This document shows positions 1 to 64,000 of a DNA stretch of 64,000 nucleotides, in pieces. How positions within the stretch are numbered: the stretch's first letter is position 1; each line of letters begins with the position of its first letter. The DNA comes from an uncultured Candidatus Saccharibacteria bacterium (GTDB taxonomy: Bacteria; Patescibacteriota; Minisyncoccia; Phycocordibacterales; PALSA-1337): positions 153,365-217,364 of the forward strand of contig CAYQFS010000001.1 in NCBI GenBank assembly GCA_964416985.1, given 5' to 3'. The notes under the pieces are model-generated. The model saw nothing but the letters and a program-made list of their open reading frames with translations. It was not told the origin of the DNA and ran no database searches. A program made the translations under genes and the position numbers.

Positions 1-546
1 ATGATTGAAAGAGTAGAGAATAACCCGGGGCCGCTCCTTGAAAAAACTGTGAAAATAAAAGAGGGGAGTAATGGAATGCCACCAAATTTTTATCTCTCAG
101 AAGACGACAACATTATTTTGTGCGGAAAAATAGACTGGCTCATTTACAAACCTGAAGATGACAGCGTCCATATTCTTGATTTTAAAACGGGAAAAAATGA
201 GGAGAAAGAGGATTCGCTTCAGCTTCCTATCTATTCATTACTCCTCAAAAATCTTCAGAAAAGAAAAGTAACCGGAGCGAGCTATTGGTATCTTGATCGT
301 GATGATGCACCGATCGAGGTTGGATTGCCCAATGAAGAAGAGGCTTTTGAGAGGGTTTCAGTAGTTGCTCAGCAGGTAAAGGCAGCGCGAGACCGTGCAG
401 CTCTCGAAGGTAATGAAAAAGTCTTTAGGTGTCCCCGAGGAGAAGCGGGCTGCTTTGCCTGTATTCCTTTTGAAAAAATTATCAAGGGAGAAGCGATATA
501 TGTTGGCGTAGGGGAAATGAGGCAGGATGTTTACATGATTCCTTAG
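1..546 (+). CDS. PD-(D/E)XK nuclease family protein, C-terminal fragment (RecB/Cas4-like fold; truncated at window start)
   Basis: 'ILDFKTGK' matches the D-x-K catalytic motif of RecB/Cas4-type nucleases. A C-terminal Cys triad CPRGEAGCFAC (C-x6-C-x2-C) is typical of Fe-S nuclease domains. The ORF is open to coordinate 1. Confidence 0.55.
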   Translation: MIERVENNPGPLLEKTVKIKEGSNGMPPNFYLSEDDNIILCGKIDWLIYKPEDDSVHILDFKTGKNEEKEDSLQLPIYSLLLKNLQKRKVTGASYWYLDRDDAPIEVGLPNEEEAFERVSVVAQQVKAARDRAALEGNEKVFRCPRGEAGCFACIPFEKIIKGEAIYVGVGEMRQDVYMIP

Positions 547-556
547 CGGGGTAGTT

Positions 557-1501
557 TTATTTGAAAGGAAAAGCAATGGTAAATGTGCTTCCTTTTCCTA
601 TTTCGCTTGTGACAGCAATAGTTCCCTTGAGATCATTTTCAACAATTGATTTTACGGTAGAAAGTCCAATGCCAGTTCCACGATCGGGAGGTTTTGTCGT
701 AAAAAACGGATTAAATATTTTTTCAATGTGAGAAGGGGAGATGCCACTGCCATTATCTTGTGCGACAAATATGATTGAGTAATCCTCTTTTAAAAGTGAG
801 AGATGTAGTATTTTTTGCTTAGAGTATTTTTCATCAAATGAATCAAGAGCGTTTGATATGAGGTTTGAAAAGACCTGGCGTAGCTTGATCGGATCGCCAT
901 GGTACATGACAGTAAGAGAAATATCGGTTGTGATAGTAACAGCCTCTGTCTTTGAACGAAATGAGAATAGCTCGATTACGTTTTTGAGTTCTTCTCCCGG
1001 GTTAAATTCATGGTCGGCCTGTTCTTTTTGCATACTTGTACGGATATTTTGTATATATGCGGCCATTCGTTTTGATGCATCAATAGCTTTCTCAAGATTT
1101 TTGTGGACGACACCTGCTTCAGCCGAAGCTGTTTTTAATTTTTCTGTGTGGAGGATAACAGATGTGAGTGGTGTCATAAGATCATGAAAGAGTCCTTGCG
1201 AGAGTCTTCCAAATTCTGCCACCTTCGCAAGCTCGTTCATTCTTTCAGTTCGGAACTGTTTCATTTCCTCGGTCTGTTCTTCAAGCTTACCAATGAGCAC
1301 CGCCTTTTCTTTTTCAAGGTCCTTTTCAGCATTCTTCATCTTATTTAAAGAGATTTTTATCTCTTTGTGTGAAAGGAGAAAAAGAGTAATGACGAGTACG
1401 ATTATAAGACCGATAATGACGAAGTCGAGAATCATAACATGTTTGTTGTAGCAAAATGCCCCATGAAGCGATAGGAGGATGATCCAGGCGCCCGTACCCA
1501 C
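557..1501 (-). CDS. sensor histidine kinase (HisKA + HATPase_c), single TM; N-terminus possibly continues in another frame up to 1647
   Basis: H-box 'HDLMTPLTSV'. N/G boxes 'DNGSGISPSHIEKIFNPFFTTK' and 'GTGIGLSTVKSIVE'. Lies directly downstream of the response regulator gene. Confidence 0.85.
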   Translation of the reverse strand: MGTGAWIILLSLHGAFCYNKHVMILDFVIIGLIIVLVITLFLLSHKEIKISLNKMKNAEKDLEKEKAVLIGKLEEQTEEMKQFRTERMNELAKVAEFGRLSQGLFHDLMTPLTSVILHTEKLKTASAEAGVVHKNLEKAIDASKRMAAYIQNIRTSMQKEQADHEFNPGEELKNVIELFSFRSKTEAVTITTDISLTVMYHGDPIKLRQVFSNLISNALDSFDEKYSKQKILHLSLLKEDYSIIFVAQDNGSGISPSHIEKIFNPFFTTKPPDRGTGIGLSTVKSIVENDLKGTIAVTSEIGKGSTFTIAFPFK

Positions 1502-1649
1502 GGAGGCAGGATCTTCTCTCGAATATCTTCACGAAGGCATTTTAAAGTGTCCACTTTTGCATCAATGTCGACCCATTGATTGAGATGAGTATACACACCC
1601 GAGATAAAATTCTGATAAAAAAGTTCTAAAGAAAAGTTAAAATCCATAG

Positions 1650-2318
1650 TTACAACTCAATTATGTAGCCTCGTCCAGGGATATTTCTAATGAGTTCACG
1701 CTTGTTGCCTGCATTCACTTTTTTTCGGAGATTTAGAATGTGTGCTTCTACGGTGTTTGAGAAGGGGTCACTTTCAGCATTCCAGACATGTTCCATTATC
1801 ATGCTTCTTGATAGGATAACACCTTGGTTCCTCATAAGATATTCGAGAAGGTTGTATTCTTTGCGGGTAAGATATATTGGGACACCATTTCTGAAAGCGC
1901 ATTGTCGTTCGATGTTGATACTTAATTCACCGATTGTGATTGTTGAATTCTCTATTTTCTTAGGGCGTCGCATGACTGCTTTGATACGTGCTTTGAGTTC
2001 ATCAAAGGAAAATGGTTTTGTTATGTAGTCATCAGCCCCCTTTTCAAGAGCTGCAATCTTTATCTTACTATCTCCTGTTACTGAGAGGAAAATAATGGGG
2101 ATTGTTGAGCCATAAGCTCTAATTTCACTACAGACCGTGAGACCATCCTTAGTGGGAAGGGAATAATCGAGAATAATAAGGTCGTATGTATTTGTCCTCG
2201 CCTCATATGATCCTTTTGCACCATCAGCCACCACATCGACTATATATCCTTCATCCATGAGGCTTTCACTCAGGTATTCAGATATATGAGGGTCATCCTC
2301 GATCACTATGATTTTCAT
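1650..2318 (-). CDS. OmpR/PhoB-family response regulator (REC + winged-helix)
   Basis: N-terminus 'MKIIVIEDDPHISEYL'. Conserved Asp/Lys of the receiver domain. C-terminal winged helix 'LTRKEYNLLEYLMRNQGVILSRSMI...GRGY'. Confidence 0.9.
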   Translation of the reverse strand: MKIIVIEDDPHISEYLSESLMDEGYIVDVVADGAKGSYEARTNTYDLIILDYSLPTKDGLTVCSEIRAYGSTIPIIFLSVTGDSKIKIAALEKGADDYITKPFSFDELKARIKAVMRRPKKIENSTITIGELSINIERQCAFRNGVPIYLTRKEYNLLEYLMRNQGVILSRSMIMEHVWNAESDPFSNTVEAHILNLRKKVNAGNKRELIRNIPGRGYIIEL

Positions 2319-2380
2319 GGGTCAATTATACTGGAATATCGAATAACGCAAGGGTTTTTGAGGGGAAATCTATCACAAAA

Positions 2381-2398
2381 ACTTTATCAAAACTTTAT
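2381..2398 (+). promoter_or_regulatory. Direct repeat ACTTTAT-N4-ACTTTAT (putative OmpR-family box), copy A, in the divergent RR/DedA-PAP2 intergenic region
   Basis: Two ACTTTAT heptamers at 11-bp periodicity inside a ~55-nt element that recurs at 6721-6770 and 25925-25985. Confidence 0.45.
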
Positions 2399-2440
2399 TA
2401 TTTTTTAGGTATTTCTTGATCATCAATATGGTATACTATA

Positions 2441-3721
2441 GTGTTATATCATATGCCACATACTATTCTCAATTTTCTTGACAGTCTTCCATCTCTCATT
2501 GCTCAGGGAGGGTACTGGGTCATGAGTATTATTGTCATTCTTGAAGGAGCACCTATTGTAGGATCCCTTCTTCCGGGTCATATTGCAATCGTTGCTGCTG
2601 GTTTTCTTGCCAAGATGGGGATTCTCAATGTCTGGTTTGTCATCATTGTTGGATCGATCTCAGCTATCATTGGCGATATGATTGGTTTCTTTGCTGGGAG
2701 GAAATATGGCTATCCTCTACTTTCAAAATTTGCAAAGTACATTTTTATAAAAGAAATTCATATCGAGAAAGCCAAGAAGCTTATTGGTGCTCATACAGGA
2801 AAATCTCTTATTATTGGAAAATTCAGTCCAGTGACTCGTCCGCTCACTCCATTTCTCGTCGGTGCAAGTAATGCTAATTTCAAGACATTCTGTTTTTATA
2901 ACATTGTGAGTGCGATCATCTGGATAACAGCTTCTGTAATGGTCGGATATGTTTTTGGAGCGAGTTACTCTGCTGCATCACATGTTCTTGGAAAATGGAT
3001 TGGAGTTGCCTTCATCATAACTATTCTCACAATTTGGGGATACCATTTTGCAAACAAGCGGTTCCATATCTTTAAGCGGTACGAGCTTTTTGTTCTCATT
3101 TTGAATCTCCTTGCTCTTTGGGGTCTCGCAAAAACAGTCCAAGATGCATTTTCCCTGAGGCCATTCCTTATAAATTTTGATGAATGGGTGAGTGCTTTTA
3201 TGCTCAGCCACGTTTCCCCAATATTTACTTCATTCGCTCTTCTCATCACACATCTTGGTAGCACCGAGGTGACCATTTCTCTTGGGATAATTATCGGAAT
3301 TGCTTTTCTCATCAAAAAGAAATGGAGAAGGGGAGCAATTATGCTTATGTCAGTCCTCTCGACAAGTGTTGCAGTTGTTTTTATAAAGGGAATTGTTGAA
3401 CGTGCACGTCCTGAAAATGCAGTAACCTTGTACGGTCTCGTTGATCCAAGCTTTCCAAGCGGTCACGCCGCTCTAGCCGCTGCATTTTTTGTGGCTTTAG
3501 CGTATATCCTTGCTCCACACATCAGTTCGTGGGTCAAAAGAGAATTGGTAATCGTTTTCTGTGTTCTCGCTGCCCTTGGCGTGGGGCTCAGTCGAATTGT
3601 CCTTAATGTTCATTGGGCATCAGATGTCATTGCTGGTTGGTGTCTCGGGGTCTTTCTTGCGACACTCTCAGTGCTTCTTGTGAGGTATGTTGGGTTTTTA
3701 TTTCTTAGCGAGGATAAGTGA
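2441..3721 (+). CDS. DedA/SNARE-associated membrane domain fused to a PAP2 (type-2 phosphatidic acid phosphatase/undecaprenyl-PP phosphatase-like) domain
   Basis: The N-terminal ~200 aa are polytopic with DedA-like glycine-rich helices ('GYWVMSIIVILEGAPIVGSLLPG'). The C-terminus carries PAP2 motifs 'KGIVERARP', 'PSGHA' and 'SRIVLNVHWASDVIAGW'. Confidence 0.75.
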   Translation: MLYHMPHTILNFLDSLPSLIAQGGYWVMSIIVILEGAPIVGSLLPGHIAIVAAGFLAKMGILNVWFVIIVGSISAIIGDMIGFFAGRKYGYPLLSKFAKYIFIKEIHIEKAKKLIGAHTGKSLIIGKFSPVTRPLTPFLVGASNANFKTFCFYNIVSAIIWITASVMVGYVFGASYSAASHVLGKWIGVAFIITILTIWGYHFANKRFHIFKRYELFVLILNLLALWGLAKTVQDAFSLRPFLINFDEWVSAFMLSHVSPIFTSFALLITHLGSTEVTISLGIIIGIAFLIKKKWRRGAIMLMSVLSTSVAVVFIKGIVERARPENAVTLYGLVDPSFPSGHAALAAAFFVALAYILAPHISSWVKRELVIVFCVLAALGVGLSRIVLNVHWASDVIAGWCLGVFLATLSVLLVRYVGFLFLSEDK

Positions 3722-5230
3722 TCGGCCGGTCATTTCCTTTACTTCGGGTAAATTGAGAAGATCGAGAACTGTAGGGGCAAGATCTGCAAGCCCACCTTCT
3801 CGTAATGTATAGTCTTTACTAGTTAGTATACAAGGGACTGGGTTGGTCGTGTGCGCTGTGTGTTTCTCACCTGATATTGGATCGATATTTACTTCTGCAT
3901 TTCCGTGATCTGCTGTGATGATGGCAATGCCACCTTTCTTTTCGAGAGCTTCAATTACTCGCTGTAGTTGTGTGTCAACAGTCTCTACAGCAGTGATGAT
4001 TGCTGGAACATTTGCTGTGTGTCCAACCATGTCTGCATTAGCAAAATTAATGAAAATGAAATCAATTCCTTTTTCAATTTCCTCGAGAGCTTTGTCAGCG
4101 ATTTCTTTTGCTCTCATTTCAGGTGCTTCATCGTGGGTTTTTATGTCTTTGTGACTCGCCACCATAATATGACGTTCACCTGTTTGAGGTTTTTCTCTTC
4201 CTGAATTAAGAAAGTAAGTAGCATGGGGGAACTTTTCAGTCTCAGCGATTCTACTCTGTAAGAGTCCAGCTTTTGAGATTTCTCCTCCTAGGGTTTTGTC
4301 TACAGTAACAGGAGGGAAGGCGACGTGTGAATTATATTCGCGTGCGTATTCGGTTAGAGTTACAACGTAGAGATTTTCAGTTTTTTGTTTCTCAAGAAGT
4401 TTTTGAGTAATCATTCGGGCTCGGTCAGCTCTGAAATTAAAGAAAAATACCCCGTCATTTTTTTCGAACGCACATCCTTTTCCATCAAGATTTGCACAGA
4501 CGGTAGGTTCGAGTAATTCATCATTTTTTCCAAGCTTGTACTGTTCTTCGAGGTATGATGAAGGTCGTATTTCGCAGACATTTCCCTTACACTCGAACAT
4601 TGCTTTTTCGGTTCTTGCAAGACGATCCCAGTTGTTATCTCGATCCATGGCATAGTAGCGCCCAGAAATCGTTGCAATAAAGAATTCCGGACCGAGCTCT
4701 TCGATGAGTGCTTCAAGTTCCTTGATATATTTTGATGCACTCTGTGGAGGTGTATCGCGTCCATCGGTAAAGATATGAATTGCAACCTTCTTCATTCCTT
4801 GAGCCTTTGCCTCTCTGAGAAAAGCGAAAAGGTGATTTTGATGGCTGTGTACGCCTCCAATGCTAAGAAGACCTTGCACATGCAAGGTTGAGTTATTTTT
4901 TCGGACATGGTCGAAGAGAGCCACAAAAGCAGGGTTGGTATGGAGAGCTCCTTCGGCGATTGCCTTGTCGATACGTACTAGGTCGGTATCTACAGGTTTT
5001 CCTGCACCTATTGTGGTGTGCCCAACTTCACTGTTTCCCATTTGTCCTTCAGGAAGCCCAACCGCGTTTCCAGATGCCTTAAGGAGAGAATGGGGATATT
5101 TCTCCCAGATTGAATTGAAAAATGGAGTTCTAGCGGCAGCAATAGCGTTATCTTTTTTTTCAACTCGATACCCCCAGCCATCAAGGACAATTAGCATTAC
5201 TGGCTTCTTCACGATCTTTGGTTTATTCAT
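3698..5230 (-). CDS. gpmI: 2,3-bisphosphoglycerate-independent phosphoglycerate mutase
   Basis: 'VMLIVLDGWGY' Mn-binding N-terminus and full-length iPGM architecture (~510 aa). The likely start is the internal Met of MNKPKIV. Confidence 0.9.
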   Translation of the reverse strand: MNKPKIVKKPVMLIVLDGWGYRVEKKDNAIAAARTPFFNSIWEKYPHSLLKASGNAVGLPEGQMGNSEVGHTTIGAGKPVDTDLVRIDKAIAEGALHTNPAFVALFDHVRKNNSTLHVQGLLSIGGVHSHQNHLFAFLREAKAQGMKKVAIHIFTDGRDTPPQSASKYIKELEALIEELGPEFFIATISGRYYAMDRDNNWDRLARTEKAMFECKGNVCEIRPSSYLEEQYKLGKNDELLEPTVCANLDGKGCAFEKNDGVFFFNFRADRARMITQKLLEKQKTENLYVVTLTEYAREYNSHVAFPPVTVDKTLGGEISKAGLLQSRIAETEKFPHATYFLNSGREKPQTGERHIMVASHKDIKTHDEAPEMRAKEIADKALEEIEKGIDFIFINFANADMVGHTANVPAIITAVETVDTQLQRVIEALEKKGGIAIITADHGNAEVNIDPISGEKHTAHTTNPVPCILTSKDYTLREGGLADLAPTVLDLLNLPEVKEMTGRSLILAKK

Positions 5231-5361
5231 ATGTCGCCCCATTCTAACCTTTTTTTGCTTTAATTTCTAATATGATCTAATGCCATAACACAAATGTGGA
5301 AATACTGTTGATAACTTGTTCGTAACTGGTGTTTTTATGTGGATAATGTGTTGGTTTCGGA

Positions 5362-6669
<1,308 letters not shown>

Positions 6670-6735
6670 TTATATATGAATTTAAAAGGGAAGACAAACC
6701 ATACATTTTTCTCACGGAACTCTTGACAAAACGCG

Positions 6736-6753
6736 ACTTTATCAAAACTTTAT
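6736..6753 (+). promoter_or_regulatory. Direct repeat ACTTTAT-N4-ACTTTAT, copy B, preceded by TTGACA at 6723-6728
   Basis: Near-identical to copies at 2381 and 25941 ('cttgacaaaaYgcgactttatcaaaactttattta'). Confidence 0.45.
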
Positions 6754-6799
6754 TTAAATTTTATCAGGATTTTATCTCGATCTGATATGGTTGGGTCTG

Positions 6800-6868
6800 G
6801 CCGGAGGCTTGGCGCGGGATGAGACTTAGTAATCTATATCCTAAGGGTTCGAATCCCTTCTTCGGCTA
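6800..6868 (+). ncRNA. tRNA-like element (non-canonical, too short for a standard cloverleaf)
   Basis: Perfect T-arm 'AAGGG-TTCGAAT-CCCTT'. A 7-bp acceptor pairing GCCGGAG/CTTCGGC (one G-U). Only ~36 nt remain for the D and anticodon arms. Confidence 0.3.
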
Positions 6869-7051
6869 AGATTAAATAAAGGAAAGAGTTGACTTTTTAA
6901 ATAGTCTCGCTATACTTATTCCATACTAAGTCTGGTCTTACGAGAAATCGTAATAGCGCCAAAGCAGGATGTAGATGAGAAAGCTGCCCCCAAAGGGGTG
7001 GTTTTCTTTTGTTTTATTGCCATTCTTTCATTTTTACCCCATACTCATTAC

Positions 7052-7825
7052 ATGAACGACAAAAAAGACACCTCATGGGGCAAGGTAGCGGGCTGGTACG
7101 ATGAAATGCTCGAAAATAAGGACGGGACTTATCAAAAGGAGGTCATCCTGCCAAACCTCATGCGTCTCATTAACCCTCAAAAAGGGGAGAAAATTATTGA
7201 TATTGCCTGCGGGCAGGGGTTCTTTTCCCGGGCACTTCTCGAAGCGGGAGCGCAAGTTACTGGTACTGACATTGCAAAGGAACTCATTGGTCTCGCAAAG
7301 ATGCATTCTCCGCAATCAATTACTTTTGAAGTTGCACCTGCAGATGTTCTCAACTTTGCAAAAGACGCAACATACGACAAGGCACTTATTGTCCTTGCTC
7401 TCCAAAACATAGAAAACCTTCAGGGAGCTCTCCGCGAAGCATATCGGGTTTTGAAACCTGGTGGAACTTTTTATATTGTTTTAAATCATCCTGCATTTCG
7501 AATTCCAAAAAGCTCAAGTTGGAACTGGGACCACGAAACTCATCGACAGTACCGAAGAATCGATTCATACATGTCAGATGCACGAGAAAGAATTGAAATG
7601 AATCCAGGCGCTCAGAAAGTAGGTGAAAAGAGATTTACCATTTCGTTCCATCGACCTCTCCAACTCTATTTCAAAATGCTCAACAAGGCAGGATTTCTCA
7701 TGGGTCGTGTTGAAGAATGGGTTTCTCACAAGAAGAGCAATCCGGGACCGCGCCAGGCAGAGGAAGATCGAATCCGAAAGGAGATACCAATGTTCTTGTT
7801 TATCGAGGCGAAGAAAATGGTATAA
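7052..7825 (+). CDS. class I SAM-dependent methyltransferase
   Basis: Motif I 'IIDIACGQGFFSRALLEAGAQVTGTDI' and post-I acidic residue. The ORF opens at 6998; the likely start is MNDKKD. Confidence 0.75.
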   Translation: MNDKKDTSWGKVAGWYDEMLENKDGTYQKEVILPNLMRLINPQKGEKIIDIACGQGFFSRALLEAGAQVTGTDIAKELIGLAKMHSPQSITFEVAPADVLNFAKDATYDKALIVLALQNIENLQGALREAYRVLKPGGTFYIVLNHPAFRIPKSSSWNWDHETHRQYRRIDSYMSDARERIEMNPGAQKVGEKRFTISFHRPLQLYFKMLNKAGFLMGRVEEWVSHKKSNPGPRQAEEDRIRKEIPMFLFIEAKKMV

Positions 7826-7832
7826 TTTACTC

Positions 7833-8081
7833 ATGAACATAATCCTCTACACAAAATCTGGTTGCCCGTGGTGCAAGGGGGTCCTTGATCTATTTAAAGA
7901 GAAAAAAGTAAAGTTTGAAGAAAGAGAAGTTTTGAGTAACCCAGTATTTTTCGAAGAATTAAGAAAGAAATCAGGACAAGAAAAAACTCCGACACTTGAT
8001 ATTGATGGAGAAATTTTGGCTGACTCAGATCGCGAGGTAGTGGAGAAATATCTAAAAGAGAAGAAATATCTTGGATTCTAG
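7833..8081 (+). CDS. glutaredoxin-like protein (CPWC active site)
   Basis: 'MNIILYTKSGCPWCK...TPTLDIDGEIL' thioredoxin-fold Grx/NrdH-like, ~82 aa. Confidence 0.75.
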   Translation: MNIILYTKSGCPWCKGVLDLFKEKKVKFEEREVLSNPVFFEELRKKSGQEKTPTLDIDGEILADSDREVVEKYLKEKKYLGF

Positions 8082-8101
8082 TGCTAGTAAGTTAGCTTGA
8101 A

Positions 8102-9097
8102 TTATTTTAGCCACGCGGGTCTTAGTGGATGAGATGGCTTGTTCATCCTTTGGTGGACTGGGATTTGTGATGCCTGAAGAACTTTTGCCGGGTACATTAT
8201 CGCGTCTTCAATACCTTTTTCTATCGGAATGTTTGGAGTAATACCAATATCTCTTTTTATTTTTTCCATAGCATAGACGTGTGGCAATGTCGTCATTTCC
8301 CAGCCTTTCATTTCTTCCCAAACAGTACTTATATCTACGTTTTCTATTGTCAACCGAGAACCAATTTGGCGAGCAATTTCAGTATAATAATTCTTGGCTG
8401 TGATGATTTTGGGATTTACCAAATTATAAGCCTGACCAAAAGTGGTGGCATTTCCAATTATTTTACAGATTGCCGTGGCAATATCTTTTGGATGAACATA
8501 ATTAAAATTAATATTTCCACCATTGCATAGCTTGAGTGCCTCATTATTTTTTATTCTCTCGATAAGTTTTGGATCTCTGTTATGTTCAGGAATACAGCCA
8601 AGTAATGATTCGGCTCCAAGAATGTGATATGGCCGTAGTAGTGTCCAATTTACATTAGTGATTGAATGCCAAAACTTCTCTAGACTCACTTTTCCATCAA
8701 CGTAGCCACCAAATTTTCCCTTAGGAGCAAGTGGATTGTCTTCCGAAATCTTTTCCGTATTTTCTGCGGTTCGATCATATACAAGAGTAGTGCTTATGGT
8801 GATGATGTGCTGAGCACGACCTTTGAACAGGGTGTATGTATTTTCCGTACTTTTTTCGTCAAAGGCGATAATATCGATAACTGCATCCCATGCTTGATTG
8901 ATTTCAGAATTTAGCTTTTGGATTAAATCCTTGTATTCGTTTGTCGTACGATCAGCGACGTATTGTTTTACAATTGACGGAAAATTTGTTTTATCAAGAG
9001 CGATTGAGTATATGTTGTAAATATTATTTCGGATAAGTTCTGCAACCAAGGGTTTTCCTATTACTCCCGTTCCACCAATTATGAGTACATTCATCAT
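8102..9097 (-). CDS. NAD(P)-dependent epimerase/dehydratase family protein
   Basis: N-terminal Rossmann 'VLIIGGTGVIGKPLV'. SDR-like length. Confidence 0.55.
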   Translation of the reverse strand: MMNVLIIGGTGVIGKPLVAELIRNNIYNIYSIALDKTNFPSIVKQYVADRTTNEYKDLIQKLNSEINQAWDAVIDIIAFDEKSTENTYTLFKGRAQHIITISTTLVYDRTAENTEKISEDNPLAPKGKFGGYVDGKVSLEKFWHSITNVNWTLLRPYHILGAESLLGCIPEHNRDPKLIERIKNNEALKLCNGGNINFNYVHPKDIATAICKIIGNATTFGQAYNLVNPKIITAKNYYTEIARQIGSRLTIENVDISTVWEEMKGWEMTTLPHVYAMEKIKRDIGITPNIPIEKGIEDAIMYPAKVLQASQIPVHQRMNKPSHPLRPAWLK

Positions 9098-9104
9098 ATT
9101 AATT

Positions 9105-10283
9105 TTAGTTCGTATCCCTTAATCTCCAAATAGGAATCATCGCCAAGAGGCACATTATTCCAAGTGCAATAAAGAGCACGGTTATGTCTTTGGTAAATAG
9201 AAAACCTATGGTAGTAATGATCGGAGCAATAAAGTAGGCAAGAGGACGAGTGACCCGGAAGAAGCCGAGCATGTTCGAGTCATTTGGGGAGACGGTTTTA
9301 AAGAAATACGCTTCAATCATAACTTCGGCAGCAGCAGCACCGACTCGAGTCATAAAGAGAGCAAGAGCCCAGATCCAAATACTGTGTGAGGTAATTCCTG
9401 CAAGAGCAATTGTTGCAAGGCCGAGGAGTGCGAATCCAATCATCATAATTTCCTTCTCCCCATACTTTTTATCGGCAAGTTTGCCGAGAGGCCACTGAGC
9501 AATAGGGAAAGGAAGGAGCATGATGGTGAGGATGATTCCGATTTGAGTCCAATTAAATCCAATCGTCGTGTGTAAATAAATTGGGCTGTACACAACCATC
9601 CATGAATAAAAGACCTGAAGAATAATATTTATAGCAAAAAGCTTTGAATGGTCACGGCTCTTCAAGACGTGTTTGAACGTTCCAAAAAGGGAAGGATGAG
9701 TGTAGTGTGGATCTTTGAAGCGAGGGAAATTTTTGTAGACGAGATAAAGAAGGGGGAAGAGCATGTAGAGAGCGGCCACGTAGACACCTCGGTAGTCGTT
9801 TGAGTTGCCGATGATCATTGTCCCGATGAGAGGTGTGATGACCCAGGCAGTGTTCAAGGTCGTAAGATACATTCCGCGGATTCTTCCAACATTTTCCTTT
9901 TCAGAATATGTCTCAAGAAACACATCGAGGCAGAAACCGATAAGGCTCACAACCGCCATTTGTGCAATGAAAAGAGCGGCAATAGCGATTGGGTTTGTGA
10001 CAACGGTCAGTCCGTAGAAAAGGCCAATCTGGATTAAGATGAGCCAGACAGCCGTGAGGTAGTTTCCTACTTTCCGGAGAAAAGTAGGGATAAAAAGAAA
10101 GCCAAAAATGGTCAGAGCCGAGCTTATCATGTAGATGAGTCCTACATTCTCTTCTGACGTAAAAAGGGAAAGGAAGCTCGAGCTCGAGTAGGTCGGCAAG
10201 ACGGCGTGAATGGTGGCGATGAAGCCGATAACTGTAATTGTGTAGATGACCCGGCTCTTTCCGAGAGATGAATGATGAAGCAT
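9105..10283 (-). CDS. MFS transporter
   Basis: ~12 predicted TM helices and a 'GKLADKKYGEK' MFS loop-like motif. Confidence 0.7.
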   Translation of the reverse strand: MLHHSSLGKSRVIYTITVIGFIATIHAVLPTYSSSSFLSLFTSEENVGLIYMISSALTIFGFLFIPTFLRKVGNYLTAVWLILIQIGLFYGLTVVTNPIAIAALFIAQMAVVSLIGFCLDVFLETYSEKENVGRIRGMYLTTLNTAWVITPLIGTMIIGNSNDYRGVYVAALYMLFPLLYLVYKNFPRFKDPHYTHPSLFGTFKHVLKSRDHSKLFAINIILQVFYSWMVVYSPIYLHTTIGFNWTQIGIILTIMLLPFPIAQWPLGKLADKKYGEKEIMMIGFALLGLATIALAGITSHSIWIWALALFMTRVGAAAAEVMIEAYFFKTVSPNDSNMLGFFRVTRPLAYFIAPIITTIGFLFTKDITVLFIALGIMCLLAMIPIWRLRDTN

Positions 10284-10310
10284 ATACGCCCTATTATAGC
10301 GTCAAAATGC

Positions 10311-12254
10311 TTATACCGCCAAAAGTACTGGAATGACGATTGGTCGCTTTGCAGTTTTTTGAAGAAGGAATTTGCTTACGTTGTCTGAGATGGTTGTTTT
10401 GACGTAATCAACGTTAATAGGATTCATATTTTTTGTAGTCTCTTCGACAGTTGTTTTGATGATCATTCGTGCCTGGTGAAGAAGCTCCTGCGATTCGCGG
10501 AGGTAGACGAATCCACGCGAGATGATATCCGGAGATTTTTTGAGTTTACCGTTTTGTGCATTGATGATCGCGAAGACGATGAAGATTCCATCCTGAGCGA
10601 GCATTTGTCGGTCGCGGATAACCACGTCCTGAATGTCTCCGACAGAGAATCCGTCAACCATGACGATTCCTGAAGGAGCTTTTTCTTTTAGCTTAACAAT
10701 CTTCGCACCTTTTTCTATGATTTCGACGACAGATCCATTGTCAGGGATGATGACTTCGTTTTCGGTGAGTCCGTTTGCTTCATTTGCAATGTCTCCGTGA
10801 ACGCGAAGCATGTAGTGATATCCGTGAACCGGCATGAAGAACTTTGGCTTGATGTGCTGGTGAATCCAAACTGTTTCGTCGTGGTTTGCATGTCCTGAAG
10901 AGTGAACGTCAGAGTTTCGGTAATGGAGAATGTGCGCACCTTGTCGTGAAAGGTTATCTTTGAGTTTCTGAACGGCTCGTTCGTTTCCAGGGACAATCGA
11001 AGATGAAAGGAGAACGGTGTCGCGCTTGGTGATCTTTATGTACTTGTGAGTCTTATTTGAAATTCTCATCATCGCTCCAAACTCGTCTCCCTGAGCACCT
11101 GTTGCAAGAACAATGAGTCTCTCAGGAGGATAGTTATCCATGTGTTCTGCGAGAATGATCGTGTCTTTCTTTGGTTTCAAAAGTCCGAGCTGGAGACAGA
11201 TTTCGATATTTGTTTTCATGCTTCGTCCCTCGACAACGACTTTTTTACCGTATTTTTCTGCGAACTCAACGATTTTGAGCATTCTCTCAAGCAGGGAAGC
11301 AAATGTTGTAATGATTAACCGTCCTTTTGCGTTTTTTATGATTTCTTCTATGTTTTTGTGGACGGTCTTCTCAGGGATTGAGAAACCTGGATTTTCGACG
11401 TTCGTTGAGTCGGCCATGAGAAGGAGAACTTTCTGATTCTTGAAAGCACGTTGATACTCCTCGACTTCCTCTTCAGTCGGAACTCCATCTACATGATCGA
11501 GTTTGAGGTCTCCTGTGTGGACGATCGATCCATGGGGTGTCTCGATAATGATTCCCATTGCATCAGGAATTGTGTGAGTCACAGCAAAGAATTTGATTTT
11601 CAATCCCCCAAGAGTCATTGTTTCATTTTTCTCTACGACTTTGATGTCGAGAGCAGGAAAATGAGGAAATTCTTCTTGGCGCTTTTTGATGAGGACTGAG
11701 GTGAGCATTCGGGTATAGAGTGGCGGATTTCCAATGCGGGGCATGACGTAGGGAATTCCTCCGACATGGTCCAAGTGTCCGTGCGTGACAAGAACAGCGC
11801 GGATCTTGTCCTTTCGCTCTTCGAGATACTTTGTGTTTGGGAGAATGTAGTCGATTCCAGGAGTATTTTCATCCTTGAACTGGAAACCGATATCGATAAT
11901 GACAATATCATTTCCGTATTCAACAACTGTCATGTTCTTTCCGATTTCTTCTACTCCTCCAAGGGGAATGATGCGAATGCAATCAGGTGCCAAAGGTGGA
12001 ACGGTATCCTCGACTTTTTTGTGGACCTGAGTTTCGTCTTTCTTTGGAGCGTGCATTGGTCGTGAACCTCGTCCTCCTGGGCCAAATGACTTTCGGGAAG
12101 AAGTTCCTCTCGAAGCTGGTCCTCGAAATGGAGGACGCTGTGCAGGGCGGGGACTTTCAGCTGGTCGGAGTGGTGTTCGCACTGGAGCAGGGGCAACTGT
12201 TGCTGCTGGAGCTATTCTCTCTATTGCTGCGTCTATCTTTTTTTCTTCGTTCAT
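10311..12254 (-). CDS. rnj: ribonuclease J (metallo-beta-lactamase/beta-CASP) with ~90-aa Pro/Arg-rich N-terminal extension
   Basis: 'HGHLDHVGG' MBL motif, beta-CASP and RNase J C-terminal domain. Confidence 0.9.
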   Translation of the reverse strand: MNEEKKIDAAIERIAPAATVAPAPVRTPLRPAESPRPAQRPPFRGPASRGTSSRKSFGPGGRGSRPMHAPKKDETQVHKKVEDTVPPLAPDCIRIIPLGGVEEIGKNMTVVEYGNDIVIIDIGFQFKDENTPGIDYILPNTKYLEERKDKIRAVLVTHGHLDHVGGIPYVMPRIGNPPLYTRMLTSVLIKKRQEEFPHFPALDIKVVEKNETMTLGGLKIKFFAVTHTIPDAMGIIIETPHGSIVHTGDLKLDHVDGVPTEEEVEEYQRAFKNQKVLLLMADSTNVENPGFSIPEKTVHKNIEEIIKNAKGRLIITTFASLLERMLKIVEFAEKYGKKVVVEGRSMKTNIEICLQLGLLKPKKDTIILAEHMDNYPPERLIVLATGAQGDEFGAMMRISNKTHKYIKITKRDTVLLSSSIVPGNERAVQKLKDNLSRQGAHILHYRNSDVHSSGHANHDETVWIHQHIKPKFFMPVHGYHYMLRVHGDIANEANGLTENEVIIPDNGSVVEIIEKGAKIVKLKEKAPSGIVMVDGFSVGDIQDVVIRDRQMLAQDGIFIVFAIINAQNGKLKKSPDIISRGFVYLRESQELLHQARMIIKTTVEETTKNMNPINVDYVKTTISDNVSKFLLQKTAKRPIVIPVLLAV

Positions 12255-12287
12255 AAATGTGTAATTGTGTTAGTAATGTTAATTATT

Positions 12288-14009
12288 TTAATTTTTTGTC
12301 GTAAATATCTTCCATACATTGCTCGTCGCTGTATACCACTCATTTACCTTTGCAAAGCGGTCTGATGGAGAAGAGATTCTTCCGAGCTCCATTCCCGCAA
12401 GTTTGTCGGGGACAATGTATATAAATTCTGGTGAATAAAGGAAGACTGCCGGCACCTCGTCCTGGATGATCTTCTCAAACTGGGCGTACTTGTCAGTACG
12501 AATCTTTTCATCGGAAGTGCTGCGCGCGTCATCGAGGAGCTTGTCGACTTTGCTGTTGACGTAGGCTGCGACGTTGAGGCCGGGAGCATTTCTCTGTGAT
12601 GAATGCCAGAATGCATAAAGGTCGAGGTCTTTACCGATAAATTCTCCGAAAAGAAGCGCATCATATTTTCGAGTTGTGATGATGTTTTGGTATAGATCAC
12701 CGTATTCAAATACTTTGACATTTACTCGCGCTCCGAGAAGACCCCATTGAGTTTTTACAAGTTCAGCAGCTTTCTTGAGGTCGGGGGCATCGACTGTTGA
12801 TATTGAAAATTCGAGTGTCTGAAGAAGCACTCCCTTTTTATCCTTTTTTTCTAAAACTCCATTTCCATTGAGAGTCCAACCCGCTTTTGCAAGAAGATTT
12901 CTGGCGCTGTCGATGTCAGGTTTTTTTGTTGTACCCTGAGATTTTGTTACTGGAAGAGGGCTATCGCTCCGTACACCATATCCTCCGAGAACTTCGCTCA
13001 CGATTGCGTCTTTGTCGATAACCATATTGAGAGCCTGTCGGACTTCAATTTGTGAGAGAACTGGAGCCTGGTTTTGATTGAAAAAGATGCCGAACACACG
13101 AGGGAGCGGAGTGTGTAGGATGCGGGCTGAAGGAGAGCTTGAGGCGATTGCCGCTGCTTCTGTGGGTGAGACTCCAGCCAGACTCTCTATTTTTCGAGAG
13201 GAATATGCCTCAAGAGCGCTTTTTTCGCTCGGATAAAAATAGATGTAAAGATTTGAAATATACGCTTCGCCGTCATAGTACCTGCTAAAAGGAGTAAAGC
13301 TATAGTACTCAGGAATTCCGCCGCTGTCGTGCTTGATGGTGGTTAGTTTGTAAGGACCAGCCCCGACAGGATTTACATTGTACTGGCTATAAATGAATTG
13401 ATCTGCTTCAACCTTACTCCAGATGTGTTTTGGAATAATTCCGAGAGTAGTGTTTGCAAGAAATGGTGCATATGGCTGCTTCAAAACAAATTGGATATGT
13501 TGCTCGTCGAGTTTTTTTACAGAAATATTTGCCCAATCCGCTCGGCGAGGACTCTTTATGACACTATCTTTTATTTTTTGTATTGTAAATTCAACGTCGT
13601 CAGCCGTGAGTGGGATTCCGTCGTGAAAACGAAGATTATTTCTCAGGGTGAATGTGTATGTGAGGCCGTCTGAGGAGATTTCATATTTCTCCGCAAGGTC
13701 GGGCACGAGTTTGCCAGAGTCATATTTCATAAGGCCCGAATAAACAAGTGCTGAAAGATCACGATCAATGTCGGTAAATGAAAGGACGGGATTGATGTAG
13801 CGAGGAAGGCCGACAATTCCCTCAGAAAGACTTCCTCCTTGGGTTGGAACTGGTACAAGAAAGAGGTTGTTGACTTTGAGGGCGAGGGAAATAGCACTTA
13901 CCACGATCATTATGACAAAAATCCCGAAAATGAATTTTTCAGTCGCAGAAAAACTTTTGATTGTAGCGAGGAGTTTCTCGCTTCCCTTAATATGAAATTC
14001 TTTTCCCAT
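12288..14009 (-). CDS. ABC transporter substrate-binding protein, family 5 (peptide/nickel type), N-terminal TM anchor, orphan (no adjacent permease)
   Basis: Length, TM anchor and SBP_bac_5-like motifs ('LVPDLAEKYEISSDG', 'FYSPEFIYIV'). Confidence 0.6.
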   Translation of the reverse strand: MGKEFHIKGSEKLLATIKSFSATEKFIFGIFVIMIVVSAISLALKVNNLFLVPVPTQGGSLSEGIVGLPRYINPVLSFTDIDRDLSALVYSGLMKYDSGKLVPDLAEKYEISSDGLTYTFTLRNNLRFHDGIPLTADDVEFTIQKIKDSVIKSPRRADWANISVKKLDEQHIQFVLKQPYAPFLANTTLGIIPKHIWSKVEADQFIYSQYNVNPVGAGPYKLTTIKHDSGGIPEYYSFTPFSRYYDGEAYISNLYIYFYPSEKSALEAYSSRKIESLAGVSPTEAAAIASSSPSARILHTPLPRVFGIFFNQNQAPVLSQIEVRQALNMVIDKDAIVSEVLGGYGVRSDSPLPVTKSQGTTKKPDIDSARNLLAKAGWTLNGNGVLEKKDKKGVLLQTLEFSISTVDAPDLKKAAELVKTQWGLLGARVNVKVFEYGDLYQNIITTRKYDALLFGEFIGKDLDLYAFWHSSQRNAPGLNVAAYVNSKVDKLLDDARSTSDEKIRTDKYAQFEKIIQDEVPAVFLYSPEFIYIVPDKLAGMELGRISSPSDRFAKVNEWYTATSNVWKIFTTKN

Positions 14010-14018
14010 TGGGAGAGA

Positions 14019-14249
14019 TTAGAGGAGGTTGATAAGAGCTGTAATCGCGAAGAGTATCGCAACAACAATGGTAATGATGAAGAGGGTTTTTTCAAATCCA
14101 CGTCGAGTATGGTATGCCGAGCTGAAATTGTCGCTACCGCCGAAAGCACCGCCGATCTGAGCGCCGGTTCTCTGGAGGAGTATTGCGGTTATTAGCACCA
14201 CCGCGAGTACAATCTGAATGTACGGAAGGATAGCCTCGATAGTCTTCAT
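14019..14249 (-). CDS. secG: preprotein translocase subunit SecG
   Basis: 'LLQRTGAQIGGAFGG' SecG signature, two TM helices, 76 aa. Confidence 0.85.
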   Translation of the reverse strand: MKTIEAILPYIQIVLAVVLITAILLQRTGAQIGGAFGGSDNFSSAYHTRRGFEKTLFIITIVVAILFAITALINLL

Positions 14250-14360
14250 GTGGGGGTACTATAGCATAGTATAAAAGAAATGCAAACGTTATAAAAAACC
14301 GCACGGAGTCAATTGCTTGACGCCGCGCGGGATTGAAACTAAGGAACGAATTGAGTCACA

Positions 14361-14990
14361 TCATGCTGTGGCAGCAGATACTTCCGTAGTCACAGTAACT
14401 TGTCGAGGAGGGTTTTTGGGAAGCCATTTTCCTTGGTTTCGTTCACATAGTCCGAATTCTAAAAAAATTGCATGAGCATTTTTGAATAGCGCACGCCACC
14501 TTTTTGATCCGTCCGAGTAAACGTCCTCAGCTTCGTGTTCACGCAATGAATTTGCAAGTATTTGGAGGATATCATCAGCATTCCTCTCTAACCACTCATC
14601 ATCGCGATTCAATAGGTATGTCCCTTTCCCGTCGACGGCGTAAGTTGCAAGTAGCTTTTGAAGCTCGGACAACGAGGTGACAAATCTATGATTACCTATT
14701 ATCCGGTATAACAACGAAAGGATGGTGGTCGCTAAAAACCATACAACAATAGCCAGAATAGCCAGTATCACCTGCGTACTATTACCTCTGTTTAAGTAAG
14801 TGACGATGGTTACTGTGGCCACAACCGTTATGAAGAAGATAAGAGCAATAGATGCTTTTCTCCAACCAATGCAATCTTCTAAGTCCTGAGCAATATTTCT
14901 TTGGAATTTGTGCTCCGAGAGCCATGACTGTGTGAGTTTAGGATTTACCAATCCATTTCTTAGGGCGAACTTAACTTCGTTAATGTTCAT
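14361..14990 (-). CDS. hypothetical membrane protein (2 TM), GC-shifted
   Basis: Long ORF with moderately higher GC than its neighbours. Confidence 0.45.
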   Translation of the reverse strand: MNINEVKFALRNGLVNPKLTQSWLSEHKFQRNIAQDLEDCIGWRKASIALIFFITVVATVTIVTYLNRGNSTQVILAILAIVVWFLATTILSLLYRIIGNHRFVTSLSELQKLLATYAVDGKGTYLLNRDDEWLERNADDILQILANSLREHEAEDVYSDGSKRWRALFKNAHAIFLEFGLCERNQGKWLPKNPPRQVTVTTEVSAATA

Positions 14991-15210
14991 GCGTAACTCT
15001 ACTTTCTTGTCAGTCCGCTTCTCATTGCAACGGGGATTCGAGTCCCTTTCCGTCCGATTCGAGTCGGAGGGAAATGTATACGTTCAAATCAATGAGGTTG
15101 AGCAGTACTTCTGGTAAAAGTAAATCACTCCTAGTTACTTTTGTCAATAGTCATTTTATTTCTAATCGATATAATAAAGACCACCTGATTATCATTAACT
15201 CATTAAAAAT

Positions 15211-15519
15211 ATGAAAAAAAACATCTCACAAAAAATCAAACCATTACAGGATCGTGTCTTGATTAAAGAAGACACCTCAAGCAAGGAAAAGAAAACTTCG
15301 TCGGGGATCATCATTCCTGTAAGCGCTCAAGAGGACAAGGGAAGTAAAAGCGGGGAAATTGTGGCGGTTGGGACGGGACGATATGAAGATGGAAAAATTA
15401 TTCCCATTTCTGTAAAAGTCGGAGAAACAGTGCTTTTTCAGTGGGGAGACAAAGTGCGGATCGGCGACGAGGAATACTATATTGTCAAAGAATCAGAAAT
15501 TTTAGCAGTTATTAAATAA
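15211..15519 (+). CDS. groES: co-chaperonin GroES
   Basis: 'IKPLQDRVLIKE...GIIIP' signature. Confidence 0.95.
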   Translation: MKKNISQKIKPLQDRVLIKEDTSSKEKKTSSGIIIPVSAQEDKGSKSGEIVAVGTGRYEDGKIIPISVKVGETVLFQWGDKVRIGDEEYYIVKESEILAVIK

Positions 15520-15524
15520 AAAAT

Positions 15525-17180
15525 ATGTCAAAGAAAATTCTCTACAATGAAGATGCTCGAAAAGCCCTCAAGAAGGGAATTGATGCGGTGGCTGATGCGG
15601 TCAAACTTACCATCGGACCACGAGGAAGAAATGTTGTTCTCGATAAAGGATATGGTTCGCCGACGATTACAAATGACGGTGTTTCAATCGCAAAAGAAAT
15701 AACTTTGAAGGACAAGTTTGAAAACATGGGAGTGGAGATCATAAAAGAGGTGGCGACAAAGACAAACGAAAGCGCGGGAGACGGAACGACGACATCAGTG
15801 GTTCTCACGCAGGCAATCGTGTCTGAGGGAATGAGGCACACAACGATGGGGGTTAATGCTATGGGAGTGAAGTTTGGAATTGAAGCAGCGGCAAAAGATG
15901 TGGTAAGTGAACTCAAAAAACTTGCAAAGCCTCTGAAGACCGATGAAGAGATTCGTCAGGTGGCAACCATTTCTGCTGAATCAGAGACGCTTGGAAAAAT
16001 AATCGCGGATACAATTAAAAAAGTAGGAAAAGACGGAGTGGTGACAGTCGAAGAATCACAGACTCTCGGCCTTGATTCTGAAGTTGTTGAAGGAATCGAA
16101 TTTGATAAAGGATACATTTCTCCCTACATGATTACAAATGCAGAACGAATGGAAGCGGAATACTCTGATCCTGCCGTTCTTGTGACCGATAAAAAGATCT
16201 CATCGATAAAAGATGTTCTCCCACTTCTCGAGAAGCTCGCTCAGATGGGAAAGAAGGAGCTCGTCATAATTGCCGAGGATGTCGACGGAGAGGCGCTTAC
16301 GACATTTTTGGTAAATAAACTCCGAGGAGGATTCAATGTCCTTGCTATCAAAGCGCCTGGATATGCCGACCGAAAAAAGGATATGCTCGAGGATATCGCG
16401 ATAACTGTGGGTGCTACGCTCATTTCCGAAGCGGTTGGAATAACATTTGAGACTGCAGACATTTCAATGCTTGGAAAAGCTCGTCGGGTCATTTCAACAA
16501 AAGACTCAACGGTCATCGTTGGTGGAAAAGGGAAAAAGGCAGACATCGAGAAACGAGTGGCACAGATAAAGAAGCAAAGGGAAGATGTTGGAGGAAAATT
16601 TGATAAAGATCATCTTGACCAAAGGATCGCCAAACTTTCGGGAGGGGTTGCGGTCATTCGTGTTGGAGCGGCTACTGAGACAGAGATGAAATATCTTAAA
16701 TTGAAGATTGAAGATGCGGTTAATGCGACGAAAGCGGCGATTGATGAAGGAATAGTTGCTGGCGGTGGAGTAGCACTGGTCAAGGTCGCTGATGAAGTCA
16801 GAAAGTCACAATTATTACCAAAGAGTTCATCAACAATTTCAAAAGAATTTGAACTCGGCTATCAGATTGTTCTCAAGGCACTCGAAGCTCCTTTAAAGCA
16901 AATTGTTATAAATGCTGGAAAAGACGATGCTTCTGTTATTATCGAAAAGATACGAAATGGAAAAGGAAATAATGGCTACGACGCTCTCAGAGATGGGATG
17001 GTTGCTGATATGCTCGCAGCGGGAATTATTGATCCAGTCAAAGTTACCCGTCTTGGCGTACAAAATGCATGCTCAGCAGCAGCAATTCTTCTGACGACTG
17101 AGGCAGCTATTGCTGAGGAGCCAAAGGATGAGAAGTCGGGAGGAGGTGTGAGCCCAGGAGCGGGAGGAATGGATTATTAA
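15525..17180 (+). CDS. groEL: chaperonin GroEL
   Basis: 'AGDGTTTSVVL', 'GGGVALV' and a C-terminal GGM-like tail. Confidence 0.97.
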   Translation: MSKKILYNEDARKALKKGIDAVADAVKLTIGPRGRNVVLDKGYGSPTITNDGVSIAKEITLKDKFENMGVEIIKEVATKTNESAGDGTTTSVVLTQAIVSEGMRHTTMGVNAMGVKFGIEAAAKDVVSELKKLAKPLKTDEEIRQVATISAESETLGKIIADTIKKVGKDGVVTVEESQTLGLDSEVVEGIEFDKGYISPYMITNAERMEAEYSDPAVLVTDKKISSIKDVLPLLEKLAQMGKKELVIIAEDVDGEALTTFLVNKLRGGFNVLAIKAPGYADRKKDMLEDIAITVGATLISEAVGITFETADISMLGKARRVISTKDSTVIVGGKGKKADIEKRVAQIKKQREDVGGKFDKDHLDQRIAKLSGGVAVIRVGAATETEMKYLKLKIEDAVNATKAAIDEGIVAGGGVALVKVADEVRKSQLLPKSSSTISKEFELGYQIVLKALEAPLKQIVINAGKDDASVIIEKIRNGKGNNGYDALRDGMVADMLAAGIIDPVKVTRLGVQNACSAAAILLTTEAAIAEEPKDEKSGGGVSPGAGGMDY

Positions 17181-17231
17181 TGGAATCGTGGTATACTAGC
17201 CTTCATATATAAGTGGGTTTATTAAAAAAAC

Positions 17232-17912
17232 ATGAAAAAATCAATAATTATCGTTGTAGTTATCATTATTATAGGACTCGTTATTTGGGGTGTTTCTCGA
17301 AATAAGAGCACAACCTCAGGGGTTTCTACAGAGACTCCGGTTGCTTCTTCAACTACTGTTTCAGCTCCAGTGAGTGAGACAACGAAGGTTTCTGACAAGC
17401 TCTCAGAATACAAGAACGAAGAACTTGGATTTAGCGTAAAGTATCCTTCAGCTTGGGAGGCTACTCCATCTGAAACTGGTGTTACGTTCGTAGTTCCAGT
17501 TGGAAAGGCAGAGACAAATACTATCGGAAAACTTGAATCTAAGATAATGGTCATCTCTGGAAAGTGCTCATTCCCTCCAGTTACAACTATCAAGGATCGA
17601 AGTACATTGAAGTCGGGAGATCTTTCTTTCAGTATGATTTCAATGTCAAACTCAGTACAGGGTCGATCATACTTTGACAGAATGTACTCATTGCAGCGAG
17701 ACAGTATCTGCTACATATTTAGTTTCTCATCGATCACGCTTAGCCCTGCTTCAAAAGGCTTCAAGGGATCAGAAGTTACTCAGATGACAAACAACAACAA
17801 AGCAATTGTCGATGCAGCTGATGCTTCATTTGTAAGTATGATTAAGTCATTTGGTTATGTCGTTGGAGCAGCAGGCAAAAACGAAGCCGATGTTGTTCCT
17901 GCAAAGAAATAA
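17232..17912 (+). CDS. hypothetical membrane-anchored/secreted protein
   Basis: N-terminal TM helix followed by a Ser/Thr-rich linker. Confidence 0.5.
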   Translation: MKKSIIIVVVIIIIGLVIWGVSRNKSTTSGVSTETPVASSTTVSAPVSETTKVSDKLSEYKNEELGFSVKYPSAWEATPSETGVTFVVPVGKAETNTIGKLESKIMVISGKCSFPPVTTIKDRSTLKSGDLSFSMISMSNSVQGRSYFDRMYSLQRDSICYIFSFSSITLSPASKGFKGSEVTQMTNNNKAIVDAADASFVSMIKSFGYVVGAAGKNEADVVPAKK

Positions 17913-17930
17913 TATTTCTTCTCCTACGCT

Positions 17931-18485
17931 ATGAAAAAAACACTCGGCATCATTATTGCAATCGTCGTTCTTGTCCTTCTCTACGGTTTTGGAACCTACA
18001 ACCGTCTCGTGACTTTGAACGTTGATGCAGATACCAAGTGGAAGCAAGTCGAAGTCGATTACCAGAGACGCTTCGATCTCATTCCTGGTCTCGTAGAGTC
18101 AGTGAAGGGAATCATGAAGCAAGAGACAGCAGTCTTCACCGCTCTTGCTGACGCACGTACCCACTACGCAGGTGCTACGAGTGCAAATGAAAAAGCTATC
18201 GCAGCAGGACAAGTTGACTCCGCTCTCGGACGACTTCTTGTTATTGCCGAAAATTATCCTGAGCTCAAGTCATCTGCAAACATGGCAACTTTCATGTCTC
18301 AGTACGAAGGAACAGAAAATCGCATTGGTGTTGCTCGAATGAAATATAATGATGCTGTTAAAGAGTACAATCTCAAAGTAATGAGAATTCCAAGCTCTAT
18401 TATTGCAGCTCTCACTGGTTTCAAAGAACGGGCATATTTCGAAGCGGCTGCCGGTTCAGAAAAAGCTCCTGAAGTAAAATTCTAA
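17931..18485 (+). CDS. lemA: LemA family protein
   Basis: 'YNRLVTLNVDADTKWKQVEVDYQRRFDLIPGLVESVKG' LemA core. Confidence 0.85.
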   Translation: MKKTLGIIIAIVVLVLLYGFGTYNRLVTLNVDADTKWKQVEVDYQRRFDLIPGLVESVKGIMKQETAVFTALADARTHYAGATSANEKAIAAGQVDSALGRLLVIAENYPELKSSANMATFMSQYEGTENRIGVARMKYNDAVKEYNLKVMRIPSSIIAALTGFKERAYFEAAAGSEKAPEVKF

Positions 18486-18489
18486 TCTC

Positions 18490-19350
18490 ATGAAGCGAGT
18501 AGGCATTATTTCTACTCTTTGCCTTCTTTTTTTCACGCCATTTCTTGTTAGTGCGTACCAAAGCCCTGGAAAACCCCAGGGCTTTGTCAGTGATTTTGCT
18601 GGTATTCTTTCTCCGGGAGCTAAAAGTTCTCTTGAAAGTTCTCTTTCTTCTTTTCAAAAAGAAACTTCTCTCGAGATCGCGGTCGTCACTATTCCTTCTC
18701 TCGGAGATGAGACTATCGAGACGTATGCCGTAAAACTTTTTGAGGAATGGGGGATTGGGGACAAAGAAAAAGATACCGGTGCACTGCTTCTCGTCGCTCC
18801 AAATGAGCGCAAAGTCCGTATCGAAGTCGGCTATGGTCTCGAAGGCTCTCTCACTGATGCTCAGTCAAATGGAATTATTCAGACTATTGTTCTCCCGGCT
18901 TTTCGGGCGAATGACTATGAAAAGGGAATTACCGAAGGGGCGAGGGCGATGATGGAGGTGGTCAGAGGAGAGGGAAATTATGTGCCCGTAGATCGAACCT
19001 CAGATACTCAAAAAGGGATTTTCTATTTCATTCAGCACTTTGGGTTCATCATTCTTTTTATTGTCATCAGTATTTTTGCAAGTACAAAGTCGTGGTGGCT
19101 TGGAGGGATTCTTGGCGCTGGTACAGGAATAGTTATTGGCTTTTTCTCGACCATTTTTATCGGTGTTATCTCGACGGTTGTTCTCACTCTTGTCGGCTTA
19201 CTCGTTGATTATCTCGCGTCTAAAGGAGGCGGGAGGGGAGGAAGGGGAGGATTCTGGGGAGGTTTTGGAGGTGGTAGTTTTGGGGGAGGTGGATTTGGAG
19301 GATTTAGTGGAGGTTCTTCTGGCGGCGGGGGATCCTCCGGTAGCTGGTAG
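18490..19350 (+). CDS. TPM-domain protein (YgcG-like) with Gly-rich C-terminal tail
   Basis: TPM phosphatase-fold motifs ('GFVSDFAGILS', 'LLLVAPNERKVRIEVGYGLEG'). LemA-TPM pairing is a conserved gene-neighbourhood. Confidence 0.8.
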   Translation: MKRVGIISTLCLLFFTPFLVSAYQSPGKPQGFVSDFAGILSPGAKSSLESSLSSFQKETSLEIAVVTIPSLGDETIETYAVKLFEEWGIGDKEKDTGALLLVAPNERKVRIEVGYGLEGSLTDAQSNGIIQTIVLPAFRANDYEKGITEGARAMMEVVRGEGNYVPVDRTSDTQKGIFYFIQHFGFIILFIVISIFASTKSWWLGGILGAGTGIVIGFFSTIFIGVISTVVLTLVGLLVDYLASKGGGRGGRGGFWGGFGGGSFGGGGFGGFSGGSSGGGGSSGSW

Positions 19351-19401
19351 TTTACATTGTATGTACATTCTCTATACAATGTCTATACAAAGGAAGGTTC
19401 G

Positions 19402-19488
19402 CATAGTGGTCTAGTGCGCAACGTTGGAAACGTTGTGTGGGAGAAATCCCACCGAGAGTTCGAATCTCTCACCTTCCGCAGTTGAATT
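19402..19488 (+). tRNA. tRNA-Ser (anticodon GGA), class II with long variable arm
   Basis: Acceptor GGAAGGT/ACCTTCC, D-arm GCAT/GTGC, anticodon stem CAACG/CGTTG with loop TTGGAAA, T-arm GAGAG-TTCGAAT-CTCTC. Confidence 0.9.
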
Positions 19489-19566
19489 TTGGTATCGGGT
19501 GACTTTAATGCACAATTGTCATAGCTTAAGCTTCGCAAAGCGTCTGATTCATTGTATTATTGTCAT

Positions 19567-20856
19567 ATGAAAAATAATCAAAAAGGTTTCATTGCTCCCT
19601 TGCTGACTGTGATAATTGGGTTGATAGTAATAGGAGGCGGAGCTTATATGTATTTGAATAAAGATCATGGCTCATTGGGCATATCTGACACAACTTCAAT
19701 CACTGATCCGAAAGATGTCAAAGATTTTGATACTTGCATGAGTTATGCAAAAAATATACCGACAAATTTTGATATTGTGTTCGCTCACGGTTCTAATATT
19801 CAGGATGTAACGAATATTGAAGCAGATTTCCAGAAAGCATACCCACAGGCCAAATTGAAAGTTTCCACCGAGCAAGACGCGATGGATGAAGCCATTGCTT
19901 ATAATGGGGGAAGTATAAAGACTGCAAGCGGATTGGCAGACTATAAGAAACAAATAACACCACAACTCACTTCCAAAATCTCTGTCAGCGTTCCTCTTCA
20001 ATATCTCGGTACAAAGAAGAGCTTTGATGATTTTATGACAATGATATTGAGTAAGTATCCTCGGGCAAAATTCCAACAGTATGCAGGCTCTTCTCCGGAG
20101 ACGTTCCTATCTGATTCCTCAATAAGTGTGGGTGAGGCTCAGTATGTTTACCAGCAACAATGCACCTACAAATACAAGACATTAGATGCATCAGGCCGAG
20201 CAGCACTGGACGTCAAGACTGCAGATCAATCTATTCAACTCGGGGTACGAGTCACAATGTTAAACGCCTCAAGTTATTATGAAGACCATGCTTCTTATGG
20301 CTCCGGTGCTCTATCACAGAATAATGGTGTATGTTCCGATACTGGCGTGTATGGACTAAGTAAATCACTAGACTCCCTTACAAAGAATGCGGGTGTTTCA
20401 TATTGCTATGCTTCTGCGACTGCATTTGCAGTGTCTGCCCCGCTAAAATCTGATCCATCAATAGGATACTGTGCTGACAGTACTGGTTTCTTTGGTAAGA
20501 CTCCTCCAACAGCAGCTAATAAAGGTTACTGTGTTGCACCTAGGAAAGTTAGTCAAGATATCAGCTCTTGCCAGAATGGCGGATCAACTGTTAGGGCGAG
20601 ATGGATATGTGTAGGTAACATCGTAGATCCAACTCCTCCATTCCATATACAAAATATTGTTATGCCGTTCGCTACTCCTATTTCAGAGAAGATTAATTTC
20701 TGTAAGACATTTAATGGTACTGAAGCTGACTATTGTTTTGCTTCCATAATCCAGTCAGCAGGAACTGATCGTTTTAGTGAAGAAGCAAAATCAATATGTA
20801 ATATGATCTCTGATAAAAATACATGGTTCAAAAATGATTGTAAGAATAAAGATTAA
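19567..20856 (+). CDS. Cys-rich secreted/surface protein with pilin-like N-terminal hydrophobic segment
   Basis: 'MKNNQKGFIAPLLTVIIGLIVIGG' resembles a class III (prepilin-type) leader but lacks Glu+5. It has >12 Cys in the extracytoplasmic part. Confidence 0.5.
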   Translation: MKNNQKGFIAPLLTVIIGLIVIGGGAYMYLNKDHGSLGISDTTSITDPKDVKDFDTCMSYAKNIPTNFDIVFAHGSNIQDVTNIEADFQKAYPQAKLKVSTEQDAMDEAIAYNGGSIKTASGLADYKKQITPQLTSKISVSVPLQYLGTKKSFDDFMTMILSKYPRAKFQQYAGSSPETFLSDSSISVGEAQYVYQQQCTYKYKTLDASGRAALDVKTADQSIQLGVRVTMLNASSYYEDHASYGSGALSQNNGVCSDTGVYGLSKSLDSLTKNAGVSYCYASATAFAVSAPLKSDPSIGYCADSTGFFGKTPPTAANKGYCVAPRKVSQDISSCQNGGSTVRARWICVGNIVDPTPPFHIQNIVMPFATPISEKINFCKTFNGTEADYCFASIIQSAGTDRFSEEAKSICNMISDKNTWFKNDCKNKD

Positions 20857-20950
20857 GAATAATTTAGGAGCACTAATCCCCAAGACCTAGTGATTTTGCA
20901 ATAAAAAACTCCGCCTCTATCTTTCACAAAGGAAAAACAGATGCGGAGCT

Positions 20951-21304
20951 TCAGGGTTCCTTGAAGATCTTTCTTGTTACGAAGTAACTAATGACGGTCA
21001 AGATGATAGTGATCGGTATTTGTGCCAAGAGATAATGGACTTTCCAACGTTCGACGAGCAGATAAAGGAGCAGAAAGTTGCTGGATACCGTAAAGACCGC
21101 GAGCCATGTATATTTGCCAGCCTCTCTTCCTGTCTTTTTTCTATCGATGCTTCTAAATGCCCAGAATTTCTGCATGTAGAAATTTACAATGTTATTTACT
21201 AAGAATGCGGCAACTGATGATAGTACATACCACATACCTAGGAATTCCGTAAACGTCCACATGATAATGTAGTAACAAATGACTCCTACACCACCTGCAG
21301 CCAA
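20951..21304 (-). CDS. GtrA-family membrane protein
   Basis: 117 aa, 4 TM, 'FLVNNIVNFYMQKFWAFR' GtrA-like motif. Confidence 0.5.
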   Translation of the reverse strand: MAAGGVGVICYYIIMWTFTEFLGMWYVLSSVAAFLVNNIVNFYMQKFWAFRSIDRKKTGREAGKYTWLAVFTVSSNFLLLYLLVERWKVHYLLAQIPITIILTVISYFVTRKIFKEP

Positions 21305-21432
21305 AAACCGAAAAATCTCAATTAACCGTGTTTTTATATTATTTTGTGCGATGTTCAGATACGCCTCCTTTCTTGTTCAGGCCACATAGTATCCACAATT
21401 AGGTATTCAGTCAAACGTGGTATAATTTTGAC

Positions 21433-21763
21433 GGCTACAGAAAGGGGCCTTCCTATGACTGAGGTCGATCAGGTCGATACACGGATTAGGGTAAGTCCTT
21501 GGGATTACTTCATGTTGATAGTCGAAGGATCTCAAAGCGAGTTAAATATGTACTTCACCTCGCTTGCATTGCAAGATCCACACCCATCACCATACGCGTG
21601 TTTTCTCCACTTTAGATACCACGGAGGTAAGGCGGAGCTCGATACGCGCTTCAGAGTTGATCCAGGAGTTCCTTCTCACAGAAGAAGTCTGACGGTTCAA
21701 CTTCCTCTCGCTGCCTGAGGCAGCTTTAACAACAGGTGTCCCTCATCGGACACCTGCGTTTTT
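21433..21763 (+). ncRNA. GC-rich structured RNA with its own promoter and terminator; type unresolved
   Basis: Extended -10 'TGGTATAAT' at 21418-21426. ~48% GC in a 40% GC genome. Hairpin GCTGCC-TGA-GGCAGC at 21706-21725. Rho-independent terminator at 21734-21763. The overlapping 124-aa ORF is not protein-like. Confidence 0.5.
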
Positions 21764-21810
21764 ATTCAATTTTTTGAAAAACGATCCATTTTGCTGTATC
21801 ATGTACTTCT

Positions 21811-23530
21811 CATGAAGCTTTCTCCTTCCCCTAGTATTTTAAGTATCCTCAAACCATACAGGGGGAGCGTCTTTCTCCTTGTTGTTCTAGCTGCGATTGC
21901 CAATGCCCTTGCTCTCGTCATTCCCAAACTTATTTCAAGAGGAATCGATTCATATGCTGCAGGTACTCTTGTCATGAGTACAATCGCGATTGAGTTTAGT
22001 ATCGTTTCTTTCAGTATTTTCGCTCTCACGTACTTTCAGGGCATTATGCAGGTCTATGTCTCTGAAAAGGTTGCACGCGATACGAGAGACAGACTTGCTG
22101 GAAAAATATCGGAATTGAGTTTTGCCGAACTTGAGAAAGAAAAATCGACAAAACTTCTCACATACCTTACGTCGGATATCGATGCTCTCAAGTCATTTGT
22201 TTCTTTTGGGATTGTGACGGTCATTTCGTCGATTGTAGTTATCATCGGGGCGATTATTCTTCTCATGATGATCAATTGGAAGCTCGCACTTGCAGTGCTC
22301 GCTATTTTGCCTTTTATCGGAATTCTTTTTGCCGTTGTTTTTTCTCGGCTCGGACCTCTTTTTAAAAAGACTCAGGAGCTCATAGATAATCTAAACCTCA
22401 TTATCAGCGAAAGTATCATTGGCTCGGCTCTCGTTCGCGTTTTTAATTCTGGAAAGCAGGAAGCTTCAAAATTTAATGACGCTAATACCGAATCAAAAAA
22501 GAACGGCCTGGCTATCCTCAAATATTTTTCTCTCATCATTCCTGCAGTTGGAATTGTTGGGAACCTAGCGTCTCTCATTATCTTGCTTCTCGGAGGACAT
22601 TTTGTAATTGGGGGGACGATGACCATTGGAGATTTTACGGCGTTTCAAAGCTACGTTTTCATTCTCATTTTTCCAATAATTATGCTCGGCTTTGTTTCGA
22701 GCATCATTTCCCAAGCCCAGGCCTCCTATGGCCGAATCTCCGGACTTTTGAATAAACCACATGAAGAAGAAACAGGTACTATCGAAAAAGAACTGAAGGG
22801 AAATCTTGAGGCAAAAAATATTACTCTCGAATATGGAGAAAAGTGTGTTCTTAAAAATGTCTCTTTTAATGTCCGGGCAGGTACGAGAACGGCCATCATA
22901 GGTCCAACCGCAGCGGGGAAGACGCAGCTTTTGAATGTCCTTATTGGGCTTGTAAAGCCGGTATCAGGAAAAGTTCTTTATGATGGAATTCCAGTCGAAG
23001 AATATACTCGACAGGCAGTATATTCCCAGGTTGCAATCGTTTTTCAGGATAGCGTGATGTTCAATCTTACTCTCAGGGAAAATATTGCTTTCAGCACAAC
23101 AGTCAATGATGTCGAACTTGCCAAGGCGATCGATACTGCCGAACTTGGGGATTTTCTTCACACTTTGCCAAAAGGACTCGATACAATTGCCTCGGAAAGG
23201 GGAACCAGTCTTTCGGGGGGACAGAAGCAGCGCATCATGCTCGCGCGAGCGCTCGCATTGAATCCAAGAATCCTCCTTCTTGACGACTTTACTGCACGAG
23301 TCGATGCTCAGACCGAGAAGAAGATTTTGAAAAATATTGAGAAAAACTATCCTGAGATCACCATTATTTCTGTCACCCAGAAGGTGACTTCTGTGAAGCA
23401 TTATGAAAAAATAATTCTTCTTATGGAAGGGGAGATTCTTGCGGAGGGAACTCACGATGAGCTCGAGGATTCATCTCCAGAATACGCACAGATTCTTGAG
23501 TCGCAAAAAAGTACTCAGGCGTATGAATAG
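21811..23530 (+). CDS. ABC transporter permease/ATP-binding protein (type I exporter, TMD-NBD)
   Basis: Six TM helices, Walker A 'GPTAAGKTQL', signature 'LSGGQKQR', Walker B 'LLLDD'. Confidence 0.9.
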
Positions 23531-23543
23531 AAACTTTTAAAAT

Positions 23544-25319
23544 ATGAATTATTCACTTTCAAAAATTAAAGACGAGCACGAGGAAAAAGTTTCTTGGATT
23601 TCTTCTGTGCGAAAAATGTTGCCAGTTCTTTCGGGAGAGAGGACGAAGCTTGTGATCGTGCTTACTACGCTCATTTTGAACTCGGTTCTGACTCTCATTG
23701 GACCGCTTGTTATCGGGCATGTCATCAACACCTTCATCATTGCGGGGAATTTTAGGGGAGTTGTCATGTACTCACTGCTTCTCGTTGTTATTTACGCTGG
23801 AGCTTTCACTGCAAACTATATTCAAATAAAAACAATGGGAGCAGTAGCACAAAGGACGCTTTTTAGGCTTCGAAACATGATTTTTGGAAAGCTCATGGAA
23901 CTTCCTCTAGCATTTTTCAATCAAAATAAATCTGGAGATCTCATTTCTCGCATCAATAACGACACGAGTAAATTGAATCAATTTTTCTCCGAAGGCCTCA
24001 TGCGTTTTGCCGGTACATTTTTCATCATTTCCGGAGCGGCTGTTTTTGTCATTGTCATTAACTGGAAGCTTGCCCTTGCATCTCTCGCACCGGCAGCGGT
24101 AGCTTTTGTTATTACCCGAGTCATTTCTCCATGGGTCAAAAGGACGACAGGAAAAAGTCTTCGTGCAAATGGGGCACTCAGCAGCGAAGCGCAGGAGAGT
24201 ATGACAAACTTCAAGGTCATCCTCGCTTTCAATCGCCGTGATTATTTCCGAAAAAAGTTTGCAGAGGTGAATCAAAATAACTTTAAAGCAGCTTTCAGGG
24301 CTGGAATTGCAAATGAGATTTTTACACCCATTTTTGAATGGTCAGCAAATGTCGCCCTCCTCATTGTTCTTGCATACGGAATTCATTTAATCGATGTGCA
24401 GGCGTTTACCGTCGGATTTCTCGTGAGCTTCGTCATTTACATCACTCGTTTCTATGATCCTCTTCGTGAAATGGCTCGTCTATGGTCAACATTCCAGACT
24501 GCTCTTGCTGCATGGGATCGCATCGGAGAAATTCTTCGTCTCACATCTGACCTTACAATTGTCAAAGACACCGAAATTACCAAAAACAAAAATTCTGTAA
24601 TCGAATTTAAAAATGTCTCCTTTGCATATCCTGAAGGAGCTATAGTCCTCAAGCACGCAAGCTTTTCATTTGAAAAGGGAAAAACCTATGCTCTCGTTGG
24701 TCCAACTGGGGGAGGAAAAACGACCACAGCTTCTCTCATTGCTCGTCTCTATGATCCAACTGCGGGAACCATTTTTCTTGATGGTAAGGACATTCGTACC
24801 TATGATCCTATAGTGCGTACCCAGAAGATCGGCTTCATTCTTCAGGAAGCATTTCTCTTTAGCGGGACGGTGCGTGAAAATATTCTCTATGGAAATAGCC
24901 AGTATATTGAGAAGGGAATTGAAAAAGGAAAAGAGGCTCTCGAAAAAGATCTTCGTGATTCAGGCCTTTCAGAACTTTTGAAAAGATTTGATAAAGGTCT
25001 CGACACACCAATAGGCGCTCACAGCGAACTTTCTCTTGGTGAACGCCAGCTCATTGCGTTTATTCGCGCGGTGCTTCGAAAGCCGGAAATTCTTATTCTC
25101 GATGAAGCAACTGCAAATATAGATACTGTCACAGAAAAACTTCTCGAGGATGTTCTCAAAAAATTGCCAAAGGAAACGACCCGGGTTATTATCGCTCATC
25201 GTCTCAACACTATTGAAAATGCTGATGGAATATTCTTTGTAAATGGTGGAGATATTGTAGAAGCGGGTTCAATGGATCACGCTGTTGAAATGCTCCTTCA
25301 TCACAAGAGAAAAAGTTAG
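23544..25319 (+). CDS. ABC transporter permease/ATP-binding protein (exporter, partner of previous)
   Basis: Walker A 'GPTGGGKTT', signature 'LSLGERQ', Walker B 'ILILDEAT'. Likely a heterodimer with 21811-23530. Confidence 0.9.
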   Translation: MNYSLSKIKDEHEEKVSWISSVRKMLPVLSGERTKLVIVLTTLILNSVLTLIGPLVIGHVINTFIIAGNFRGVVMYSLLLVVIYAGAFTANYIQIKTMGAVAQRTLFRLRNMIFGKLMELPLAFFNQNKSGDLISRINNDTSKLNQFFSEGLMRFAGTFFIISGAAVFVIVINWKLALASLAPAAVAFVITRVISPWVKRTTGKSLRANGALSSEAQESMTNFKVILAFNRRDYFRKKFAEVNQNNFKAAFRAGIANEIFTPIFEWSANVALLIVLAYGIHLIDVQAFTVGFLVSFVIYITRFYDPLREMARLWSTFQTALAAWDRIGEILRLTSDLTIVKDTEITKNKNSVIEFKNVSFAYPEGAIVLKHASFSFEKGKTYALVGPTGGGKTTTASLIARLYDPTAGTIFLDGKDIRTYDPIVRTQKIGFILQEAFLFSGTVRENILYGNSQYIEKGIEKGKEALEKDLRDSGLSELLKRFDKGLDTPIGAHSELSLGERQLIAFIRAVLRKPEILILDEATANIDTVTEKLLEDVLKKLPKETTRVIIAHRLNTIENADGIFFVNGGDIVEAGSMDHAVEMLLHHKRKS

Positions 25320-25864
25320 TTTTTCTGGAGTTTTTTTACCACCTCTTCACATTTAAGGAAAAGGTCTTCGAGTGTCCCATTATTTTCTATGACAATGTCA
25401 GCCATCTCAATGACTTTTCCGACATTCTGGCCGTTCCTGTCCTTGCTTTCATTTTCCTCTTCTTCTATTTTCTTGAAATCTTCGAACGTTACTTCGTCAC
25501 CGATTCTCCCTCTCTTTTTTGAAAATTCATAGCGCCTCTCCATGGGTGCAACGACAGCAATCACTGTACCTCCGAGTTTTTTGAATGTTTCGACTTCGTC
25601 AATTGCTCTAAGACCGCTCACGATGAGATTTTCCTTTGTTTTTTCAAAAGCGACTCTCACGAGGTAGTCACCACCGTGTTTTGCTCGGAGTTCGTTTGCG
25701 TGTTTGTGAACATTCGGCCGGTCGAGAGTACCAAGGTTATTTTTTGTAATGTAATCTCTGATGAGGTCACTGCTTGAAATGTGGTGAAGGGAATATTTCT
25801 TGGCGACGTACTCTGCCGCTGTGTCCTTGCCTCCAACTGGATGTCCAACAAATGCTAGTTTCAT
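25316..25864 (-). CDS. P-loop nucleotide kinase-like protein
   Basis: N-terminal 'VGHPVGGKDT' P-loop. ~180 aa NMP-kinase-like size. Confidence 0.4.
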   Translation of the reverse strand: MKLAFVGHPVGGKDTAAEYVAKKYSLHHISSSDLIRDYITKNNLGTLDRPNVHKHANELRAKHGGDYLVRVAFEKTKENLIVSGLRAIDEVETFKKLGGTVIAVVAPMERRYEFSKKRGRIGDEVTFEDFKKIEEEENESKDRNGQNVGKVIEMADIVIENNGTLEDLFLKCEEVVKKLQKN

Positions 25865-25940
25865 GTTCGTATTCTAGCATGGTTTTTAAAAAAGGTTTTA
25901 AATTGGCCAAAATCCATAGGGAAAACCTTGACAAAATGCG

Positions 25941-25958
25941 ACTTTATCAAAACTTTAT
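25941..25958 (+). promoter_or_regulatory. Direct repeat ACTTTAT-N4-ACTTTAT, copy C, preceded by TTGACA at 25928-25933
   Basis: Shares ~55 nt with copies A and B, including the downstream 'tttttaggtatttcttgatca' seen in copy A. Confidence 0.45.
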
Positions 25959-26003
25959 TTATTTTTAGGTATTTCTTGATCACCCCTTTGCTAGGGTAAG
26001 GGA

Positions 26004-26441
26004 ATGTCTATAAAAAATATTTTAGAAAGAGTAAATAAAAATAAAACAGGAATTTTTAGAAGGGATTCAGAGCTGATTGTAACTCTACCTGAGGAGATAT
26101 CATGTATTATCGGTGATGATAAAATTCACCTTTCCGAATTTATCGTAGCAAAAGTGAGAGGATTCATAAAAGATAAGGTCGGGCATCCTGAGATAACTGA
26201 TGATATTTTTCTTAAAATTCCTCAGAATTTATCGAATCCGAAAGAAATCCTCCAAGATATTAGGGCCAGTAAAAAATACCTCTTTATTAATGCAAATCCT
26301 CTTCATGAAATTGTTGTCGAGATTTTCCGCAGAGAATCGGGTAGAACTGAGATAAATACCATTCATATCATCAACATCCATGAACTAAAACGACTGGAAC
26401 ATAAATTTCCAGTCGTTTATAGCTCTGGCGGAACCCCCTGA
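26004..26441 (+). CDS. hypothetical protein
   Basis: ORF downstream of repeat copy C. No recognisable motif. Confidence 0.45.
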   Translation: MSIKNILERVNKNKTGIFRRDSELIVTLPEEISCIIGDDKIHLSEFIVAKVRGFIKDKVGHPEITDDIFLKIPQNLSNPKEILQDIRASKKYLFINANPLHEIVVEIFRRESGRTEINTIHIINIHELKRLEHKFPVVYSSGGTP

Positions 26442-26591
26442 TTCCGCATGCGTGCGCCTCCTTTTGAGAGACCGCTGGTGGGGGACTTTCCAGTCTTCAG
26501 ATGTTTCTACTTACTGTAGAATGTACTATAAGTATATGAATCTCATTAAAGAAGTCAAGATTTTGTGAATGTCTTGTATGCGTGTTAAAAT

Positions 26592-27236
26592 TTGGTTATG
26601 AAAATAACCAAGCTCGGACATTGCTGTCTTCTCATCGAGACGAATGGGGTTCGTATTGTTACTGACCCAGGCAATTATTCTACAGCCCAGGATGCCGTTA
26701 CAGACATTGATTTTATTGTCATAAGTCACGAGCATACTGACCATCTCCATATCGAATCAGTCAAAAATCTTTTGAAGAATAATCCTCAGGCAAAAATCAT
26801 TACAAATGCTTCGGTGGGAAAAATTCTCACCAAAGAAAATATTCCTTTTTCTGTTGTAGCTCATAGCCAGTCTGCAGATCTCAAAGGAGTTTCTTTAAAG
26901 GGATGGGGAACGAAGCATGCTGTTATCTATAAGATGCTCGAGGATACTGAAAATACAGGTTATGTTTTTGCAGAAAAATTCTTCTATCCGGGAGATGCTT
27001 TTACTCCTCCTAACATGGAAATTGAAATTCTAGCTCTCCCTGTCGCTGGTCCATGGATGAAACTATCTGAAGCAATCGAGTATGCTCTTCTCGTTAAGCC
27101 AAAGAAATGTTTTCCTGTCCATGACGAAAATCTAAAAACCTATGGTATTAGTCATCGTCTTCCCGGAATTGAGCTTCCAAAATCCGGCATTGAATTTATT
27201 CCTTGCGCCTCTGGTCAAACATTAGAATTTAATTAA
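26592..27236 (+). CDS. MBL-fold metallo-hydrolase
   Basis: 'VISHEHTDHL' HxHxDH motif. Confidence 0.8.
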   Translation: MVMKITKLGHCCLLIETNGVRIVTDPGNYSTAQDAVTDIDFIVISHEHTDHLHIESVKNLLKNNPQAKIITNASVGKILTKENIPFSVVAHSQSADLKGVSLKGWGTKHAVIYKMLEDTENTGYVFAEKFFYPGDAFTPPNMEIEILALPVAGPWMKLSEAIEYALLVKPKKCFPVHDENLKTYGISHRLPGIELPKSGIEFIPCASGQTLEFN

Positions 27237-27245
27237 ATAAAATAT

Positions 27246-27704
27246 ATGCGTGAACAACTCGATAATTTTGATACGTGGTTCATTCATTTCCTCCGAAGGA
27301 TAAGCGTTCCTCTTGGTCGCTTTGCTTTGTTTGTTGTTTTTTTCTGGTTTGGCATTCTCAAAATATTTGGCACAAGTCCCGCGAACCCCATGGTCTCTGA
27401 CCTCCTCCATGTCACAATGCCTTTCATGTCGTGGGATGTTTTTATTATTCTTTTTGCTATTTATGAAATTCTCATTGGTATTGCCTTTCTCATTCCTCGC
27501 TGCGAACGTCTCGCAATCGCCCTTCTCATTCCTCATATGATTATGACTTCTCTTCCTCTCATGTTTCTTACTGACATGACATGGCAAGGATTTCTCACGC
27601 CAACACTTGAAGGTCAGTACATTATCAAGAATCTCGTGATTGTGGCTCTCGCTCTGGGAATCGCGGCACATCTGCACCCGTTTCACTTGAAGAAAAAGGG
27701 ATAA
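27246..27704 (+). CDS. hypothetical membrane protein (4 TM, DoxX-like topology)
   Basis: Hydrophobic helices only. Confidence 0.45.
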   Translation: MREQLDNFDTWFIHFLRRISVPLGRFALFVVFFWFGILKIFGTSPANPMVSDLLHVTMPFMSWDVFIILFAIYEILIGIAFLIPRCERLAIALLIPHMIMTSLPLMFLTDMTWQGFLTPTLEGQYIIKNLVIVALALGIAAHLHPFHLKKKG

Positions 27705-27724
27705 AAGGAGATAATGGGGGTCTT

Positions 27725-29560
27725 ATGTCTACCTCTTCCTTACAGAAAAATGAGCCAAGGAAATTTCCGCATGTTTCGAATTTTGCTGTCGTAAAAGAAT
27801 ACTTATGTGTGGCTCAACAACACTGGTTTCTTGCCATAGTCACTATATTCGGTTGGGTTCTAGCCACTCTTTCTTTCTCTGTAATTTCGCCCATTTTCTA
27901 TAAAAAGTTTTTTGATATTATTGCAATTTCTTCTTTTGGAGATGCCGGAGTAGTTTCCTCACTTATACACATTGTCTATATTCTTCTCGCTATAAATATT
28001 ACAGGTTGGGCTGGGTATCGAATCGCGGGATTCGCTACAACATATTTCCAATCTAAAGTCGTGAAAAAATTAAGCGAAAAAGCTTTCGATCATGTAATTT
28101 CTCATTCGCACAGTTTTTTCATGAATAATTTTGCAGGAAGTCTTGTTCAAAGGGTAAATAGGTTCTCTCGTTCATTCATGCGTTTTTCTGATCAGATCAT
28201 TGAGAATGTTCTACCTCTTACAATAAAAGTCGTTGGTAGTATTTTTGTACTTTATATAACTATTCCCATCATGGCGTATATGGTGGCTGGTTGGATTACT
28301 ATCTTCATGGTTGCCTCCTATTGTTTTGCAAAAATTAAACTCAAGTACGACATTCTTTCTGCTCAAGCTGACTCGAGAATGGTAGGAACTCTTTCAGATT
28401 CGATAACAAATCATAGTTCAGTACAGCTTTTCAATGGACATCTCCAAGAATCAAATTTATTTAGAAGAGCAACGAATAATTTGACCAACCTTGCAATTTT
28501 CAGATGGAATCTTGGTTCTGTAATGGAAGCAGCTCAATCTGCGGTTACTCTCGTCGTTGAATTTTTCGTCTTTTATTATGGAATAAAATATTGGTCAGCT
28601 GGGTTACTCACTGTGGGTACTTTTGTTCTCGTGCAATTTTATATGACGGATGTAGGAACGAATTTATGGGGCTTCGGTAGGATTATACGAAATGTTTATG
28701 AAGCGATCGCTGATGGAAAGGAAATGGTCGAGATTCTCCACCTTCCTCACGAAATTAAGAACATACAGGGTGCTACGGAGCTTTCTGTGCCCCAGGGATC
28801 TATTGAATTTAGAGATGTTACCTTTGGATTTTCTGAAAATCGTAATGTTTTTAAAGGCCTCAATCTCTCTATCCGCCCTGGAGAAAAAGTGGCTCTCATC
28901 GGCTCGTCTGGAGCGGGTAAATCGACACTCGTGAAATTATTGCTTCGTTTGCACGACATACAGGGTGGAGAGATCCTTATTGATGGACAAAATATTGCAA
29001 AAGTCACTCAGGAAAGCCTTCGAGAAAATATAAGCTTGGTTCCGCAGGATCCGGCACTCTTCCATCGTACGCTTATGGAAAATATTCGCTATGGAAAAAG
29101 GGATGCAAGCGATGCGGAGGTGCTCGAAGTTTCAAAGATGGCACACTGCGATATTTTCATTAGGGATTTTCCGCATCAGTACGAGACATTTGTTGGGGAG
29201 CGAGGGGTAAAACTTTCGGGGGGAGAACGACAGAGGGTAGCGATTGCTCGAGCATTGCTCAAAAATGCCCCAATACTTGTTCTTGATGAAGCAACATCGT
29301 CACTTGATTCGCATTCGGAGTCGCTCATCCAGGATGCATTGAATACTTTGATGAAAGGAAAGACGACAATCGTCATTGCTCACCGGCTCTCAACGATCAG
29401 AAAGATGGATCGCATCATTGTCCTTGGAAAAGAAGGAATACTTGAGGAAGGAAGTCACGAAGAGCTTCTCGTAAAGGATAAAGGAATGTATTCAAAGCTC
29501 TGGAATCTCCAAGCTGGAGGATTTTCTGACAAGAGTATCGAGGAATTACTTGAAAATTAA
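27725..29560 (+). CDS. ABC transporter permease/ATP-binding protein (exporter)
   Basis: Walker A 'GSSGAGKSTL', signature 'LSGGERQR', Walker B 'LVLDEATS', H-loop 'IAHRLST'. Confidence 0.9.
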   Translation: MSTSSLQKNEPRKFPHVSNFAVVKEYLCVAQQHWFLAIVTIFGWVLATLSFSVISPIFYKKFFDIIAISSFGDAGVVSSLIHIVYILLAINITGWAGYRIAGFATTYFQSKVVKKLSEKAFDHVISHSHSFFMNNFAGSLVQRVNRFSRSFMRFSDQIIENVLPLTIKVVGSIFVLYITIPIMAYMVAGWITIFMVASYCFAKIKLKYDILSAQADSRMVGTLSDSITNHSSVQLFNGHLQESNLFRRATNNLTNLAIFRWNLGSVMEAAQSAVTLVVEFFVFYYGIKYWSAGLLTVGTFVLVQFYMTDVGTNLWGFGRIIRNVYEAIADGKEMVEILHLPHEIKNIQGATELSVPQGSIEFRDVTFGFSENRNVFKGLNLSIRPGEKVALIGSSGAGKSTLVKLLLRLHDIQGGEILIDGQNIAKVTQESLRENISLVPQDPALFHRTLMENIRYGKRDASDAEVLEVSKMAHCDIFIRDFPHQYETFVGERGVKLSGGERQRVAIARALLKNAPILVLDEATSSLDSHSESLIQDALNTLMKGKTTIVIAHRLSTIRKMDRIIVLGKEGILEEGSHEELLVKDKGMYSKLWNLQAGGFSDKSIEELLEN

Positions 29561-29571
29561 TTATCGTAATC

Positions 29572-30021
29572 ATGAAAACAAAATATACCATTCTTTGCAT
29601 AGTAATTGTCATCATCGCCGGTCTTGTTGCGATTTTTGCACGACCTTGGGCAAATGTTGTTGAGGGGCCTTCATTGAAAATTGGAAAAGAAAAAATTACC
29701 TTGATTGTTTCCGATACTCCGGAAGAAAGAGAAAAAGGACTCGGAGATCTCGAATTACTCCCAGAAAATTCTGTCATGCTCTTTACGTTCGAAAATCCTG
29801 ACAAATACGGTATCTGGATGAAGGATATGAAATTTCCAATTGATATTATTTGGCTTGATGAATCAAAGAAGATTGTAACTATCGAAAGTGATGTTTCTCC
29901 TGATACATACCCCGAAATATTTTATCCCACAGAAAACAGCTTTTATGTAATTGAAAGCAACGCCGGTTTTGCTGAAAAAAATAATCTCAGAACGGGCGAT
30001 ACACTCGATTTTTCACTTTAA
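29572..30021 (+). CDS. DUF192 domain protein (COG1430)
   Basis: N-terminal anchor. 'SVMLFTFENPDKYGIWMKDMKFPIDIIWLD' DUF192 core. Confidence 0.7.
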   Translation: MKTKYTILCIVIVIIAGLVAIFARPWANVVEGPSLKIGKEKITLIVSDTPEEREKGLGDLELLPENSVMLFTFENPDKYGIWMKDMKFPIDIIWLDESKKIVTIESDVSPDTYPEIFYPTENSFYVIESNAGFAEKNNLRTGDTLDFSL

Positions 30022-30163
30022 TTTTTTTCTTCTATTTACACAGGTTCATTTCTGTTTCTCATTGATAAAAGAACGAGTTATCCACAGGACGCATCATCTC
30101 AAAAAGAAGTAAAATAATCCTTACGCACAAAAATTACAAGCCTTTTTTAGCCCCATAATCACA

Positions 30164-32860
30164 ATGTCCATATTCATCACGAAAGCAGACGGTACGCAAG
30201 AACTTCATAACGCCGATCGAGTCAACAGATCGATAGAACGTGCATGCGCGGGGCTTACCGATCCAATCTCAAAAGTCACTCAGATTGCGACTGAGACAAA
30301 CCTTACACTCTATAACGGCATTACAACTGATGAAATGGACAAGGCTACGATCAATGCAGCTGTTCAAAATATAAAAGAGGATGTGGAGTTCGATAAAGTC
30401 GCAACACGTCTCCTTATAAAGACTGTGTACCGAGCCGTGATCGGAGAATATGATAAGGACAACCCTGAGGATCTAAAGCAGAAGCATCGTGACGGTTTTA
30501 TTTCATATATAGAGAAGGGGATAAAGGACGGAAAGCTTCATCCAAAGATGAAGGAAAGTTTTGACCTGAACGCTCTTGCAGATACTCTTGCTCCTGATCG
30601 CGACGATCTTTTCCAGTACGCAGGACTCGATGGTCTCATAAACCGCTACATGATAAAGGATGCAGAGCAGAATCCTCTCGAGACTCCTCAGTACATGTTT
30701 ATGCGAATTGCTATGGGACTTTCATTTAATGAAAAGAATCCTACTGAGTATGCAAAAAAGTTCTATGGAAAAATGTCGAGACACGAATACATTGCCGGAG
30801 GATCAACAAATCTCGCCGCAGGAACCAACAAACCAGCCCTCTCAAACTGCTACCTTCTCGAAATTCATGACGACATGAACCACATTGCAAAGTCCGTTTC
30901 TGACATTATGCTTCTTTCAAAAGGATCGGGAGGGATCGGTGCATCTATTACAAAACTTCGAGCGACAGGATCTCCTCTCCACTCAAATTTCGGAGGAACA
31001 TCAAGCGGTCCCACACCTTTTGCAAAGATCATTGACGTTGCAATCCGAGCCATTATGCGAGGAGGAAAGAAGAAGGGAGCGCTCTGCTTCTATATGGAAA
31101 ACTGGCACATCGATTTCCAGGAGTTTATCGACTGGAAGAATAATGCCGGAGATGATCATATGAGAATGCGAACAGCAAATACTGCCGTATTTCTCTCAGA
31201 TGAGTTCATGAAAAGAGTTCGTGAGAACAAGGATTGGTATATGTTTGATCCAGCTGAAACAATCGATCTCAATGAGCTCTACGGACAGGCCTTTAGTGAT
31301 CGATATGTATATTACGTAGGAAAAGCGGATAGAGGTGAGCTCAGAGCTTTCAAGAAAATTCCTGCAGCAGAACAGTATCGACAGATCATTGTCGCTCTTC
31401 AGACGACATCACATCCATGGCTTGTGTGGAAAGACACCATCAACCTCCGTGCATTGAACAACAATACTGGAACCATCCACATGTCGAACCTTTGTACGGA
31501 AATTTGTCTTCCTCAGGACAAAAACAATGTAGCTGTATGTAATCTTGCATCGCTAAACCTAGCCGCACATGTGAACAACAAAGAGGTCAATTGGAGCCGA
31601 CTCGAGCAGAGCGTTCGTCTCGCTATACGTCAGCTCGATAACCTTATTGACATCAACATTCTTCCGATTCCAGAAGCTGCAAAGTCAGATCGAGAGAACA
31701 GAGCAATTGGACTCGGGGTCATGGGATTTGCAGATACGATTGAGAAGCTCGGCATGGCATACGACAGCGAGCATGCATGGGATTTTGCCGACAGAATATT
31801 CGAATTTGTAAGCTACATGGCAATAGATGAAAGTGCAAATCTCGCACAAGAGAGAGGAACGTACGCTCACTTCCAGGGATCTGAATGGTCAAAAGGAAAA
31901 GTTCCTGTCGATTCAATTGAAAAGCTCGAGACAGAAAGAAAAATTCCAGTTTCGGTTACACGAGGCAGCCGACATCGAGGTTTGAACTGGGATCTTCTTC
32001 GGGAAAAGGTAAAGAAGGGAATGAGAAATGCTACCCTCATGGCCGTTGCTCCAAATGCAAACATCGGACTCGTAGCAGGAACGACTCCAGGAATCGACGC
32101 CCGATTTGCTCAGGTTTTCTCTCGAAACAAAATTTCAGGAAAATATCTTGACTTGAACCACAATCTCGTCAAAGATTTGAAAAACATGGGAATCTGGGAA
32201 AAAGTTCGAGAGGATATTATTGAATACCAGGGTGATATTTCAGGCATCGATGGAATTCCTCAGTACATCAAGGATATTTACAAGACATCATTTACTACAT
32301 CTCCTCTTGCCTATATCGAGGTTGCAGCTCGTGCACAAAAATGGGTTGACCAGGCACTTTCACGAAATATGTATCTTGAGACTCGTGATATTGATGAAAC
32401 GATGAATATTTATATGACCGCATGGGAAAAAGGACTCAAGTCTACCTACTATCTCCATATGAAGCCTCGACACACCGCAGAGCAGAGTACAGTCAAGGTT
32501 AACAAGGCAGAAAAACTTGGTAAGAAAGGATTCGGCGCAGTTGCAAAGGCAATGGCCCAGACTCCTTCTGCAGAGGCAGCAACTATTTTCTCGACCCCAG
32601 TTATTTCGGTCACTCCAGCGCCAATGCCTGAACCCGTCATGGCTGCCCCAAAGCCTGCACCTCTTCGTGAGATGGCAAGTGCTGTTTCAACCGTTACCAA
32701 AGCACCCGCTCCTGCCCCAGTAGTGCATTCGTCAGCACCTACTGCTGCTACAAAAAAAGGTTTCGCACCTCTCGCTTCTCTCAGTGTTGCCCCAAAAGCC
32801 GCCCCAAAAGTCTGTCCTATCGATCCGGCTGAGCGAGCTCAGTGCGATAGCTGTCAATAA
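30164..32860 (+). CDS. nrdA: ribonucleoside-diphosphate reductase alpha subunit (class I) with ATP-cone and ~110-aa Ala/Pro-rich C-terminal linker ending in a Cys cluster
   Basis: N-terminal ATP-cone. Active-site 'NLCTEI' and 'SNLC'. C-terminal 'CPIDPAERAQCDSCQ'. Adjacent to nrdB. Confidence 0.9.
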   Translation: MSIFITKADGTQELHNADRVNRSIERACAGLTDPISKVTQIATETNLTLYNGITTDEMDKATINAAVQNIKEDVEFDKVATRLLIKTVYRAVIGEYDKDNPEDLKQKHRDGFISYIEKGIKDGKLHPKMKESFDLNALADTLAPDRDDLFQYAGLDGLINRYMIKDAEQNPLETPQYMFMRIAMGLSFNEKNPTEYAKKFYGKMSRHEYIAGGSTNLAAGTNKPALSNCYLLEIHDDMNHIAKSVSDIMLLSKGSGGIGASITKLRATGSPLHSNFGGTSSGPTPFAKIIDVAIRAIMRGGKKKGALCFYMENWHIDFQEFIDWKNNAGDDHMRMRTANTAVFLSDEFMKRVRENKDWYMFDPAETIDLNELYGQAFSDRYVYYVGKADRGELRAFKKIPAAEQYRQIIVALQTTSHPWLVWKDTINLRALNNNTGTIHMSNLCTEICLPQDKNNVAVCNLASLNLAAHVNNKEVNWSRLEQSVRLAIRQLDNLIDINILPIPEAAKSDRENRAIGLGVMGFADTIEKLGMAYDSEHAWDFADRIFEFVSYMAIDESANLAQERGTYAHFQGSEWSKGKVPVDSIEKLETERKIPVSVTRGSRHRGLNWDLLREKVKKGMRNATLMAVAPNANIGLVAGTTPGIDARFAQVFSRNKISGKYLDLNHNLVKDLKNMGIWEKVREDIIEYQGDISGIDGIPQYIKDIYKTSFTTSPLAYIEVAARAQKWVDQALSRNMYLETRDIDETMNIYMTAWEKGLKSTYYLHMKPRHTAEQSTVKVNKAEKLGKKGFGAVAKAMAQTPSAEAATIFSTPVISVTPAPMPEPVMAAPKPAPLREMASAVSTVTKAPAPAPVVHSSAPTAATKKGFAPLASLSVAPKAAPKVCPIDPAERAQCDSCQ

Positions 32861-32940
32861 TGTGATTGAGCTGTCAATTGATCTTTCGAAGACAAAGAGT
32901 AGAATGAATTTAATAGAATTATAATTAACATAACAACATT

Positions 32941-33960
32941 ATGCTTATAGGAAAACCATCACCCGAAGATACCAGTTTGCACCCAATCAAATATCAGTGG
33001 GCGTACGACCTCTACAACCAGGCTGTTCGAAATACGTGGTTTCCTCACGAGATTGCTTTGAAAGAGGATCTCGATGACTGGAAAAAAATGACCGATGATG
33101 AGAGACATGCGGTGGAGTTCCTTATGGCATTCTTCAATCCTGCCGAGCTCATCGTGAACCGCTCCATTGCCCTCGGAATCTATCCTTACCTCAAGAGCCC
33201 TGAATGCCATCTTTATCTCGCAAAACAAATGTGGGAAGAGGCAAATCATTGCATCGCTTTTGAATACGTTCTCGAAACGTTTCCTTTTGACCGGGAGAAA
33301 GTCTACGAACATCATCTCGATGTTCCATCGATGAAGGCAAAGGAAAATTATATCAACAAGTACATGAAGAGAATGACTGAAACTTCTCTCGATATTACTA
33401 CTACAGAAGGGAAGAAGGATTTCATTAGAAATCTTGTCGCTACAAATATCGTGATGGAAGGAATCTGGTTTTATTCCGGCTTCATGGTGGTTCTCTCATT
33501 CCGTCAGAGAAAGCAGCTTCGAAATTTTGGGTCGATGATCAACTGGGTTCTTCGCGACGAAAGTCTTCATCTCAAGTTCGGAATCAACCTCATTCACAAT
33601 GTTCTCGAGGAAAATCAGGATCTCTTGACTGAAGATTTCGCAAACGATATTCGAAACATCATCATTGAAGGTGTTGACCGAGAAGTTGATTACAACAAGG
33701 ATCTTTTCCCAAATGGAATTCTCGGACTCAATGCTGACTATGTAAATCAGTATGTGCAGTACGTTGCTGACCGACGACTTGAAGAGCTCGGATTCCCAAC
33801 TCACTACAATGTCACAAATCCTGCAAAATGGATGTCGACAGCGACAGATGTGTATGAACTCGTTAACTTTTTTGAATCACAGAACACAAGCTACGAAGTA
33901 GATGTGAGAGCGCACGCGAAGGGGAAAGAGGGAGCATCGGCGGAAAAAAGTGGTGAGTAG
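32941..33960 (+). CDS. nrdB: ribonucleotide reductase beta subunit (ferritin-like di-metal); Phe at the canonical radical-Tyr position
   Basis: Metal ligands 'EEANH', 'EGIWFYSGF', 'RDESLH'. Sequence is H-C-I-A-F, so Phe sits at H+4 where class Ia has Tyr. Confidence 0.85.
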   Translation: MLIGKPSPEDTSLHPIKYQWAYDLYNQAVRNTWFPHEIALKEDLDDWKKMTDDERHAVEFLMAFFNPAELIVNRSIALGIYPYLKSPECHLYLAKQMWEEANHCIAFEYVLETFPFDREKVYEHHLDVPSMKAKENYINKYMKRMTETSLDITTTEGKKDFIRNLVATNIVMEGIWFYSGFMVVLSFRQRKQLRNFGSMINWVLRDESLHLKFGINLIHNVLEENQDLLTEDFANDIRNIIIEGVDREVDYNKDLFPNGILGLNADYVNQYVQYVADRRLEELGFPTHYNVTNPAKWMSTATDVYELVNFFESQNTSYEVDVRAHAKGKEGASAEKSGE

Positions 33961-33973
33961 GTGTGTAATCTGA

Positions 33974-34032
33974 CCACTTTAGCTAACTAAAGTGCCATAA
34001 AAAGACAAACCGCTCCTGAAGGGGCGGTTTGA
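33974..34032 (+). terminator. two hairpins downstream of nrdB
   Basis: CACTTTAG-ctaa-CTAAAGTG and AAACCGC..GCGGTTT stems. Confidence 0.4.
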
Positions 34033-34051
34033 GTTGATTGTGCCGATTTCT

Positions 34052-34357
34052 TTATCTGATTCCTTTGCCAGGGTCAGACAAGAAACTGTATTGGCTCGTA
34101 GCTTCGCAGGCTTCCAGTTTGAGTCTTTCGCTGTTGATCCCTAGAGTGCAGGCAGCCTGGCACAGATCCTGGAAGTGTTGATCGGAGTCACCATCGTCCC
34201 TAAATCCAGACCCCAATCCTGTAATGCAAATACATTTTACTCCGTTACCCATGCCCAATTTTTGGAAATGAGTTTCTACCTGATCACTTTTGATGCTATC
34301 GGGGATCAGCTTGAATTTTGTGGTTTTATCGGCTAGTTCAATAAGAGCAAGTTTCAT
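34052..34357 (-). CDS. hypothetical protein (GC-shifted, good RBS GGAGA)
   Basis: 101-aa ORF with RBS 'aaccGGAGAttacc' upstream. Not overlapping rnpB. Confidence 0.45.
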   Translation of the reverse strand: MKLALIELADKTTKFKLIPDSIKSDQVETHFQKLGMGNGVKCICITGLGSGFRDDGDSDQHFQDLCQAACTLGINSERLKLEACEATSQYSFLSDPGKGIR

Positions 34358-34442
34358 TCGGTAATCTCCGGTTAATTGTTTAATTTAAAATATCACCCAT
34401 AGCTACCCTTGTCAATGTCTATTAAATATAGTATGATTTCCT

Positions 34443-34732
34443 CACGTGACAGACAACCGCTGCTTGCCGCAAGGTGGGTAGAGGAAAGTCCGAACACCGG
34501 CCGCCGCAAGGCGTGCAGAAAGGTAGCGGGTAACGCCCGTCCATCGCGAGATGCGAGGTGCGAACAGTGACGAATCCCTTAAGTGGGAGTGAAACGGCAA
34601 AATCCTTACCCCGGTGCAAGGCCGTGCTCGCGTAAGCGAGAGTGCCGCTTGAGGCCCACCGCAAGGCGGGTCCCAGATAAATGGTTGTCGTCCGTCTTTT
34701 GGCGGATACAGAATTCGGCTTATCGTTACGTA
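34443..34732 (+). ncRNA. rnpB: RNase P RNA (bacterial type, reduced ~290 nt)
   Basis: P4 strands 'GAGGAAAGTCCGAAC' and 'ACAGAATTCGGCTTATCG'. 'GTGAAACGGC' J11/12-like segment. P1 pairing CGTGAC/GTTACG. GC-rich. Confidence 0.85.
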
Positions 34733-34740
34733 CATCAAAA

Positions 34741-34765
34741 AGCTTCCCTTAACGGGAGGCTTTTT
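34741..34765 (+). terminator. rho-independent terminator of rnpB
   Basis: AGCTTCCC-ttaac-GGGAGGCT followed by TTTTT. Confidence 0.7.
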
Positions 34766-34811
34766 GCTATAATTACTCTCACTAGCAATAACAAAAATAA
34801 TACAAAATACT

Positions 34812-37292
34812 ATGGATCTTCCAACAACACGTAACGATGCTCATGCTTCAGGAGTTTTCGAATCAAGAGCAGCCGAACATGTAAAAAATTCCTCAGGGCA
34901 GGGGATGTTTGAGCGGGTTTCTTTCTATCTTTTCCTCGCAACACTTTTTCTTGCACCTCTCGCATTCCTTCCTTCAGTACCTCTTGATGTTGTAAAGACT
35001 GTTATTGTGAGTGTCGGAGTTCTCGCAACGATTATTTTCTACATAGTTGGAATGATTCGAAACAAAAGTCTGAGCATTCCAAAGGGGGATCTTGCTTACG
35101 CATCTTTGGCTGTCGTTGCATCTCTTTTTGTTTCAGCATGTGTAAGTACAAATCCAGCAAAATCGTTCTTCGGTCAGGGATTTGAAATAGGTACGGCAAG
35201 TTTTCTCATCCTCATGTTTGTTGTCGCATTTTTCGTCGGAAAAATTGCTGAAAAAAATAAAGAAAGGACATTTAACATCTATGCTGCAATACTTATTTCC
35301 TTTATTATCGTCGCCCTCTTTCAGATTATGCGTATTTTGGGGGGTGAGGGCTTTATGACTCTTGGATTTTTGAACTCACTTGCTTCAACGATCGTAGGTA
35401 AATGGTATGATTTTGGAATATTTGCTGGCCTTGTGGGAATTCTCTCTCTCGTCGGTATAAAATTCCTTTCTCCAGGAAAAGGAATGAAAATACTTCTCAC
35501 AGTAGTCCTTCTCGTTTGCGGACTCTCTCTCTTTGTCGTTAATTTTAATTTGGCATGGTGGGCACTTGCAGTGACCTCTCTTGCCCTCGGAGTCTACGAA
35601 TACACTTCACGACCAGCACAGGGAAGCGGTCTCAAGAAAATTTTTTCACGAATTTCTCTCCTCACTCTCATAGTTCTCGTCATCTCAGTCTCTCTTGCTT
35701 GGAAGGGAAAGACTCTTGCTTCTCCGACAGCCGAAAAGTTGAGACTCAATTATGGAGAACTCATCCTTCCGTGGCAAATGACTATCGACGTAACGGCAGA
35801 CACGATCAAGGAATCGCCTTTCTTTGGAGCAGGCCCAAACCGCTTTGGAGTTGAATTTCTCAAATATAAGCCCTTCCAGGCGATCAATCCAAGCGCTTAC
35901 TGGGCAGCAGAGTTTACAAGTGGCTTTGGAATGCTTCCAACAGTTGGAGCAACTCAGGGAATTATCGGACTTGTGGCATGGGTCATCTTCTTCATCTTCT
36001 TCATTCGCCTTGGAATCAGCGGGCTTCGAAAGCAAGGCGATCATGTCAAGAGATTCATGATAACTTCTTCGTTCTTCGGAGCACTTTTCCTCTGGATTAT
36101 CCATTTCATGTACGTTTCTTCTCATGTAATGCTTTTCCTCGCATTTGTTATGACAGGACTTTTTATTGCTACTCTTGCACGAGAAGGCCTTGTTACTTTC
36201 AAGGAAATTGGACTCAGGGAGGGAAGTGGAAAGTTAAAGAAATATTCTCCAATTCTCTCCGCACTTCTTCTCGTAATTGCTATCGCATGGCTTGGTTCGT
36301 ATGTAAAGAAGGCAGTTGCTATTGCCTACTTCCAGAGTGGAGTTCGCCAGCTCAATTCAGCCCAGATGCCTGATGCCGCTCTTGCAAAATTCAAAAAAGC
36401 TCTCTTCTGGAATACGTCAGATGTTTATTACCAAGCAATGTCTGAAACAGATATTGTACGGATTGGAACATTAGCTCAGCAGATTCAGACAACAGCAGCA
36501 CAGACAGGAACACAGCCTGACGCAAAGGCAGTAGAACAAGTAACAAACCTCGTCACCGAGGCTTTGGATTATACAAAGAAGGCTGTTTCTATAGATCCGA
36601 CAAATTATTACAACTACTCAGCACAGGCTCATATTTTGGAAGTAGCATCTTCTCTCAAAATTCCAAATGCATATGAAAATGCAAAAGCAGCCTATGCCGC
36701 AGCTCTCGCTCTCAATCCATGGAACCCAGCTCTCTACCTCAAGCTCGCACGTCTCGAAGTCTCACAGAATCATCTTGCTGATGCTCAGCAGTATATTGGA
36801 CGAGCACTCCAGCTCAAGCAGAATTACACAGAAGCTATCTTCCTCCTTTCTCAGATACAGGTTGCCAATGGTCAGATAAAAGACGCTATCACATCGGTTC
36901 AAGTGGCGACACAGATCAATCCTTCAGAACCACTTCTATTCTTCCAGCTTGGATTCCTCTATTACAATGACAAAAATTATTCCGAGGCTGCTGCAGCTCT
37001 TTCAAAGGCAGTCGAGCTTGATCCTCAGTACGCAAACGCTCGATACTTCCTCGGTCTCTCATATTCGCGACTTGGAAAGAATCTTGATGCTATAACTCAG
37101 TTTGAAGAGCTCGCAAAAACCAATCCAAATAGCCAAGAGGTTGCTTTCATCCTCGGAAATCTCAAGGCAGGGAAGTCGCCGTTTACTGATGCGGCTGCTC
37201 CTATCGACAGCAAGCCTGAAAAGAGATCGACTCTTCCAATTGATGAGACAAAGACCAAGGACAAGCCTGCAACAAAAGCAAAAGCAAAATAA
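34812..37292 (+). CDS. O-antigen ligase (Wzy_C)-like polytopic membrane protein with C-terminal TPR repeats
   Basis: ~10 TM helices, 'SPFFGAGPNRFGVEF' ligase loop, ~6 TPR repeats, Lys/Ala tail. Confidence 0.7.
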   Translation: MDLPTTRNDAHASGVFESRAAEHVKNSSGQGMFERVSFYLFLATLFLAPLAFLPSVPLDVVKTVIVSVGVLATIIFYIVGMIRNKSLSIPKGDLAYASLAVVASLFVSACVSTNPAKSFFGQGFEIGTASFLILMFVVAFFVGKIAEKNKERTFNIYAAILISFIIVALFQIMRILGGEGFMTLGFLNSLASTIVGKWYDFGIFAGLVGILSLVGIKFLSPGKGMKILLTVVLLVCGLSLFVVNFNLAWWALAVTSLALGVYEYTSRPAQGSGLKKIFSRISLLTLIVLVISVSLAWKGKTLASPTAEKLRLNYGELILPWQMTIDVTADTIKESPFFGAGPNRFGVEFLKYKPFQAINPSAYWAAEFTSGFGMLPTVGATQGIIGLVAWVIFFIFFIRLGISGLRKQGDHVKRFMITSSFFGALFLWIIHFMYVSSHVMLFLAFVMTGLFIATLAREGLVTFKEIGLREGSGKLKKYSPILSALLLVIAIAWLGSYVKKAVAIAYFQSGVRQLNSAQMPDAALAKFKKALFWNTSDVYYQAMSETDIVRIGTLAQQIQTTAAQTGTQPDAKAVEQVTNLVTEALDYTKKAVSIDPTNYYNYSAQAHILEVASSLKIPNAYENAKAAYAAALALNPWNPALYLKLARLEVSQNHLADAQQYIGRALQLKQNYTEAIFLLSQIQVANGQIKDAITSVQVATQINPSEPLLFFQLGFLYYNDKNYSEAAAALSKAVELDPQYANARYFLGLSYSRLGKNLDAITQFEELAKTNPNSQEVAFILGNLKAGKSPFTDAAAPIDSKPEKRSTLPIDETKTKDKPATKAKAK

Positions 37293-37309
37293 TCGGCCGA
37301 TATTATTAC

Positions 37310-38989
37310 ATGGTAAAAAGGTTCTTCAGCCTCTTCGGGAAGGAAATTACAGGGATTCATGAGGCGGCGTATCTTCTGGCCTTTTTTGCCTTTGCTTCGC
37401 AACTTCTTGCTCTTGTCCGCGACAAGCTCCTTGCATTTAGTTTTGGTGCGGGACCTCTTCTCGATATCTACTACGCGGCCTTTCGAATCCCAGATCTCAT
37501 CTTTGTCTCGATAGCATCAGTAGTTTCGGCTTCGGTTCTTATTCCTTTTTTCATCGACCGGACTCAAAATGATGCAGATAAAGGAAGGGAATTCATCGAT
37601 AATGTTTTCTCGGCATTCTTTATTGCAGTTGTTTTAACGAGTATTGTTGTTGGAATCTTTGCTCCGCAACTTGTGGCCTTTCTTCTCCCCGGGTTTGCTC
37701 ATGGCACATCTCTCCCGCTCATCATTACTGCAACAAGAATTCTTCTTCTTTCTCCTGTTCTCCTCGGTATTTCCAATTTCTTTTCTAGCATTACCCAGAT
37801 GCACAGAAGATTTTTAGTCTACGCCTTGAGCCCTCTCGTTTACAACGTTGGTATTATCATCGGCATTGTTTGTCTCTACCCAGTTTTTGGAATGGTTGGT
37901 CTCATCTGGGGAGTTGTCATTGGAGCTTTTCTTCATATGGCAATTCAGATCCCGTTCATCATAAACACTGGCTTCTTTCCTCGCTTTCGTTTTGCTATCG
38001 ATTTTTCTGCCATCAAAAAAGTTGTTTTCATTTCTCTCCCACGGACCCTTACTCTCTCGTCAAACCAGCTCGCTTCTTTTTTCCTCGTTGCTCTTGCGTC
38101 TCTCATGAGTGGGGGATCGATCTCTATTTTTAACCTCGCATTCAACCTTCAGTCGGTACCTCTCTCAATTGTTGGTGTGAGCTATTCCTCAGCAATTTTT
38201 CCTACACTCTCAAAATTCTTTGTAAATGGGGAACGGGCCGGTTTTCTCCAGAAAATGATCGAATCAGCACGGCATATTATTTTCTGGTCGATCCCAATTA
38301 CTGTCCTTTTTGTCGTCCTTCGCGCACAGATTGTTCGTACAATTTATGGGGCAGGGCAATTTGACTGGGCTGATACTCGTCTTACAGCTGCAACTCTTGC
38401 CATCTTTATTCTTTCTGTTGTTGGTCAGAGCCTCATTCTTCTTTTTGTTCGTGCATATTATGCCGAAGGAAAGACCTCAAAACCTCTCATTGTGAATATT
38501 GTCTCAGCTGTCGTCATTGCCACTCTTGGTTACATCCTTACAAAAGCTTTCTATGCTTTTCCGATATTTGCTTACTTCATTGAAGAAATTTTCAAAGTTT
38601 CAGGTCAAGGGGGCACGAGCGTCCTCGTCCTTGCTCTCGCATATTCTCTCGGTGTCTTTTTGAACACCTATCTCCACTGGTATATGTTTGAGAGGGATTA
38701 TCCTGGTTTCACTCGCCCAGTCCTCATCACCCTTTTCCAGAGTTTTGCTTCCTCCGTCATCATGGGCTATGTGACGTTCGTCTCTCTTCGTTTCTTTGAT
38801 CTTTTCTTTTCTCTTGAAAAAGCTTGGGGTGTTTTTTTCCAGGGATTCTGTGCTGGAATCGTAGGAATTATTTCGGGAATTATCGTTCTCGTTCTGCTTA
38901 AAAATAATGAAATAAAGGAGGTGTGGAATACGCTCCACCATAAGTTCTGGAAGTCAAAGGTAGTGGTGCCAGATCAGGAGACGTTGTGA
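37310..38989 (+). CDS. murJ: lipid II flippase MurJ
   Basis: 'LALVRDKLLAFSFGAGPLLDIYYAAFRIPD' MurJ/MviN N-terminus. 14 TM helices. Confidence 0.9.
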   Translation: MVKRFFSLFGKEITGIHEAAYLLAFFAFASQLLALVRDKLLAFSFGAGPLLDIYYAAFRIPDLIFVSIASVVSASVLIPFFIDRTQNDADKGREFIDNVFSAFFIAVVLTSIVVGIFAPQLVAFLLPGFAHGTSLPLIITATRILLLSPVLLGISNFFSSITQMHRRFLVYALSPLVYNVGIIIGIVCLYPVFGMVGLIWGVVIGAFLHMAIQIPFIINTGFFPRFRFAIDFSAIKKVVFISLPRTLTLSSNQLASFFLVALASLMSGGSISIFNLAFNLQSVPLSIVGVSYSSAIFPTLSKFFVNGERAGFLQKMIESARHIIFWSIPITVLFVVLRAQIVRTIYGAGQFDWADTRLTAATLAIFILSVVGQSLILLFVRAYYAEGKTSKPLIVNIVSAVVIATLGYILTKAFYAFPIFAYFIEEIFKVSGQGGTSVLVLALAYSLGVFLNTYLHWYMFERDYPGFTRPVLITLFQSFASSVIMGYVTFVSLRFFDLFFSLEKAWGVFFQGFCAGIVGIISGIIVLVLLKNNEIKEVWNTLHHKFWKSKVVVPDQETL

Positions 38990-38993
38990 TTTA

Positions 38994-39031
38994 GAGGGAA
39001 GATGGTGATGCGATAGAATATTAAATTTAGG
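38994..39031. repeat. short intergenic repeat, copy M1 (core GAAGATGGTG...TTTAGG)
   Basis: 'gagggaagatggtgatgcgatagaatattaaatttagg', starting 5 nt after the murJ stop. Confidence 0.6.
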
Positions 39032-39040
39032 AAAAAAGTG

Positions 39041-39076
39041 CCTCCCGTTTTTTTTCGAGAGGCACACGTAAACTCA
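39041..39076 (-). terminator. rho-independent terminator for the minus-strand small ORF
   Basis: GTGCCTCTCG-a8-CGGGAGGCAC followed by a T-run on the minus strand. Confidence 0.7.
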
Positions 39077-39082
39077 ACACTC

Positions 39083-39271
39083 TTAGGATTTCGTAACCAG
39101 AATTCTCAGAAAAGCCCTCGTGGTCTTTGCCTGCTTCGGCGTTAGCTGTATTTTACTCTTAGGATCGAAGTGACGCCTAGCATTTCGGACCACAGCGGCT
39201 CCGACAAAATCATGATCACGAAAAAGTTTTCTTCTGTATTTTTGGCAAACATCGTGAATTGTAACTTTCAT
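39083..39271 (-). CDS. small basic hypothetical protein (62 aa)
   Basis: Own TTGACA/TATTGT promoter, AGGAGA RBS and strong terminator. Confidence 0.5.
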   Translation of the reverse strand: MKVTIHDVCQKYRRKLFRDHDFVGAAVVRNARRHFDPKSKIQLTPKQAKTTRAFLRILVTKS

Positions 39272-39332
39272 ATTGTTCTCCTATAGGATCAGTTTAAGTC
39301 ACAATAACACGGTTAAAATGTGTTTGTCAATT

Positions 39333-39368
39333 TGAGAAGATGGTAGTGTCATAGAGTTTAAGATTTAG
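39333..39368. repeat. short intergenic repeat, copy M2
   Basis: 'gagaagatggtagtgtcatagagtttaagatttagg', between divergent promoters. Confidence 0.6.
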
Positions 39369-39423
39369 GTTAGCCTTGACAATTGACTATTATGTGATAC
39401 AATATAGTAAGAAAGGCTAAATT

Positions 39424-39672
39424 ATGAAAATGAACATTAAACTTCCGGGAAAAATTAAGGTGGCTAGCCATATTATTGATCGGCCACCTCAACCGCTCAT
39501 TGTCTCGAGCAACAATGGTAACCAATCCATTGTAATCCAGACTTTTTGCTGGAAACAGAGCAATGCAGAATGGTTGATGATCATCACTGGAGTTATGACG
39601 GACACACAGAAGCCGTTTTCCGGTGAAATCAAGAATTCTGACGGAACCGGAACGATCGAAGTAACCGAATAA
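39424..39672 (+). CDS. hypothetical protein (82 aa)
   Basis: TTGACA-17-TACAAT promoter, RBS AAGG, and a terminator hairpin CCCACC..GGTGGGTTTT directly downstream. Confidence 0.5.
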   Translation: MKMNIKLPGKIKVASHIIDRPPQPLIVSSNNGNQSIVIQTFCWKQSNAEWLMIITGVMTDTQKPFSGEIKNSDGTGTIEVTE

Positions 39673-39724
39673 CCCACCATCTCAAACACGGAAGATCCAT
39701 GTGCGAGAGGTGGGTTTTCTGTTA

Positions 39725-39761
39725 ATGGAAGATGGTGGTGTCGTGGAGTTTAAGGGCAGAG
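39725..39761. repeat. short intergenic repeat, copy M3
   Basis: 'atggaagatggtggtgtcgtggagtttaagggcagag', immediately followed by TTGACA. Confidence 0.6.
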
Positions 39762-39813
39762 TTGACAAATTAAGATAAAGCAATTATAGTTTGAAAAAAA
39801 GAAAGGTCTTTGC

Positions 39814-40365
39814 ATGAAAATAATAATTCGACGGATGCCCCCAACCAAGGTGTCTGGTATTGAGTTGTCCAGATATGTTGCTTGGAATGAATCAGATTCT
39901 GAACAGCAGTTTTTTGGAGTAAGTGAAGCAAGTGCGGTTGGTGAGCTGGTCATGAGTGTGGCATCTAGTCTGGGATTAGAGATAGTTAAACTACCCCAGA
40001 TTGAAAAAGCTTCTGTGGAAAGGATGGTAGGGGATGTCGTCACGGGATTAAATTTACCACTTCCGCCATTTGACTGGAAAAAAGAAAAGAATAAGTCCGA
40101 ACGTTGTGAATTTACGCCAGAAGCATGGGAACAGATCCTGAGATTGGATTGGTCACGTCGCATGCGCGATATACTACTATCGATCAAAGGGAAAGAACTC
40201 GGAAAATTACAAGCTTCAGACGTTGAAGGTTTCAGTCCAACAACCTCAGCGGATTTCAATAGAAAATGCTATGAGTCTTTGTTGCCTTGGAGGATTTACT
40301 TGTTTAAGAAGTCTGGGCAACAATATTGGGGTAAGGGTTATATTCTAACCTACTGTAGCACGTAA
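39814..40365 (+). CDS. hypothetical protein (183 aa)
   Basis: Promoter TTGACA..TATAGT. Terminator-like 'gcgagatggtgggtttctttttt' downstream. Confidence 0.5.
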   Translation: MKIIIRRMPPTKVSGIELSRYVAWNESDSEQQFFGVSEASAVGELVMSVASSLGLEIVKLPQIEKASVERMVGDVVTGLNLPLPPFDWKKEKNKSERCEFTPEAWEQILRLDWSRRMRDILLSIKGKELGKLQASDVEGFSPTTSADFNRKCYESLLPWRIYLFKKSGQQYWGKGYILTYCST

Positions 40366-40570
40366 CCTAAAGCTCATTATCTCAACATTGAAACCTACTG
40401 TCGCGAGATGGTGGGTTTCTTTTTTATATTGCATTAAGGATATGGGACCAAGTAAAAATTAACGAAAAATTCGTTAATTTTTACTAAGTGATGATAGACA
40501 CATTATCCTAGCTCTTTCCTTTATAAAAAAGCAGCAACCTTGCGGGTGCTGCTTGTGAAAGCGATTCTGC

Positions 40571-41035
40571 TTAAGCGAAGTGATGGCTCGGCATTGCTTC
40601 GGAATTAAATATCATAGGAACACGCCCGGGTTCTTTGAGTGTGAACCTTTCCCATCCAAAAGAGAATTGTGAGGTTCCACCCAATTCTTCCGTAATGATG
40701 CGCATCGCATCTTGGGGGACCAGCATCAGGAGATTTTCTTTTCCTACTTTTACAAACACAAAGATTGTACGTGCAAAGTTCTCAAAACTTTTGTGTTTAG
40801 CGTTTGCTGCTTCAAATTTCCCTCGCACTTGCTTACACGCTGCTGATAGGGATTTATTCTCCTTGCTTTTCACAGCGATTTGTCCCGGCCAACCTGAAGG
40901 AATATGGACTACGTAGAGCAGATCACCCTTTGATTTTTTGAGGTGGCGCTGGACCTGTAGAAACAGACGGATCTGTTCATTGTAAAAGGATAAGCATTTT
41001 TCAATAGCTTCTTGAGTTCGTTCGGTTTTTTTCAT
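40571..41035 (-). CDS. hypothetical protein
   Basis: The ORF opens at 41122; the probable start is MKKTERTQ. No recognisable motif. Confidence 0.45.
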   Translation of the reverse strand: MKKTERTQEAIEKCLSFYNEQIRLFLQVQRHLKKSKGDLLYVVHIPSGWPGQIAVKSKENKSLSAACKQVRGKFEAANAKHKSFENFARTIFVFVKVGKENLLMLVPQDAMRIITEELGGTSQFSFGWERFTLKEPGRVPMIFNSEAMPSHHFA

Positions 41036-41122
41036 ACTATAACTTTCTGGAGAGAAAGTATCATAATAATTATCCTCAGTCAATTTAAGTATTATTGCAC
41101 AAAATGATATAATTACATTCAT

Positions 41123-41965
41123 ATGCCACGAGCGAAGGTAAGAATAAGTAAAGAAAGATTGAGATTACTCTACCATCGAAAAAACTTGACTCCGGTAAAA
41201 ATCGGAAGGATTTTTGGTTGCCACGCCATTACTATTCGAAATCGTCTGAAAGAATATAAAATTCCTTTCAAAGATCCTGCTTTTGCCCGAATTAGATCAA
41301 AGCGCAAAGACTTTAATAACATTCTTACAAACAAAGCCTATATGATCGGATTTCGTATTGGTGATCTAAATGTATATCGTCCAAGTGAAAAATCTCAGAC
41401 AATAGTGGTTCGCTGTCATACAACTCAAATAGAGCAAATAGATATAATTAAATTTCTATTTAAGGGTTTTGGTAAAATAACAACGTCTTTTAATAATGGA
41501 CATTACCACATAAATTGTTTTCTAAATGAGACGTTTGGCTTTCTTCTTTCGAAAAGTAACGAGGCTTGGAGCTGGCTTAAGAATAGTGATGAATTGGTAC
41601 CCTATTTTATTGCGGGTTATGTTGACGCTGAAGCGAATTTTATTTTAAATCAAGGAAGAGCGCGATTCAAAATTGATTCTTATGACGTAGATATACTTAC
41701 TTTTATTTCAGAGTGGCTTGTGTCAAAGGGAATCTCCACTCGTTTCAGAAGAATTTATAAGAAAGGTGATATTTGGAAGGGTAATTTCCCTCTCAATAAG
41801 GATTTGTGGAGGTTGAATATAAATGATATGGTATCATTACTCAAATTCATTAATCTCATATTGCCCTGGATTCGACATAAAAAAAGAAGGGCTGATATGA
41901 TAATTTGCCTCAAAAATATTAAAAATAGGCAGGATAAGAAAAAATATGGATCCCAAAAAAATTAG
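41123..41965 (+). CDS. LAGLIDADG-family homing endonuclease (two motifs) with N-terminal HTH
   Basis: Motifs 'AYMIGFRIGDLNVY' and 'YFIAGYVDAEANFIL'. N-terminal 'LTPVKIGRIFGCHAITIRNRLKEY' HTH. Confidence 0.75.
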   Translation: MPRAKVRISKERLRLLYHRKNLTPVKIGRIFGCHAITIRNRLKEYKIPFKDPAFARIRSKRKDFNNILTNKAYMIGFRIGDLNVYRPSEKSQTIVVRCHTTQIEQIDIIKFLFKGFGKITTSFNNGHYHINCFLNETFGFLLSKSNEAWSWLKNSDELVPYFIAGYVDAEANFILNQGRARFKIDSYDVDILTFISEWLVSKGISTRFRRIYKKGDIWKGNFPLNKDLWRLNINDMVSLLKFINLILPWIRHKKRRADMIICLKNIKNRQDKKKYGSQKN

Positions 41966-43760
41966 AAATTTTTCAATAATGGCCCATGTAGACCACGGGA
42001 AATCGACTCTTGCCGATCGCATGCTTGAATTTACCAATACCATTGAAAAGAGAAAAATGCAGGAGCAGGTTCTCGATAGTATGGAGCTTGAACGTGAGCG
42101 AGGTATTACTATAAAGATGCAGCCAGTGAGAATGAAGTGGGCAAAGAAAACGGGAGAAAATACTGGAAGGGAATACATCCTAAACCTCATCGACACCCCT
42201 GGTCATATCGACTTTTCGTACGAGGTTTCTCGTGCTCTAAAGGCTGTTGAAGGATCAATCCTTCTGGTGGATGCCACGCAGGGAGTTCAGGCTCAAACCC
42301 TCACAACACTCAACATGGCTCGTGAGTCAGGTCTTACTATTATTCCTGTTGTTTCGAAGATTGATTCTCCTCTTGCTCGCGCAAGCGAAGTGGTCCATGA
42401 AGTCTGCGAACTTCTCGGTTGTAATGAATCAGATGTTCTCAGGGTCTCAGGAAAAACAGGGGAAGGAGTTTCAGATCTTCTCGATAAGATAATCGAAAGA
42501 GTCCCCCCACCGGATGTTCCAAACGATACAAAAGAATTTCGTTCCCTCGTCTTTGATTTCCAGTATTCAAACCACAAAGGCGTGATCGTCTATGTTCGTG
42601 TCATGAGTGGAAGTGTTAAGCGGCATGATCAGCTTCTTTTTAAAATTTCAGATGAAAAATTCCAGTCTCTCGAAGTAGGAATTTTCGCTCCTGATGACAC
42701 ACCCACAGAAACTCTCGGAGCGGGGGAAATTGGCTACATTGTGACAGGAATAAAGCAGCCGGGAATTGCATCAGTTGGAGATACAGTTGCTTCAACTCGA
42801 GATGCACTCGCACCACTTCCGGGATATATGACCCCTCGACCAGTTGTTTGGGCTTCGATTTATCCTGAAAGCCAGGATGATTTTACAGCTCTTCGCCAGG
42901 CTCTGGGAAAACTTCGACTCTCTGATTCTTCATTTACCCACGATGAGGAATCCTCTGGAACGCTTGGAAGAGGATTCCGCTGCGGATTCTTGGGAATGCT
43001 TCATCTGGAAATCATCACCGAGCGCCTCCGACGCGAATTTAGTCTGAATCTTGTTGTTACAATTCCAAGCATCACGTATCATGTCGAGCTCAAACACGGT
43101 AAGACTGTCGTTGTATATTCACCAGCACTTTTTCCTGAAGATCATGAAGTCGTCCGTGTTCTTGAACCTCTCGTCAACATGAAAATCATCACCCCACCGC
43201 AGTATCTCGGGGTAATTATGCAGTCGGTTTTTGATCATGAGGGAATTGTCTCTGCCACGGAAAACTTTGGAGAAAATAGGACATCGCTCTCACTTGTTAT
43301 GCCACTCCGAGAACTGATGAGAAACTTTTTTGATGAAATGAAAAGCATTTCTTCTGGTTTCGCATCCATTTCATATGAAATTGGGGAGCTTCAGGAGGCA
43401 GATGTTGCTCGCATGGATATTCTCGTCGCCGATGAGCCTGTCGCTGCCTTTTGCCGAGTCGTCTCTCGTCGCCGTCTCGAAGAAGAAGCAAAAGCAACCG
43501 TCGAAAAGCTCCACAAAATTCTTCCCCGCCAGATGTTTACCGTAAAAATTCAAGCAAAAGCCCTTGGTCGAATCATTGCTTCTGAGACACTTGCTGGAAT
43601 GCAAAAAAACGTCACACAGCACATGTATGGAGGAGACCGTACTCGAAAAATGAAACTATGGGAAAAACAGAAAGAAGGAAAGAAGAAAATGAAGGAATTG
43701 GGACGTGGGAATGTCAATATTCCTCAAGAAGTCTTTGTTAAAATGATGCGGGCGGACTAG
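41946..43760 (+). CDS. lepA: translation elongation factor 4 (LepA)
   Basis: 'NFSIMAHVDHGKSTLADR' G1, 'DTPGHIDF' G3, LepA C-terminal domain. Confidence 0.95.
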   Translation: MDPKKIRNFSIMAHVDHGKSTLADRMLEFTNTIEKRKMQEQVLDSMELERERGITIKMQPVRMKWAKKTGENTGREYILNLIDTPGHIDFSYEVSRALKAVEGSILLVDATQGVQAQTLTTLNMARESGLTIIPVVSKIDSPLARASEVVHEVCELLGCNESDVLRVSGKTGEGVSDLLDKIIERVPPPDVPNDTKEFRSLVFDFQYSNHKGVIVYVRVMSGSVKRHDQLLFKISDEKFQSLEVGIFAPDDTPTETLGAGEIGYIVTGIKQPGIASVGDTVASTRDALAPLPGYMTPRPVVWASIYPESQDDFTALRQALGKLRLSDSSFTHDEESSGTLGRGFRCGFLGMLHLEIITERLRREFSLNLVVTIPSITYHVELKHGKTVVVYSPALFPEDHEVVRVLEPLVNMKIITPPQYLGVIMQSVFDHEGIVSATENFGENRTSLSLVMPLRELMRNFFDEMKSISSGFASISYEIGELQEADVARMDILVADEPVAAFCRVVSRRRLEEEAKATVEKLHKILPRQMFTVKIQAKALGRIIASETLAGMQKNVTQHMYGGDRTRKMKLWEKQKEGKKKMKELGRGNVNIPQEVFVKMMRAD

Positions 43761-43904
43761 CGGAAAAGCGTCGGAATCAAATAAAGAATCATGCTTACAA
43801 TAATGAGGATCCCTATAATAAACATGATTACCTTGAAGGCTTTCTGGGTGTTTTGGTGGAATAACATAGTAGAGGATAGTATACTATAGCTACCGAAAAT
43901 TTCA

Positions 43905-44315
43905 ATGCTTGAATTCCAGCAAAAAAAGAAGTTCCAAAGATTCCTCCATTCTCCCCTCATGATCATTACCCTCATCATTGTTTTTGGCGTTCTAGCAAAA
44001 GCTTCGTGGGGAGTGTACCAAAAGGAACGCTTGAGTGCCGAAAACCTTTCTCGTCAGAATGCTGAACTTCAGAAGCTTTCAGAAAGAGAGAATAGTCTTG
44101 CTCAATCGATCGAATATCTTAAAACTGATGAGGGTGTCGAGGCTGAGATTCGCTCAAAGTTTCGTTTCGCGCGCGACGGCGAATCGATTGCCGTAATTAT
44201 TGACAATAGTTCCTCAACAACAAGAGGGGTGTACCAGAGTACATCTGCATCTGGCGCAACTTCTACTGAATCAAGGGGATTTTTCGGAAGAATTTTCTCG
44301 TGGTTTGCGAATTAA
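43905..44315 (+). CDS. septum formation initiator FtsB/DivIC-like (TM + coiled coil)
   Basis: N-terminal TM, coiled coil 'LSRQNAELQKLSERENSLAQ', 'KTDEGVEAEIRSKFRFARDGE' family motif. Confidence 0.65.
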   Translation: MLEFQQKKKFQRFLHSPLMIITLIIVFGVLAKASWGVYQKERLSAENLSRQNAELQKLSERENSLAQSIEYLKTDEGVEAEIRSKFRFARDGESIAVIIDNSSSTTRGVYQSTSASGATSTESRGFFGRIFSWFAN

Positions 44316-44363
44316 TATTGCTCTGATATACTATAACTCCTTACAAACTAATTTTAATTATCT

Positions 44364-44597
44364 ATGAAAAACATCACCATTTACTCAACATCAACCTGCC
44401 ACTTTTGCAGACTCGCAAAAGAATTTATGACTGCGAACAATATTCCTTTTACTGAATACAATGTTGGAACTGATCTTGAAAAGAGAAAAGAAATGGTAGA
44501 AAAGAGCGGTCAGATGGGAGTGCCAGTGATCGACATTGGGGGTGAGATCATGGTAGGTTTTGAGGAAGGGGAGTTCAGGGAGGCTCTCGGGATCTAG
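44364..44597 (+). CDS. glutaredoxin-like protein (CHFC active site)
   Basis: 'ITIYSTSTCHFCRLAK...GVPVIDIGGE' Grx fold. Confidence 0.8.
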   Translation: MKNITIYSTSTCHFCRLAKEFMTANNIPFTEYNVGTDLEKRKEMVEKSGQMGVPVIDIGGEIMVGFEEGEFREALGI

Positions 44598-44609
44598 TTA
44601 GTTTTATAA

Positions 44610-45284
44610 TTTATTTTTTTAAATTCACCAAAGAAGACACTTACAGAAAAACAAATAAAAGAAATAACTGATCTTAGGCTGACCGGTCATTCACTTCCTG
44701 AAATAAAGAAGATTGTTGGATGTGGCTACGGGACTGTTTGGAGGTATATCAGGAATATAAGGGTTTTGGCTGAATATCAGGAAATCTTGAGAGTTAAACA
44801 AGGAGGAAGCAAGGAAAGAGCCAAGAAACATTGGAATGAAGCACAAAAAGAAGCTAAAGATGTAATCGGTCAGTTTTCTACGAGAGATTTGTTAATATTT
44901 ATGAGTGGGATCTATTGGGGAGAAGGCACAAAAACATCACTTGCTCTAGTAAATGGCGATCCTTTCTTAGTTCGGTCTTTTATCCAGGGTCTGTTAGTAA
45001 TGGGCGTAAATAAGGATGACATAAGACTAAATTTTCGTATTTTTTCGGATACTGATGAAAATAAGATAATAGATTACTGGTTAAAATTTCTTGGTTTCAG
45101 TCGAGAAAATATTGGGCGGTCGGAGATTATAGAGGGGAATGGTACAAATAAACTTCAGTATGGAATGTGTCGTGTTCGAGTATTGAAAGGAGCTCGTTAT
45201 TTCAAACGTGTCATGAGTATGATAGATTTGATGAAGTCGTCACAATGCCCCTGTAGTTCAACGGATAGAACAGGAACGTCCTAA
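44610..45284 (+). CDS. LAGLIDADG-family homing endonuclease (single motif) with N-terminal HTH; no in-frame ATG before TTG at 44766
   Basis: 'IFMSGIYWGEGTK' LAGLIDADG motif. An in-frame upstream HTH 'LTGHSLPEIKKIVGCGYGTVWRYIRNI' has no ATG. The ORF track starts at TTG 44766. Confidence 0.6.
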   Translation, partial: FIFLNSPKKTLTEKQIKEITDLRLTGHSLPEIKKIVGCGYGTVWRYIRNIRVLAEYQEILRVKQGGSKERAKKHWNEAQKEAKDVIGQFSTRDLLIFMSGIYWGEGTKTSLALVNGDPFLVRSFIQGLLVMGVNKDDIRLNFRIFSDTDENKIIDYWLKFLGFSRENIGRSEIIEGNGTNKLQYGMCRVRVLKGARYFKRVMSMIDLMKSSQCPCSSTDRTGTS

Positions 45285-45358
45285 GTTTCTGATGTCAGTT
45301 CAATTCTGGCCAGGGGCACTATTTTGCATATTCACCCCTTTTTGCTATACTCATTCTC

Positions 45359-45604
45359 ATGACTCCAGAGGAACGTTCGCTTCTTGAAAGAACACATGAA
45401 ATGACGGAGGAAAATAACAAGATCCTTCGTTCTTTGCGCCGTAGCAGGCGCATCAGCCTTATTCTGAGTATTTCGTACTGGGTTCTTATCATCGGACTCT
45501 CGGTGGGGGCTTTTTACTTCATTCAGCCCTATATTGATTTCATTGCCGGAGGAACTGATTCTGGATCAAAGATAACGGAGCAATTTAAAGATCTCCTCAA
45601 ATAA
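45359..45604 (+). CDS. small membrane protein (81 aa)
   Basis: Promoter TTGCAT..TATACT. One TM helix. Confidence 0.45.
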   Translation: MTPEERSLLERTHEMTEENNKILRSLRRSRRISLILSISYWVLIIGLSVGAFYFIQPYIDFIAGGTDSGSKITEQFKDLLK

Positions 45605-45614
45605 GTGCGTACAT

Positions 45615-45690
45615 GCCGAAGTAGCTCAGTTGGTAGAGCGCTCCCCTGAAGAGGGATAGGTCACCAGTTCGACTCTGGTCTTCGGCACCA
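45615..45690 (+). tRNA. tRNA-Phe (anticodon GAA), CCA encoded
   Basis: Acceptor GCCGAAG/CTTCGGC, D-arm GCTC-AGTTGGTA-GAGC, loop CTGAAGA, T-arm ACCAG-TTCGACT-CTGGT, followed by ACCA. Confidence 0.9.
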
Positions 45691-45698
45691 CACAAAGA

Positions 45699-45726
45699 AA
45701 AAAGAGACTCGAAAGTCTCTTTTTTC
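45699..45726. terminator. bidirectional terminator hairpin (tRNA-Phe / hsp20)
   Basis: AAGAGACTC-gaaa-GAGTCTCTT flanked by A-run and T-run. Confidence 0.7.
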
Positions 45727-45730
45727 TTAA

Positions 45731-46207
45731 TTAAATAGTCTTCACCTTCAATTTAGACTGTCTCTTCTTATCAAGCTTTGGTAGTTTTAAAATAAGGAGG
45801 CCATGTTTTTCGACAGCTTCTGCTTCGTCAACATCGATTTCTGATGGTAGGGTAATGGTTCGAGAAAAACTTCCCCAGTAGAGTTCTCGCGCAAAAAAAT
45901 CCTCATCGTGGATGGTTTTTTCTTCCTCTCGTCGGCCTTTGATAGTTACCATGTCACGAGTAATTGAGATATCAAGATCTTCAGGGCGTACTCCTGCAAT
46001 CATTGCTTTTATGACGATGGAATCTGCTGTCTGATAGACATCGACAGTGAGTTCACCTTCACGTTCTTCTTCTTCGATCCAGTTTGCCGTAACTTTTCCA
46101 GTAGGTTTCTTATCATTTTTTATTTCATCCTCAAAATCTTCCCGGTCTTCATCTACTCGGACGGATCCGGTGAGTCTTTCAAAAAATGATTTCTTTTCTT
46201 TTGCCAT
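45731..46207 (-). CDS. Hsp20/alpha-crystallin family small heat-shock protein
   Basis: ACD core 'GELTVDVYQTADSIVIKAMIAGVRPEDLDISI...VTIKG'. Confidence 0.85.
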   Translation of the reverse strand: MAKEKKSFFERLTGSVRVDEDREDFEDEIKNDKKPTGKVTANWIEEEEREGELTVDVYQTADSIVIKAMIAGVRPEDLDISITRDMVTIKGRREEEKTIHDEDFFARELYWGSFSRTITLPSEIDVDEAEAVEKHGLLILKLPKLDKKRQSKLKVKTI

Positions 46208-46239
46208 AGAACAATGATTAAGGTGCTACTAATAATAAA

Positions 46240-46929
46240 TTATGTTGTTTTCGGATGAATGCCTTTTACTTCTTCAAAAAGAATGATGAGGATGACAACT
46301 GCGCACCACACCCAACCGAAAACTTTGAGTGTACTCGTTACTGTTGCGTTTATTATAGCTAAATTAAACGCAGTATGCAATGCAGAAGCAATAGCAATTC
46401 CTACGAGAACCGAAAAAACTTTTGTAAATGCTTTGCGGTAGAAGGAAAGTCCGATCATGAAGCCAATCGAGGCAGATGAAACAGTGTGGACAAGTGTTGC
46501 ACCAATGAATCTAAAGTTTCCAGTGAGGATGCTGTCGAAAAGTCCATTTGCATCAAATGATTTAAATATGAAAAGAGTATTTTCCATTGCAGCAAAGCCG
46601 AGGGCGAGAGTGATGCAATAAATCATGGCGTCGATTGGTTCATCGAGATTTTTTGAATGAAGGGCCACCAGTCCAATTGCAAGAAATTTAACAATTTCCT
46701 CAATCGCCGCCCATGCCATGTAACGATATGTCTGATCTGCGATTATTTCCTGAGCTATTCCTTCAAAGACGATAGCGACAAGGACCGAAATGCACCCCGC
46801 AAGAAACGAAACTGCAATGAGGGTACGGGGTTCGGGATGGAGGTTATCCTCCCTGAGCCAGAACCAGAGCCACAGGAGGGCAGGGAGCACTCCTGCAAGG
46901 AGAGTGTAGATGATATTGGTAAGGTTCAT
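46240..46929 (-). CDS. PrsW-family intramembrane metalloprotease
   Basis: Motifs 'AIEEIVKFLA', 'FAAMENTLF' and 'HTVSSASIG' (EExxK, FxxxE, HxxxD/N-like). Confidence 0.75.
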   Translation of the reverse strand: MNLTNIIYTLLAGVLPALLWLWFWLREDNLHPEPRTLIAVSFLAGCISVLVAIVFEGIAQEIIADQTYRYMAWAAIEEIVKFLAIGLVALHSKNLDEPIDAMIYCITLALGFAAMENTLFIFKSFDANGLFDSILTGNFRFIGATLVHTVSSASIGFMIGLSFYRKAFTKVFSVLVGIAIASALHTAFNLAIINATVTSTLKVFGWVWCAVVILIILFEEVKGIHPKTT

Positions 46930-47146
46930 GGGGTAAATTATACCGCAAGAAGCTTATTGAAGCAGGGATTGACAAAAAGGCTGAGTTGTGATAGGGTGAC
47001 GGGCAGTCGGCGTTCTTTGACGTTTAAGGAAGATGGGGTGAAAACCTCATAGATTCGGGCTGTTCCCGGATTTGTCTGTATGAATTCCTATGCTCGAAGA
47101 GCGCTATCCTTGCGCAACAGAAAACCAAACAACTCCGAATTAAATC

Positions 47147-48289
47147 ATGAAAAAAATTCTACTCCTTGCCGGTGCCTTTGTGGCACTTATCGCTCAACAG
47201 GCCACCGCAGCTGTCACCATTTCTCTCGCTAACGGCGATGACGATGGAGACTCCGCGAAGGTAGTCACCTATCAGCAGTGGAAAGCTGCTGGTGGCGTGA
47301 AGACTTCAAGTCTTGTCCCCGAAAGTGTTCCGCTTTTGAGCACGATGCCAAACAAAATCTACCAACTCTCTGGACCTTCGTCCGCGAGCAGTCACACGAC
47401 GACATATCGCCAAAGGGTTATGAAGTGGCTTGGCGGTGGTAGTGTCTCGATGGATCGTACACTCGATCCGACGGCTGTTTATCTGATCCCACGTCATTCT
47501 GGTATGTCACAACCGTGGGGTTTACAACTTTACGACATGGCTACAACGGGTTTCCCGTTTTGGAATGGACAGGCTCCGCCAGATACGAATAGCACAGCAA
47601 TAGCGAATGCCACAGGGCATCGTATTGTTGTTCCTCTGATCGCCAGTGGCAATCAGATGAGAAAGTATTGGGTGAGAGTCACAACGTCGAGTACGATCAT
47701 TGGCAACTCAATGTTTCCAGTCGCTACAAATTCAGCGAATGGTCAGGAAATTGCCTTTAACTCGCAGTACATTGCCATCGACCTCGGTGAAAATGGAAAT
47801 CTGGATTCATTCCAGGATCCAGGCACAGGTCAGTTGGTGCAGGCGGGTGATGATACGATTCACACCTCCGGCTTCCCATCGTCACTCGAGGGTCACTACG
47901 ACACCGTGCTACGCTTTGGTTCAACCATCGCGGTCACAGTCAGTGACTATGCGAGCTTCGCAAGTCTCAAGAACGAGTTTGCGTCCAACAACATCACACT
48001 CAAGGTTGAGTTAGTGTTGAAGGAAAGCGACTCTGAAACTGTACTCGACAGTTATGAGACTTCGGCGGCAGTTTGCAAACTCGCGATTGCTGGTCTTCCG
48101 AACAACGTGGTGCGTCTCACGAACGTTGGTGGACAAACAATGCTGGTCAACCAGCTTGAGAGTCGGCCAGACATTCAGGGCTCATCGTGGTCAGTTGCTC
48201 GCCCAGATATGCTTCCTTCGGGACGTTTCTGGGATGAACCAACAGATGGCATGCACTTCTTCCGGTTACGTCAGGCCCCAGGGCAATGA
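47147..48289 (+). CDS. secreted hypothetical protein, strongly GC-shifted (~50% GC)
   Basis: Signal peptide 'MKKILLLAGAFVALIAQQATA'. Composition atypical for this genome. Confidence 0.6.
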   Translation: MKKILLLAGAFVALIAQQATAAVTISLANGDDDGDSAKVVTYQQWKAAGGVKTSSLVPESVPLLSTMPNKIYQLSGPSSASSHTTTYRQRVMKWLGGGSVSMDRTLDPTAVYLIPRHSGMSQPWGLQLYDMATTGFPFWNGQAPPDTNSTAIANATGHRIVVPLIASGNQMRKYWVRVTTSSTIIGNSMFPVATNSANGQEIAFNSQYIAIDLGENGNLDSFQDPGTGQLVQAGDDTIHTSGFPSSLEGHYDTVLRFGSTIAVTVSDYASFASLKNEFASNNITLKVELVLKESDSETVLDSYETSAAVCKLAIAGLPNNVVRLTNVGGQTMLVNQLESRPDIQGSSWSVARPDMLPSGRFWDEPTDGMHFFRLRQAPGQ

Positions 48290-48458
48290 CAACGTAAGGT
48301 TCCGGTCTTACGCCCAACCAACCTCCCTCGCAGTATGCGGTGGAGGTTGTTTTTATGCTAAATTTGTCGTAAAACTAAAGCAAGAGACCTATTGACATAA
48401 ATTATGTTATATGATAGGGTATCGCTACCTTACAGTTTTATCAAGGTAATAAAAATAT

Positions 48459-49379
48459 ATGAAAAACAATATTAAATCATTAGCTTTTGCTTTAATTTTG
48501 ATGTCACTTATCGCTGTGGCACCATTTGTCGTGAAGGCTGAGAACGGCGGAGATGATGTCTCTGGCGGAACAGATTCTACTATTATTAATGGAGGTGATG
48601 ATGCTGGTTCAATTCACACTGACCTTACAAACGGAGATGATGATACGGCTTCAGTTACAGGAGGTACTATCATAAATGGTGGAGATGATACAGGTTCAGT
48701 TCATACTAACCTTACGAATGGAGATGACGACACAGGAGGAACACAGGCTCCTGGAAATGAGTCAGATCCAGTCAATCCTCCTTCAAACTCAGGTAACGGG
48801 AGTGGTCCAGTCGGTTCTTCTGGAAGCTCCGTTGGAACTTCAGGTGGCCGAGCTACAACTCTCCCAACCCTTGGTTCTTTTGGTCAGTGTGAATACATCA
48901 CTGCCTACATGAAACTTGGTGGAAATAATTCTGTCGCCGAAGTTACAAAGCTTCAGAGCTTCCTTTCTTCACAGGGAATTGCAGTAGCAGCTACTGGAAT
49001 CTTTGATGTAGAGACAGAAACTGCAGTCAAAGCTTTTCAAGCAAAGTATCTTGACGAGGTTATGCTTCCATGGGGAGTAACAACTCCTTCAGGACAGGTC
49101 TACTTCACTACAAAGAAGAAGATCAACGAAGTATATTGTAAGGCGAATTTCGCTCTTACAGCAGAGCAGATTGCTCAGATCGAAGCTTACAAGAATGCCG
49201 TAGCAAACGGAACTCTCAATGCAAGCTCGACTGATGCAGAAACTGTTACCGGAACTTCATCTATTCCTCTCAATCCAGAAGTTGGATCAAGTGACAACAG
49301 CAACCAGACAGGTGCAGTTGCAAACACTTCATTCTTTGGAAAGGTCTGGAAATTTATAAAAGGAATCTTCGGAAGATAA
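48459..49379 (+). CDS. secreted protein with GGDD(A/T)GS repeats and C-terminal peptidoglycan-binding-like domain
   Basis: Signal peptide. Five 'NGGDD.GS' repeats. 'LQSFLSSQGIAVAATGIFDVETETAVKAFQAKY' PG_binding_1-like. Confidence 0.65.
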   Translation: MKNNIKSLAFALILMSLIAVAPFVVKAENGGDDVSGGTDSTIINGGDDAGSIHTDLTNGDDDTASVTGGTIINGGDDTGSVHTNLTNGDDDTGGTQAPGNESDPVNPPSNSGNGSGPVGSSGSSVGTSGGRATTLPTLGSFGQCEYITAYMKLGGNNSVAEVTKLQSFLSSQGIAVAATGIFDVETETAVKAFQAKYLDEVMLPWGVTTPSGQVYFTTKKKINEVYCKANFALTAEQIAQIEAYKNAVANGTLNASSTDAETVTGTSSIPLNPEVGSSDNSNQTGAVANTSFFGKVWKFIKGIFGR

Positions 49380-49402
49380 TTCCGTAGAAACTGCGAATCA
49401 CT

Positions 49403-50479
49403 CTATGATTCGAGCGAAAGGTTCCCTCGGGCTTTGATGCCTGAGGGGCCTTTTGTTTTGGAGGCAGGGTTTGTAGCAGTAAGAGCACCAGCCAGAGCGA
49501 TCATGAGAGCATTGTCACCAGAAAGGCCAGAAACAGGAAGGTAGAGAGGAATGGTAAAGTGGGAAGCGAGCTTTTCAAACGCTTCGCGAATATGCTTGTT
49601 TGCAATGACACCTCCTCCGATGACGAGCGTCCCATATTCTGCAGCTTCGAGAGCTTCTTTTGTTTTTGAAATAATGACTTCAGTCACAGCGTCTTCGAAC
49701 TCTCGTGAGATTTCTTTTTTAATTTCGTCGGTAATTACGGGAGTGTTTTGGAGAAGATAGAGCACAGCAGTTTTTAACCCTGCAAAGGAAAAATTGAGAT
49801 CTTTCGAATGGATCATGGGCCTTGGGAGGGTAATAGTTTTGGGAAGGTTTTCATTTCGGGTCTGTTCTGCAAGGACCGAAATTTGAGGTCCTCCAGGATA
49901 TGAAAAACCAAGCATTCTAGCTACCTTGTCAAAGGCCTCTCCGACAGCGTCATCCCGTGTCCTTCCAATGACTTTATACGCTCCCAGGGCCTGTATATCG
50001 ACGATTTCGGTGTGTCCACCACTGAGGAGGACCGCAAGGGCTGGCAGGGCAAATGGCTTCAATTTTCTGAATTCCAGGTGAGGTTTTGAGTCAGAAAGAA
50101 GGGTTGAGACAATATGTCCTTCCATGTGATTTATGGGAAAAAGGGGAATGCCATGAAGTTTTTTTAATTCTTCCGCAAACGCAATTCCTGTCCACAGGGC
50201 TGGCTCGAGTCCAGGTCCTTCAGTGACAGCGATTGCTTCAATTTCTTTTTCAGTAATTCCTGCCTCTTTTTTAATTTGTTCAAAAAGAATCGGTAGGTTT
50301 TTGATGTGTTCTCGTTTTGCAAGAGCAGGGTAGATGCCACCGTATTCTTTGTGAAGTTCGATTTGGGAATGGACAATATTTCCTCTTATTTTGTATTCGA
50401 AATTCTCACCATGCCCTTTTACCTCAAGGATGCACAGCGCCGTTTCGTCACAGCTCGTTTCGATGCCAAGAATGACCAT
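49403..50479 (-). CDS. tsaD: tRNA N6-adenosine threonylcarbamoyltransferase TsaD
   Basis: 'ILGIETSCDETALCI', 'HMEGH' and Kae1/TsaD architecture. The ORF-track N-terminal 20 aa overlap tRNA-Val and are discarded. Confidence 0.9.
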   Translation of the reverse strand: MVILGIETSCDETALCILEVKGHGENFEYKIRGNIVHSQIELHKEYGGIYPALAKREHIKNLPILFEQIKKEAGITEKEIEAIAVTEGPGLEPALWTGIAFAEELKKLHGIPLFPINHMEGHIVSTLLSDSKPHLEFRKLKPFALPALAVLLSGGHTEIVDIQALGAYKVIGRTRDDAVGEAFDKVARMLGFSYPGGPQISVLAEQTRNENLPKTITLPRPMIHSKDLNFSFAGLKTAVLYLLQNTPVITDEIKKEISREFEDAVTEVIISKTKEALEAAEYGTLVIGGGVIANKHIREAFEKLASHFTIPLYLPVSGLSGDNALMIALAGALTATNPASKTKGPSGIKARGNLSLES

Positions 50480-50554
50480 GGTGCGCGATACAGGATTCGA
50501 ACCTGTGACCCTCCCCACGTCAAGGGGATGCTCTACCAACTGAGCTAACCGCGC
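50479..50554 (-). tRNA. tRNA-Val (anticodon GAC)
   Basis: Minus strand: acceptor GCGCGGT/ATCGCGC, D-arm TAGCTCAGTTGGTAGAGC, loop CTTGACG, T-arm ACAGG-TTCGAAT-CCTGT, followed by ACCA. Confidence 0.9.
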
Positions 50555-50578
50555 ATGTTTTTTACTATACCAGATTTT

Positions 50579-51211
50579 TTAAAAAAGAACACCAATGAGG
50601 ATAATTGCTCCGAGAGCAGCAATGATTGCCCCAAACCACTTGTTGATACTATGAAGATATTCATGCTTGATCTTGTGGCCAAAGACGTCCGCAATATGAG
50701 TGAGCATGAGCCACCAGATGCATGACCCAATGAACACTCCGATGACGAGACTTGTACCGATGAACTCCCCTCCACCAATTCCGATCTTTGGTCCGATTCC
50801 TGCAAATGCTACGAAGAACGTAATGGCAGAAAGGGGATTTGTTCCAGTAAGGATGACCGCTGAAAAGAAGTGCTCAATGATGGTGATAGCTGTATCTTTT
50901 TTCTGTTCCTTTTCCTTTGGTTTTGAGTAGAAGCCGATGATTCCAAGTACAAGAAGAATTCCTCCACCCACGAGGCGAAGCGTGACTTGTTGGTCCACTA
51001 TGAAATCCGAAATGACGGTGATTCCAAATGCTCCGACTGATGCTAGGAATGCATCGGTAAGTGCCGCTCCGAGTCCTGTAACGAGCCCAATCATGCGGTT
51101 TCTCGCCATTGTCCTTTGGACGCAAATGATTCCTACTGGGCCAATTGGAACTGCTGTTGCAAAACCAATGACCATTCCCCAAAAGAGTGCTATGAATTGA
51201 TGGAAGAGCAT
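50579..51211 (-). CDS. LysE/RhtB-family amino-acid exporter
   Basis: 'VPIGPVGIICVQRTMARNRMIGLVTGLGAALTD' LysE motif. 6 TM helices. Confidence 0.75.
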   Translation of the reverse strand: MLFHQFIALFWGMVIGFATAVPIGPVGIICVQRTMARNRMIGLVTGLGAALTDAFLASVGAFGITVISDFIVDQQVTLRLVGGGILLVLGIIGFYSKPKEKEQKKDTAITIIEHFFSAVILTGTNPLSAITFFVAFAGIGPKIGIGGGEFIGTSLVIGVFIGSCIWWLMLTHIADVFGHKIKHEYLHSINKWFGAIIAALGAIILIGVLF

Positions 51212-51247
51212 GGGTGGAAAATATTGTACCTATTATATCATTTAACT

Positions 51248-51334
51248 GCGGAAAGGGAGGGATTTGAACCCTCGAGGCCATTTCTGGCCTGCCGCTTTTC
51301 GAGAGCGGTGATTTCAACCACTCACCCACCTTTC
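51248..51334 (-). tRNA. tRNA-Ser (anticodon CGA), class II
   Basis: Minus strand: acceptor GGAAAGG/CCTTTCC, anticodon stem CCGCT/AGCGG with loop CTCGAAA, long variable arm GGCC..GGCC, T-arm GAGGG-TTCAAAT-CCCTC. Confidence 0.85.
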
Positions 51335-51392
51335 CGTATTCTTATAACCTATCATTTTTTGCCATTTTTTGAAAATATGGTAGATTAGTTAA

Positions 51393-51464
51393 GCCGAATA
51401 TGGCCCTATCGTCTAACGGCTAGGACAACGGGTTTTCAATCCGTTAACCAGGGTTCGATTCCCT
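51393..51464 (+). tRNA. tRNA-Glu (anticodon UUC)
   Basis: Acceptor GGCCCTA/TAGGGTC, D-arm GTCT-AACGGCTA-GGAC, anticodon stem ACGGG/TCCGT with loop TTTTCAA, T-arm CAGGG-TTCGATT-CCCTG. Confidence 0.8.
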
Positions 51465-52000
51465 GTAGGGTCACACCAAATTCAACATCCCGCGCGAGAA
51501 TGCATTTTTGATGTGACCATGACTGAGATACGAACTATCTCACGAGACTAGGTTCACTCATCCCACATCTCGTTGTCTCGAATCTCGTCTCTCACATCTT
51601 GCAGAAGATCACATACTGCATCTAATTTTTGCTGAACAAGCCTGAGCTTGTCCACGGGTGAGAGAAGGTCTTCAAAGCGTGACTTTTTCATCTTTGGGAT
51701 TGTACTACTCCGCTCATGGGATCCTCACGAACATGCACCTGCGGCTGGTAATTGATGCATGTAAGGGAATGATATGTGAGAGAAGGAGAAGGGAGAAGAA
51801 TGGAACGTTTGCCGGGAGGGGCAAACCAACTACCAATATCTGTACATTCTTGAGGGATTGTGATATAAAACGATCAGAGTTCCTTTGTCAAACACCATGG
51901 TTTGCTCTGGCAGAATGAGCTTTTGCGAGCCTGTTCTGCTGGAGCATAACCTCGTTTGGTTTCTCGCTTAACAGCATTACAATGTTTACAGGAGTTAACC

Positions 52001-52786
52001 ATGATTATACTTAAGCGGTTTCATAAGAAAGTTGAGCAAGCCGAAGACTTTGTTGACGAGGCCGTCAAGTCAAACTGTACATATCCTCGTGAGTTTAGGG
52101 GATTGAGACCTGTGGAGGAGCAAATTCAAATTTTACTCCGTCATTTTCCACACCTCGACCCATCCCATGTGTTTCGATATTGGGGTAAGAAAAAGCGCAA
52201 CTTCAAGTTTCCTCAGTGGGTAGAAGGACCGCTCGTCGTTCCTACCCCAAGCGCGTTTGCGAGATCTTTCTTCCCAGCCCTCAAGAAGGATGTGCATCAG
52301 TATTGTTCCAGTGTGAACGTTGTTCTCCGGCAAATAGTGTTCCACCGTGAATTGTTAAATTTAGAAGAGGCGCATCTGATGCAAAACAAATTGCGCCAAT
52401 GTTTCCAGACGGTCCAGGCACTCAAGCAAATTGCGTCGCAACAACCAGGGGATCTGCAAATTCTAGGTGTTCAGTTGGGGATGCGACATCGAGGCTTATC
52501 GGCTCGTCGCGCTGTTAAAATGTTTCAAAAGAATGAAGTTGGTCTTCCTGTGTTGGCAGGAACTATCTGTGCCCTTACCCATCCGGAGCGCTTCGTTCGT
52601 AGTTCGGAACTTGATCTCAATATGCCAGGGGACGTATTTCCATTCGGGACCTTTCGATTTACTCGCGTACCAAGTTTGTATGTCAGTAAAAGTTATGAAG
52701 GTTCGCTCGTCTTTGGGAAAGAGGGGACATTCGATCAGGTGAATGCAGCTTTTGGTTCAGGATCGTTCTTCGTACCAAGTTCCTAG
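52001..52786 (+). CDS. hypothetical protein, GC-shifted
   Basis: ORF in a ~48% GC segment. The likely start is MIILKRFHKK. Confidence 0.45.
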   Translation: MIILKRFHKKVEQAEDFVDEAVKSNCTYPREFRGLRPVEEQIQILLRHFPHLDPSHVFRYWGKKKRNFKFPQWVEGPLVVPTPSAFARSFFPALKKDVHQYCSSVNVVLRQIVFHRELLNLEEAHLMQNKLRQCFQTVQALKQIASQQPGDLQILGVQLGMRHRGLSARRAVKMFQKNEVGLPVLAGTICALTHPERFVRSSELDLNMPGDVFPFGTFRFTRVPSLYVSKSYEGSLVFGKEGTFDQVNAAFGSGSFFVPSS

Positions 52787-53129
52787 CTCTCTATCGAAAT
52801 GACAAATTGGCTCTTCATCACAAAGCCTGTCCCTTTGGGCAGGCTTTTCCTTTTTACAGACACACAAACTTGCCTCTTCCGTTATGCCTCCACCGCTTCT
52901 TCGGAATCTCTTCTGTAGTATTCTTTTTCATAAAACAGGGAAGGGAAGATAGATCGGGCAAACGCTCTTGTGTATTCAGCTTGATTAAAACATTCAGAAT
53001 ACGTTCACAAGTTCGAGGTATGGCTCGCTGTGGGTCACAAAATAATTTAGTATCGCAAAAGTCTAATTTTATAAATAAAAAGGCCGACCACTATTCATGG
53101 CCGGCCTGAGCGGATTTCTCCACCACTGA

Positions 53130-53603
53130 TTAAAGGATGATGTCCGATCCATCCATCTCGGTACGCACCGCAGCATTTTGGATAGCGACGGCATCGTCGA
53201 GCGTAATGTCACCGATCACTTCGCCACAACCACTGCAACAGAGGTTGAACAATGTGACCTGAATCCCGAACTTTTCCCGCAGATGATGTTCGAGTTGCAA
53301 TCGTGCAGCAACGTCCCCGACGACGTCATGGACTTTTTCTGCCAGACCATCATTGTCGTCCGCATGCTCGACATAATAATTCCGATTCACACCGGCCTTT
53401 CGAGTGACAGTCTCATGGAAAGGATTCGTTACCTTGTCACGGAAATTAGCCGTGAGTTGCTCCAGGCGTTCCAAAACACCTGGAAATGTTTCATTAAGGC
53501 CAGCAATAAATCCTTGCGGGTGGCCCCAAACTTTCTTTGCACTGCTACAATTCATAACAATTTCTCCGTTTATTTTTTGGTGAACTAATGCCAAACCGTA
53601 CAA
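53130..53603 (-). CDS. hypothetical protein (CCSGCG motif), co-oriented with ParA/MinD-like ATPase
   Basis: 157-aa ORF. An overlapping plus-strand ORF is judged spurious. Confidence 0.4.
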   Translation of the reverse strand: MYGLALVHQKINGEIVMNCSSAKKVWGHPQGFIAGLNETFPGVLERLEQLTANFRDKVTNPFHETVTRKAGVNRNYYVEHADDNDGLAEKVHDVVGDVAARLQLEHHLREKFGIQVTLFNLCCSGCGEVIGDITLDDAVAIQNAAVRTEMDGSDIIL

Positions 53604-53657
53604 ATACGGTCAGCGTCTAATTTTGCCTCTCGGACAAAACTAGGTGCTAACAATATT

Positions 53658-54329
53658 TTAGTGGCTGTATGCAAGCACCGCCTCAATCGCTCGTGCAGTA
53701 TCTTTTTCAATACCATCGACTTTATTATCAATAACCAGATAAGGTATTTTCGCTAGCTCTAATTCACATCTAATCTGCTCTGCGACACGAGTACTATTTA
53801 CAGTCGCTTCTCTAACGATAACAGCGAGATCAACACCAGAAAGTATTCCTGTAGCTACCGGATCTGTACCAGCCCGTTCATCAATTATGACTATCTCATT
53901 CGGATTGAGTTTGAGAAGAGGAAGATAAACCTTTAAAGGAGCTGCGAGTGAGTGACTACATGATTCCTGAGACCGCACTTTATCCGTATGCGGACCTGCT
54001 GTTATAAGTCTGATTCTACCAACATCAACTGATACACGCTTTGTGTATTCATCTAGAGGATCAATTCCAAAATGAATACTGCGTTCGCGTGCAAATTTCA
54101 AAACATCATCATATTTACTGTTACGTGGTAGACCGACATGCTCTTTGATAAGTTGAGGATCACTGCCGAGAAAAACCGAGGGTTCAACCCCTAGGTTGTA
54201 GGTTAGGTCCATATTATGATCGGCATCAATCGCTAGTACTCTGATTCCTCGTTTGTTAAACTGCATCACAAAAGCCGTTGCCATTGTTGATTTTCCTGAT
54301 CCTCCTTTACCTAAAAATGCGATTCTCAT
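53658..54329 (-). CDS. ParA/MinD-superfamily P-loop ATPase (CooC-like)
   Basis: Deviant Walker A 'GKGGSGKST'. Size and switch motifs typical of CbiA/MinD-like ATPases. Confidence 0.7.
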   Translation of the reverse strand: MRIAFLGKGGSGKSTMATAFVMQFNKRGIRVLAIDADHNMDLTYNLGVEPSVFLGSDPQLIKEHVGLPRNSKYDDVLKFARERSIHFGIDPLDEYTKRVSVDVGRIRLITAGPHTDKVRSQESCSHSLAAPLKVYLPLLKLNPNEIVIIDERAGTDPVATGILSGVDLAVIVREATVNSTRVAEQIRCELELAKIPYLVIDNKVDGIEKDTARAIEAVLAYSH

Positions 54330-54411
54330 AGATGCAAGTGATTTACATTTACAAATATAGCCTACTCTGTAAATAATTGCAAATCATTAGCATTTGGGAT
54401 AATATTACCCC

Positions 54412-54828
54412 ATGACGCACGATATACTGCAAACACTCAAAAAGGCCAGATTGAAGACTACGCCAGCTAGGAAACTGATCCTCGATATTTTTTCTGCAGA
54501 TTGTAAACCTATCAATGCGGAATTTATTTACGACAAACTAAAGACAAAGAACATACATCAGGTCACGATCTACCGAACTTTAGCTTCGTTCGAACGAACG
54601 GGAGTCATTAAAAAAGTTGATCTCCGAAAGGGGTCAGTTCACTATGAACTTACGAGCCACCACCATCATCATGTTGTTTGTACAAATTGTGGCAAAACTG
54701 AAGGCTTTGAAATGTGTGATGTTGAAAAAATCTCTAAGGATGTTTTGAAAAAATCTCTATTGTTCGAAGTGGTCAACCAGCACTCTCTCGAATTGTTTGG
54801 CCTATGCAAATCTTGCTCCAAGAAGTAG
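54412..54828 (+). CDS. Fur-family metalloregulator (Zur/Fur-like)
   Basis: Winged helix 'TPARKLILDIF'. Metal sites 'HHHHVVCTNCGK' and C-terminal 'CKSC'. Confidence 0.85.
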   Translation: MTHDILQTLKKARLKTTPARKLILDIFSADCKPINAEFIYDKLKTKNIHQVTIYRTLASFERTGVIKKVDLRKGSVHYELTSHHHHHVVCTNCGKTEGFEMCDVEKISKDVLKKSLLFEVVNQHSLELFGLCKSCSKK

Positions 54829-54839
54829 AATTGAAACAC

Positions 54840-56009
54840 ATGTATACTACAAAGACCCTGTTATTTTTAATATGTGCAGTTTTTCTATTCCACACGACTC
54901 CTGTTTTTGCCCAAGGTGGTGAACTTGTGATGGACAAGGTTGAAACGGTGAAGGCAAGGGTCCTGGAGATACTTGATCAAGAAGTGAGAAACGTTTTTGG
55001 TACAGATGTTTCAAGTAATTATCAGACTATCAAAGTACAGATTCTTCAGGGGCCTAAAAAAGATACAATCGTCACTGTTACGAATGATTATCTGAATCTC
55101 AAGAAAGGAGAGGTATTTTATTTGATACATACAACAAACAGTCTTGATGGTCGAGATGCCTATTCTGTGTCTGAACCTTATAGATTGCCAGTTGTCCTAT
55201 TCTTTGTTGCTTTATTTATACTTCTGGTTTTTTTGTTTGGAGGTTTGCAGGGAATGAGAGGCTTGCTCAGCCTTGCTGGTAGCTTGATACTCATTCTGTA
55301 TGTTCTTATCCCTGGCGTTTTATATGGATATTCGCCAGTATTTGTCAGCCTTGGAGTTGCGTCGCTTATTATTATCCTGGGGTCGTATATAACGCACGGA
55401 TTTAATAAAACAACGACATCGGCTGTAATTGGGATGATTGTGACTATTTTAGTAACAGGAGTTCTGGCTTATGTTGCAGTTCACTGGTCACAATTGAGCG
55501 GCTTTAGCGACGAGACAGCCGTATACCTCAATTTAAACACCCGAGGCTCAATAGATTTTGTTGGCCTACTTCTTGGGGGTATGCTCATAGGTCTTCTTGG
55601 GGTTTTGTATGATGTTGCGATTGGTCAGGCAATTTCTGTAGAGGAGCTTCATAATATTGCACCTCATATCTCACGAGGCACTATTTACAAACGAGCAATA
55701 CGTATCGGCCGAGAACATATTGGAGCCTTAGTGAATACTCTAGCTATCGCATATGTAGGTGTTTCTTTGCCGCTCCTGCTTTTGTATTCGCAATCAAGCA
55801 CTGAATCTATTGGCTTAACCCTCAACAGGGAGTTATTTGCTACAGAGATAATCAGGACCATGATTGGTAGTATTGGTCTTGTGCTAGCTGTCCCGATTAC
55901 TACTTTTATTTCTGTCTGGTTCCTTATGAGGATTAAGAAGAATGGTGTTTCGGCCGAGAAGATAGAAAATGAAAGGGAGGCACTCGAGCATTTTGAGCAT
56001 CATCATTAA
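54840..56009 (+). CDS. YibE/F-family membrane protein
   Basis: N-terminal signal/TM, soluble domain, then 7 TM helices typical of YibE/F. His-rich C-terminus. Confidence 0.6.
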   Translation: MYTTKTLLFLICAVFLFHTTPVFAQGGELVMDKVETVKARVLEILDQEVRNVFGTDVSSNYQTIKVQILQGPKKDTIVTVTNDYLNLKKGEVFYLIHTTNSLDGRDAYSVSEPYRLPVVLFFVALFILLVFLFGGLQGMRGLLSLAGSLILILYVLIPGVLYGYSPVFVSLGVASLIIILGSYITHGFNKTTTSAVIGMIVTILVTGVLAYVAVHWSQLSGFSDETAVYLNLNTRGSIDFVGLLLGGMLIGLLGVLYDVAIGQAISVEELHNIAPHISRGTIYKRAIRIGREHIGALVNTLAIAYVGVSLPLLLLYSQSSTESIGLTLNRELFATEIIRTMIGSIGLVLAVPITTFISVWFLMRIKKNGVSAEKIENEREALEHFEHHH

Positions 56010-56071
56010 GCTCATTTCCTGAAATAAAGAAATTCTAAATTTTTGGGTCGTAAAAACACCCCTTTTCTTAC

Positions 56072-56671
56072 ATGTTTCTTGATCATCTCTGTGCCATACT
56101 TCTCCGGGTGATTAAAAAGATTTTTTCTGATTCAAAAATTTTTAACAAAATAGGTATTGGGATCCTTCTCGGTTTCGCCCTTTTTCTTTTTATTCCTCAT
56201 AGTCAAAAGAGTTCGGAGGTAAAAGGAAAATATGCCGAGCTCGTTAAAGATGGAGTTTTGTATCATGTTGACCATGCTCTGGACGGAGACACATTTGTTG
56301 CAAATATTTCGGGACACGATGTGACAGTGAGGCTCATTGGAATGGACACTCCGGAAGTCGTGGATCCGCGAAAGCCAGTGCAGTGTTTTGGACCTGAGGC
56401 ATCGGCAAAAGGAAAAGAATTGTTGAATGGAAAGGAAGTGTATATTGAAAAAGAAAAAGCAAAAGGGGATTACGATATCTATGGACGTGTACTTGCCTAT
56501 GCGAGATTTTCGGATGGAATTCTTTATAATCAATTTATGATTGAGGAAGGATTTGCCAAAGAGTATACGTTTAATAAGGAAAAATATAAATATCAGGAAG
56601 AATTCAAAGAGGCTCAGAAAAAAGCGCAAAAAGAAAAGAAGGGGTTGTGGGGAGGTTGCCCCAAAAAGTGA
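56072..56671 (+). CDS. thermonuclease (staphylococcal-nuclease fold), membrane-anchored
   Basis: 'DGDTFVANISGHDVTVRLIGMDTPE' and 'YGRVLAY' SNase catalytic motifs. Confidence 0.85.
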   Translation: MFLDHLCAILLRVIKKIFSDSKIFNKIGIGILLGFALFLFIPHSQKSSEVKGKYAELVKDGVLYHVDHALDGDTFVANISGHDVTVRLIGMDTPEVVDPRKPVQCFGPEASAKGKELLNGKEVYIEKEKAKGDYDIYGRVLAYARFSDGILYNQFMIEEGFAKEYTFNKEKYKYQEEFKEAQKKAQKEKKGLWGGCPKK

Positions 56672-56687
56672 CTAGTCTTTGGTCAGA

Positions 56688-57611
56688 TTACTTCGCCTTG
56701 AGAAAGAGATATATATCCTCGAGAGCTTTGACCGCGTCTCCTGCTGCAATATTGTTTTGGTGATAGAGCCCATCTGTGCAGTCTCCCGCAGCCCAGATTC
56801 CTGTCGTGGATGTCCGCTGGTTACGAGGGTCAACGATAATATGGTTATAACCGTCGAGCTTTACGATATCCTTAACAAAATAGGTCGTAGGAAGAGAACC
56901 AATTTCAACAAAAATTCCAGTCGCAGAAAGTTCGACATTTTTACCAGTTTTTGCATCAGTGTAAACAAAGCCCGTTACAAATTTTTCGCCCTTAACTTCT
57001 TTTGAAATGGCGTTTTGTATGATCTTGAAATGAGGGTTTTGGGAAACAACGTCGACTGTAACCGGATCAGCACGGAACGTTTCACTGCGGTTTATGAGCG
57101 TTACACTTTTACAATACGCCAAAAGTTGGGCAGCAGACTCGAACGCAGCATTTCCACCTCCAACAACGATGACGTCTTGATCTGCAAAAAGGGGACCATC
57201 GCACGAAGCACAGTATGTGAGGCCTTTGTGTTCAAATTTATCAGCACCAGGGACTTCGAGTTTACGACGGAAGCTTCCGGAGGCAACGAGGACAGTTCGG
57301 GCAGTATACGAGCTTTTTGAAGTAGTTATTTTGAACCCACCTTCTATTTTCTCGATGTTGCTGCAAGGCTCTTTTTCGTGAATATCGACGATGTCTTTTG
57401 CGTATGCTTTGAGATGATTCTCGAGACTCTTTGTAAAATCGCTTCCCTTTATTTTGATTGTTCCAATCCAGTTTTCTATTCCTTCAGAAACAGCGCTCTG
57501 GGTTTCCCAGTCTTTTGTAATGAAAATAGTTTTTAGTTCCTTTCGGGCGGCATATACTCCCGCAGCAACACCTGCTGGTCCTCCACCGATAATTGCAAGA
57601 TCGTAGTTCAT
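56688..57611 (-). CDS. trxB: thioredoxin-disulfide reductase
   Basis: 'DLAIIGGGPAG', redox 'CASCDG', 'GGGNAAFE', 'AAGDC'. The upstream 37 codons of the ORF track are discarded. Confidence 0.9.
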   Translation of the reverse strand: MNYDLAIIGGGPAGVAAGVYAARKELKTIFITKDWETQSAVSEGIENWIGTIKIKGSDFTKSLENHLKAYAKDIVDIHEKEPCSNIEKIEGGFKITTSKSSYTARTVLVASGSFRRKLEVPGADKFEHKGLTYCASCDGPLFADQDVIVVGGGNAAFESAAQLLAYCKSVTLINRSETFRADPVTVDVVSQNPHFKIIQNAISKEVKGEKFVTGFVYTDAKTGKNVELSATGIFVEIGSLPTTYFVKDIVKLDGYNHIIVDPRNQRTSTTGIWAAGDCTDGLYHQNNIAAGDAVKALEDIYLFLKAK

Positions 57612-57669
57612 GGTTTGGATATTATAGCATATTAGAAAACTCGCATATCTGCTATGCGAGTTTCTTTGA

Positions 57670-58884
57670 TTACTTGAGTTTTGATCGTCGAAGGAATGCC
57701 GGTACCGCTCCCCAATCATCATCGTCGTCTATCTTCGGTGCAGCTTCTTTCTTTTCTTCAATAATAGGCGCCGTCTTCTCTTTTATATCCTTCATTGGAA
57801 GAACAGAGCTCATTGAATTAAAAATTCTTCCTTTTTCTTTCTTGTCTTCACGTTTTTCGTCACGGGCTGGAGCCTCATTCTGCTGTGCAAATGTCTGCTT
57901 CTGGCCTGTTGCAAGAGCGGCTGGAGAGCCTTCAGGGAAACCTGCGGCAATGACTGTTACTTTGACCTCATTTTTCTTGAGTTTGTCGTCACGGACTGTT
58001 CCGAAGATTACTTTTGCTTGAGGGTCGATAGATTCGGTAATGACCTTTGCAGCATCCTGGATTTCGAACATTGTGAGGTCTTCTCCTCCAGCGATTGAGA
58101 AGAGAACTCCCTTTGCTCCGGTTATCGAAACATCGAGAAGTGGGGAATTGATGGCGAGTTTTGCTGCCTCTATCGCACGATTTTCACCAGTTGCTGTTCC
58201 GATTCCCATGAGGGCTGACCCGGCATTTTCCATAACAGTTCGAATGTCAGCAAAGTCGATGTTAATGATTCCGGGAGTCGTAATTAAATCGGAAATTCCC
58301 TCGACTGCCTGGCGAAGAATTTCGTCACAAATTGCAAAAGCATTTTTGACAGTCGTATTTTTATCAATAGTCGAAAGAAGGCGGTCATTTGGGATGACGA
58401 TGATTGCGTCAACCTCTTTTCGAAGTTCCTCAAGAGCTGTTTCTGCAACTTTTGATCTCTGCTGTCCTTCAAAGAAGAATGGCTTTGTAACAACGGCCAC
58501 AGTGAGAGCACCGAGCTCCTTTGAAGTTCGGGCGACAACAGGACTTGCTCCGCTTCCAGTTCCTCCTCCGAGTCCTCCTGCCACAAAGACCATATCAGCG
58601 CCCTTGAGTGCTTCCTGCACGTCCTCTTTTGTTTCCTCGACTGCGCGTCGACCCATTTCAGGATTCATTCCGGTTCCCAAACCTCGAGTCAGATTTTTAC
58701 CAATATGAATGCGCTTTTTTGCGAGAGAGTGATGAAGTTCCTGCGAGTCAGTATTTATTGTAATAAAATCAACACCTCTGACTTTTGAATTGATCATGTG
58801 GTTGACTGCATTTTTTCCTGAACCTCCGACTCCGACGACTTTAATTCTGGCGAAAGCTTCAATATCTGGCGTGATGTTTGGCAT
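57670..58884 (-). CDS. ftsZ: cell division GTPase FtsZ
   Basis: 'GGGTGSGASPVVA' tubulin signature. Acidic, Lys-rich C-terminal tail. Confidence 0.97.
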   Translation of the reverse strand: MPNITPDIEAFARIKVVGVGGSGKNAVNHMINSKVRGVDFITINTDSQELHHSLAKKRIHIGKNLTRGLGTGMNPEMGRRAVEETKEDVQEALKGADMVFVAGGLGGGTGSGASPVVARTSKELGALTVAVVTKPFFFEGQQRSKVAETALEELRKEVDAIIVIPNDRLLSTIDKNTTVKNAFAICDEILRQAVEGISDLITTPGIINIDFADIRTVMENAGSALMGIGTATGENRAIEAAKLAINSPLLDVSITGAKGVLFSIAGGEDLTMFEIQDAAKVITESIDPQAKVIFGTVRDDKLKKNEVKVTVIAAGFPEGSPAALATGQKQTFAQQNEAPARDEKREDKKEKGRIFNSMSSVLPMKDIKEKTAPIIEEKKEAAPKIDDDDDWGAVPAFLRRSKLK

Positions 58885-58990
58885 AAATAAGGATTAAAGG
58901 ATGTGGTTACATGATACCACCTGAGAAATGCCCCGCAACTAGACAAAATCAAGAATAAATCTCTTGCTAAGGCCTGATTTTAACCTTTCC

Positions 58991-60175
58991 TTATGGCAAA
59001 AACTGCTTGACCCAAGAGACGATAGCCTTCCAGGTTTTGATGAGGAATTGCCCGCTGTTGTCGAGAGGGACATCTTCGTCAGTATGAGCGCCGAGAATAC
59101 AGAGACCGTAAGCAACGGCAAATGTCGAATCGCGAAGACTTTGTTTTTCCTGATTTCCGATCTGTACATAGCCGAGTCGAGATGGGAGACGAAGAGCGTT
59201 CTTTGCGAGCTCTTCAATTCCATTTAATCCTGCACCGCCACCAAGAATGACAACACCTGCCGGGAGAAGTCCATTTCTTCCAATCTTTTTTAAATGAGTT
59301 TCGATAAGTTCGAAAACGTCAGAAAGACGCGCAGAGATAATTTCCTCAAGTTTCTTGCGAGGGAATGCACTTCCAGTAATTGCCCCAATTTTAATTTGCT
59401 CGGCTTCTTCGAGAGGAACCTTGAGACCGAGAGCGATGTCATTTGTAATGTCGGTTGAGCCAATAGGAAAGACTTCGAGAGAAGCAGGTGTGTTATTTTC
59501 AAAGACTGCAATGGAGACTGTTTCGGCACCAATGTTTGTGAGGACGCAGCCGGCCATTTTTTGTGATTTTGAGAGAGTCACGAAGCTTGCCGCGACGGGT
59601 GCGGCCATGACGTCTTGAACGGCGATACCAGCTTCTTCGACTGCCTGAATGATGTCATTCAAGTGGTGCTCAATGCAGGTAATATAGAGCATTTTAACCT
59701 CAAATTTGCTTGCTTTCATTCCTTCAGGTTTTCCAAGAGCAATTTTCCCGTCAAGCTTGTAATGAAGGGGAATGCTGTTAATGATTTTTTTATTTAAAAC
59801 GAGAGCAGGAGCGAGATCCTTTTCACACTGGTCCTGAACTTTCTTGATGTCGAGAGGAGTGATCTCTGAGTCAGCACGAGAGATAATAATAGAACTTGTC
59901 GATGAAACACTTCCAAGACCTACTCCTCCAATTGCCACAAAAGCTTTCTTTACTTTTACTCCGGCCCTCTTTTCTGCTTCGGCAACTGCTTGGCGAATGC
60001 TTTCGGAAACATCGCGTGGATTTAGAATATATCCATGACGAAGACCTCGCGACTCAGATGTGCCGATGGCGATGATCTTTGGGAAGCCTTTTTCATTTCG
60101 TTCATCCCTGCTCGCAATAACCACCTTTACTTGGTGGGTCCCGATGTCAATGCCGGTGATGATGGATCGTGTCAT
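58991..60175 (-). CDS. ftsA: cell division protein FtsA
   Basis: Actin-fold 'GIDIGTHQVKVVIA', 'ILGGGA' and FtsA 1C domain. Confidence 0.9.
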   Translation of the reverse strand: MTRSIITGIDIGTHQVKVVIASRDERNEKGFPKIIAIGTSESRGLRHGYILNPRDVSESIRQAVAEAEKRAGVKVKKAFVAIGGVGLGSVSSTSSIIISRADSEITPLDIKKVQDQCEKDLAPALVLNKKIINSIPLHYKLDGKIALGKPEGMKASKFEVKMLYITCIEHHLNDIIQAVEEAGIAVQDVMAAPVAASFVTLSKSQKMAGCVLTNIGAETVSIAVFENNTPASLEVFPIGSTDITNDIALGLKVPLEEAEQIKIGAITGSAFPRKKLEEIISARLSDVFELIETHLKKIGRNGLLPAGVVILGGGAGLNGIEELAKNALRLPSRLGYVQIGNQEKQSLRDSTFAVAYGLCILGAHTDEDVPLDNSGQFLIKTWKAIVSWVKQFLP

Positions 60176-60221
60176 GAGTGTCTGAGGCGTCAGTCTGAAA
60201 AAATAAGTGCCTCATGCACTT

Positions 60222-60566
60222 CTAAATTCCAAATTCCTTTCGGAAACGAGCCTCGATACTCTCCATTGTACTACCATGGTCGAATCCTTTCAAATGGATA
60301 AGTCCGTGGATAAATAAAAAACCGAGAAAATTCTCGTACGAACGCTCAAATTTCTTCGCTTCTTTTTTTGCTTCTGAAAGACAGATATATATTTCGCCTT
60401 CCGTTTCCGAAAGAGGAAAACTGAGAATGTCTGTCGGCTTATCAAGATTGCGGTACGCGAGGTTCAACTGCCTCATACGCGCAGGACCGACAAAAGCTAC
60501 GGAGAGATCGTAGCTTTTTCCGAGGATTTTTGTTTTCATTTGCTCAAAGAGAGCCTCTCTCTTCAT
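60222..60566 (-). CDS. ybeY: rRNA maturation endoribonuclease YbeY
   Basis: 'HGLIHLKGFDH' zinc motif. Confidence 0.9.
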   Translation of the reverse strand: MKREALFEQMKTKILGKSYDLSVAFVGPARMRQLNLAYRNLDKPTDILSFPLSETEGEIYICLSEAKKEAKKFERSYENFLGFLFIHGLIHLKGFDHGSTMESIEARFRKEFGI

Positions 60567-60568
60567 AT

Positions 60569-60814
60569 TTATCGTGAGAAACGAGATGTCTTTTCAGGCA
60601 TTTTTCCGAGTTTAATGAGCTCCTGAATTTCTGCTTTTCGGCGGATCGACTTCAACGTCTTTACCTTTGTTTTGTATGAGGAAAGCTGGCGCTCATTGTA
60701 GCGAAGGCTTCGAACGCGAGGAAGGATTCCTGCGCCCTGGACTTTCTTTGTGAAGCGTCGGAGAACTCCGAGCGCATTTTCGCTGCCATTTCGTGTAATT
60801 TCTACGTTTATCAT
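60569..60814 (-). CDS. rpsU: 30S ribosomal protein S21
   Basis: 'ALGVLRRFTKKVQGAGIL...RRK' matches the S21 pattern. Start taken at MINVEI. Confidence 0.7.
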   Translation of the reverse strand: MINVEITRNGSENALGVLRRFTKKVQGAGILPRVRSLRYNERQLSSYKTKVKTLKSIRRKAEIQELIKLGKMPEKTSRFSR

Positions 60815-60842
60815 AGTGGAAGGAATAGTACCATAAGGCCTA

Positions 60843-62129
60843 TTATTTCTCAAGTTTCTTCATGTGGCTTGCTAGTTGGTCGAGAGGAACGATGTCTTGA
60901 GCATGAGTGTCGGTATTTCGCACAATAGCAGTCTTTTCCATTGCTTCTTTTTTACCAAGGATAATGGAATACGGGATATGATTTTTCTCGACAGCGGAAA
61001 CCTGGGCTCCGAGGCGGTCTTTTGCAAGTGAAAGACAGAGAGGAATCTTAACCTGGCGAAGGCTCTCGATGACGGAAAGTGAAAGTAGTTTTGATTCAAA
61101 ACCGAGCTGCACAAATGATGCAAATGGTTTCTTCATCTTCTTCACTTCTTTTCGGAGCTCCGGAGATCCACCTTTAACGAGTAGTGAAATACCCACACCC
61201 TGAACCTCTCGTTTCATGCCAATCTTTTTTGAGAGACTGTCGTAACGGACGCCGATTGCTAGTATTTTGTGATCCTTGTTTTTGCCTTTTTCCTTGTGAT
61301 CATAGTCGCTATTTGTTATTGCAAAGATAGTTTCGGTGCAATATTTTCTGTTTCCAATGAGATGGTTGTTTATTTTGTAAGGAATGCCGAGGGCTTCGAG
61401 GTACTCAAGCACCTCCTGAAAATGAATGCGGCTTGATTCGGTAAGAAAGTCCATCGATCGTGGCGCACCCTCATTTATTTTTTTGCACTTTTCATTTTGG
61501 CAGCTCAAGAGATCGAGAGGATCTTTTTTTAAAAGCTGACGACACTCGGCGTGCATGTCATTTATGTGTTTTCGGTAGAAGTTCGTGAGATCTCGAGTGA
61601 ATCGGGCAATAGAATCCTTATCTCCGATGCTATTTATTTCGACCGCGATATTTTCGTAGCCTTCTTCGGCAAGCATCACCCGGGCTGTCTGAATGAGGGT
61701 CGCTTCGGCAATACTTCTTGAGTTTCCAATGATCTCGAGATCTGAATATCGATGGTAGTCTCCAGCCTTCTTGAGGGAGCCCTTGAATGGCTCTTTAAAA
61801 TAGAGCATCACAGGCTGGGAATAATTGTGCATATTCTTTTCCTGATACATACGGAGAAGGGCAATCTTTTCTTCAACATGGAGAGGCAAATGTGTTCGAG
61901 TTTCTTCGTCGTCACCGACATAATCACCCTCGAGAAGTGTTCGAGCATTATCGAGATCAATTTTCTTTATTCCAGGACTCTCTTCGGGTGTAAAACCATA
62001 GTAGACTGCAATTTCTCCAATCTTATCAAGGTGATTGTAATTACGGAATTTTGACTCAGACTGGCTCTTGTTTTCTTTCGTCGCTTCCTTGTGGGGTTTT
62101 TTGAGTGGTGTTGCTCTCATGGTATTCAA
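60843..62129 (-). CDS. hisS: class II aminoacyl-tRNA synthetase, HisRS-like (divergent catalytic N-terminus, canonical anticodon-binding domain)
   Basis: The middle region aligns to HisRS ('EINSIGD..', 'GVRYDSL', 'VQGVGISL'). C-terminal class IIa anticodon-binding domain. Motif 2 arginines are degenerate. Confidence 0.55.
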   Translation of the reverse strand: MNTMRATPLKKPHKEATKENKSQSESKFRNYNHLDKIGEIAVYYGFTPEESPGIKKIDLDNARTLLEGDYVGDDEETRTHLPLHVEEKIALLRMYQEKNMHNYSQPVMLYFKEPFKGSLKKAGDYHRYSDLEIIGNSRSIAEATLIQTARVMLAEEGYENIAVEINSIGDKDSIARFTRDLTNFYRKHINDMHAECRQLLKKDPLDLLSCQNEKCKKINEGAPRSMDFLTESSRIHFQEVLEYLEALGIPYKINNHLIGNRKYCTETIFAITNSDYDHKEKGKNKDHKILAIGVRYDSLSKKIGMKREVQGVGISLLVKGGSPELRKEVKKMKKPFASFVQLGFESKLLSLSVIESLRQVKIPLCLSLAKDRLGAQVSAVEKNHIPYSIILGKKEAMEKTAIVRNTDTHAQDIVPLDQLASHMKKLEK

Positions 62130-62147
62130 TATGTTTTTCTTTCGATG

Positions 62148-62705
62148 TTATACTCCTGGAAACAGGGACATTTTTGTTGGGGGATAGAGTCGGATAAATG
62201 GGCGGCCGACTATGTACTTTTCTTCGAGAGGTCCCCATTCCCTTGAGTCAGAACTCTCTATTCTGTTGTCTCCCATTACAAAATATTCGGTAGGACCGAG
62301 TTTGACGGTGAAGGTTGCTGATGTTTGGCGGCTGAGTTCGACGTGAGGATCGGGTAAAATCATTCCCTCGGAGTGTTCCGCATTTACGATGGTGATTTTT
62401 CCATCTTTCATTGAGATTGTCTCTCCAGGAAGTCCGATAACTCTCTTGATAAAAAATTTTTTTGGATTGTTTGGGTAGCGGAAAATGATGACCGCTTCTC
62501 GTTCAGGTTTCTCAAAATGATACGTAAGCTGGTCGACTATCAAATACTGACTCGTGCTAAAGGTCGGCTCCATTGATGCGCCGTCGACGATGAATGGCTG
62601 AGCAACATAGAGTCGAATAGGGATAACAATGGCGATTGCAATTAGGGTAAATTTTACGATTTCTCTCAAAAAATTTTCTTTAGGCTGGTTTTCTTGAGGT
62701 TCCAT
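62148..62705 (-). CDS. lepB: signal peptidase I
   Basis: 'VDGASMEPTF' Ser box, 'KRVIGLPGE' Lys box, 'GDNRIESSDSREWG'. Confidence 0.9.
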   Translation of the reverse strand: MEPQENQPKENFLREIVKFTLIAIAIVIPIRLYVAQPFIVDGASMEPTFSTSQYLIVDQLTYHFEKPEREAVIIFRYPNNPKKFFIKRVIGLPGETISMKDGKITIVNAEHSEGMILPDPHVELSRQTSATFTVKLGPTEYFVMGDNRIESSDSREWGPLEEKYIVGRPFIRLYPPTKMSLFPGV

Positions 62706-62780
62706 AGAATTTGATGGAGTAATTGTAGTATGGATAATCGTTTGACACAAGATTTATATCTGTGCCACACTTATGTCATG

Positions 62781-63374
62781 CCATACATAATTGCAGGTTT
62801 AGGAAATCCGGGAGATGAATATGTCGAAACACGACACAATACAGGAAGAATTGTTCTTGAGGCGCTTCGAAGTGCTCACAAAATTGATGATTTTAAGTCC
62901 GACAAGAAAAGTAGCGCCCTCATTGTTAAGGGAGAGATTGGAAAAGAGATGGTGATGCTTGTCGAACCTGAAACTTTTATGAATAATTCAGGAAAATCAA
63001 TCGCATATTTTGTGAAGAGTGTAAAAGCTGCGGAAAAATTGATTGTAATTTACGACGATTTCAATTTACCCCTTGGAAAAATCCGTATCTCATTTAACAG
63101 AAGTTCGGGAGGTCACAACGGTCTCGAATCAATTATCAAATCTGTAAAAACAGAAGCCTTCGTTCGTGTACGAATTGGTGTTGCTCCAGAAACAGCAAAA
63201 GGAACGGCAAAAGTCCCTCATGGTGATGACAAAATTGAAAAGTTTATTCTTGGAAACTACAAGCCAGATGAAATGAAGGAATTAAAAAAAGTTGCTAAGG
63301 TCGCAGTTGAGGCGATTGAAACAATTTTGAAGGAGGGAAGGGAAAAAGCGATGAGCGTGTATAATGCGGGGTAA
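62781..63374 (+). CDS. pth: peptidyl-tRNA hydrolase
   Basis: 'IIAGLGNPGDEYVETRHNTG' and 'GGHNG' motifs. Confidence 0.9.
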   Translation, partial: PYIIAGLGNPGDEYVETRHNTGRIVLEALRSAHKIDDFKSDKKSSALIVKGEIGKEMVMLVEPETFMNNSGKSIAYFVKSVKAAEKLIVIYDDFNLPLGKIRISFNRSSGGHNGLESIIKSVKTEAFVRVRIGVAPETAKGTAKVPHGDDKIEKFILGNYKPDEMKELKKVAKVAVEAIETILKEGREKAMSVYNAG

Positions 63375-63406
63375 ACAAAAAAACCGGGTAGAACCGGTTT
63401 TTTTAT
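63375..63406. terminator. bidirectional terminator (pth / rpsA)
   Basis: A7-CCGGTTCTACCCGG-T7 palindrome. Confidence 0.7.
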
Positions 63407-63425
63407 CGTGCGTTGATAAGTGAAA

Positions 63426-64000
63426 TTACTTCTTCTCTCCCACAAACGCCAATGTCATCTTCTGTTCCTTTGCATCGAAGAGTGTGATCTTGAAGTTGTA
63501 GTTCTTTCCGAGTTCGAGGTTCTTTCGGAGCTTTTCTTCGCTACCGAATTCTGAAACATGGACAAGTCCGGCAATTCCTTCTTCAATTGAAGCGAGAGCT
63601 CCGTGCTTGTTGAACTTGATAACAACTCCCTGGACCTGCATATCCTTCTTGTATTTCTTTCCAGCTTCAACCCAAGGATTTTCTTTGAGGGCTTTGATAG
63701 AGAGGGAAATCTTTCCTTCCTTGATTTCAATAATCTTCACCTTTACTTTCTGACCAACCTTGAAGAGTACTCGAGGATCTTCGACGAGTGCCCAGTCGAT
63801 TTCTGAAATGTGGACGAGGCCTTCAAGCCCATCTTCGATCTTGACGAAGACTCCAAAGTCAACGATTCCTGTAACTGTTCCGCTGACTTCGTCTTCGACT
63901 TTGTATTTTCCGATAATCTTTTCCTTGTCCTTCTGTTCTGGGCTCTTTTCAGAGAAAATAAGCTTTCCTTCCTTTGGAAGTGCAGAAATGATAGACACTG
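63426..64000 (-). CDS. rpsA: ribosomal protein S1-like (tandem S1 RNA-binding domains), 3' part; continues beyond window
   Basis: Two S1 domains ('GTVTGIVDFGVFVKIEDGLEGLVHISEI', 'VQGVVIKFNKHGALASIEEGIAGLVHVSEF'). The ORF is open at the window end. Confidence 0.75.
   Translation of the reverse strand, partial: VSIISALPKEGKLIFSEKSPEQKDKEKIIGKYKVEDEVSGTVTGIVDFGVFVKIEDGLEGLVHISEIDWALVEDPRVLFKVGQKVKVKIIEIKEGKISLSIKALKENPWVEAGKKYKKDMQVQGVVIKFNKHGALASIEEGIAGLVHVSEFGSEEKLRKNLELGKNYNFKITLFDAKEQKMTLAFVGEKK

Follow-up and report, generated by a model that had tools for sequence, protein, structure and literature searches.

We found that a repeated element in the 64-kb window (the whole stretch of 64,000 nucleotides analysed here) is probably an activator-dependent promoter without a -35 hexamer, which carries phased 11-bp units where the OmpR/PhoB-type response regulator (RR) encoded nearby would bind. 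The promoter is built of four (elsewhere four to seven) head-to-tail 11-bp units with the core T-T-T/C-A-T-(C), and its -10 hexamer is often extended by TGn. The original prediction of OmpR/PhoB-style sites is supported, as far as sequence can tell, by the geometry of the copies, by the presence of only one RR in the window, and by conservation of the array after the RR gene and before the gene behind copy C.

Identification of four phased arrays

The three predicted copies of a ~55-nt element were real, and the exact 18-mer ACTTTATCAAAACTTTAT was found three times in the 64-kb window, always on the + strand (2381-2398, 6736-6753 and 25941-25958; copies A, B and C). When up to two mismatches were allowed, there were six matches against a shuffle mean of 0.79, and 0 of 100 shuffles reached six. 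A fourth copy, D, had been missed by the original prediction; it occupies 1600-1643 of the minus strand, starting 7 nt past the RR stop codon and ahead of the histidine kinase (HK) gene, and its proximal 21-nt stretch (1600-1620) is TTTTATCAGaATTTTATCTCG, which agrees with copy B at all 20 bases that the search pattern fixed. TTTATC-N5-TTTATC with at most one mismatch matched A, B, C and D only in the 64 kb, while the Markov control had a mean of 0.77 and the expectation for four-unit arrays was 0.15 per window.

The 11-bp periodicity had been read correctly, but instead of two heptamers each copy contains four phased 11-bp units with the core TTTATC, followed 6-7 bp downstream by a -10 hexamer. 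Array A (2381-2424, + strand) consists of units ACTTTATCAAA, ACTTTATTATT, TTTTAGGTATT and TCTTGATCATC, and 7 bp past unit 4 comes the extended -10 TGgTATACT (2429-2437, + strand) of the DedA-PAP2 promoter, which is without a -35. Array B (6736-6779, + strand) is composed of ACTTTATCAAA, ACTTTATTTAA, ATTTTATCAGG and ATTTTATCTCG, with the extended -10 TGaTATGGT (6783-6791, + strand) 6 bp past unit 4 and a predicted transcription start at ~6798. For array C (25941-25984, + strand) the units are ACTTTATCAAA, ACTTTATTTAT, TTTTAGGTATT and TCTTGATCACC, and the -10 hexamer TAGGGT (25992-25997, + strand) follows 7 bp past unit 4. Only 6 nt separate this hexamer from the ATG of the 145-aa gene, which would leave the mRNA with little or no leader. 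Array D is followed at 6 bp past unit 4 by the -10 hexamer TATACT (1588-1593, minus strand). Unit quality varied: one unit is weak in A and one in C, and in D the third and fourth cores are TTTATC while units 1 and 2 are imperfect (TTTAA and TTTAG). The distance from the end of the last-unit hexamer to the -10 (TAnnnT) was 9-10 bp in all four copies.

A sigma-70 scan gave no hexamer pair, that is no -35, at any of the four array promoters. Copies B and C do adjoin TTGACA, as predicted, but no -10 that could pair with this hexamer lies at a spacing of 16-18 nt. The hexamer is found in an upstream module, CTTGACAAAACGCG in copy B (6722-6735, + strand) with its counterpart CTTGACAAAATGCG in copy C (25927-25940, + strand), which is not a -35 with a partner and which is kept in the relative L252. 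The conserved module upstream of unit 1, GGGAA...CTTGACAAAA, does not follow from the RR reading and counts against it.

The response regulator and histidine kinase locus

The proposed binder is encoded at 1650-2318 on the minus strand (Pfam Response_reg and Trans_reg_C). It is a winged-helix OmpR-family protein and the only RR in the window, and its recognition helix SNTVEAHILNLRKK is near-invariant among homologues. Judged by scores against curated models, it belongs to no equivalog: the PhoB models gave 170.1 bits (TIGR02154, cutoff 296.2) and 151.7 bits (NF053854, cutoff 270), and the two best-scoring curated families, the heavy-metal subfamily CusR/CopR/CzcR (NCBIfam TIGR01387, 200.5 bits vs cutoff 279.2) and RppA (188.7 bits vs cutoff 250), also stayed below their cutoffs. 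No metal-efflux genes were found near the arrays or in the conserved RR neighbourhood.

The HK gene (557-1435, minus strand; Pfam HisKA and HATPase_c) likely starts at ATG 1435, overlapping the stop codon of a short ORF upstream (ATGA), or else at GTG 1501 (557-1501). At the start of the HK transcript there is a leader hairpin, ATCAATG-GGTCGA-CATTGAT (1561-1580, minus strand), and L118, L122 and L129 have the same loop GGUCG on a stem of changed sequence. Copy A had been placed correctly between the RR/HK genes and the DedA-PAP2 gene, but it points at DedA-PAP2 and not at RR, and control of an RR-HK operon from copy A was not supported: RR has its own -10 TATAAT (2325-2330, minus strand), leaderless at 6 nt before the ATG and with no array, and HK carries array D. 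The same leaderless TATAAT arrangement precedes RR in L118, L120, L122 and L128.

The copies show the features of a class II operator. Half-sites of 6-7 bp are arranged head to tail with ~11-bp periodicity, the proximal site lies over the -35 position ~10 bp from the -10 and no -35 is present, and the locus of the cognate winged-helix RR itself carries sites. From this arrangement we infer that RR binds the arrays in response to a signal, and that it activates rather than represses transcription from starts set by the -10 hexamers. Each pair of units would take up one head-to-tail dimer of the phosphorylated RR, and binding would be nucleated at the perfect distal pair ACTTTATCAAAACTTTAT; the promoter-proximal dimer would then fill the -35 position and recruit RNA polymerase, as PhoB and CiaR do. 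RR itself would be expressed constitutively from its own leaderless promoter, and the array promoters would drive HK (D, a positive feedback), the DedA-PAP2 fusion for recycling of the lipid carrier (A), a tRNA-Thr-like RNA (B) and the 145-aa protein (C).

Conservation of the arrays in relatives

An array with a -10 directly after the RR stop codon was found in 7 of 10 RR lineages, namely the window and L125, L126, L118, L122, L129 and L042, whose RR identities to the window are 94%, 75%, 73%, 69%, 64% and 49%, respectively (the L126 locus is cut by the contig end, and the L129 array has TTCAT cores). L120, L123 and L128 had no array within 18-20 kb of RR, despite the same recognition helix. 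Arrays also precede the 145-aa gene in all four distinct lineages, including those where the neighbour genes differ; the orthologues have 88%, 64% and 57% identity, two of them are in unrelated neighbourhoods, and L252, L253 and L254 retain the layout of array, 6 bp, -10, 6 nt and ATG. The recurrence of an array at these two places in relatives suggests that the arrays are tied to RR.

Conservation of the box upstream of DedA-PAP2 orthologues, the check originally proposed, was not borne out. Of the relatives, only the closest, L125, retains the array, with a perfect TCTTTATCATC as unit 4 of its array A counterpart; about one unit is left in L118 and L122, and nothing of the array in L120, L123 and L128 (the unit-by-unit search did not extend to L129, whose spacer measures 770 bp). 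The arrangement of a -10 without a -35 recurs at the DedA-PAP2 promoter in L125 and L118. Since this array is lost beyond close relatives, the conserved targets would be HK and the putative RNase-fold 145-aa protein, plus the tRNA-like RNA.

The array promoter type itself appears from sequence comparison to be conserved across Patescibacteria. At seven of seven Patescibacteria/Saccharibacteria loci with at least four units (L007, L010, L052, L077, L098, L019 and L042, taken from an 18-mer scan with no selection for -10 spacing), the last unit was 6-7 bp from a TAnnnT, and six of the seven had TGn.

This wide occurrence is the ground for another reading, which we consider unlikely, in which the arrays are a general Patescibacteria upstream promoter element (curved A/T tracts, UP-like) or sites of a global factor other than this RR, and boost extended -10 promoters lacking a -35 whatever the two-component system. 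Saccharibacteria arrays precede diverse genes, housekeeping or highly expressed (rpsF-ssb, pilin), lipase and Tc-toxin-like ones among them, no RR orthologue was seen on the contigs bearing these arrays, and there are the three RR lineages without a local array. However, a general element would not be expected at only four places in a window of ~60 genes, three of them within 5.2 kb of the RR gene, and it hardly accounts for the position right after the RR stop codon in seven lineages. Sequence-specific recognition is indicated by the C in position 6 of the hexamer and by the precise register to the -10, and an 11-bp repeat in head-to-tail order is the hallmark of binding by winged-helix RR dimers.

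Flank alignments raise a second alternative, to which we give still less weight: A, B and C could stem from a single promoter cassette that was recently copied to other places in the genome by recombination or gene conversion, with no common regulator. Copies B and C have 40 nt in common at 93% identity, including CTTGACAAAAyGCG, and copies A and C have 53 nt in common at 87% identity, including TTTTTAGGTATTTCTTGATCA. Non-core spacer bases are included, copy C is a mosaic of a B-type distal half and an A-type proximal half, and the orthologous promoter in L252 has a full array that is entirely B-type; the similarity therefore reflects in part recent promoter exchange and not selection for binding alone. 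Yet in L118, L122, L129, L253 and L254 the sequence has changed except for the periodicity, the core of the units and the -10 distance, which argues for selection on function rather than shared history, and exchange among the promoters of one regulon fits the RR-dependent promoter as well.

Two further readings, clustered DnaA boxes (TTATCCACA-like) and a dispersed repeat of mobile or structural nature (MITE- or REP-like), are largely refuted and very improbable: TTTATCAAA does agree with the DnaA box at 7 of 9 positions, and head-to-tail TTTATCCAC arrays exist in metagenomes (L142 and L194), but CACA is not conserved after TTATC (AAAA, TATT, AGG and TCG occur instead), no terminal inverted repeats or target duplications flank any copy, and the low number of copies, four in 64 kb, are all intergenic, upstream of a -10 and in fixed register to it and to the gene start.

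Genes behind the arrays

Pfam agreed with the earlier gene calls for RR, HK, VTT/DedA plus PAP2, methyltransferase, glutaredoxin, MBL hydrolase, ABC exporter and DUF192. The VTT/DedA-PAP2 fusion (2453-3721 with likely start ATG 2453, ORF 2441-3721, + strand; Pfam VTT_dom and PAP2) had weak NCBIfam matches to UptA and SepP and is a putative undecaprenyl-phosphate flippase plus undecaprenyl-diphosphate phosphatase. DedA-PAP2 fusions have been described as encoding sequential lipid II cycle steps (bioRxiv 10.1101/2022.02.03.479048). The 145-aa protein behind array C (26004-26441, + strand) has no Pfam match of its own and is predicted to have a BECR (Barnase-EndoU-ColicinE5/D-RelE)-like, colicin-D/RelE-like fold, which makes it a putative RNase-fold protein.

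The probable direct targets in the window are the DedA-PAP2 gene, the tRNA-Thr-like small RNA, the 145-aa protein and HK. Behind copy B the predicted tRNA-like element is a target candidate, but not the methyltransferase and glutaredoxin, because the methyltransferase has its own promoter (TTGACT-16-TATACT) and an sRNA terminator in front of it. Behind copy C the same applies to the hypothetical 145-aa gene on the one hand and the MBL/ABC/DUF192 genes on the other, which follow a terminator-like hairpin and their own promoter and are not clearly regulon members. With these genes under promoters of their own, the proposed dispersed envelope regulon is only partly right: in place of a set of envelope genes, the conserved targets would be HK, a putative RNase-fold protein and a tRNA-like RNA.

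The tRNA-like RNA and its partner sRNA

The tRNA-Thr-like RNA downstream of array B (6800-6867, + strand) is 68 nt long and consists of an acceptor stem, an anticodon-like arm (loop UUAGUA), a T arm and a discriminator U. It is not a canonical tRNA, as it has no D arm and a loop of 8 nt vs the 7-nt anticodon loop; ARAGORN made no call at 6800-6867, and Rfam gave no tRNA match there at the gathering threshold (the best was tRNA-Sec with 19.6 bits vs 47). The homologue in L185 has 4 compensatory pairs out of 21, and the best matches of a covariance model beyond these two copies were genuine tRNA-Thr genes.

On its 3' side, a sigma-70-type promoter TTGACT-16-TATACT (6889-6916, + strand) drives a partner sRNA of ~87 nt with a terminator (about 6924-7012, + strand). 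The partner begins at its 5' end with TACTAAGTCT, a complement of 6822-6831 in the anticodon-like arm, and the order of tRNA-like RNA and then partner sRNA with a sigma-70-type promoter was seen in three lineages (the window, L185 and L214). No family in Rfam 15 matches the two RNAs. Pairing of tRNA-derived or tRNA-like RNAs with a partner is known from the 3'ETS-leuZ sponge and from ColE1 RNA I/RNA II, and as in these systems a tRNA-shaped RNA has a loop region complementary to another RNA. Unlike there, the present pair are neighbours on one strand with separate promoters (array-dependent vs sigma-70-type), and the pairing uses the 5' end of the partner.

Comparison with known systems

In the pho box of PhoB in E. 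coli, direct repeats of ~7 bp recur every 11 bp, separated by 4 bp rich in A/T, and tandem boxes are possible; at PhoB promoters, the last heptamer stands in for the -35, ~10 bp upstream of the -10, and the activator is an OmpR/PhoB winged-helix RR. The geometry measured here for arrays A-D is alike, with 11-bp repeats in the -35 position, but the half-site is ACTTTAT/TTTATC and not CTGTCAT. Membership in the Pho regulon was rejected on account of this half-site and of the genes behind the arrays (DedA-PAP2, tRNA-like RNA, 145-aa protein and HK), among which no pst, phoU or phosphatase genes were found.

CiaR of streptococci binds TTTAAG-N5-TTTAAG at 10 bp from the -10, and the CiaRH regulon is compact, with monocistronic units and small non-coding RNAs (csRNAs), and affects phenotypes related to the cell wall, namely beta-lactam resistance and lysis (PMC3091779). 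The arrays resemble it in the hexamer direct repeat with N5 spacer before a -10 and in a compact regulon that would include a small RNA. They differ in the core (TTTATC, not TTTAAG), in having at least four units instead of two and in the organisms, which are Patescibacteria, and unlike the csRNAs the regulated RNA is tRNA-like with a dedicated complementary partner RNA; the likeness is one of mechanism only, not of regulon membership. In Bacillus subtilis, the gene of the DedA-family undecaprenyl-phosphate flippase uptA (yngC) is under an envelope-stress regulator, Sigma-M. There the control is by an ECF sigma factor, while a two-component system is proposed here, and the array upstream of DedA-PAP2 is limited to close relatives. 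By analogy with the PhoB and CiaR geometry, the arrays can be regarded as a known kind of operator architecture, and together with their RR they would make up a small regulon, open to experimental test, in a group of bacteria about whose regulation very little is known.

Four phased arrays in the window

The three ~55-nt copies of the original prediction were real: the 18-mer ACTTTATCAAAACTTTAT had exact matches in the window (G+C 42.6%) only at 2381-2398 (copy A), 6736-6753 (copy B) and 25941-25958 (copy C), all on the plus strand, and when up to two mismatches were allowed there were 6 matches against 0.79 expected, a number reached in 0 of 100 shuffles. Copies B and C were 93% identical across 40 nt, CTTGACAAAAyGCG included, and copies A and C were 87% identical across 53 nt, TTTTTAGGTATTTCTTGATCA included. 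A fourth copy, D, was found on the minus strand past the stop codon (1650-1652) of the response regulator (RR) gene, where TTTTATCAGaATTTTATCTCG at 1600-1620 agreed in each of the 20 specified positions with the proximal half of copy B. The scan of the 64 kb for TTTATC-N5-TTTATC with at most one mismatch gave only A, B (three overlapping registers), C and D, and the Markov control had a mean of 0.77 hits.

The element had been described as two heptamers at an 11-bp period; the direct repeat at 11 bp held, but each copy was really made of four head-to-tail 11-bp units. These were ACTTTATCAAA, ACTTTATTATT, TTTTAGGTATT and TCTTGATCATC in array A and ACTTTATCAAA, ACTTTATTTAA, ATTTTATCAGG and ATTTTATCTCG in array B, while in array C the distal half was that of B and the proximal half that of A, and the cores of array D were TTTAA, TTTAG, TTTATC and TTTATC. 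Unit 4 of copy A was a perfect TCTTTATCATC in L125, the closest relative, whose RR is 94% identical, so the degenerate TCTTGATCATC is a true unit. Four-unit arrays were expected 0.15 times per window, or 0.1 times if a -10 was also required. As a cis-regulatory array the element is genuine and non-random, and the operator can be defined as (A/T)YTTTATC units repeated every 11 bp, with an extended -10 at a distance of 9-10 bp.

MITE or REP repeats and DnaA boxes were rejected as the identity of the element, and a partial copy at 56064-56100 (TTTCTTGATCATC...CATACT) was rejected as chance because it spans an ORF start and TTTCTTGATCA shows no enrichment. In the same part of the window (55598-57027, plus strand) the 20-nt sequence TGGGGTTTTGTATGATGTTG occurred three times, 90% identical and spaced by 653 and 757 bp, which may mark tandem paralogous genes. 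Two metagenome contigs (L142, L194) carried 4 to >20 head-to-tail units of TTTATCCAC(A/C/T)n with an 11-bp period, which look like phased DnaA boxes and have no relation to the studied element. Upstream of unit 1, outside the array model, there was a conserved module at 2360-2380 (A), 6712-6735 (B) and 25918-25940 (C), which reads GGGGAAATCTATCACAAAA in A and ..GGAAC/GGGAAAAC-CTTGACAAAAyGCG in B and C, and which was also present in L125, L126 and L252. An ECF-type sigma factor gene lay a few kb off in the relatives L118, L120, L123 and L042.

Promoter layout and the candidate regulator

All four copies had a -10-like hexamer 6 or 7 bp past the last unit: TGgTATACT at 2429-2437 (A, plus), TGaTATGGT at 6783-6791 (B, plus), TAGGGT at 25992-25997 (C, plus) and TATACT at 1588-1593 (D, minus). 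The last TTTATC hexamer ended 9-10 bp before the -10, and therefore the proximal units cover the -35 position. The sigma-70 hexamer-pair scan found a -35/-10 pair at 0 of the 4 array sites, and for copies B and C, TTGACA was ruled out as a -35 because no -10 stood at 16-18 nt. PhoB-dependent promoters, in which the repeats lie over the -35 position and are set before the -10, have the same layout as the array promoters. CiaR-dependent promoters, with TTTAAG-N5-TTTAAG and 10 bp to the -10 (PMC3091779), are also laid out like the window arrays.

Pfam bore out the predicted gene calls, namely the OmpR-type RR, the HisKA/HATPase histidine kinase (HK; 557-1501, minus), the VTT(DedA)+PAP2 fusion (2441-3721), and the methyltransferase, glutaredoxin, MBL hydrolase, ABC exporter and DUF192 genes; iPGM and enolase were confirmed as well. 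The RR (1650-2318, minus) was the only one in the window, and it stayed below every curated equivalog cutoff, with 200.5 bits for the CusR/CopR subfamily (cutoff 279.2), 188.7 bits for RppA (cutoff 250) and 170.1 bits for PhoB (cutoff 296.2). The Pho regulon was rejected because the RR is under the PhoB cutoffs, the half-site is different and phosphate genes are absent. RR homologues with 60-75% identity were found on many Patescibacteria contigs, and the recognition helix SNTVEAHILNLRKK was nearly invariant among them. The closest homologues are annotated as Patescibacteria, Paceibacterota or Taylorbacteria, which points to a member of the Patescibacteria (CPR) as the source.

The arrangement of DedA-PAP2 divergent from RR-HK, followed by a PD-(D/E)XK nuclease gene, was syntenic in L118, L120, L122, L123 and L128, and in L129 the core was kept and the adjacent nuclease gene was missing. 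Directly past the RR stop codon, an array of four phased units with a -10 at 6 bp was present in 7 of 10 lineages: the window (copy D with TATACT), L125, L126 (cut by the contig end), L118 (TTTATC/TTTATT/TTTATT/TTTATC with TATACT), L122 (with TACAAT), L129 (cores TTCAT/TTCAT/TTGAT/TTCAT with TAGAAT) and L042 (RR 49% identical), where six phased units including a degenerate last one follow a terminator and stand 7 bp before TATAAT. The post-RR array was absent in L120, L123 and L128, lineages in which the RR and HK genes overlap or abut. On an unrelated contig (L145) a similar array preceded an HK 36% identical to that of the window.

Judging from sequence, the array most likely serves the adjacent OmpR/PhoB-family RR as its operator and would substitute for a -35 element. 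The OmpR/PhoB-type mechanism of the original prediction is broadly right, and we infer binding by this RR.

Genes probably driven by each copy

Copy A does lie between the RR/HK operon and DedA-PAP2, but it is oriented toward DedA-PAP2 (likely start ATG 2453) and not toward the RR, which has its own promoter without array (TATAAT, 2325-2330, minus). This TATAAT is only 6 nt ahead of the ATG, so the RR mRNA appears to be leaderless, and the same leaderless TATAAT without array was kept in L118, L120, L122 and L128. Copy D is followed by a leader hairpin, a small upstream ORF overlapping the HK start (ATGA), and the HK, and the autoregulated partner would be the kinase, not the regulator.

For copy B, the predicted transcription start was ~2 nt ahead of a 68-nt tRNA-like RNA (6800-6867), and the methyltransferase, whose true start is probably ATG 7053, was preceded by its own TTGACT-16-TATACT promoter (6889-6916) and an intrinsic terminator near 6988-7012. 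For copy C, the ATG of a 145-aa gene stood 6 nt past the -10, i.e. this gene is leaderless, and between it and the MBL gene there was a terminator-like hairpin at 26481-26498 and then a further promoter at 26563-26591. Because of these separate promoters and terminators behind B and C, the probable direct targets in the window are DedA-PAP2, the tRNA-like RNA, the 145-aa protein and the HK; the methyltransferase and MBL genes, which the original prediction had noted behind copies B and C, are not clearly among them. The predicted regulon membership and the label of an envelope regulon hold only in part.

The hairpin at the 5′ end of the predicted HK transcript (1561-1580, minus; ATCAATG-GGTCGA-CATTGAT) kept its GGUCG loop in L118, L122 and L129 with different stem sequences (a G.U pair in L129), a covariation read off individual folds. 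A related GGTCGA motif lay 3′ of the array in L145, where RNAfold gave a different stem. The small upstream ORF (1432-1500, minus) ends in ATGA and overlaps the probable HK start ATG 1435, and its C-terminal part (..PPWVRAP..HFA..) resembled that of L125 and, weakly, that of L118. The N-terminal part of a 71-aa ORF at 1432-1647 is array D itself, and in-frame conservation was absent there.

Conservation at DedA-PAP2 and at the copy-C gene

The DedA-PAP2 fusion is of a known type, interpreted as the combination of an undecaprenyl-diphosphate phosphatase with an undecaprenyl-phosphate flippase (bioRxiv 10.1101/2022.02.03.479048). The proposed conservation of the box upstream of its orthologues held in part: the array was complete in L125, had shrunk in L118 and L122 to about one good unit with TATAAT, and was absent from the 38-56 bp DedA-RR spacers of L120, L123 and L128, in which only an extended -10 was kept. 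The unit-by-unit search covered the spacers of L125, L118, L122, L120, L123 and L128. Predicted array control of this lipid-carrier recycling fusion is therefore a sub-lineage feature. The spacer of L129 (9232-10000, a Taylorbacteria contig) is non-coding, 770 bp long and rich in G+C-balanced hairpin-like sequence, and relatives have 38-111 bp there.

The 145-aa gene (26004-26441, plus) had 57 homologues. An orthologue with 88% identity and the same synteny (L252) had a full B-type array, gtttgt, TAGGGT, tcatta and ATG; one with 64% identity and unrelated neighbours (L253) had six phased units, gtctgt, TAGGCT, tgatga and ATG; and one with 57% identity, also with unrelated neighbours (L254), had TCTTTATCATT, TCTTAAGAACT, TCTTTATAACT and TCTTAAGAACT, then ttttgt, TATGGT, gtgtga and ATG. 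Thus the order of array, 6 bp, -10, 6 nt and ATG was kept despite changed sequence and context. The mixed make-up of copy C, with one half of B type and the other of A type, means that halves of promoters must have been swapped in this genome.

The 145-aa protein itself had no Pfam hit, and two homologues scored 28.2 and 26.9 bits against MuF_C (cutoff 27.6) and weakly matched PBECR nuclease families. Its AlphaFold model (38 sequences) had a pLDDT of 93.4, and Foldseek against the PDB gave nothing significant. With moderate confidence, we regard it as a BECR-fold protein, possibly RNase-like.

Wider distribution of arrays

The 18-mer scan covered one genome per species and gave at least 117 loci, with the source genome not among the matches listed. 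Most matches were chance, and at least 16 of the 117 listed were Patescibacteria loci, which include arrays from Saccharibacteria and Parcubacteria. Among the matches listed, all seven Patescibacteria loci with at least four units (L007, L010, L052, L077, L098, L019, L042) had TAnnnT 6-7 bp past the last unit, six of them with TGn, and one Saccharibacteria MAG had four copies. The genes behind these arrays were diverse, including Tc-toxin/RHS-like proteins, a lipase, a pilin-like protein, rpsF-ssb, a ComM-like ATPase, and a phospholipase-C-like protein followed by a DedA protein. The Saccharibacteria contigs with arrays showed no RR orthologue, and OmpR-type RRs occurred in 12 of the 117 listed loci, not clearly above background. 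The metagenome scan for four TTTAT units returned mostly perfect 11-bp minisatellites and ~10 informative loci, including L145, L181, L182, L184, L185, L214, L216, L218 and L219.

tRNA-like RNA and partner RNA

The 68-nt RNA behind copy B (6800-6867, plus) folded into an acceptor stem (GCCGGAG/CUUCGGC) with discriminator U, an anticodon-like arm (loop of 8 nt, with UUAGUA) and a T arm of canonical form, and the D arm was absent; ARAGORN and Rfam made no call for it. Its homologue in L185 (1057-1124) also stood behind a four-unit array, with 4 of 21 pairs changed on both sides and 97.6% of cells paired. The next matches of a covariance model built from these two RNAs were genuine tRNA-Thr(GGU) genes, and the loop UUAGUAA is one base apart from UUGGUAA of tRNA-Thr, with the acceptor start GCCG and discriminator U in agreement.

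A sigma-70-type promoter and a partner RNA lay 3′ of the tRNA-like RNA in the window (6889-7012, plus, predicted to pair with 6822-6843), L185 (1149-1276) and L214 (884-996). The partner is ~75-90 nt long and ends at a terminator-type hairpin, which was scored in L185 and read from sequence in the window and L214. Its 5′ end was complementary to the anticodon-like arm over 10 nt (perfect) in the window, 15 nt at 93% in L185 and 15 nt (perfect) in L214, and the paired sequences co-varied across the three loci. A second complementary stretch was 17 nt at 88% in L185 (1223-1239) and an 11-mer with one G.U in the window (6967-6977). RNAduplex was significant against shuffles for L185 (3/500) and L214 (0/500) and not for the window pair (158/500), for which the support comes down to the perfect 10-mer and the 11-mer with one G.U.

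These RNAs raise the reading, which we consider unlikely, that the RR controls an RNA-centred stress module (tRNA mimic, partner RNA and 145-aa protein) and not an envelope gene set. An inducible D-arm-less tRNA-Thr mimic would keep G1-C72, C2-G71, G35-U36-like loop bases and discriminator U; a constitutive ~75-90-nt RNA would pair through its 5′ end with the anticodon arm of the mimic; and the co-regulated colicin-D/RelE-like-fold protein might act as nuclease or effector on the RNA pair or on tRNAs. If true, this would be a previously undescribed tRNA-mimic/anti-mimic switch, conserved in several Patescibacteria lineages.

In L214 (746-996), another lineage, the tRNA-like RNA behind the array promoter is a different one, has an acceptor of 10 bp (GCGGGCCTGG/CCAGGCCCGC) and folds with its partner into a long-range structure (z = -6.1); the L145 array, two bases different from that of L214, drives an HK. 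Elsewhere in the window, ARAGORN called an 84-nt tRNA-Asp (53407-53490, plus) with the anticodon at position 30, which Rfam tRNA did not report at the gathering threshold and which may be an unusual or interrupted tRNA. The class A RNase P RNA (34441-34738, plus; 115.9 bits) had 298 nt against a 367-position model, which fits a reduced Patescibacteria RNase P.

Significance

Patescibacteria (CPR) have tiny genomes with very few regulators, and to our knowledge almost nothing is known of their gene control. The kind of system described here is already known; what is new, relative to the literature searched, is the box, the regulon and the lineage, and we found there no description of this box, its regulon or a tRNA-like RNA in CPR. 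The operator is now defined, with a candidate regulator 60-75% identical across many Patescibacteria and a short list of conserved targets, and a conserved tRNA-like RNA, together with a partner RNA complementary to it, was uncovered under predicted array control. One of the few CPR two-component systems thereby becomes a regulon that is predictable genome by genome and testable even in uncultured organisms.

What the first reader, a model, noticed from the sequence alone, without database searches (positions are those of the whole stretch)
2441..3721. DedA-PAP2 fusion protein: possible single-polypeptide undecaprenyl-phosphate recycling module
The N-terminal half has DedA-family topology and the C-terminal half carries all three PAP2 phosphatase motifs (KxxxxxxRP, PSGH, SRxxxxxHxxxD). 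From established knowledge, DedA-family proteins have been implicated in undecaprenyl-phosphate (C55-P) translocation, and PAP2 enzymes (PgpB/BcrC type) dephosphorylate C55-PP on the outer leaflet.

A covalent fusion would couple dephosphorylation and flipping. Its placement directly under the putative response-regulator box fits an envelope-stress response.
Basis: inference. Interest (0 to 1): 0.55.

Follow-up and report, generated by a model that had tools for sequence, protein, structure and literature searches.

The report
Known DedA–PAP2 fused membrane protein
This gene encodes one membrane protein joining a DedA-type lipid-transporter domain to a PAP2 lipid phosphatase, an architecture already catalogued and discussed in the literature as a possible cell-wall lipid-carrier recycling unit, so it is a real but ordinary member of a known class whose function is still unproven.

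Summary
ORF 2441..3721(+) (likely start ATG 2453; 422 aa) carries an N-terminal COG0586-type DedA domain and a C-terminal six-helix PAP2 phosphatase with all three catalytic motifs intact. Family-wide charge bias and homology predict that the motifs face outward.

The architecture is not new. NCBI names homologues "bifunctional DedA family/phosphatase PAP2 family protein". Three papers (Roney & Rudner; Sit et al.; Todor et al.) already cite DedA–PAP2 fusions as support for coupled C55-PP dephosphorylation and C55-P flipping. This window belongs to a large Patescibacterial clade (210 clusters at 50% identity with E≤1e-30).

The functional reading stays plausible but unproven:
- Scores are far below the UptA and undecaprenyl-diphosphatase equivalog cut-offs.
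- The residue equivalent to essential YqjA Asp51 is an invariant His.
- The one fusion tested genetically (P. aeruginosa PA4011) did not behave as a C55-P flippase.
- Some relatives keep only the PAP2 half at the same locus.

The regulatory claim is weak. The divergent response regulator/kinase pair accompanies only 4 of 31 close loci. The 11-nt direct repeat occurs only in this window, and its unit is not enriched.

The parts
2453..3721 (+). Coding sequence of the bifunctional DedA/PAP2 membrane protein (422 aa plus stop). The longest ORF begins at GTG 2441.
   Evidence: ORF; both Pfam domains; 100% identical 422-aa database protein P0001; coordinates checked.
2453..3067 (+). DedA (VTT) domain, COG0586 subfamily, aa 1-205. 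Key residues: E31 (2543-2545), H43 (2579-2581), D75 (2675-2677), K123 (2819-2821), R129 (2837-2839), W157 (2921-2923).
   Evidence: Pfam PF09335. Mapping to E. coli YqjA/YghB: E39->E31, D51->H43, R130->K123, R136->R129. Scores 67-116 bits to the five E. coli COG0586 paralogs vs <=10 bits to COG0398/COG1238. Invariant columns.
3053..3088 (+). Basic linker NKRFHIFKRYEL (aa 201-212) between the last DedA helix and the first PAP2 helix; predicted cytoplasmic.
   Evidence: Family mean 3.0 K+R vs 1.0 D+E. YqjA C-terminus (G217C) is cytoplasmic by SCAM. AF2 shows a break between helices 183-204 and 209-233.
3077..3703 (+). PAP2 lipid phosphate phosphatase domain, six predicted transmembrane helices (aa 209-417). 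Motifs: C1 KGIVERARP (3386-3412), C2 PSGH (3455-3466), C3 SRIVLNVHWASD (3590-3625).
   Evidence: Pfam PF01569. phmmer to 5JKI E=3.7e-17. Foldseek to 5JKI: target TM-score 0.79 over 209 columns. Motif residues invariant in 60 homologues and intact in 56/57 locus fusions plus all 120 three-domain fusions.
2319..2452 (.). Divergent intergenic region between the response-regulator gene and the fusion gene. It contains a -10-like TATAAT for the RR gene (2325-2330, minus strand), a tandem 11-nt repeat (2378-2399) and an extended -10-like TGGTATACT (2429-2437).
   Evidence: Sequence; repeat. TGnTATAMT-like elements lie just upstream of the fusion gene in L001, L002 and L006. These are consensus resemblances only.
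2378..2399 (+). Real sequence feature, function unsupported.
   Evidence: 2 copies, 91% identical. Not present in L001/L002/L006. The 10-mer is not enriched in the window: 11 matches vs 11.1 expected.
1650..2318 (-). OmpR/PhoB-type response regulator, divergently transcribed from the fusion gene.
   Evidence: Pfam Response_reg + Trans_reg_C. Same arrangement in L001, L002 and L006 only.
557..1501 (-). Histidine kinase (likely start ATG 1435, ~292 aa) with a single N-terminal membrane anchor and no extracytoplasmic sensor domain.
   Evidence: Pfam HisKA + HATPase_c. N-terminal architecture shared with the 286-297-aa kinases of L001, L002 and L006.
3698..5242 (-). Convergent cofactor-independent phosphoglycerate mutase gene. 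Its 3' end overlaps the fusion gene's 3' end by 24 nt. With enolase (5362..6645, minus strand) it is the most conserved neighbour of the fusion gene.
   Evidence: Pfam iPGM_N/Metalloenzyme. iPGM and/or enolase downstream in 23 of 31 close loci. Overlap. No terminator-like site.
37310..38989 (+). Context only: MurJ lipid II flippase gene in the same window. It shows that the organism uses a polyprenyl-phosphate carrier cycle.
   Evidence: Pfam MurJ PF03023, 228.8 bits.

Best explanation
The gene encodes a member of the known 'bifunctional DedA family/phosphatase PAP2 family protein' class, belonging to a large clade typical of Patescibacteria (CPR).

**Shown**
- One polypeptide carries an N-terminal COG0586-type DedA domain (two re-entrant hairpins plus membrane helices). 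It conserves the Glu (E31) and the two basic residues (K123, R129) that are essential in YqjA/YghB and bind C55-P in UptA.
- A short basic linker follows.
- The C-terminal half is a six-helix PAP2 phosphatase with all catalytic residues intact.

**Predicted**

**Inferred mechanism**
- Undecaprenyl pyrophosphate released outside by peptidoglycan polymerisation is hydrolysed to undecaprenyl phosphate by the PAP2 half.
- The product is then bound by the basic hairpin tip of the adjacent DedA half and returned to the inner leaflet.
- The two consecutive recycling steps are thus co-localised in fixed 1:1 stoichiometry.

Substrate identity, transport activity and any true kinetic coupling are all inferred, not shown.
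For: - **Domain identity:** both domains score above Pfam gathering thresholds.
- **DedA subfamily:** the DedA half belongs to COG0586, the subfamily holding all proposed UndP flippases (Todor et al.).
- **Conserved DedA residues:** E31, R129 and W157 are invariant, and position 123 is K/R. They match UptA E32, R112, R118 and W146, which are implicated in C55-P binding.
- **PAP2 motifs:** K/RP, SGH and SR/H/D are invariant with canonical spacing.
- **Structure:** the AF2 model has mean pLDDT 82. The PAP2 half superposes on B. subtilis PgpB 5JKI with TM-score 0.79.
- **Topology:** positive-inside bias of 22.7 vs 5.9 K+R; YqjA C-terminus cytoplasmic; PAP2 signature residues lie at the membrane-periplasm interface in PgpB.
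- **Need for the pathway:** MurJ is encoded in the same window, so a lipid II carrier cycle exists.
- **Published logic:** dedA-pap2 adjacency and fusion have been read as sequential steps of the lipid II cycle.
- **Selection:** both halves are conserved together in hundreds of lineages.
Against: - **No biochemical data** exist for any DedA-PAP2 fusion.
- **PA4011 genetics:** the only genetically tested fusion, P. aeruginosa PA4011, neither affected fosmidomycin sensitivity nor rescued the true flippase mutant. [quoted passage not shown] Its sequence relationship to this protein could not be measured.
- **Below equivalog cut-offs:** UptA 57 bits vs 250; undecaprenyl-diphosphatase SepP 45.5 vs 250; PgpB 34 vs 261.
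- **Asp51 position:** the residue equivalent to YqjA Asp51 is essential there. Here it is an invariant His, and it is non-acidic in about 92% of 240 sampled fusions.
- **Substrate ambiguity:** the closest solved PAP2 is a phosphatidylglycerophosphate phosphatase. E. coli YbjG and PgpB are equally distant.
- **Separable halves:** two Patescibacterial relatives keep only the PAP2 half in the same locus, so the DedA half is dispensable there.
- **Domain packing:** inter-domain packing in the model is uncertain (pTM 0.60; pLDDT 60-65 over aa 171-210).
Confidence: 0.55

Rival explanations
1. Membrane-lipid remodelling module. The PAP2 half dephosphorylates glycerophospholipid substrates (phosphatidylglycerophosphate, phosphatidic or lysophosphatidic acid). 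The DedA half moves or scrambles phospholipids, as PetA and TMEM41B/VMP1 do. The protein would then serve phospholipid synthesis, salvage or asymmetry rather than carrier-lipid recycling.
For: - The closest solved and closest characterised relative of the PAP2 half is the B. subtilis PGP phosphatase YodM/PgpB.
- PAP2 enzymes are promiscuous; PgpB acts on both PGP and C55-PP.
- DedA members transport other lipids, e.g. PetA and phosphatidylethanolamine.
- The authors of the PA4011 study suggest 'phosphoregulation or membrane lipid remodeling' for that fusion.
- The Asp51 equivalent is not acidic.
Against: - The DedA half is COG0586, not the COG0398/COG1238 subfamilies linked to scramblase-type roles.
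- It keeps the Glu/Arg/Arg/Trp set implicated in C55-P binding.
- The organism needs C55-PP recycling, since it encodes MurJ, and no other candidate lies in the 64-kb window.
- E. coli YabI, also COG0586, likewise has a non-acidic residue at this position.
Confidence: 0.25
2. Phosphatase with an accessory, non-transporting DedA domain. Only the PAP2 half is catalytically relevant. The DedA half has lost proton-coupled transport and serves as a membrane scaffold, a dimerisation module or a substrate/product-binding module.
For: - Standalone PAP2 proteins of the same clade occupy the same syntenic slot in L030 and L049.
- The Asp51 and Ser52 equivalents, needed for YqjA function, are His and Ile here.
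- PA4011 cannot replace a bona fide flippase.
Against: - Many DedA positions are invariant across a family only ~50% identical overall: E31, P34, G37, P41, G42, H43, D75, R129, W157 and others. This argues for a conserved active function, not a mere anchor.
- The non-acidic 'Asp51' position is shared with the closest standalone DedA proteins of this subclade and with E. coli YabI. It is therefore a subfamily trait and not a sign of decay.
Confidence: 0.12
3. Regulatory add-on. The fusion gene is a direct target of the divergently encoded OmpR-type response regulator. Regulation would act through the tandem AAAACTTTAT repeat, as part of an envelope-stress response.
For: - The divergent RR-HK pair is adjacent in the window and its three nearest genomic relatives (52-63% protein identity).
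- The kinase has a single membrane anchor and no external sensor domain, the architecture typical of intramembrane-sensing envelope-stress kinases.
- A tandem repeat with 11-nt period lies roughly 30-55 nt upstream of a -10-like element, a geometry typical of OmpR-family sites (general knowledge).
Against: - RR/HK adjacency is found in only 4 of 31 close loci. The conserved neighbours are convergent glycolytic genes.
- The repeat is absent from L001, L002 and L006, whose intergenic regions are only 111, 56 and 45 nt.
- The 10-mer is not over-represented in the window (11 vs 11.1 expected).
- No experimental or comparative evidence for binding exists.
Confidence: 0.2
4. Annotation or assembly artefact: two adjacent genes (dedA and pap2) merged by a sequencing error or a read-through ORF call.
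For: dedA and pap2 do occur as adjacent separate genes in some genomes.
Against: - The ORF is continuous, with a conserved basic linker.
- All 120 best homologues, 57 locus ORFs from independent assemblies and most of the 150 best 50%-identity cluster representatives are single proteins of the same length.
Confidence: 0.01

Closest known systems
'Bifunctional DedA family/phosphatase PAP2 family protein' (NCBI name); DedA-PAP2 fusions described by Roney & Rudner (10.1101/2022.02.03.479048), Sit et al. (10.1101/2022.02.04.479082) and Todor et al. (PMC9881974)
   Same: Same domain order (DedA then PAP2), same length class (~420-445 aa) and the same proposed logic of two consecutive lipid II-cycle steps in one protein. 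Homologues 49-57% identical already carry this NCBI name. About 1.3% of dedA genes are reported as fused to pap2.
   Different: Nothing architectural. The papers did not single out the Patescibacterial clade, and no paper in the searchable library discusses it. No fusion has been characterised biochemically.
P. aeruginosa PA4011 (437-aa DedA-PAP2 fusion; PMC12893004)
   Same: Same two-domain architecture and similar length. It is the only such fusion tested genetically.
   Different: PA4011 did not behave as a C55-P flippase, in a host that has six DedA paralogs. Its sequence relationship to the window protein could not be measured with these tools.
UptA (B. subtilis YngC) and E. coli YqjA/YghB/DedA/YabI/YohD: COG0586 DedA proteins, proposed proton-coupled undecaprenyl-phosphate flippases
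   Same: COG0586 membership. Conserved Glu (E31), two basic residues six apart on the second hairpin (K123, R129) and Trp (W157). Same predicted hairpin/helix layout.
   Different: Only 26-32% identical. Far below the UptA equivalog cut-off. The Asp51 equivalent is His; an Asp (D75) sits where UptA has Gln64. Fused to a phosphatase.
Membrane PAP2 lipid phosphatases: B. subtilis YodM/PgpB (PDB 5JKI), BcrC, E. coli PgpB/YbjG/LpxT
   Same: All three signature motifs with canonical spacing. Six-helix fold: TM-score 0.79 to 5JKI at 28% identity. Predicted outward-facing site.
   Different: Only 23-27 bits to E. coli PgpB/YbjG against the family profile. Below all NCBIfam equivalog cut-offs. Lacks PgpB's ~70-residue periplasmic insert (spacer of 14 residues). 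Substrate unknown.
DedA-PAP2-LssY_C three-domain proteins (~703 aa)
   Same: Same DedA-PAP2 core, with intact PAP2 motifs and a non-acidic residue (Ser) at the Asp51 position.
   Different: They carry an extra C-terminal LssY_C domain (PF14067) and are only ~25-30% identical. They occur mainly in Proteobacteria and Desulfobacterota, with a few in CPR.

Membership tests
PAP2 superfamily membrane lipid phosphate phosphatase (PF01569) | Profile match above the curated threshold | tested here: met
   84.8 bits vs gathering 27.2, aa 299-416 of the 426-aa ORF.
PAP2 superfamily membrane lipid phosphate phosphatase (PF01569) | Signature K(X6)RP-(X12-54)-PSGH-(X31-54)-SR(X5)H(X3)D | tested here: met
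   K312...R319 P320; 14-residue spacer; P335 S336 G337 H338; 41-residue spacer; S380 R381...H387...D391. Definition from PMC7413402.
PAP2 superfamily membrane lipid phosphate phosphatase (PF01569) | Six-helix membrane PAP2 fold | tested here: met
   The AF2 model (pLDDT mostly 84-97 over aa 211-410, dipping to 57-76 in the 311-330 loop) superposes on 5JKI with target TM-score 0.79, rmsd 3.7 Å over 209 columns. This is a prediction, not an experiment.
PAP2 superfamily membrane lipid phosphate phosphatase (PF01569) | Active site on the extracytoplasmic face | tested here: inconclusive
   Supported by the positive-inside count across 60 homologues, the cytoplasmic C-terminus of YqjA and the PgpB topology.
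Undecaprenyl-diphosphatase (BcrC/SepP/YbjG type) | Equivalog-level sequence match or demonstrated C55-PP hydrolysis | tested here: not met
   SepP model 45.5 bits vs cut-off 250; PgpB 34.1 vs 261. YbjG 27 bits and PgpB 23 bits against the family profile. Enzymatic activity is not testable here.
DedA/VTT family, COG0586 subfamily | Profile match above threshold, and closer to COG0586 than to COG0398/COG1238 | tested here: met
   PF09335 62.4 bits vs gathering 33.9. Scores of 67-116 bits to E. coli DedA, YabI, YqjA, YohD and YghB vs 2-10 bits to YdjX, YdjZ and YqaA.
DedA/VTT family, COG0586 subfamily | Conserved Glu on hairpin 1 and two basic residues on hairpin 2 (YqjA E39, R130, R136) | tested here: met
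   E31, K123 (Arg in most homologues) and R129.
DedA/VTT family, COG0586 subfamily | Second acidic residue on hairpin 1 (YqjA/YghB Asp51) | tested here: not met
   His43 is invariant in the close clade. Across 240 fusions the residue is H 136, Q 46, E 19, D 1 and others 38. It is Ser in 119 of 120 three-domain fusions. E. coli YabI also has Thr here, so this does not exclude membership of COG0586.
UptA (undecaprenyl-phosphate transporter) equivalog | NCBIfam equivalog score, or demonstrated C55-P binding or flipping | tested here: not met
   NF052604 57.3 bits vs cut-off 250; NF052605 43.7 vs 300. Transport is not testable with these tools.
Bifunctional DedA/PAP2 fusion class | Both domains in one ORF, DedA N-terminal, with full-length homologues of the same architecture | tested here: met
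   Homologues carry the NCBI name 'bifunctional DedA family/phosphatase PAP2 family protein'.
Target of the adjacent OmpR-type two-component system | Conserved regulator-binding repeat in the shared promoter region, and conserved adjacency | tested here: not met
   The repeat occurs only in the window and is not enriched. Adjacency holds in 4 of 31 close loci. Binding itself is not testable here.

The most novel reading that the evidence does not exclude
In these genome-reduced Patescibacteria the DedA-PAP2 fusion may be the only machinery for recycling the cell-wall lipid carrier, acting as both phosphatase and flippase. It would use a variant ion-coupling site (His43/Asp75 in place of the Glu/Asp pair of YqjA). 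In the subclade that includes this window, the neighbouring sensor-less histidine kinase would monitor carrier-lipid flux through the fusion protein, much as BceS-type kinases use their transporter as co-sensor.
Probability: 0.08. Interest if true: 0.55.

Novelty: already known. Interest (0 to 1): 0.2.

Why it matters
If the fusion really couples C55-PP dephosphorylation to C55-P return, it would be natural evidence that the last two steps of the lipid II cycle can work as one unit. CPR bacteria, with few paralogs, would be a cleaner system for testing this than Pseudomonas, where the one tested fusion gave a negative result.

The architecture, its naming and this exact hypothesis are already in the literature and in NCBI annotation, so the finding adds a member and not a concept. 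This analysis adds four modest points:
- The Patescibacterial clade is large and uniform.
- Fusions, and the DedA subclade they derive from, almost always lack the acidic residue equivalent to YqjA Asp51 and instead carry a conserved Asp in the next helix.
- PAP2-only variants exist at the same locus.
- The suggested two-component regulation is confined to a small subclade and lacks a conserved binding site.

Tried and rejected
1. **'Fusions never have an acidic residue at the Asp51 position.'** This was suggested by 57 locus ORFs. A broader sample showed 20 of 240 with E/D, and showed that the closest standalone DedA proteins are also non-acidic. It is a subclade trait and not a consequence of fusion.

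2. **Retrieving a PA4011 orthologue to measure relatedness.**
- Two cluster look-ups returned only metagenomic, CPR, Actinomycetota, Desulfovibrionales, Syntrophales and one archaeon-labelled member.
- A profile search with non-CPR fusions returned only the ~703-aa LssY_C family.

3. **Looking up the identical protein for a long annotated contig.** Only 1.6-2.8-kb Logan contigs came back.

4. **Discriminating the PAP2 substrate by similarity.** Comparison with E. coli PgpB, YbjG and LpxT was uninformative (27, 23 and 7 bits).

5. **Second DedA or PAP2 gene in the window.** None was found with family profiles. UppP/BacA and DUF368 were not searched with profiles.

6. **Conserved regulator site.** None was seen in the four RR-adjacent intergenic regions beyond -10-like elements. 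The promoter scan gave background counts, 4 vs 4.3 expected, and found no terminator.

7. **Structured RNA near the locus.** Rfam and tRNA scans found nothing there.

8. **Solved DedA structure.** There is none in the PDB copy.

Full report
**Observation**

The window contains an uninterrupted ORF at 2441..3721 on the + strand (426 aa from GTG).
- Pfam assigns a DedA/VTT domain (PF09335, 62.4 bits, gathering 33.9) to the N-terminal half. It assigns a PAP2 domain (PF01569, 84.8 bits, gathering 27.2) to the C-terminal half.
- Residues are numbered from the more likely start, ATG 2453. The three PAP2 motifs are K312-x6-R319-P320, P335-S336-G337-H338 and S380-R381-x5-H387-x3-D391. Their spacers of 14 and 41 residues fall inside the published signature ranges.
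- ATG 2453 is preferred for three reasons. The identical database protein is 422 aa. Relatives begin at the aligned position. A TGGTATACT extended -10-like element ends 3 nt before GTG 2441.

**It is a real fusion and a big family**

- All 120 best hits in the 5.8-billion-protein collection are single proteins of about 420-440 aa carrying both domains.
- An exhaustive search of 1.84 billion cluster representatives at 50% identity found 210 with E≤1e-30, mostly full-length fusions.
The closest 31 loci, window included, are all Patescibacteria (Paceibacterota, Parcubacteria, Taylorbacteria, or labelled 'Saccharibacteria').
- More distant DedA-PAP2 fusions occur in Actinomycetota, Desulfovibrionales (a cultured Oceanidesulfovibrio marinus), Syntrophales and Proteobacteria.
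- A very large related family adds a C-terminal LssY_C domain.

**It is already known**

- NCBI names homologues 49-57% identical to this protein 'bifunctional DedA family/phosphatase PAP2 family protein'.
- Roney & Rudner report that dedA and pap2 are adjacent or fused, with about 1.3% of dedA genes fused. They read this as two sequential steps of the lipid II cycle.
- Todor et al. note PF01569 fusions within the COG0586 subfamily.
- I found no paper in the searchable library dealing with the Patescibacterial clade specifically.

**Anatomy of the DedA half**

- A profile of the family's N-terminal half scores 67-116 bits against the five E. coli COG0586 paralogs. It scores only 2-10 bits against the COG0398 and COG1238 paralogs.
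- The four residues essential in YqjA/YghB map as follows: E39→E31, D51→H43, R130→K123 (Arg in most homologues) and R136→R129.
- E31, H43, D75, R129 and W157 are invariant in 60 homologues that are only about 50% identical overall.
- E31, K/R123, R129 and W157 correspond to UptA E32, R112, R118 and W146, whose mutation lowers C55-P binding. D75 corresponds to UptA Q64.
- Asp51 is described as conserved in COG0586 and is required in YqjA, so His43 is a genuine departure.
  - I first thought it was fusion-specific, since no acidic residue appeared in 57 locus fusions.
  - A broader sample gave H 136, Q 46, E 19, D 1 and others 38 among 240 fusions.
  - The nearest standalone DedA proteins are also non-acidic there.
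  - E. coli YabI has Thr at this position, together with the TM2 Asp.
  - The 120 three-domain fusions have Ser or Thr.
  - It is therefore a trait of the DedA subclade from which the fusions arose. Its meaning for ion coupling is unknown.

**Anatomy of the PAP2 half and topology**

- The PAP2 half matches B. subtilis YodM/PgpB (5JKI) by sequence (E=3.7e-17).
- In the AlphaFold model (mean pLDDT 82.2, pTM 0.60) it also matches by fold: target TM-score 0.79 over 209 columns.
- No DedA structure exists in the PDB copy.
- I took the model's helix boundaries and counted K+R across the 60-sequence alignment.
  - Segments predicted cytoplasmic carry 22.7 K+R on average. These are the 82-118 amphipathic region, the linker 201-212, the loops 286-294 and 355-364, and the C-terminus.
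  - Segments predicted external carry 5.9, most of them catalytic-motif residues.
- SCAM on YqjA places its C-terminus in the cytoplasm and V180 in the periplasm. The linker should therefore be cytoplasmic and the PAP2 domain should start inside.
- That is the canonical arrangement, which puts the signature residues at the outer membrane interface, as in PgpB.
- This supports the outward-facing site, but it remains a prediction.

**Function**

For the recycling model:
- COG0586 membership and the conserved substrate-binding residues.
- An intact phosphatase predicted to face outward.
- Co-conservation of both halves in hundreds of lineages.
- The presence of MurJ (228.8 bits) and a GtrA-family protein in the same window, which shows a polyprenyl-phosphate carrier cycle that must be closed.
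- No second DedA or PAP2 gene in the 64 kb.

Against it:
- Scores are far below NCBIfam equivalog cut-offs for UptA, SepP and PgpB.
- The PAP2 half is equidistant from the C55-PP-specific YbjG and the dual-specificity PgpB. Its nearest characterised relative is a PGP phosphatase.
- Most importantly, the only fusion tested genetically is P. aeruginosa PA4011 (437 aa).
  - Its deletion did not change fosmidomycin sensitivity.
  - Its deletion did not aggravate loss of the real flippase PA4029.
  - Its overexpression could not rescue the PA4029 mutant.
  - P. aeruginosa has six DedA paralogs, and I could not determine how PA4011 relates to this clade. The result lowers confidence but does not decide the matter.
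- Two Patescibacterial relatives (L030, L049) carry a standalone 178-190-aa PAP2 of this clade in the same slot next to the convergent iPGM gene, with no DedA half. The phosphatase is the constant element there.

I put the coupled C55-PP phosphatase/C55-P transporter model at about 0.55, a phospholipid-remodelling role at about 0.25, and an accessory non-transporting DedA half at about 0.12.

**Regulation**

- The divergent neighbours are an OmpR-type response regulator (1650..2318, minus strand) and a histidine kinase (557..1501, likely start 1435).
- In the window and the three relatives that share this arrangement, the kinase is about 290 aa. It has a single N-terminal membrane helix and no external sensor domain.
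- RR/HK adjacency is limited to 4 of 31 close loci. By contrast, iPGM and/or enolase lie convergently downstream in 23 of 31.
- The tandem repeat AAAACTTTATC/AAAACTTTATT (2378-2399) is real. However:
  - It is missing from the three syntenic relatives, whose intergenic regions are 111, 56 and 45 nt.
  - The 10-mer occurs at chance frequency in the window (11 vs 11.1).
- What the four loci share are -10-like elements close to both start codons.
- The envelope-stress reading is possible for this small subclade but is not supported by comparative evidence (about 0.2).

**Verdict**

This is a correctly spotted and correctly dissected gene that belongs to a class already named and already interpreted in the same way in the literature. 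It is best filed as already known, and specifically as an uncharacterised member of a known class. The mechanistic claim remains an open, testable hypothesis, and recent genetics on one distant member cautions against it.

Noticed in passing
L056:5944-8076, L035:73-2217 and 120 proteins P0313-P0432: There is a very large three-domain family, DedA-PAP2-LssY_C (~703 aa; PF09335+PF01569+PF14067), with at least 3,175 hits at E<=1e-10. It occurs in Desulfobulbaceae, Psychromonas ingrahamii 37, Marinobacter and Nitrospirae, and in a few CPR. Its signature is uniform (E-S-D-R-K-W) and the PAP2 motifs are intact. The role of the LssY_C domain is unknown.
   Followed up: partly
P0113 (684 aa, JGI contig of 2,950 nt): One CPR member of the family carries an extra C-terminal histidine-phosphatase/dPGM-like domain (PF00300, 105.7 bits). 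The usual downstream neighbour is instead a convergent cofactor-independent phosphoglycerate mutase. This could be a real tri-domain fusion or a merged gene call.
   Followed up: no
L030:2657-3229 and L049:6019-6555: Standalone 190- and 178-aa PAP2 proteins of the same clade (52% and 38% identity to the window's PAP2 half) occupy the same locus next to the convergent iPGM gene, with no DedA half. They start after the position of the first PAP2 helix of the fusion, so they are natural split or loss variants.
   Followed up: partly
window 3698-6645 (minus strand) and 23 of 31 related loci: The convergent iPGM-enolase pair downstream of the fusion gene is the most conserved synteny of this family. 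In the window the 3' ends of the fusion gene and iPGM overlap by 24 nt, with no terminator-like structure.
   Followed up: partly
window 557-1501 (minus strand); L001:4122-5015, L002:4107-5000, L006:1575-2435: The histidine kinases next to the fusion gene are ~290 aa, with one N-terminal membrane helix and no extracytoplasmic domain (intramembrane-sensing type). They might depend on a membrane partner for signal input.
   Followed up: partly
window 1436-1649: A 214-nt gap separates the response-regulator stop from the likely kinase start. It holds a 71-aa ORF (1432..1647, minus strand) with no homologue in any fetched locus. L001 has a similar ~205-nt gap, whereas in L002 and L006 the two genes are 3-4 nt apart.
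   Followed up: partly
window 2316-2330 (minus strand): A TATAAT hexamer lies only 6 nt upstream of the response regulator's ATG and is conserved in L001 and L006. This suggests a leaderless transcript. The fusion gene likewise has an extended -10-like element 15 nt upstream of ATG 2453 and no obvious Shine-Dalgarno sequence.
   Followed up: no
window 34441-34738 (+): A bacterial RNase P RNA (class A, 115.9 bits) is only 298 nt long against a 367-position model, so it is a reduced version. ORFs called on the opposite strand there are spurious.
   Followed up: no
window 53407-53490 (+): ARAGORN reports an 84-nt tRNA-Asp(GTC) with the anticodon at position 30. Rfam's tRNA model does not report it at gathering threshold, so it is either an unusual tRNA or a false positive.
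   Followed up: no
window 37310-38989 (+), 20951-21304 (-), 34812-37292 (+): Cell-envelope genes elsewhere in the window include MurJ (lipid II flippase), a GtrA-family protein, and an 826-aa membrane protein with C-terminal TPR repeats directly upstream of murJ.
   Followed up: partly

What the first reader, a model, noticed from the sequence alone, without database searches (positions are those of the whole stretch)
38990..41122. Cassette of four small orphan genes punctuated by a recurring GAAGATGGTG...GAGTTTAAGRTTTAGG repeat and look-alike terminators: candidate uncharacterised module
Between murJ and a homing-endonuclease gene lie four ORFs (62, 82, 183 and ~155 aa) with no recognisable domains. 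Each has its own sigma70-like promoter, and three have strong intrinsic terminators.

Three copies of a ~36-nt repeat (38994, 39333, 39725) sit immediately upstream of the promoters and downstream of the preceding terminators. A short fourth variant 'gtttaagGAAGATGGGGTG' occurs at 47026, upstream of a GC-rich secreted protein.

Two downstream hairpins share 'GCGAGAKGGTGGGTTT', and their complement 'CCCACCATCTC' is also the reverse complement of the repeat core. So the repeats and terminators may belong to one palindromic element family, possibly MITE-like, or may mark a shared regulator or RNA-level control.

The modular promoter-repeat-small gene-terminator organisation, the composition shift and the neighbouring homing endonuclease suggest a mobile or defence-like islet of unknown function.
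Basis: seen in the sequence. Interest (0 to 1): 0.6.

Follow-up and report, generated by a model that had tools for sequence, protein, structure and literature searches.

The report
Recombination-site repeats bounding tiny gene cassettes
The recurring ~35-base repeat copies the last nine codons of the conserved gene ychF, which a family of phage-type recombinases in these tiny bacteria uses as a docking site, so the "orphan gene module" is a stack of small mobile gene cassettes inserted one after another, here at an unusual chromosomal place.

Summary
The repeat is real: three direct copies at 38998, 39336 and 39728. The proposed fourth copy at 47026 is chance.

It is not a MITE and probably not a regulator site. 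In frame it reads EDG(D/S/G)xIEFKI*, the C-terminus and stop codon of YchF.

A degenerate pattern of the repeat hit 21 metagenome contigs, where fewer than one was expected:
- In six distinct loci the first copy is the true ychF 3' end, and in five of them 1-3 further direct copies follow, spaced 141-571 nt, each bounding a tiny cassette.
- In ten others the repeat lies about 350 nt downstream of a conserved Xer-like tyrosine recombinase. A prophage, other mobile DNA or more mini-cassettes follow it.
- In one sample, two contigs differ by the exact presence or absence of two cassettes, with the junction inside GAGTTTAA.

The islet is therefore an att-bounded cassette array (att1, orf62, att2, orf82, att3, orf183a). 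It sits in a murJ-lepA spacer that is 13-103 nt long in 29 of 48 relatives. The window contains neither ychF nor the recombinase.

The "look-alike terminators" belong to a conserved roughly 86-nt hairpin-plus-att unit also found in two other arrays.

Cassette gene functions remain unknown, and I found no evidence for defence. This is a new variant of known site-specific accretion and integron-like systems.

The parts
37310..38989 (+). murJ (lipid II flippase), the conserved left flank of the islet
   Evidence: Pfam MurJ, E = 1.3e-67. Orthologues in 55 loci.
38998..39037 (+). att copy 1. Reads EDGDAIEY*. The left arm and the right flank (ATTTAGGAAAAA) resemble native ychF ends, but the central GAGTTTAAG is mutated to GAATATTAA.
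   Evidence: Profile E = 2e-6. Frame translation.
39038..39065 (-). Intrinsic terminator of orf62: 10-bp stem followed by TTTTTT
39083..39271 (-). orf62, the gene of cassette A (cassette spans 38998 to 39336, 338 nt). Small basic protein.
   Evidence: 39% identical over 64 aa to a 77-aa ORF at the same position and strand in the first cassette of the ychF array in L069/L081 (E about 2e-9). GGAG ribosome-binding site 6 nt upstream.
39301..39330 (-). Promoter of orf62 (TTGACA-18-TATTGT), abutting att2. The same GTCAAGTTT context precedes att copies in L066, L069 and L072.
39336..39375 (+). att copy 2. Reads EDGSVIEFKI*. Near-consensus.
   Evidence: Profile E = 1.1e-10. 97% identical over 34-35 nt to copies in L064, L067, L070 and L084.
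39376..39403 (+). Promoter of orf82 (TTGACA-16-TACAAT with TG)
   Evidence: 11 of 12 matches.
39424..39672 (+). orf82, the gene of cassette B (cassette spans 39336 to 39728, 392 nt). Orphan with host-like codon usage.
   Evidence: Only self-hits among 5.8e9 protein clusters. Codon score 0.22, against a true-gene mean of 0.33.
39668..39727 (+). Conserved hairpin module (AACCCACC.ATCTC / GAGA.GGTGGGTT, then TTTTCTGTT). It acts as the cassette 3' terminator and forms part of an approximately 86-nt hairpin-plus-att unit.
   Evidence: Fold energy -28.7 kcal/mol, z = -5.0. Window 39670-39754 is 88% identical to L069 1195-1279 and 82% to L078 1325-1411. The two variable stem positions keep pairing through G.U.
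39728..39761 (+). att copy 3. Reads EDGGVVEFKG.. with the stop codon lost. Left arm and centre are intact; the right flank has diverged.
   Evidence: Profile E = 1.1e-6.
39762..39790 (+). Promoter of orf183a (TTGACA-17-TATAGT)
   Evidence: 11 of 12 matches.
39814..40365 (+). orf183a, the gene of cassette C. Orphan with atypical codon usage.
   Evidence: Only self-hits. Codon score -0.03. AlphaFold pLDDT 35, not usable.
40373..40420 (+). Second copy of the hairpin module, including the terminator at 40390-40419. The att expected after it (about 40405-40448) is degenerate or lost.
   Evidence: Hairpin-plus-att profile positions 6-52, E = 9e-4. 74% identical over 74 nt to L078 1330-1400. 13-bp stem followed by TTTTTT.
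40451..40485 (.). Perfect AT-rich palindrome (16+3+16) between the convergent orf183a and orf183b. Role unknown.
   Evidence: I4. All Logan unitigs end here.
40571..41038 (-). orf183b, 155-aa form, with its own terminator at about 40528-40555. It may be a fourth cassette or unrelated cargo. No att copy is detectable to its right.
   Evidence: Weak full-length homologues P0004 (E = 1.4e-6) and P0005 (E = 3e-4). No att lies near those homologues. Terminator fold.
41088..41965 (+). Free-standing LAGLIDADG homing-endonuclease unit. A separate mobile element that forms the right boundary of the islet.
   Evidence: Pfam LAGLIDADG_3, E = 2e-4. A 74%-identical homologue occupies the same murJ-lepA position in L018. 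Shared upstream sequence begins at TATTATTGCACAAA.
41946..43760 (+). lepA, the conserved right flank
   Evidence: tblastn hits in 48 loci.

Best explanation
The three direct repeats are attachment (att) sites of a site-specific recombination system that is widespread in Patescibacteria.

**The site.** It mimics the last nine codons plus the stop codon of ychF (GAA GAT GGT GGT GYS ATA GAG TTT AAG ATT TAG, then GCAAAA). That is the chromosomal target of a 305-aa Xer-like tyrosine recombinase carried by temperate phages and integrative elements.

**The reaction.** DNA that carries one att copy recombines with a resident att. The crossover falls in the central GAGTTTAA. Each event leaves the inserted DNA bounded by direct att copies. 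Repeated events build head-to-tail arrays of mini-cassettes, 0.14-0.7 kb each, usually holding one small gene with its own promoter and terminator.

**In this window.** The array is att1, [orf62, minus strand], att2, [orf82, hairpin], att3, [orf183a, hairpin, decayed att]. orf183b may be a fourth unit. The array sits in the murJ-lepA spacer rather than at ychF.

**Shown:**
- the repeats and their identity to ychF 3' ends;
- arrays at ychF and beside the recombinase in other genomes;
- dyad-symmetric phage-type sites;
- one exact cassette presence/absence polymorphism;
- absence of the islet from relatives.

**Inferred:**
- that the recombinase catalyses the reaction;
- that cassettes move as circles;
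- how the array reached this ectopic site;
- that the copies here are still recombination-competent;
- what the cassette genes do (probably accessory, moron-like cargo).
For: 1. The repeat is non-random and local. The three copies score E 1e-6 to 2e-5 and nothing else in the window does.
2. The degenerate pattern GAAGATGGTRRTGYSRTRGARTWTAAR carries about 45 bits. It gave 21 exact hits in metagenome contigs, where I estimate fewer than one by chance.
3. In L064, L067, L069/L081, L070, L076 and L079 the first copy is the actual 3' end of a YchF gene (Pfam YchF-GTPase_C, E = 7.7e-32; protein ends ...KDGDVIEFKV*). In all of these except L076, 1-3 further direct copies reading EDG[GS]xIEFKI* follow at 141-571 nt.
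4. Every copy in every locus has the same orientation.
5. In ten contigs the site lies about 350 nt downstream of a tyrosine recombinase. It matches Pfam Phage_integrase at E = 8.5e-27, and its nearest NCBIfam models are XerA, XerD and XerC. It is 91-99% identical between contigs.
6. Downstream of that site lie a prophage with terminase and portal genes (L083), phage-like genes (L068), or further att-bounded mini-cassettes (L066, L078).
7. An IMG/VR viral contig (L088) carries a 75%-identical recombinase and a variant site.
8. Phage-type sites are dyads of 13 + 20 + 13 nt. In L088 both arms have changed together.
9. In sample ERZ724505, L078 reads recombinase-att1-cassette-att2-cassette-att3-flank, whereas L082 reads recombinase-att-flank. 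The L082 junction is the left part of att1 joined to the right part of att3, within GAGTTTAA.
10. orf62 has a homologue in the equivalent cassette of the L069 array. The hairpin-plus-att unit is 82-88% identical in L069 and L078.
11. murJ-lepA is a 13-103-nt spacer in 29 of 48 relatives, and none of the 55 related loci carries the four ORFs or the repeat.
Against: - The window contains no ychF and no homologue of the recombinase (tblastn, E <= 1). The array is therefore at a non-canonical site with no local enzyme.
- The right end of the array has no recognisable att.
- att1 has a mutated centre.
- Eight Logan contigs from seven runs are 100% identical to the window, so this population shows no sign of ongoing mobility.
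- The cassette-type copies lack the right inverted arm seen in the phage-type sites.
- The single presence/absence case could in principle be a deletion by short-homology recombination rather than by the recombinase.
- No experiment links the recombinase to this site.
Confidence: 0.72

Rival explanations
1. Decay scars. The repeats are att sites, but the 'cassettes' are not discrete mobile units. They are what remains after repeated integration of full-size prophages or elements, followed by deletion of nearly all of their DNA.
For: A complete prophage lies next to the same site in L083, and phage-like genes in L068. Tandem att remnants at tRNA and gene 3' ends are a known outcome of element decay (established knowledge on genomic islands). 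att1 and the fourth att in the window are degenerate.
Against: Seventeen measured inter-att intervals all fall between 141 and 677 nt. Most hold one intact small ORF with a promoter and terminator placed right at the att boundaries. Boundary modules recur across arrays whose ORFs are unrelated: the hairpin before att, and the GTCAAGTTT promoter before att. Two small cassettes are gained or lost exactly at att.
Confidence: 0.17
2. Shared cis-regulatory element. The repeat is an operator or UP-like site bound by a regulator that coordinates the small genes. It was duplicated locally together with the promoters.
For: Copies 2 and 3 lie 13 and 7 nt upstream of strong -35 boxes. Copy 2 lies between divergent promoters.
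Against: Copy 1 precedes no cassette-gene promoter. The distance to the -35 box differs by 6 nt, about half a helical turn. The sequence is the ychF coding end in frame. In other genomes it occurs at ychF stops and beside a recombinase, regardless of promoters.
Confidence: 0.05
3. MITE-like or palindromic mobile element family. Repeats and hairpins would be ends of small non-autonomous transposons.
For: A perfect 13-nt inverted pair (39671 and 40405) flanks orf183a. The hairpin arms resemble the reverse complement of the repeat core.
Against: No dispersed copies in 64 kb or in about 0.9 Mb of relatives. All att copies are direct. There are no target-site duplications. The inverted pair is explained by two copies of one conserved hairpin module.
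Confidence: 0.03
4. Chance similarity or assembly artefact.
For: The only support is that the join between orf183a and orf183b crosses a perfect palindrome where short-read unitigs break.
Against: Independent Logan assemblies reproduce murJ through att1-3 and orf183a on one contig, and orf183b, the endonuclease and lepA on another. The murJ...lepA order matches synteny in relatives. The pattern has 21 independent hits elsewhere.
Confidence: 0.02

Closest known systems
Accretion arrays of integrative elements and cis-mobilizable elements (CIMEs) at the 3' end of a gene, for example ICESt1/ICESt3 and CIMEs at fda in Streptococcus thermophilus (reviewed in PMC5704250)
   Same: Tyrosine-recombinase integration into the 3' end of a housekeeping gene. 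The att site restores the gene end. Tandem insertion gives several direct att copies bounding integrase-less units that can be excised in trans.
   Different: Units here are only 0.14-0.7 kb with a single small gene. The target is ychF and the hosts are Patescibacteria. The array in this window is not at the target gene at all.
Integrons (IntI, attI, attC gene cassettes)
   Same: A Xer-related tyrosine recombinase next to a primary site. Downstream lies a unidirectional array of very small, mostly orphan cassettes separated by recombination sites. Cassette content is polymorphic exactly at those sites (L078 versus L082).
   Different: The recombinase does not reach integron-integrase model cut-offs. 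The sites are sequence-conserved copies of a coding 3' end, not structure-conserved attC palindromes with a GTTRRRY core. Cassettes carry their own promoters and terminators and can face either way. The recombinase is co-oriented with the array and also occurs in phage genomes.
Prophages that use ychF as attB in Streptococcus pneumoniae (PMC6375853, PMC8637289)
   Same: ychF is the chromosomal attachment locus of temperate phages that carry tyrosine integrases.
   Different: An unrelated host phylum. I did not compare integrases or att sequences. No mini-cassette arrays are described there, as far as I read from the abstracts only.
IMEX elements and dif arrays (for example CTX/RS1/TLC at dif1 in Vibrio cholerae), and pdif modules in Acinetobacter plasmids. 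This comparison rests on my own knowledge.
   Same: A Xer-type recombinase. Tandem arrays in which each unit is bounded by a copy of the site. Small modules flanked by recombination sites.
   Different: The site is not a 28-31-bp dif. It derives from a gene's 3' end. Whether the recombinase is the host's chromosome-dimer resolvase is unknown.
Phage morons (promoter-gene-terminator units inserted between conserved genes). This comparison rests on my own knowledge.
   Same: Each cassette is an autonomous transcription unit inserted between conserved neighbours.
   Different: Morons are not bounded by recombination sites.

Membership tests
Site-specific integrative element / CIME-type accretion array | Direct repeats that duplicate the 3' end of the target gene | tested here: met
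   The repeats read EDG.xIEFKI* in frame. That matches the YchF C-terminus plus stop codon. The first copy in L064, L067, L069, L070, L076 and L079 is the real ychF end.
Site-specific integrative element / CIME-type accretion array | A cognate tyrosine recombinase encoded next to an att copy | tested here: inconclusive
   Met in ten metagenome contigs and one viral contig. Not met in this 64-kb window (tblastn found nothing at E <= 1). The rest of the genome was not available.
Site-specific integrative element / CIME-type accretion array | Exact gain or loss of the unit at att, with a hybrid junction | tested here: met
   L078 versus L082 from the same sample. The junction is the left part of att1 joined to the right part of att3, inside GAGTTTAA. 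Not observed for the window's own array.
Site-specific integrative element / CIME-type accretion array | Array located at the target gene | tested here: not met
   In the window the array follows murJ and no ychF is present in 64 kb. Elsewhere it follows ychF.
Integron | IntI-type integrase (integron-integrase models) | tested here: not met
   The metagenome recombinase scores 54.5 bits against a cut-off of 265 (TIGR02249) and 28.8 against 435 (PRK15417). Its best models are XerA, XerD and XerC, also below their cut-offs.
Integron | attC sites: imperfect palindromes (R''-L''...L'-R') with a GTTRRRY core, conserved in structure rather than sequence | tested here: not met
   Copies are conserved in sequence. 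The core GAGTTTAAG does not fit GTTRRRY. Cassette-type copies have no inverted partner arm (4-6 of 13 matches).
Integron | Mostly promoterless cassettes expressed from a common Pc promoter | tested here: not met
   Each cassette here has its own near-consensus promoter and terminator, and orf62 is on the opposite strand.
Integron | Recombinase adjacent to a unidirectional array of small cassettes separated by recombination sites | tested here: inconclusive
   Seen in L078 and L066. The window has the array but no recombinase.
IMEX / dif-Xer system | The site is the chromosomal dif (28-31-bp dyad near the terminus), used by the host XerC/D/S/H/A | tested here: inconclusive
   The recombinase is Xer-like but below every Xer model cut-off. 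Phage-type sites are dyads, but 46 nt long (13+20+13) and derived from ychF. Terminus location cannot be tested.
MITE | Terminal inverted repeats, target-site duplication and many dispersed copies | tested here: not met
   Copies are direct only and local only.
Anti-phage defence system | Proteins matching known defence families | tested here: not met
   No PADLOC hit for the four ORFs at E <= 1.

The most novel reading that the evidence does not exclude
Patescibacteria carry a previously undescribed integron-like gene-capture system. A Xer-like recombinase is shared between chromosomes and temperate phages. It uses a ychF-3'-end mimic as a double-stranded att site to stack promoter-bearing mini-cassettes of 0.14-0.7 kb. 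It stacks them at ychF, beside the recombinase gene and, as in this window, at ectopic sites. This would supply fast-evolving orphan accessory genes to these reduced genomes.
Probability: 0.35. Interest if true: 0.8.

Novelty: new variant of a known kind. Interest (0 to 1): 0.62.

Why it matters
Patescibacteria (CPR) have tiny genomes and few recognised mobile elements. How they acquire new genes is poorly understood.

A conserved recombinase and att system that piles up mini-cassettes of orphan genes would be a concrete, testable route for gene flux in this group. The link to prophages is of interest because temperate phages of this group are little documented, to my knowledge.

It also explains a class of 'orphan gene islets with odd repeats', and gives a simple sequence signature for finding them: a second, out-of-context copy of the ychF stop region.

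For annotation, it warns that the short EDGxxIEFKI* relics are recombination sites. They are not pseudogenes or regulatory motifs.

Tried and rejected
1. **Repeat derived from the ancestral murJ-lepA spacer or lepA promoter.** A profile of 24 relatives' spacers (conserved TTTCTGNTAGTAT) does not hit any repeat copy. It hits other promoters at 34759 and 2382. Rejected.
2. **Cassettes as diverged paralogues from tandem duplication.** blastn and tblastx between units find only the repeat and hairpin, with no similarity in the coding parts. Rejected.
3. **Fourth copy at 47026.** Chance.
4. **Known RNA family.** Rfam at gathering thresholds finds only RNase P RNA and tRNAs in the window, and nothing at the repeat or in the metagenome loci.
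5. **Function of the ORFs.**
   - Pfam, PHROGs, PADLOC, NCBIfam and PDB sequence searches were negative.
   - The 5.8-billion-cluster protein search returned only self-hits for orf82, orf183a and orf183b.
   - The exhaustive HMMER search for orf183b gave two weak homologues with no informative context.
   - AlphaFold single-sequence models had pLDDT 35-40, so I ran no fold search.
6. **Phage origin of the islet DNA.** The only hit in the phage collection was a 35-nt promoter-like match.
7. **Population polymorphism of the window's own array.** Eight Logan contigs are 100% identical to the window.
8. **Hairpin arms as recombinase half-sites.** The arms resemble the att left arm over only 9-13 nt (E = 11). 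They are arranged tail-to-tail, unlike the phage-type dyad. The two variable stem positions pair through G.U, which favours an RNA terminator. Left open.
9. **A degenerate att at the right end (about 41052-41085).** 15 of 27 matches by eye, not significant by profile.
Full report
**Coordinate convention.** For metagenome loci, coordinates follow the orientation in which the repeat is on the + strand. For L066, L067, L068, L073, L075, L078, L079, L080 and L083 this is the reverse complement of the stored locus.

The region 38990-41122 lies between murJ (37310-38989; Pfam MurJ, E = 1.3e-67) and a LAGLIDADG endonuclease gene (41123-41965) that overlaps lepA (41946-43760).

It holds four ORFs:
- orf62 (39083-39271, minus strand)
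- orf82 (39424-39672, plus strand)
- orf183a (39814-40365, plus strand)
- orf183b (40571-41122, minus strand; more likely 40571-41038, 155 aa)

Three direct copies of a 27-38-nt repeat start at 38998, 39336 and 39728. A profile of the three finds only these in 64 kb (E 1e-6 to 2e-5).

Near-consensus promoters lie at 39376 (+), 39762 (+) and 39330 (-). Hairpin terminators follow orf62, orf82, orf183a and orf183b.

The two + strand hairpins are homologous. They include the perfect 13-nt inverted pair at 39671 and 40405.

So the description is largely accurate, with three exceptions. The fourth copy is chance. The composition shift is slight. Copy 1 is not associated with a cassette-gene promoter.

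**2. Genomic context**

MurJ relatives place the window in Candidatus Taylorbacteria-like Patescibacteria, with best identities of 72-77%.

In 48 loci that hold both genes, murJ is followed by lepA:
- In 29 loci the spacer is 13-103 nt.
- In 19 loci it is 0.4-3.3 kb and holds unrelated ORFs, including a homologue of the endonuclease in L018.

None of the 55 related loci has any of the four ORFs or the repeat. The islet is therefore an insertion into a spacer that is itself an insertion hot spot.

Independent Logan assemblies from seven sequencing runs of one project reproduce the islet at 100% identity.

**3. What the repeat is**

The three copies share 18 invariant and 9 two-fold-degenerate positions. 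That pattern, GAAGATGGTRRTGYSRTRGARTWTAAR, carries about 45 bits. It gave 21 exact hits in the metagenome collection and none in the viral collection. My estimate of chance hits is well below one.

In every hit, conservation stops a few bases after ...GAGTTTAAGATTTAGG.

A profile from 22 distinct copies then found additional weaker copies in many of these loci, always in the same orientation.

In L064, L067, L069/L081, L070, L076 and L079 the first copy coincides with the end of a YchF gene. That gene matches Pfam MMR_HSR1 plus YchF-GTPase_C, and the protein ends ...EYIVKDGDVIEFKV*.

Read in that frame, the copies give:
- native ychF ends: K/E-D-G-D-V-I/M-E-F-K-I/V-stop
- downstream copies: E-D-G-G/S-V/A-I-E-F-K-I-stop
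- the window's copies: EDGDAIEY*, EDGSVIEFKI* and EDGGVVEFKG...

The repeat is thus a copy of the last nine codons and the stop codon of ychF.

**4. Link to a recombinase and to mobile DNA**

In L065, L066, L068, L071, L073, L074, L078, L080, L083 and L084 the site lies about 350 nt downstream of a 305-aa tyrosine recombinase. It matches Pfam Phage_integrase at E = 8.5e-27. Its closest NCBIfam models are XerA, XerD and XerC, all below their cut-offs, and it is far below the integron-integrase cut-offs. Its closest solved structures are XerA and XerH.

The recombinase is 91-99% identical between contigs. The two genes upstream of it are much less conserved: a PRTase-like gene at 44-64% and a TrpR-like gene at 68-82%.

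What follows the site differs between contigs:
- L083: a prophage with RecT-like, exonuclease, DnaC-like, methyltransferase, terminase and portal genes
- L068: phage-like replication and RusA-like genes
- L080: a large serine recombinase
- L065: an ordinary chromosomal gene
- L066 and L078: further att-bounded mini-cassettes

An IMG/VR viral contig (L088) carries a 75%-identical recombinase after lysis genes. It has a variant site, and the DNA downstream of that site is homologous to L083 (84% over 99 nt).

In the phage-linked sites the sequence is a dyad. A 13-nt arm, 20 central bases containing GAGTTTAA, and the inverted arm give 10-11 of 13 matches. In L088 both arms have changed together. 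That is the layout of a simple tyrosine-recombinase core site. The cassette-type and ychF-type copies keep only the left arm and the centre.

**5. Direct evidence of recombination at the site**

L078 and L082 come from one sample (ERZ724505).
- L078 reads recombinase-att1-cassette (337 nt)-att2-cassette (316 nt)-att3-flank.
- L082 reads recombinase-att-flank.
- L082 is 100% identical to L078 on the left through GAGTTTAA of att1, and on the right from AAAATAAAAACTCGC of att3.

Two cassettes are therefore gained or lost exactly between att copies, with the exchange inside the conserved centre.

**6. Anatomy of arrays and of the window's islet**

Seventeen inter-att intervals in nine loci measure 141-677 nt. 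Most hold one small ORF on either strand, such as a NUDIX protein, a zinc-ribbon-like peptide, membrane peptides and orphans.

Boundary modules recur:
- Minus-strand cassettes place a TTGACA promoter directly against the right-hand att, in the context GTCAAGTTT|GAAGATGG. This is seen in the window, L066, L069 and L072.
- Several plus-strand cassettes end in one conserved hairpin. Window 39670-39754 is 88% identical to L069 1195-1279 and 82% to L078 1325-1411. Window 40373-40420 is a second, more diverged copy whose att is no longer recognisable.

In that hairpin, the two variable stem positions keep pairing through G.U. This fits an RNA terminator, although only three sequences were available.

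orf62 is 39% identical to the 77-aa ORF in the equivalent first cassette of the L069 array. orf82 and orf183a have no homologue among 5.8 billion protein clusters. orf183b has two weak full-length homologues with uninformative context.

By codon usage, orf82 looks native. orf62, orf183a and orf183b look atypical, as does the endonuclease gene.

**7. Interpretation**

The islet is an array of att-bounded mini-cassettes built by serial site-specific insertion. The system's natural target is the ychF 3' end.

In this genome the array is ectopic. There is no ychF and no recombinase homologue in 64 kb. att1 starts 9 nt after the murJ stop. The right end abuts a separate homing-endonuclease unit, whose homology with L018 begins at about 41088.

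How the array reached this site is unknown. Integration of a multi-cassette circle at a pseudo-site is one possibility. The murJ end AAGGTAGTGGTGCC matches the att left arm at 11 of 14 positions, but I did not test this idea.

att1 has a native-like left arm and right flank but a mutated centre. att2 is near-consensus. att3 has lost its right flank.

The main rival is that the 'cassettes' are decay remnants of larger elements. The following argue for discrete units:
- the narrow size range;
- intact transcription units;
- recurrent boundary modules;
- the exact two-cassette polymorphism.

A wider survey is needed to settle this.

**8. Comparison with known systems and novelty**

Mechanistically this resembles three things:
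- accretion of integrative elements and CIMEs at a gene's 3' end (PMC5704250);
- use of ychF as a prophage attB in pneumococci (PMC6375853, PMC8637289);
- integrons, in its overall architecture.

It fails the integron membership tests on the integrase model, on attC structure and on promoterless cassettes.

Full-text searches found no description of ychF-mimic att arrays or integron-like cassettes in Patescibacteria. That library is incomplete, so this is not proof of novelty.

I rate it a new variant of a known kind. The cassette gene functions remain unknown.

Noticed in passing
window 41088-41965; L018 11720-12588: A free-standing LAGLIDADG homing-endonuclease gene sits directly upstream of lepA and overlaps it. 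A 74%-identical homologue, with shared upstream sequence (TATTATTGCACAAA), occupies the same murJ-lepA position in a different species. This suggests homing into this spacer.
   Followed up: partly
L002-L055, murJ-lepA spacers: The murJ-lepA spacer is an insertion hot spot. In 29 of 48 loci it is 13-103 nt. In 19 of 48 it carries 0.4-3.3 kb of unrelated small ORFs, among them a recurring coiled-coil family (..ITLESIAxSI..) in L024, L027, L029 and L047, and a 1082-aa ORF in L008.
   Followed up: partly
relatives' spacers; window 34759-34783 (+) and 2361-2382 (-): A conserved TTTCTGNTAGTAT (extended -10) lies only 10-12 nt before the lepA ATG in relatives, with similar sites in the window. This looks like a promoter type in this lineage that gives leaderless or very short-leader mRNAs.
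   Followed up: partly
window 40451-40485: A perfect AT-rich palindrome (16-nt arms, 3-nt loop) lies between the convergent orf183a and orf183b. Every short-read unitig from the Logan assemblies ends there.
   Followed up: partly
L065, L066, L068, L071, L073, L074, L078, L080, L083, L084: about 130 nt upstream of the att next to the recombinase: A conserved element of about 110 nt has predicted helices supported by compensatory changes (for example one pair is U-A in four sequences and C-G in four). It has its own promoter-like sequence and no Rfam match. This is a candidate new structured RNA associated with the recombinase and att.
   Followed up: partly
same loci, directly after the recombinase stop: A small, conserved, lysine-rich ORF (..ELGKKGGLKTKKKYGKKYFKKLGQKAAKVRWGK..) with a TATAAT promoter lies between the recombinase gene and the att. 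It could be an accessory or directionality factor.
   Followed up: no
L083 1196-1241, L068 3517-3562, L088 7306-7351: Phage-linked att sites are 46-nt dyads (13+20+13). In L088 both arms differ from the common type but still match each other, which would fit recombinase and site changing together.
   Followed up: partly
window 38957-38970: The murJ 3' end AAGGTAGTGGTGCC matches the att left arm AAGATGGTGGTGTC at 11 of 14 positions. It may be a pseudo-site that could explain the ectopic insertion.
   Followed up: no
window 53407-53490: ARAGORN calls an 84-nt tRNA-Asp with the anticodon at position 30. Rfam's tRNA model does not report it at the gathering threshold. It may be an unusual or interrupted tRNA, or a false call.
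   Followed up: no
window 34441-34738: The RNase P RNA is short (298 nt aligned across a 367-position model), which may be a reduced form.
   Followed up: no
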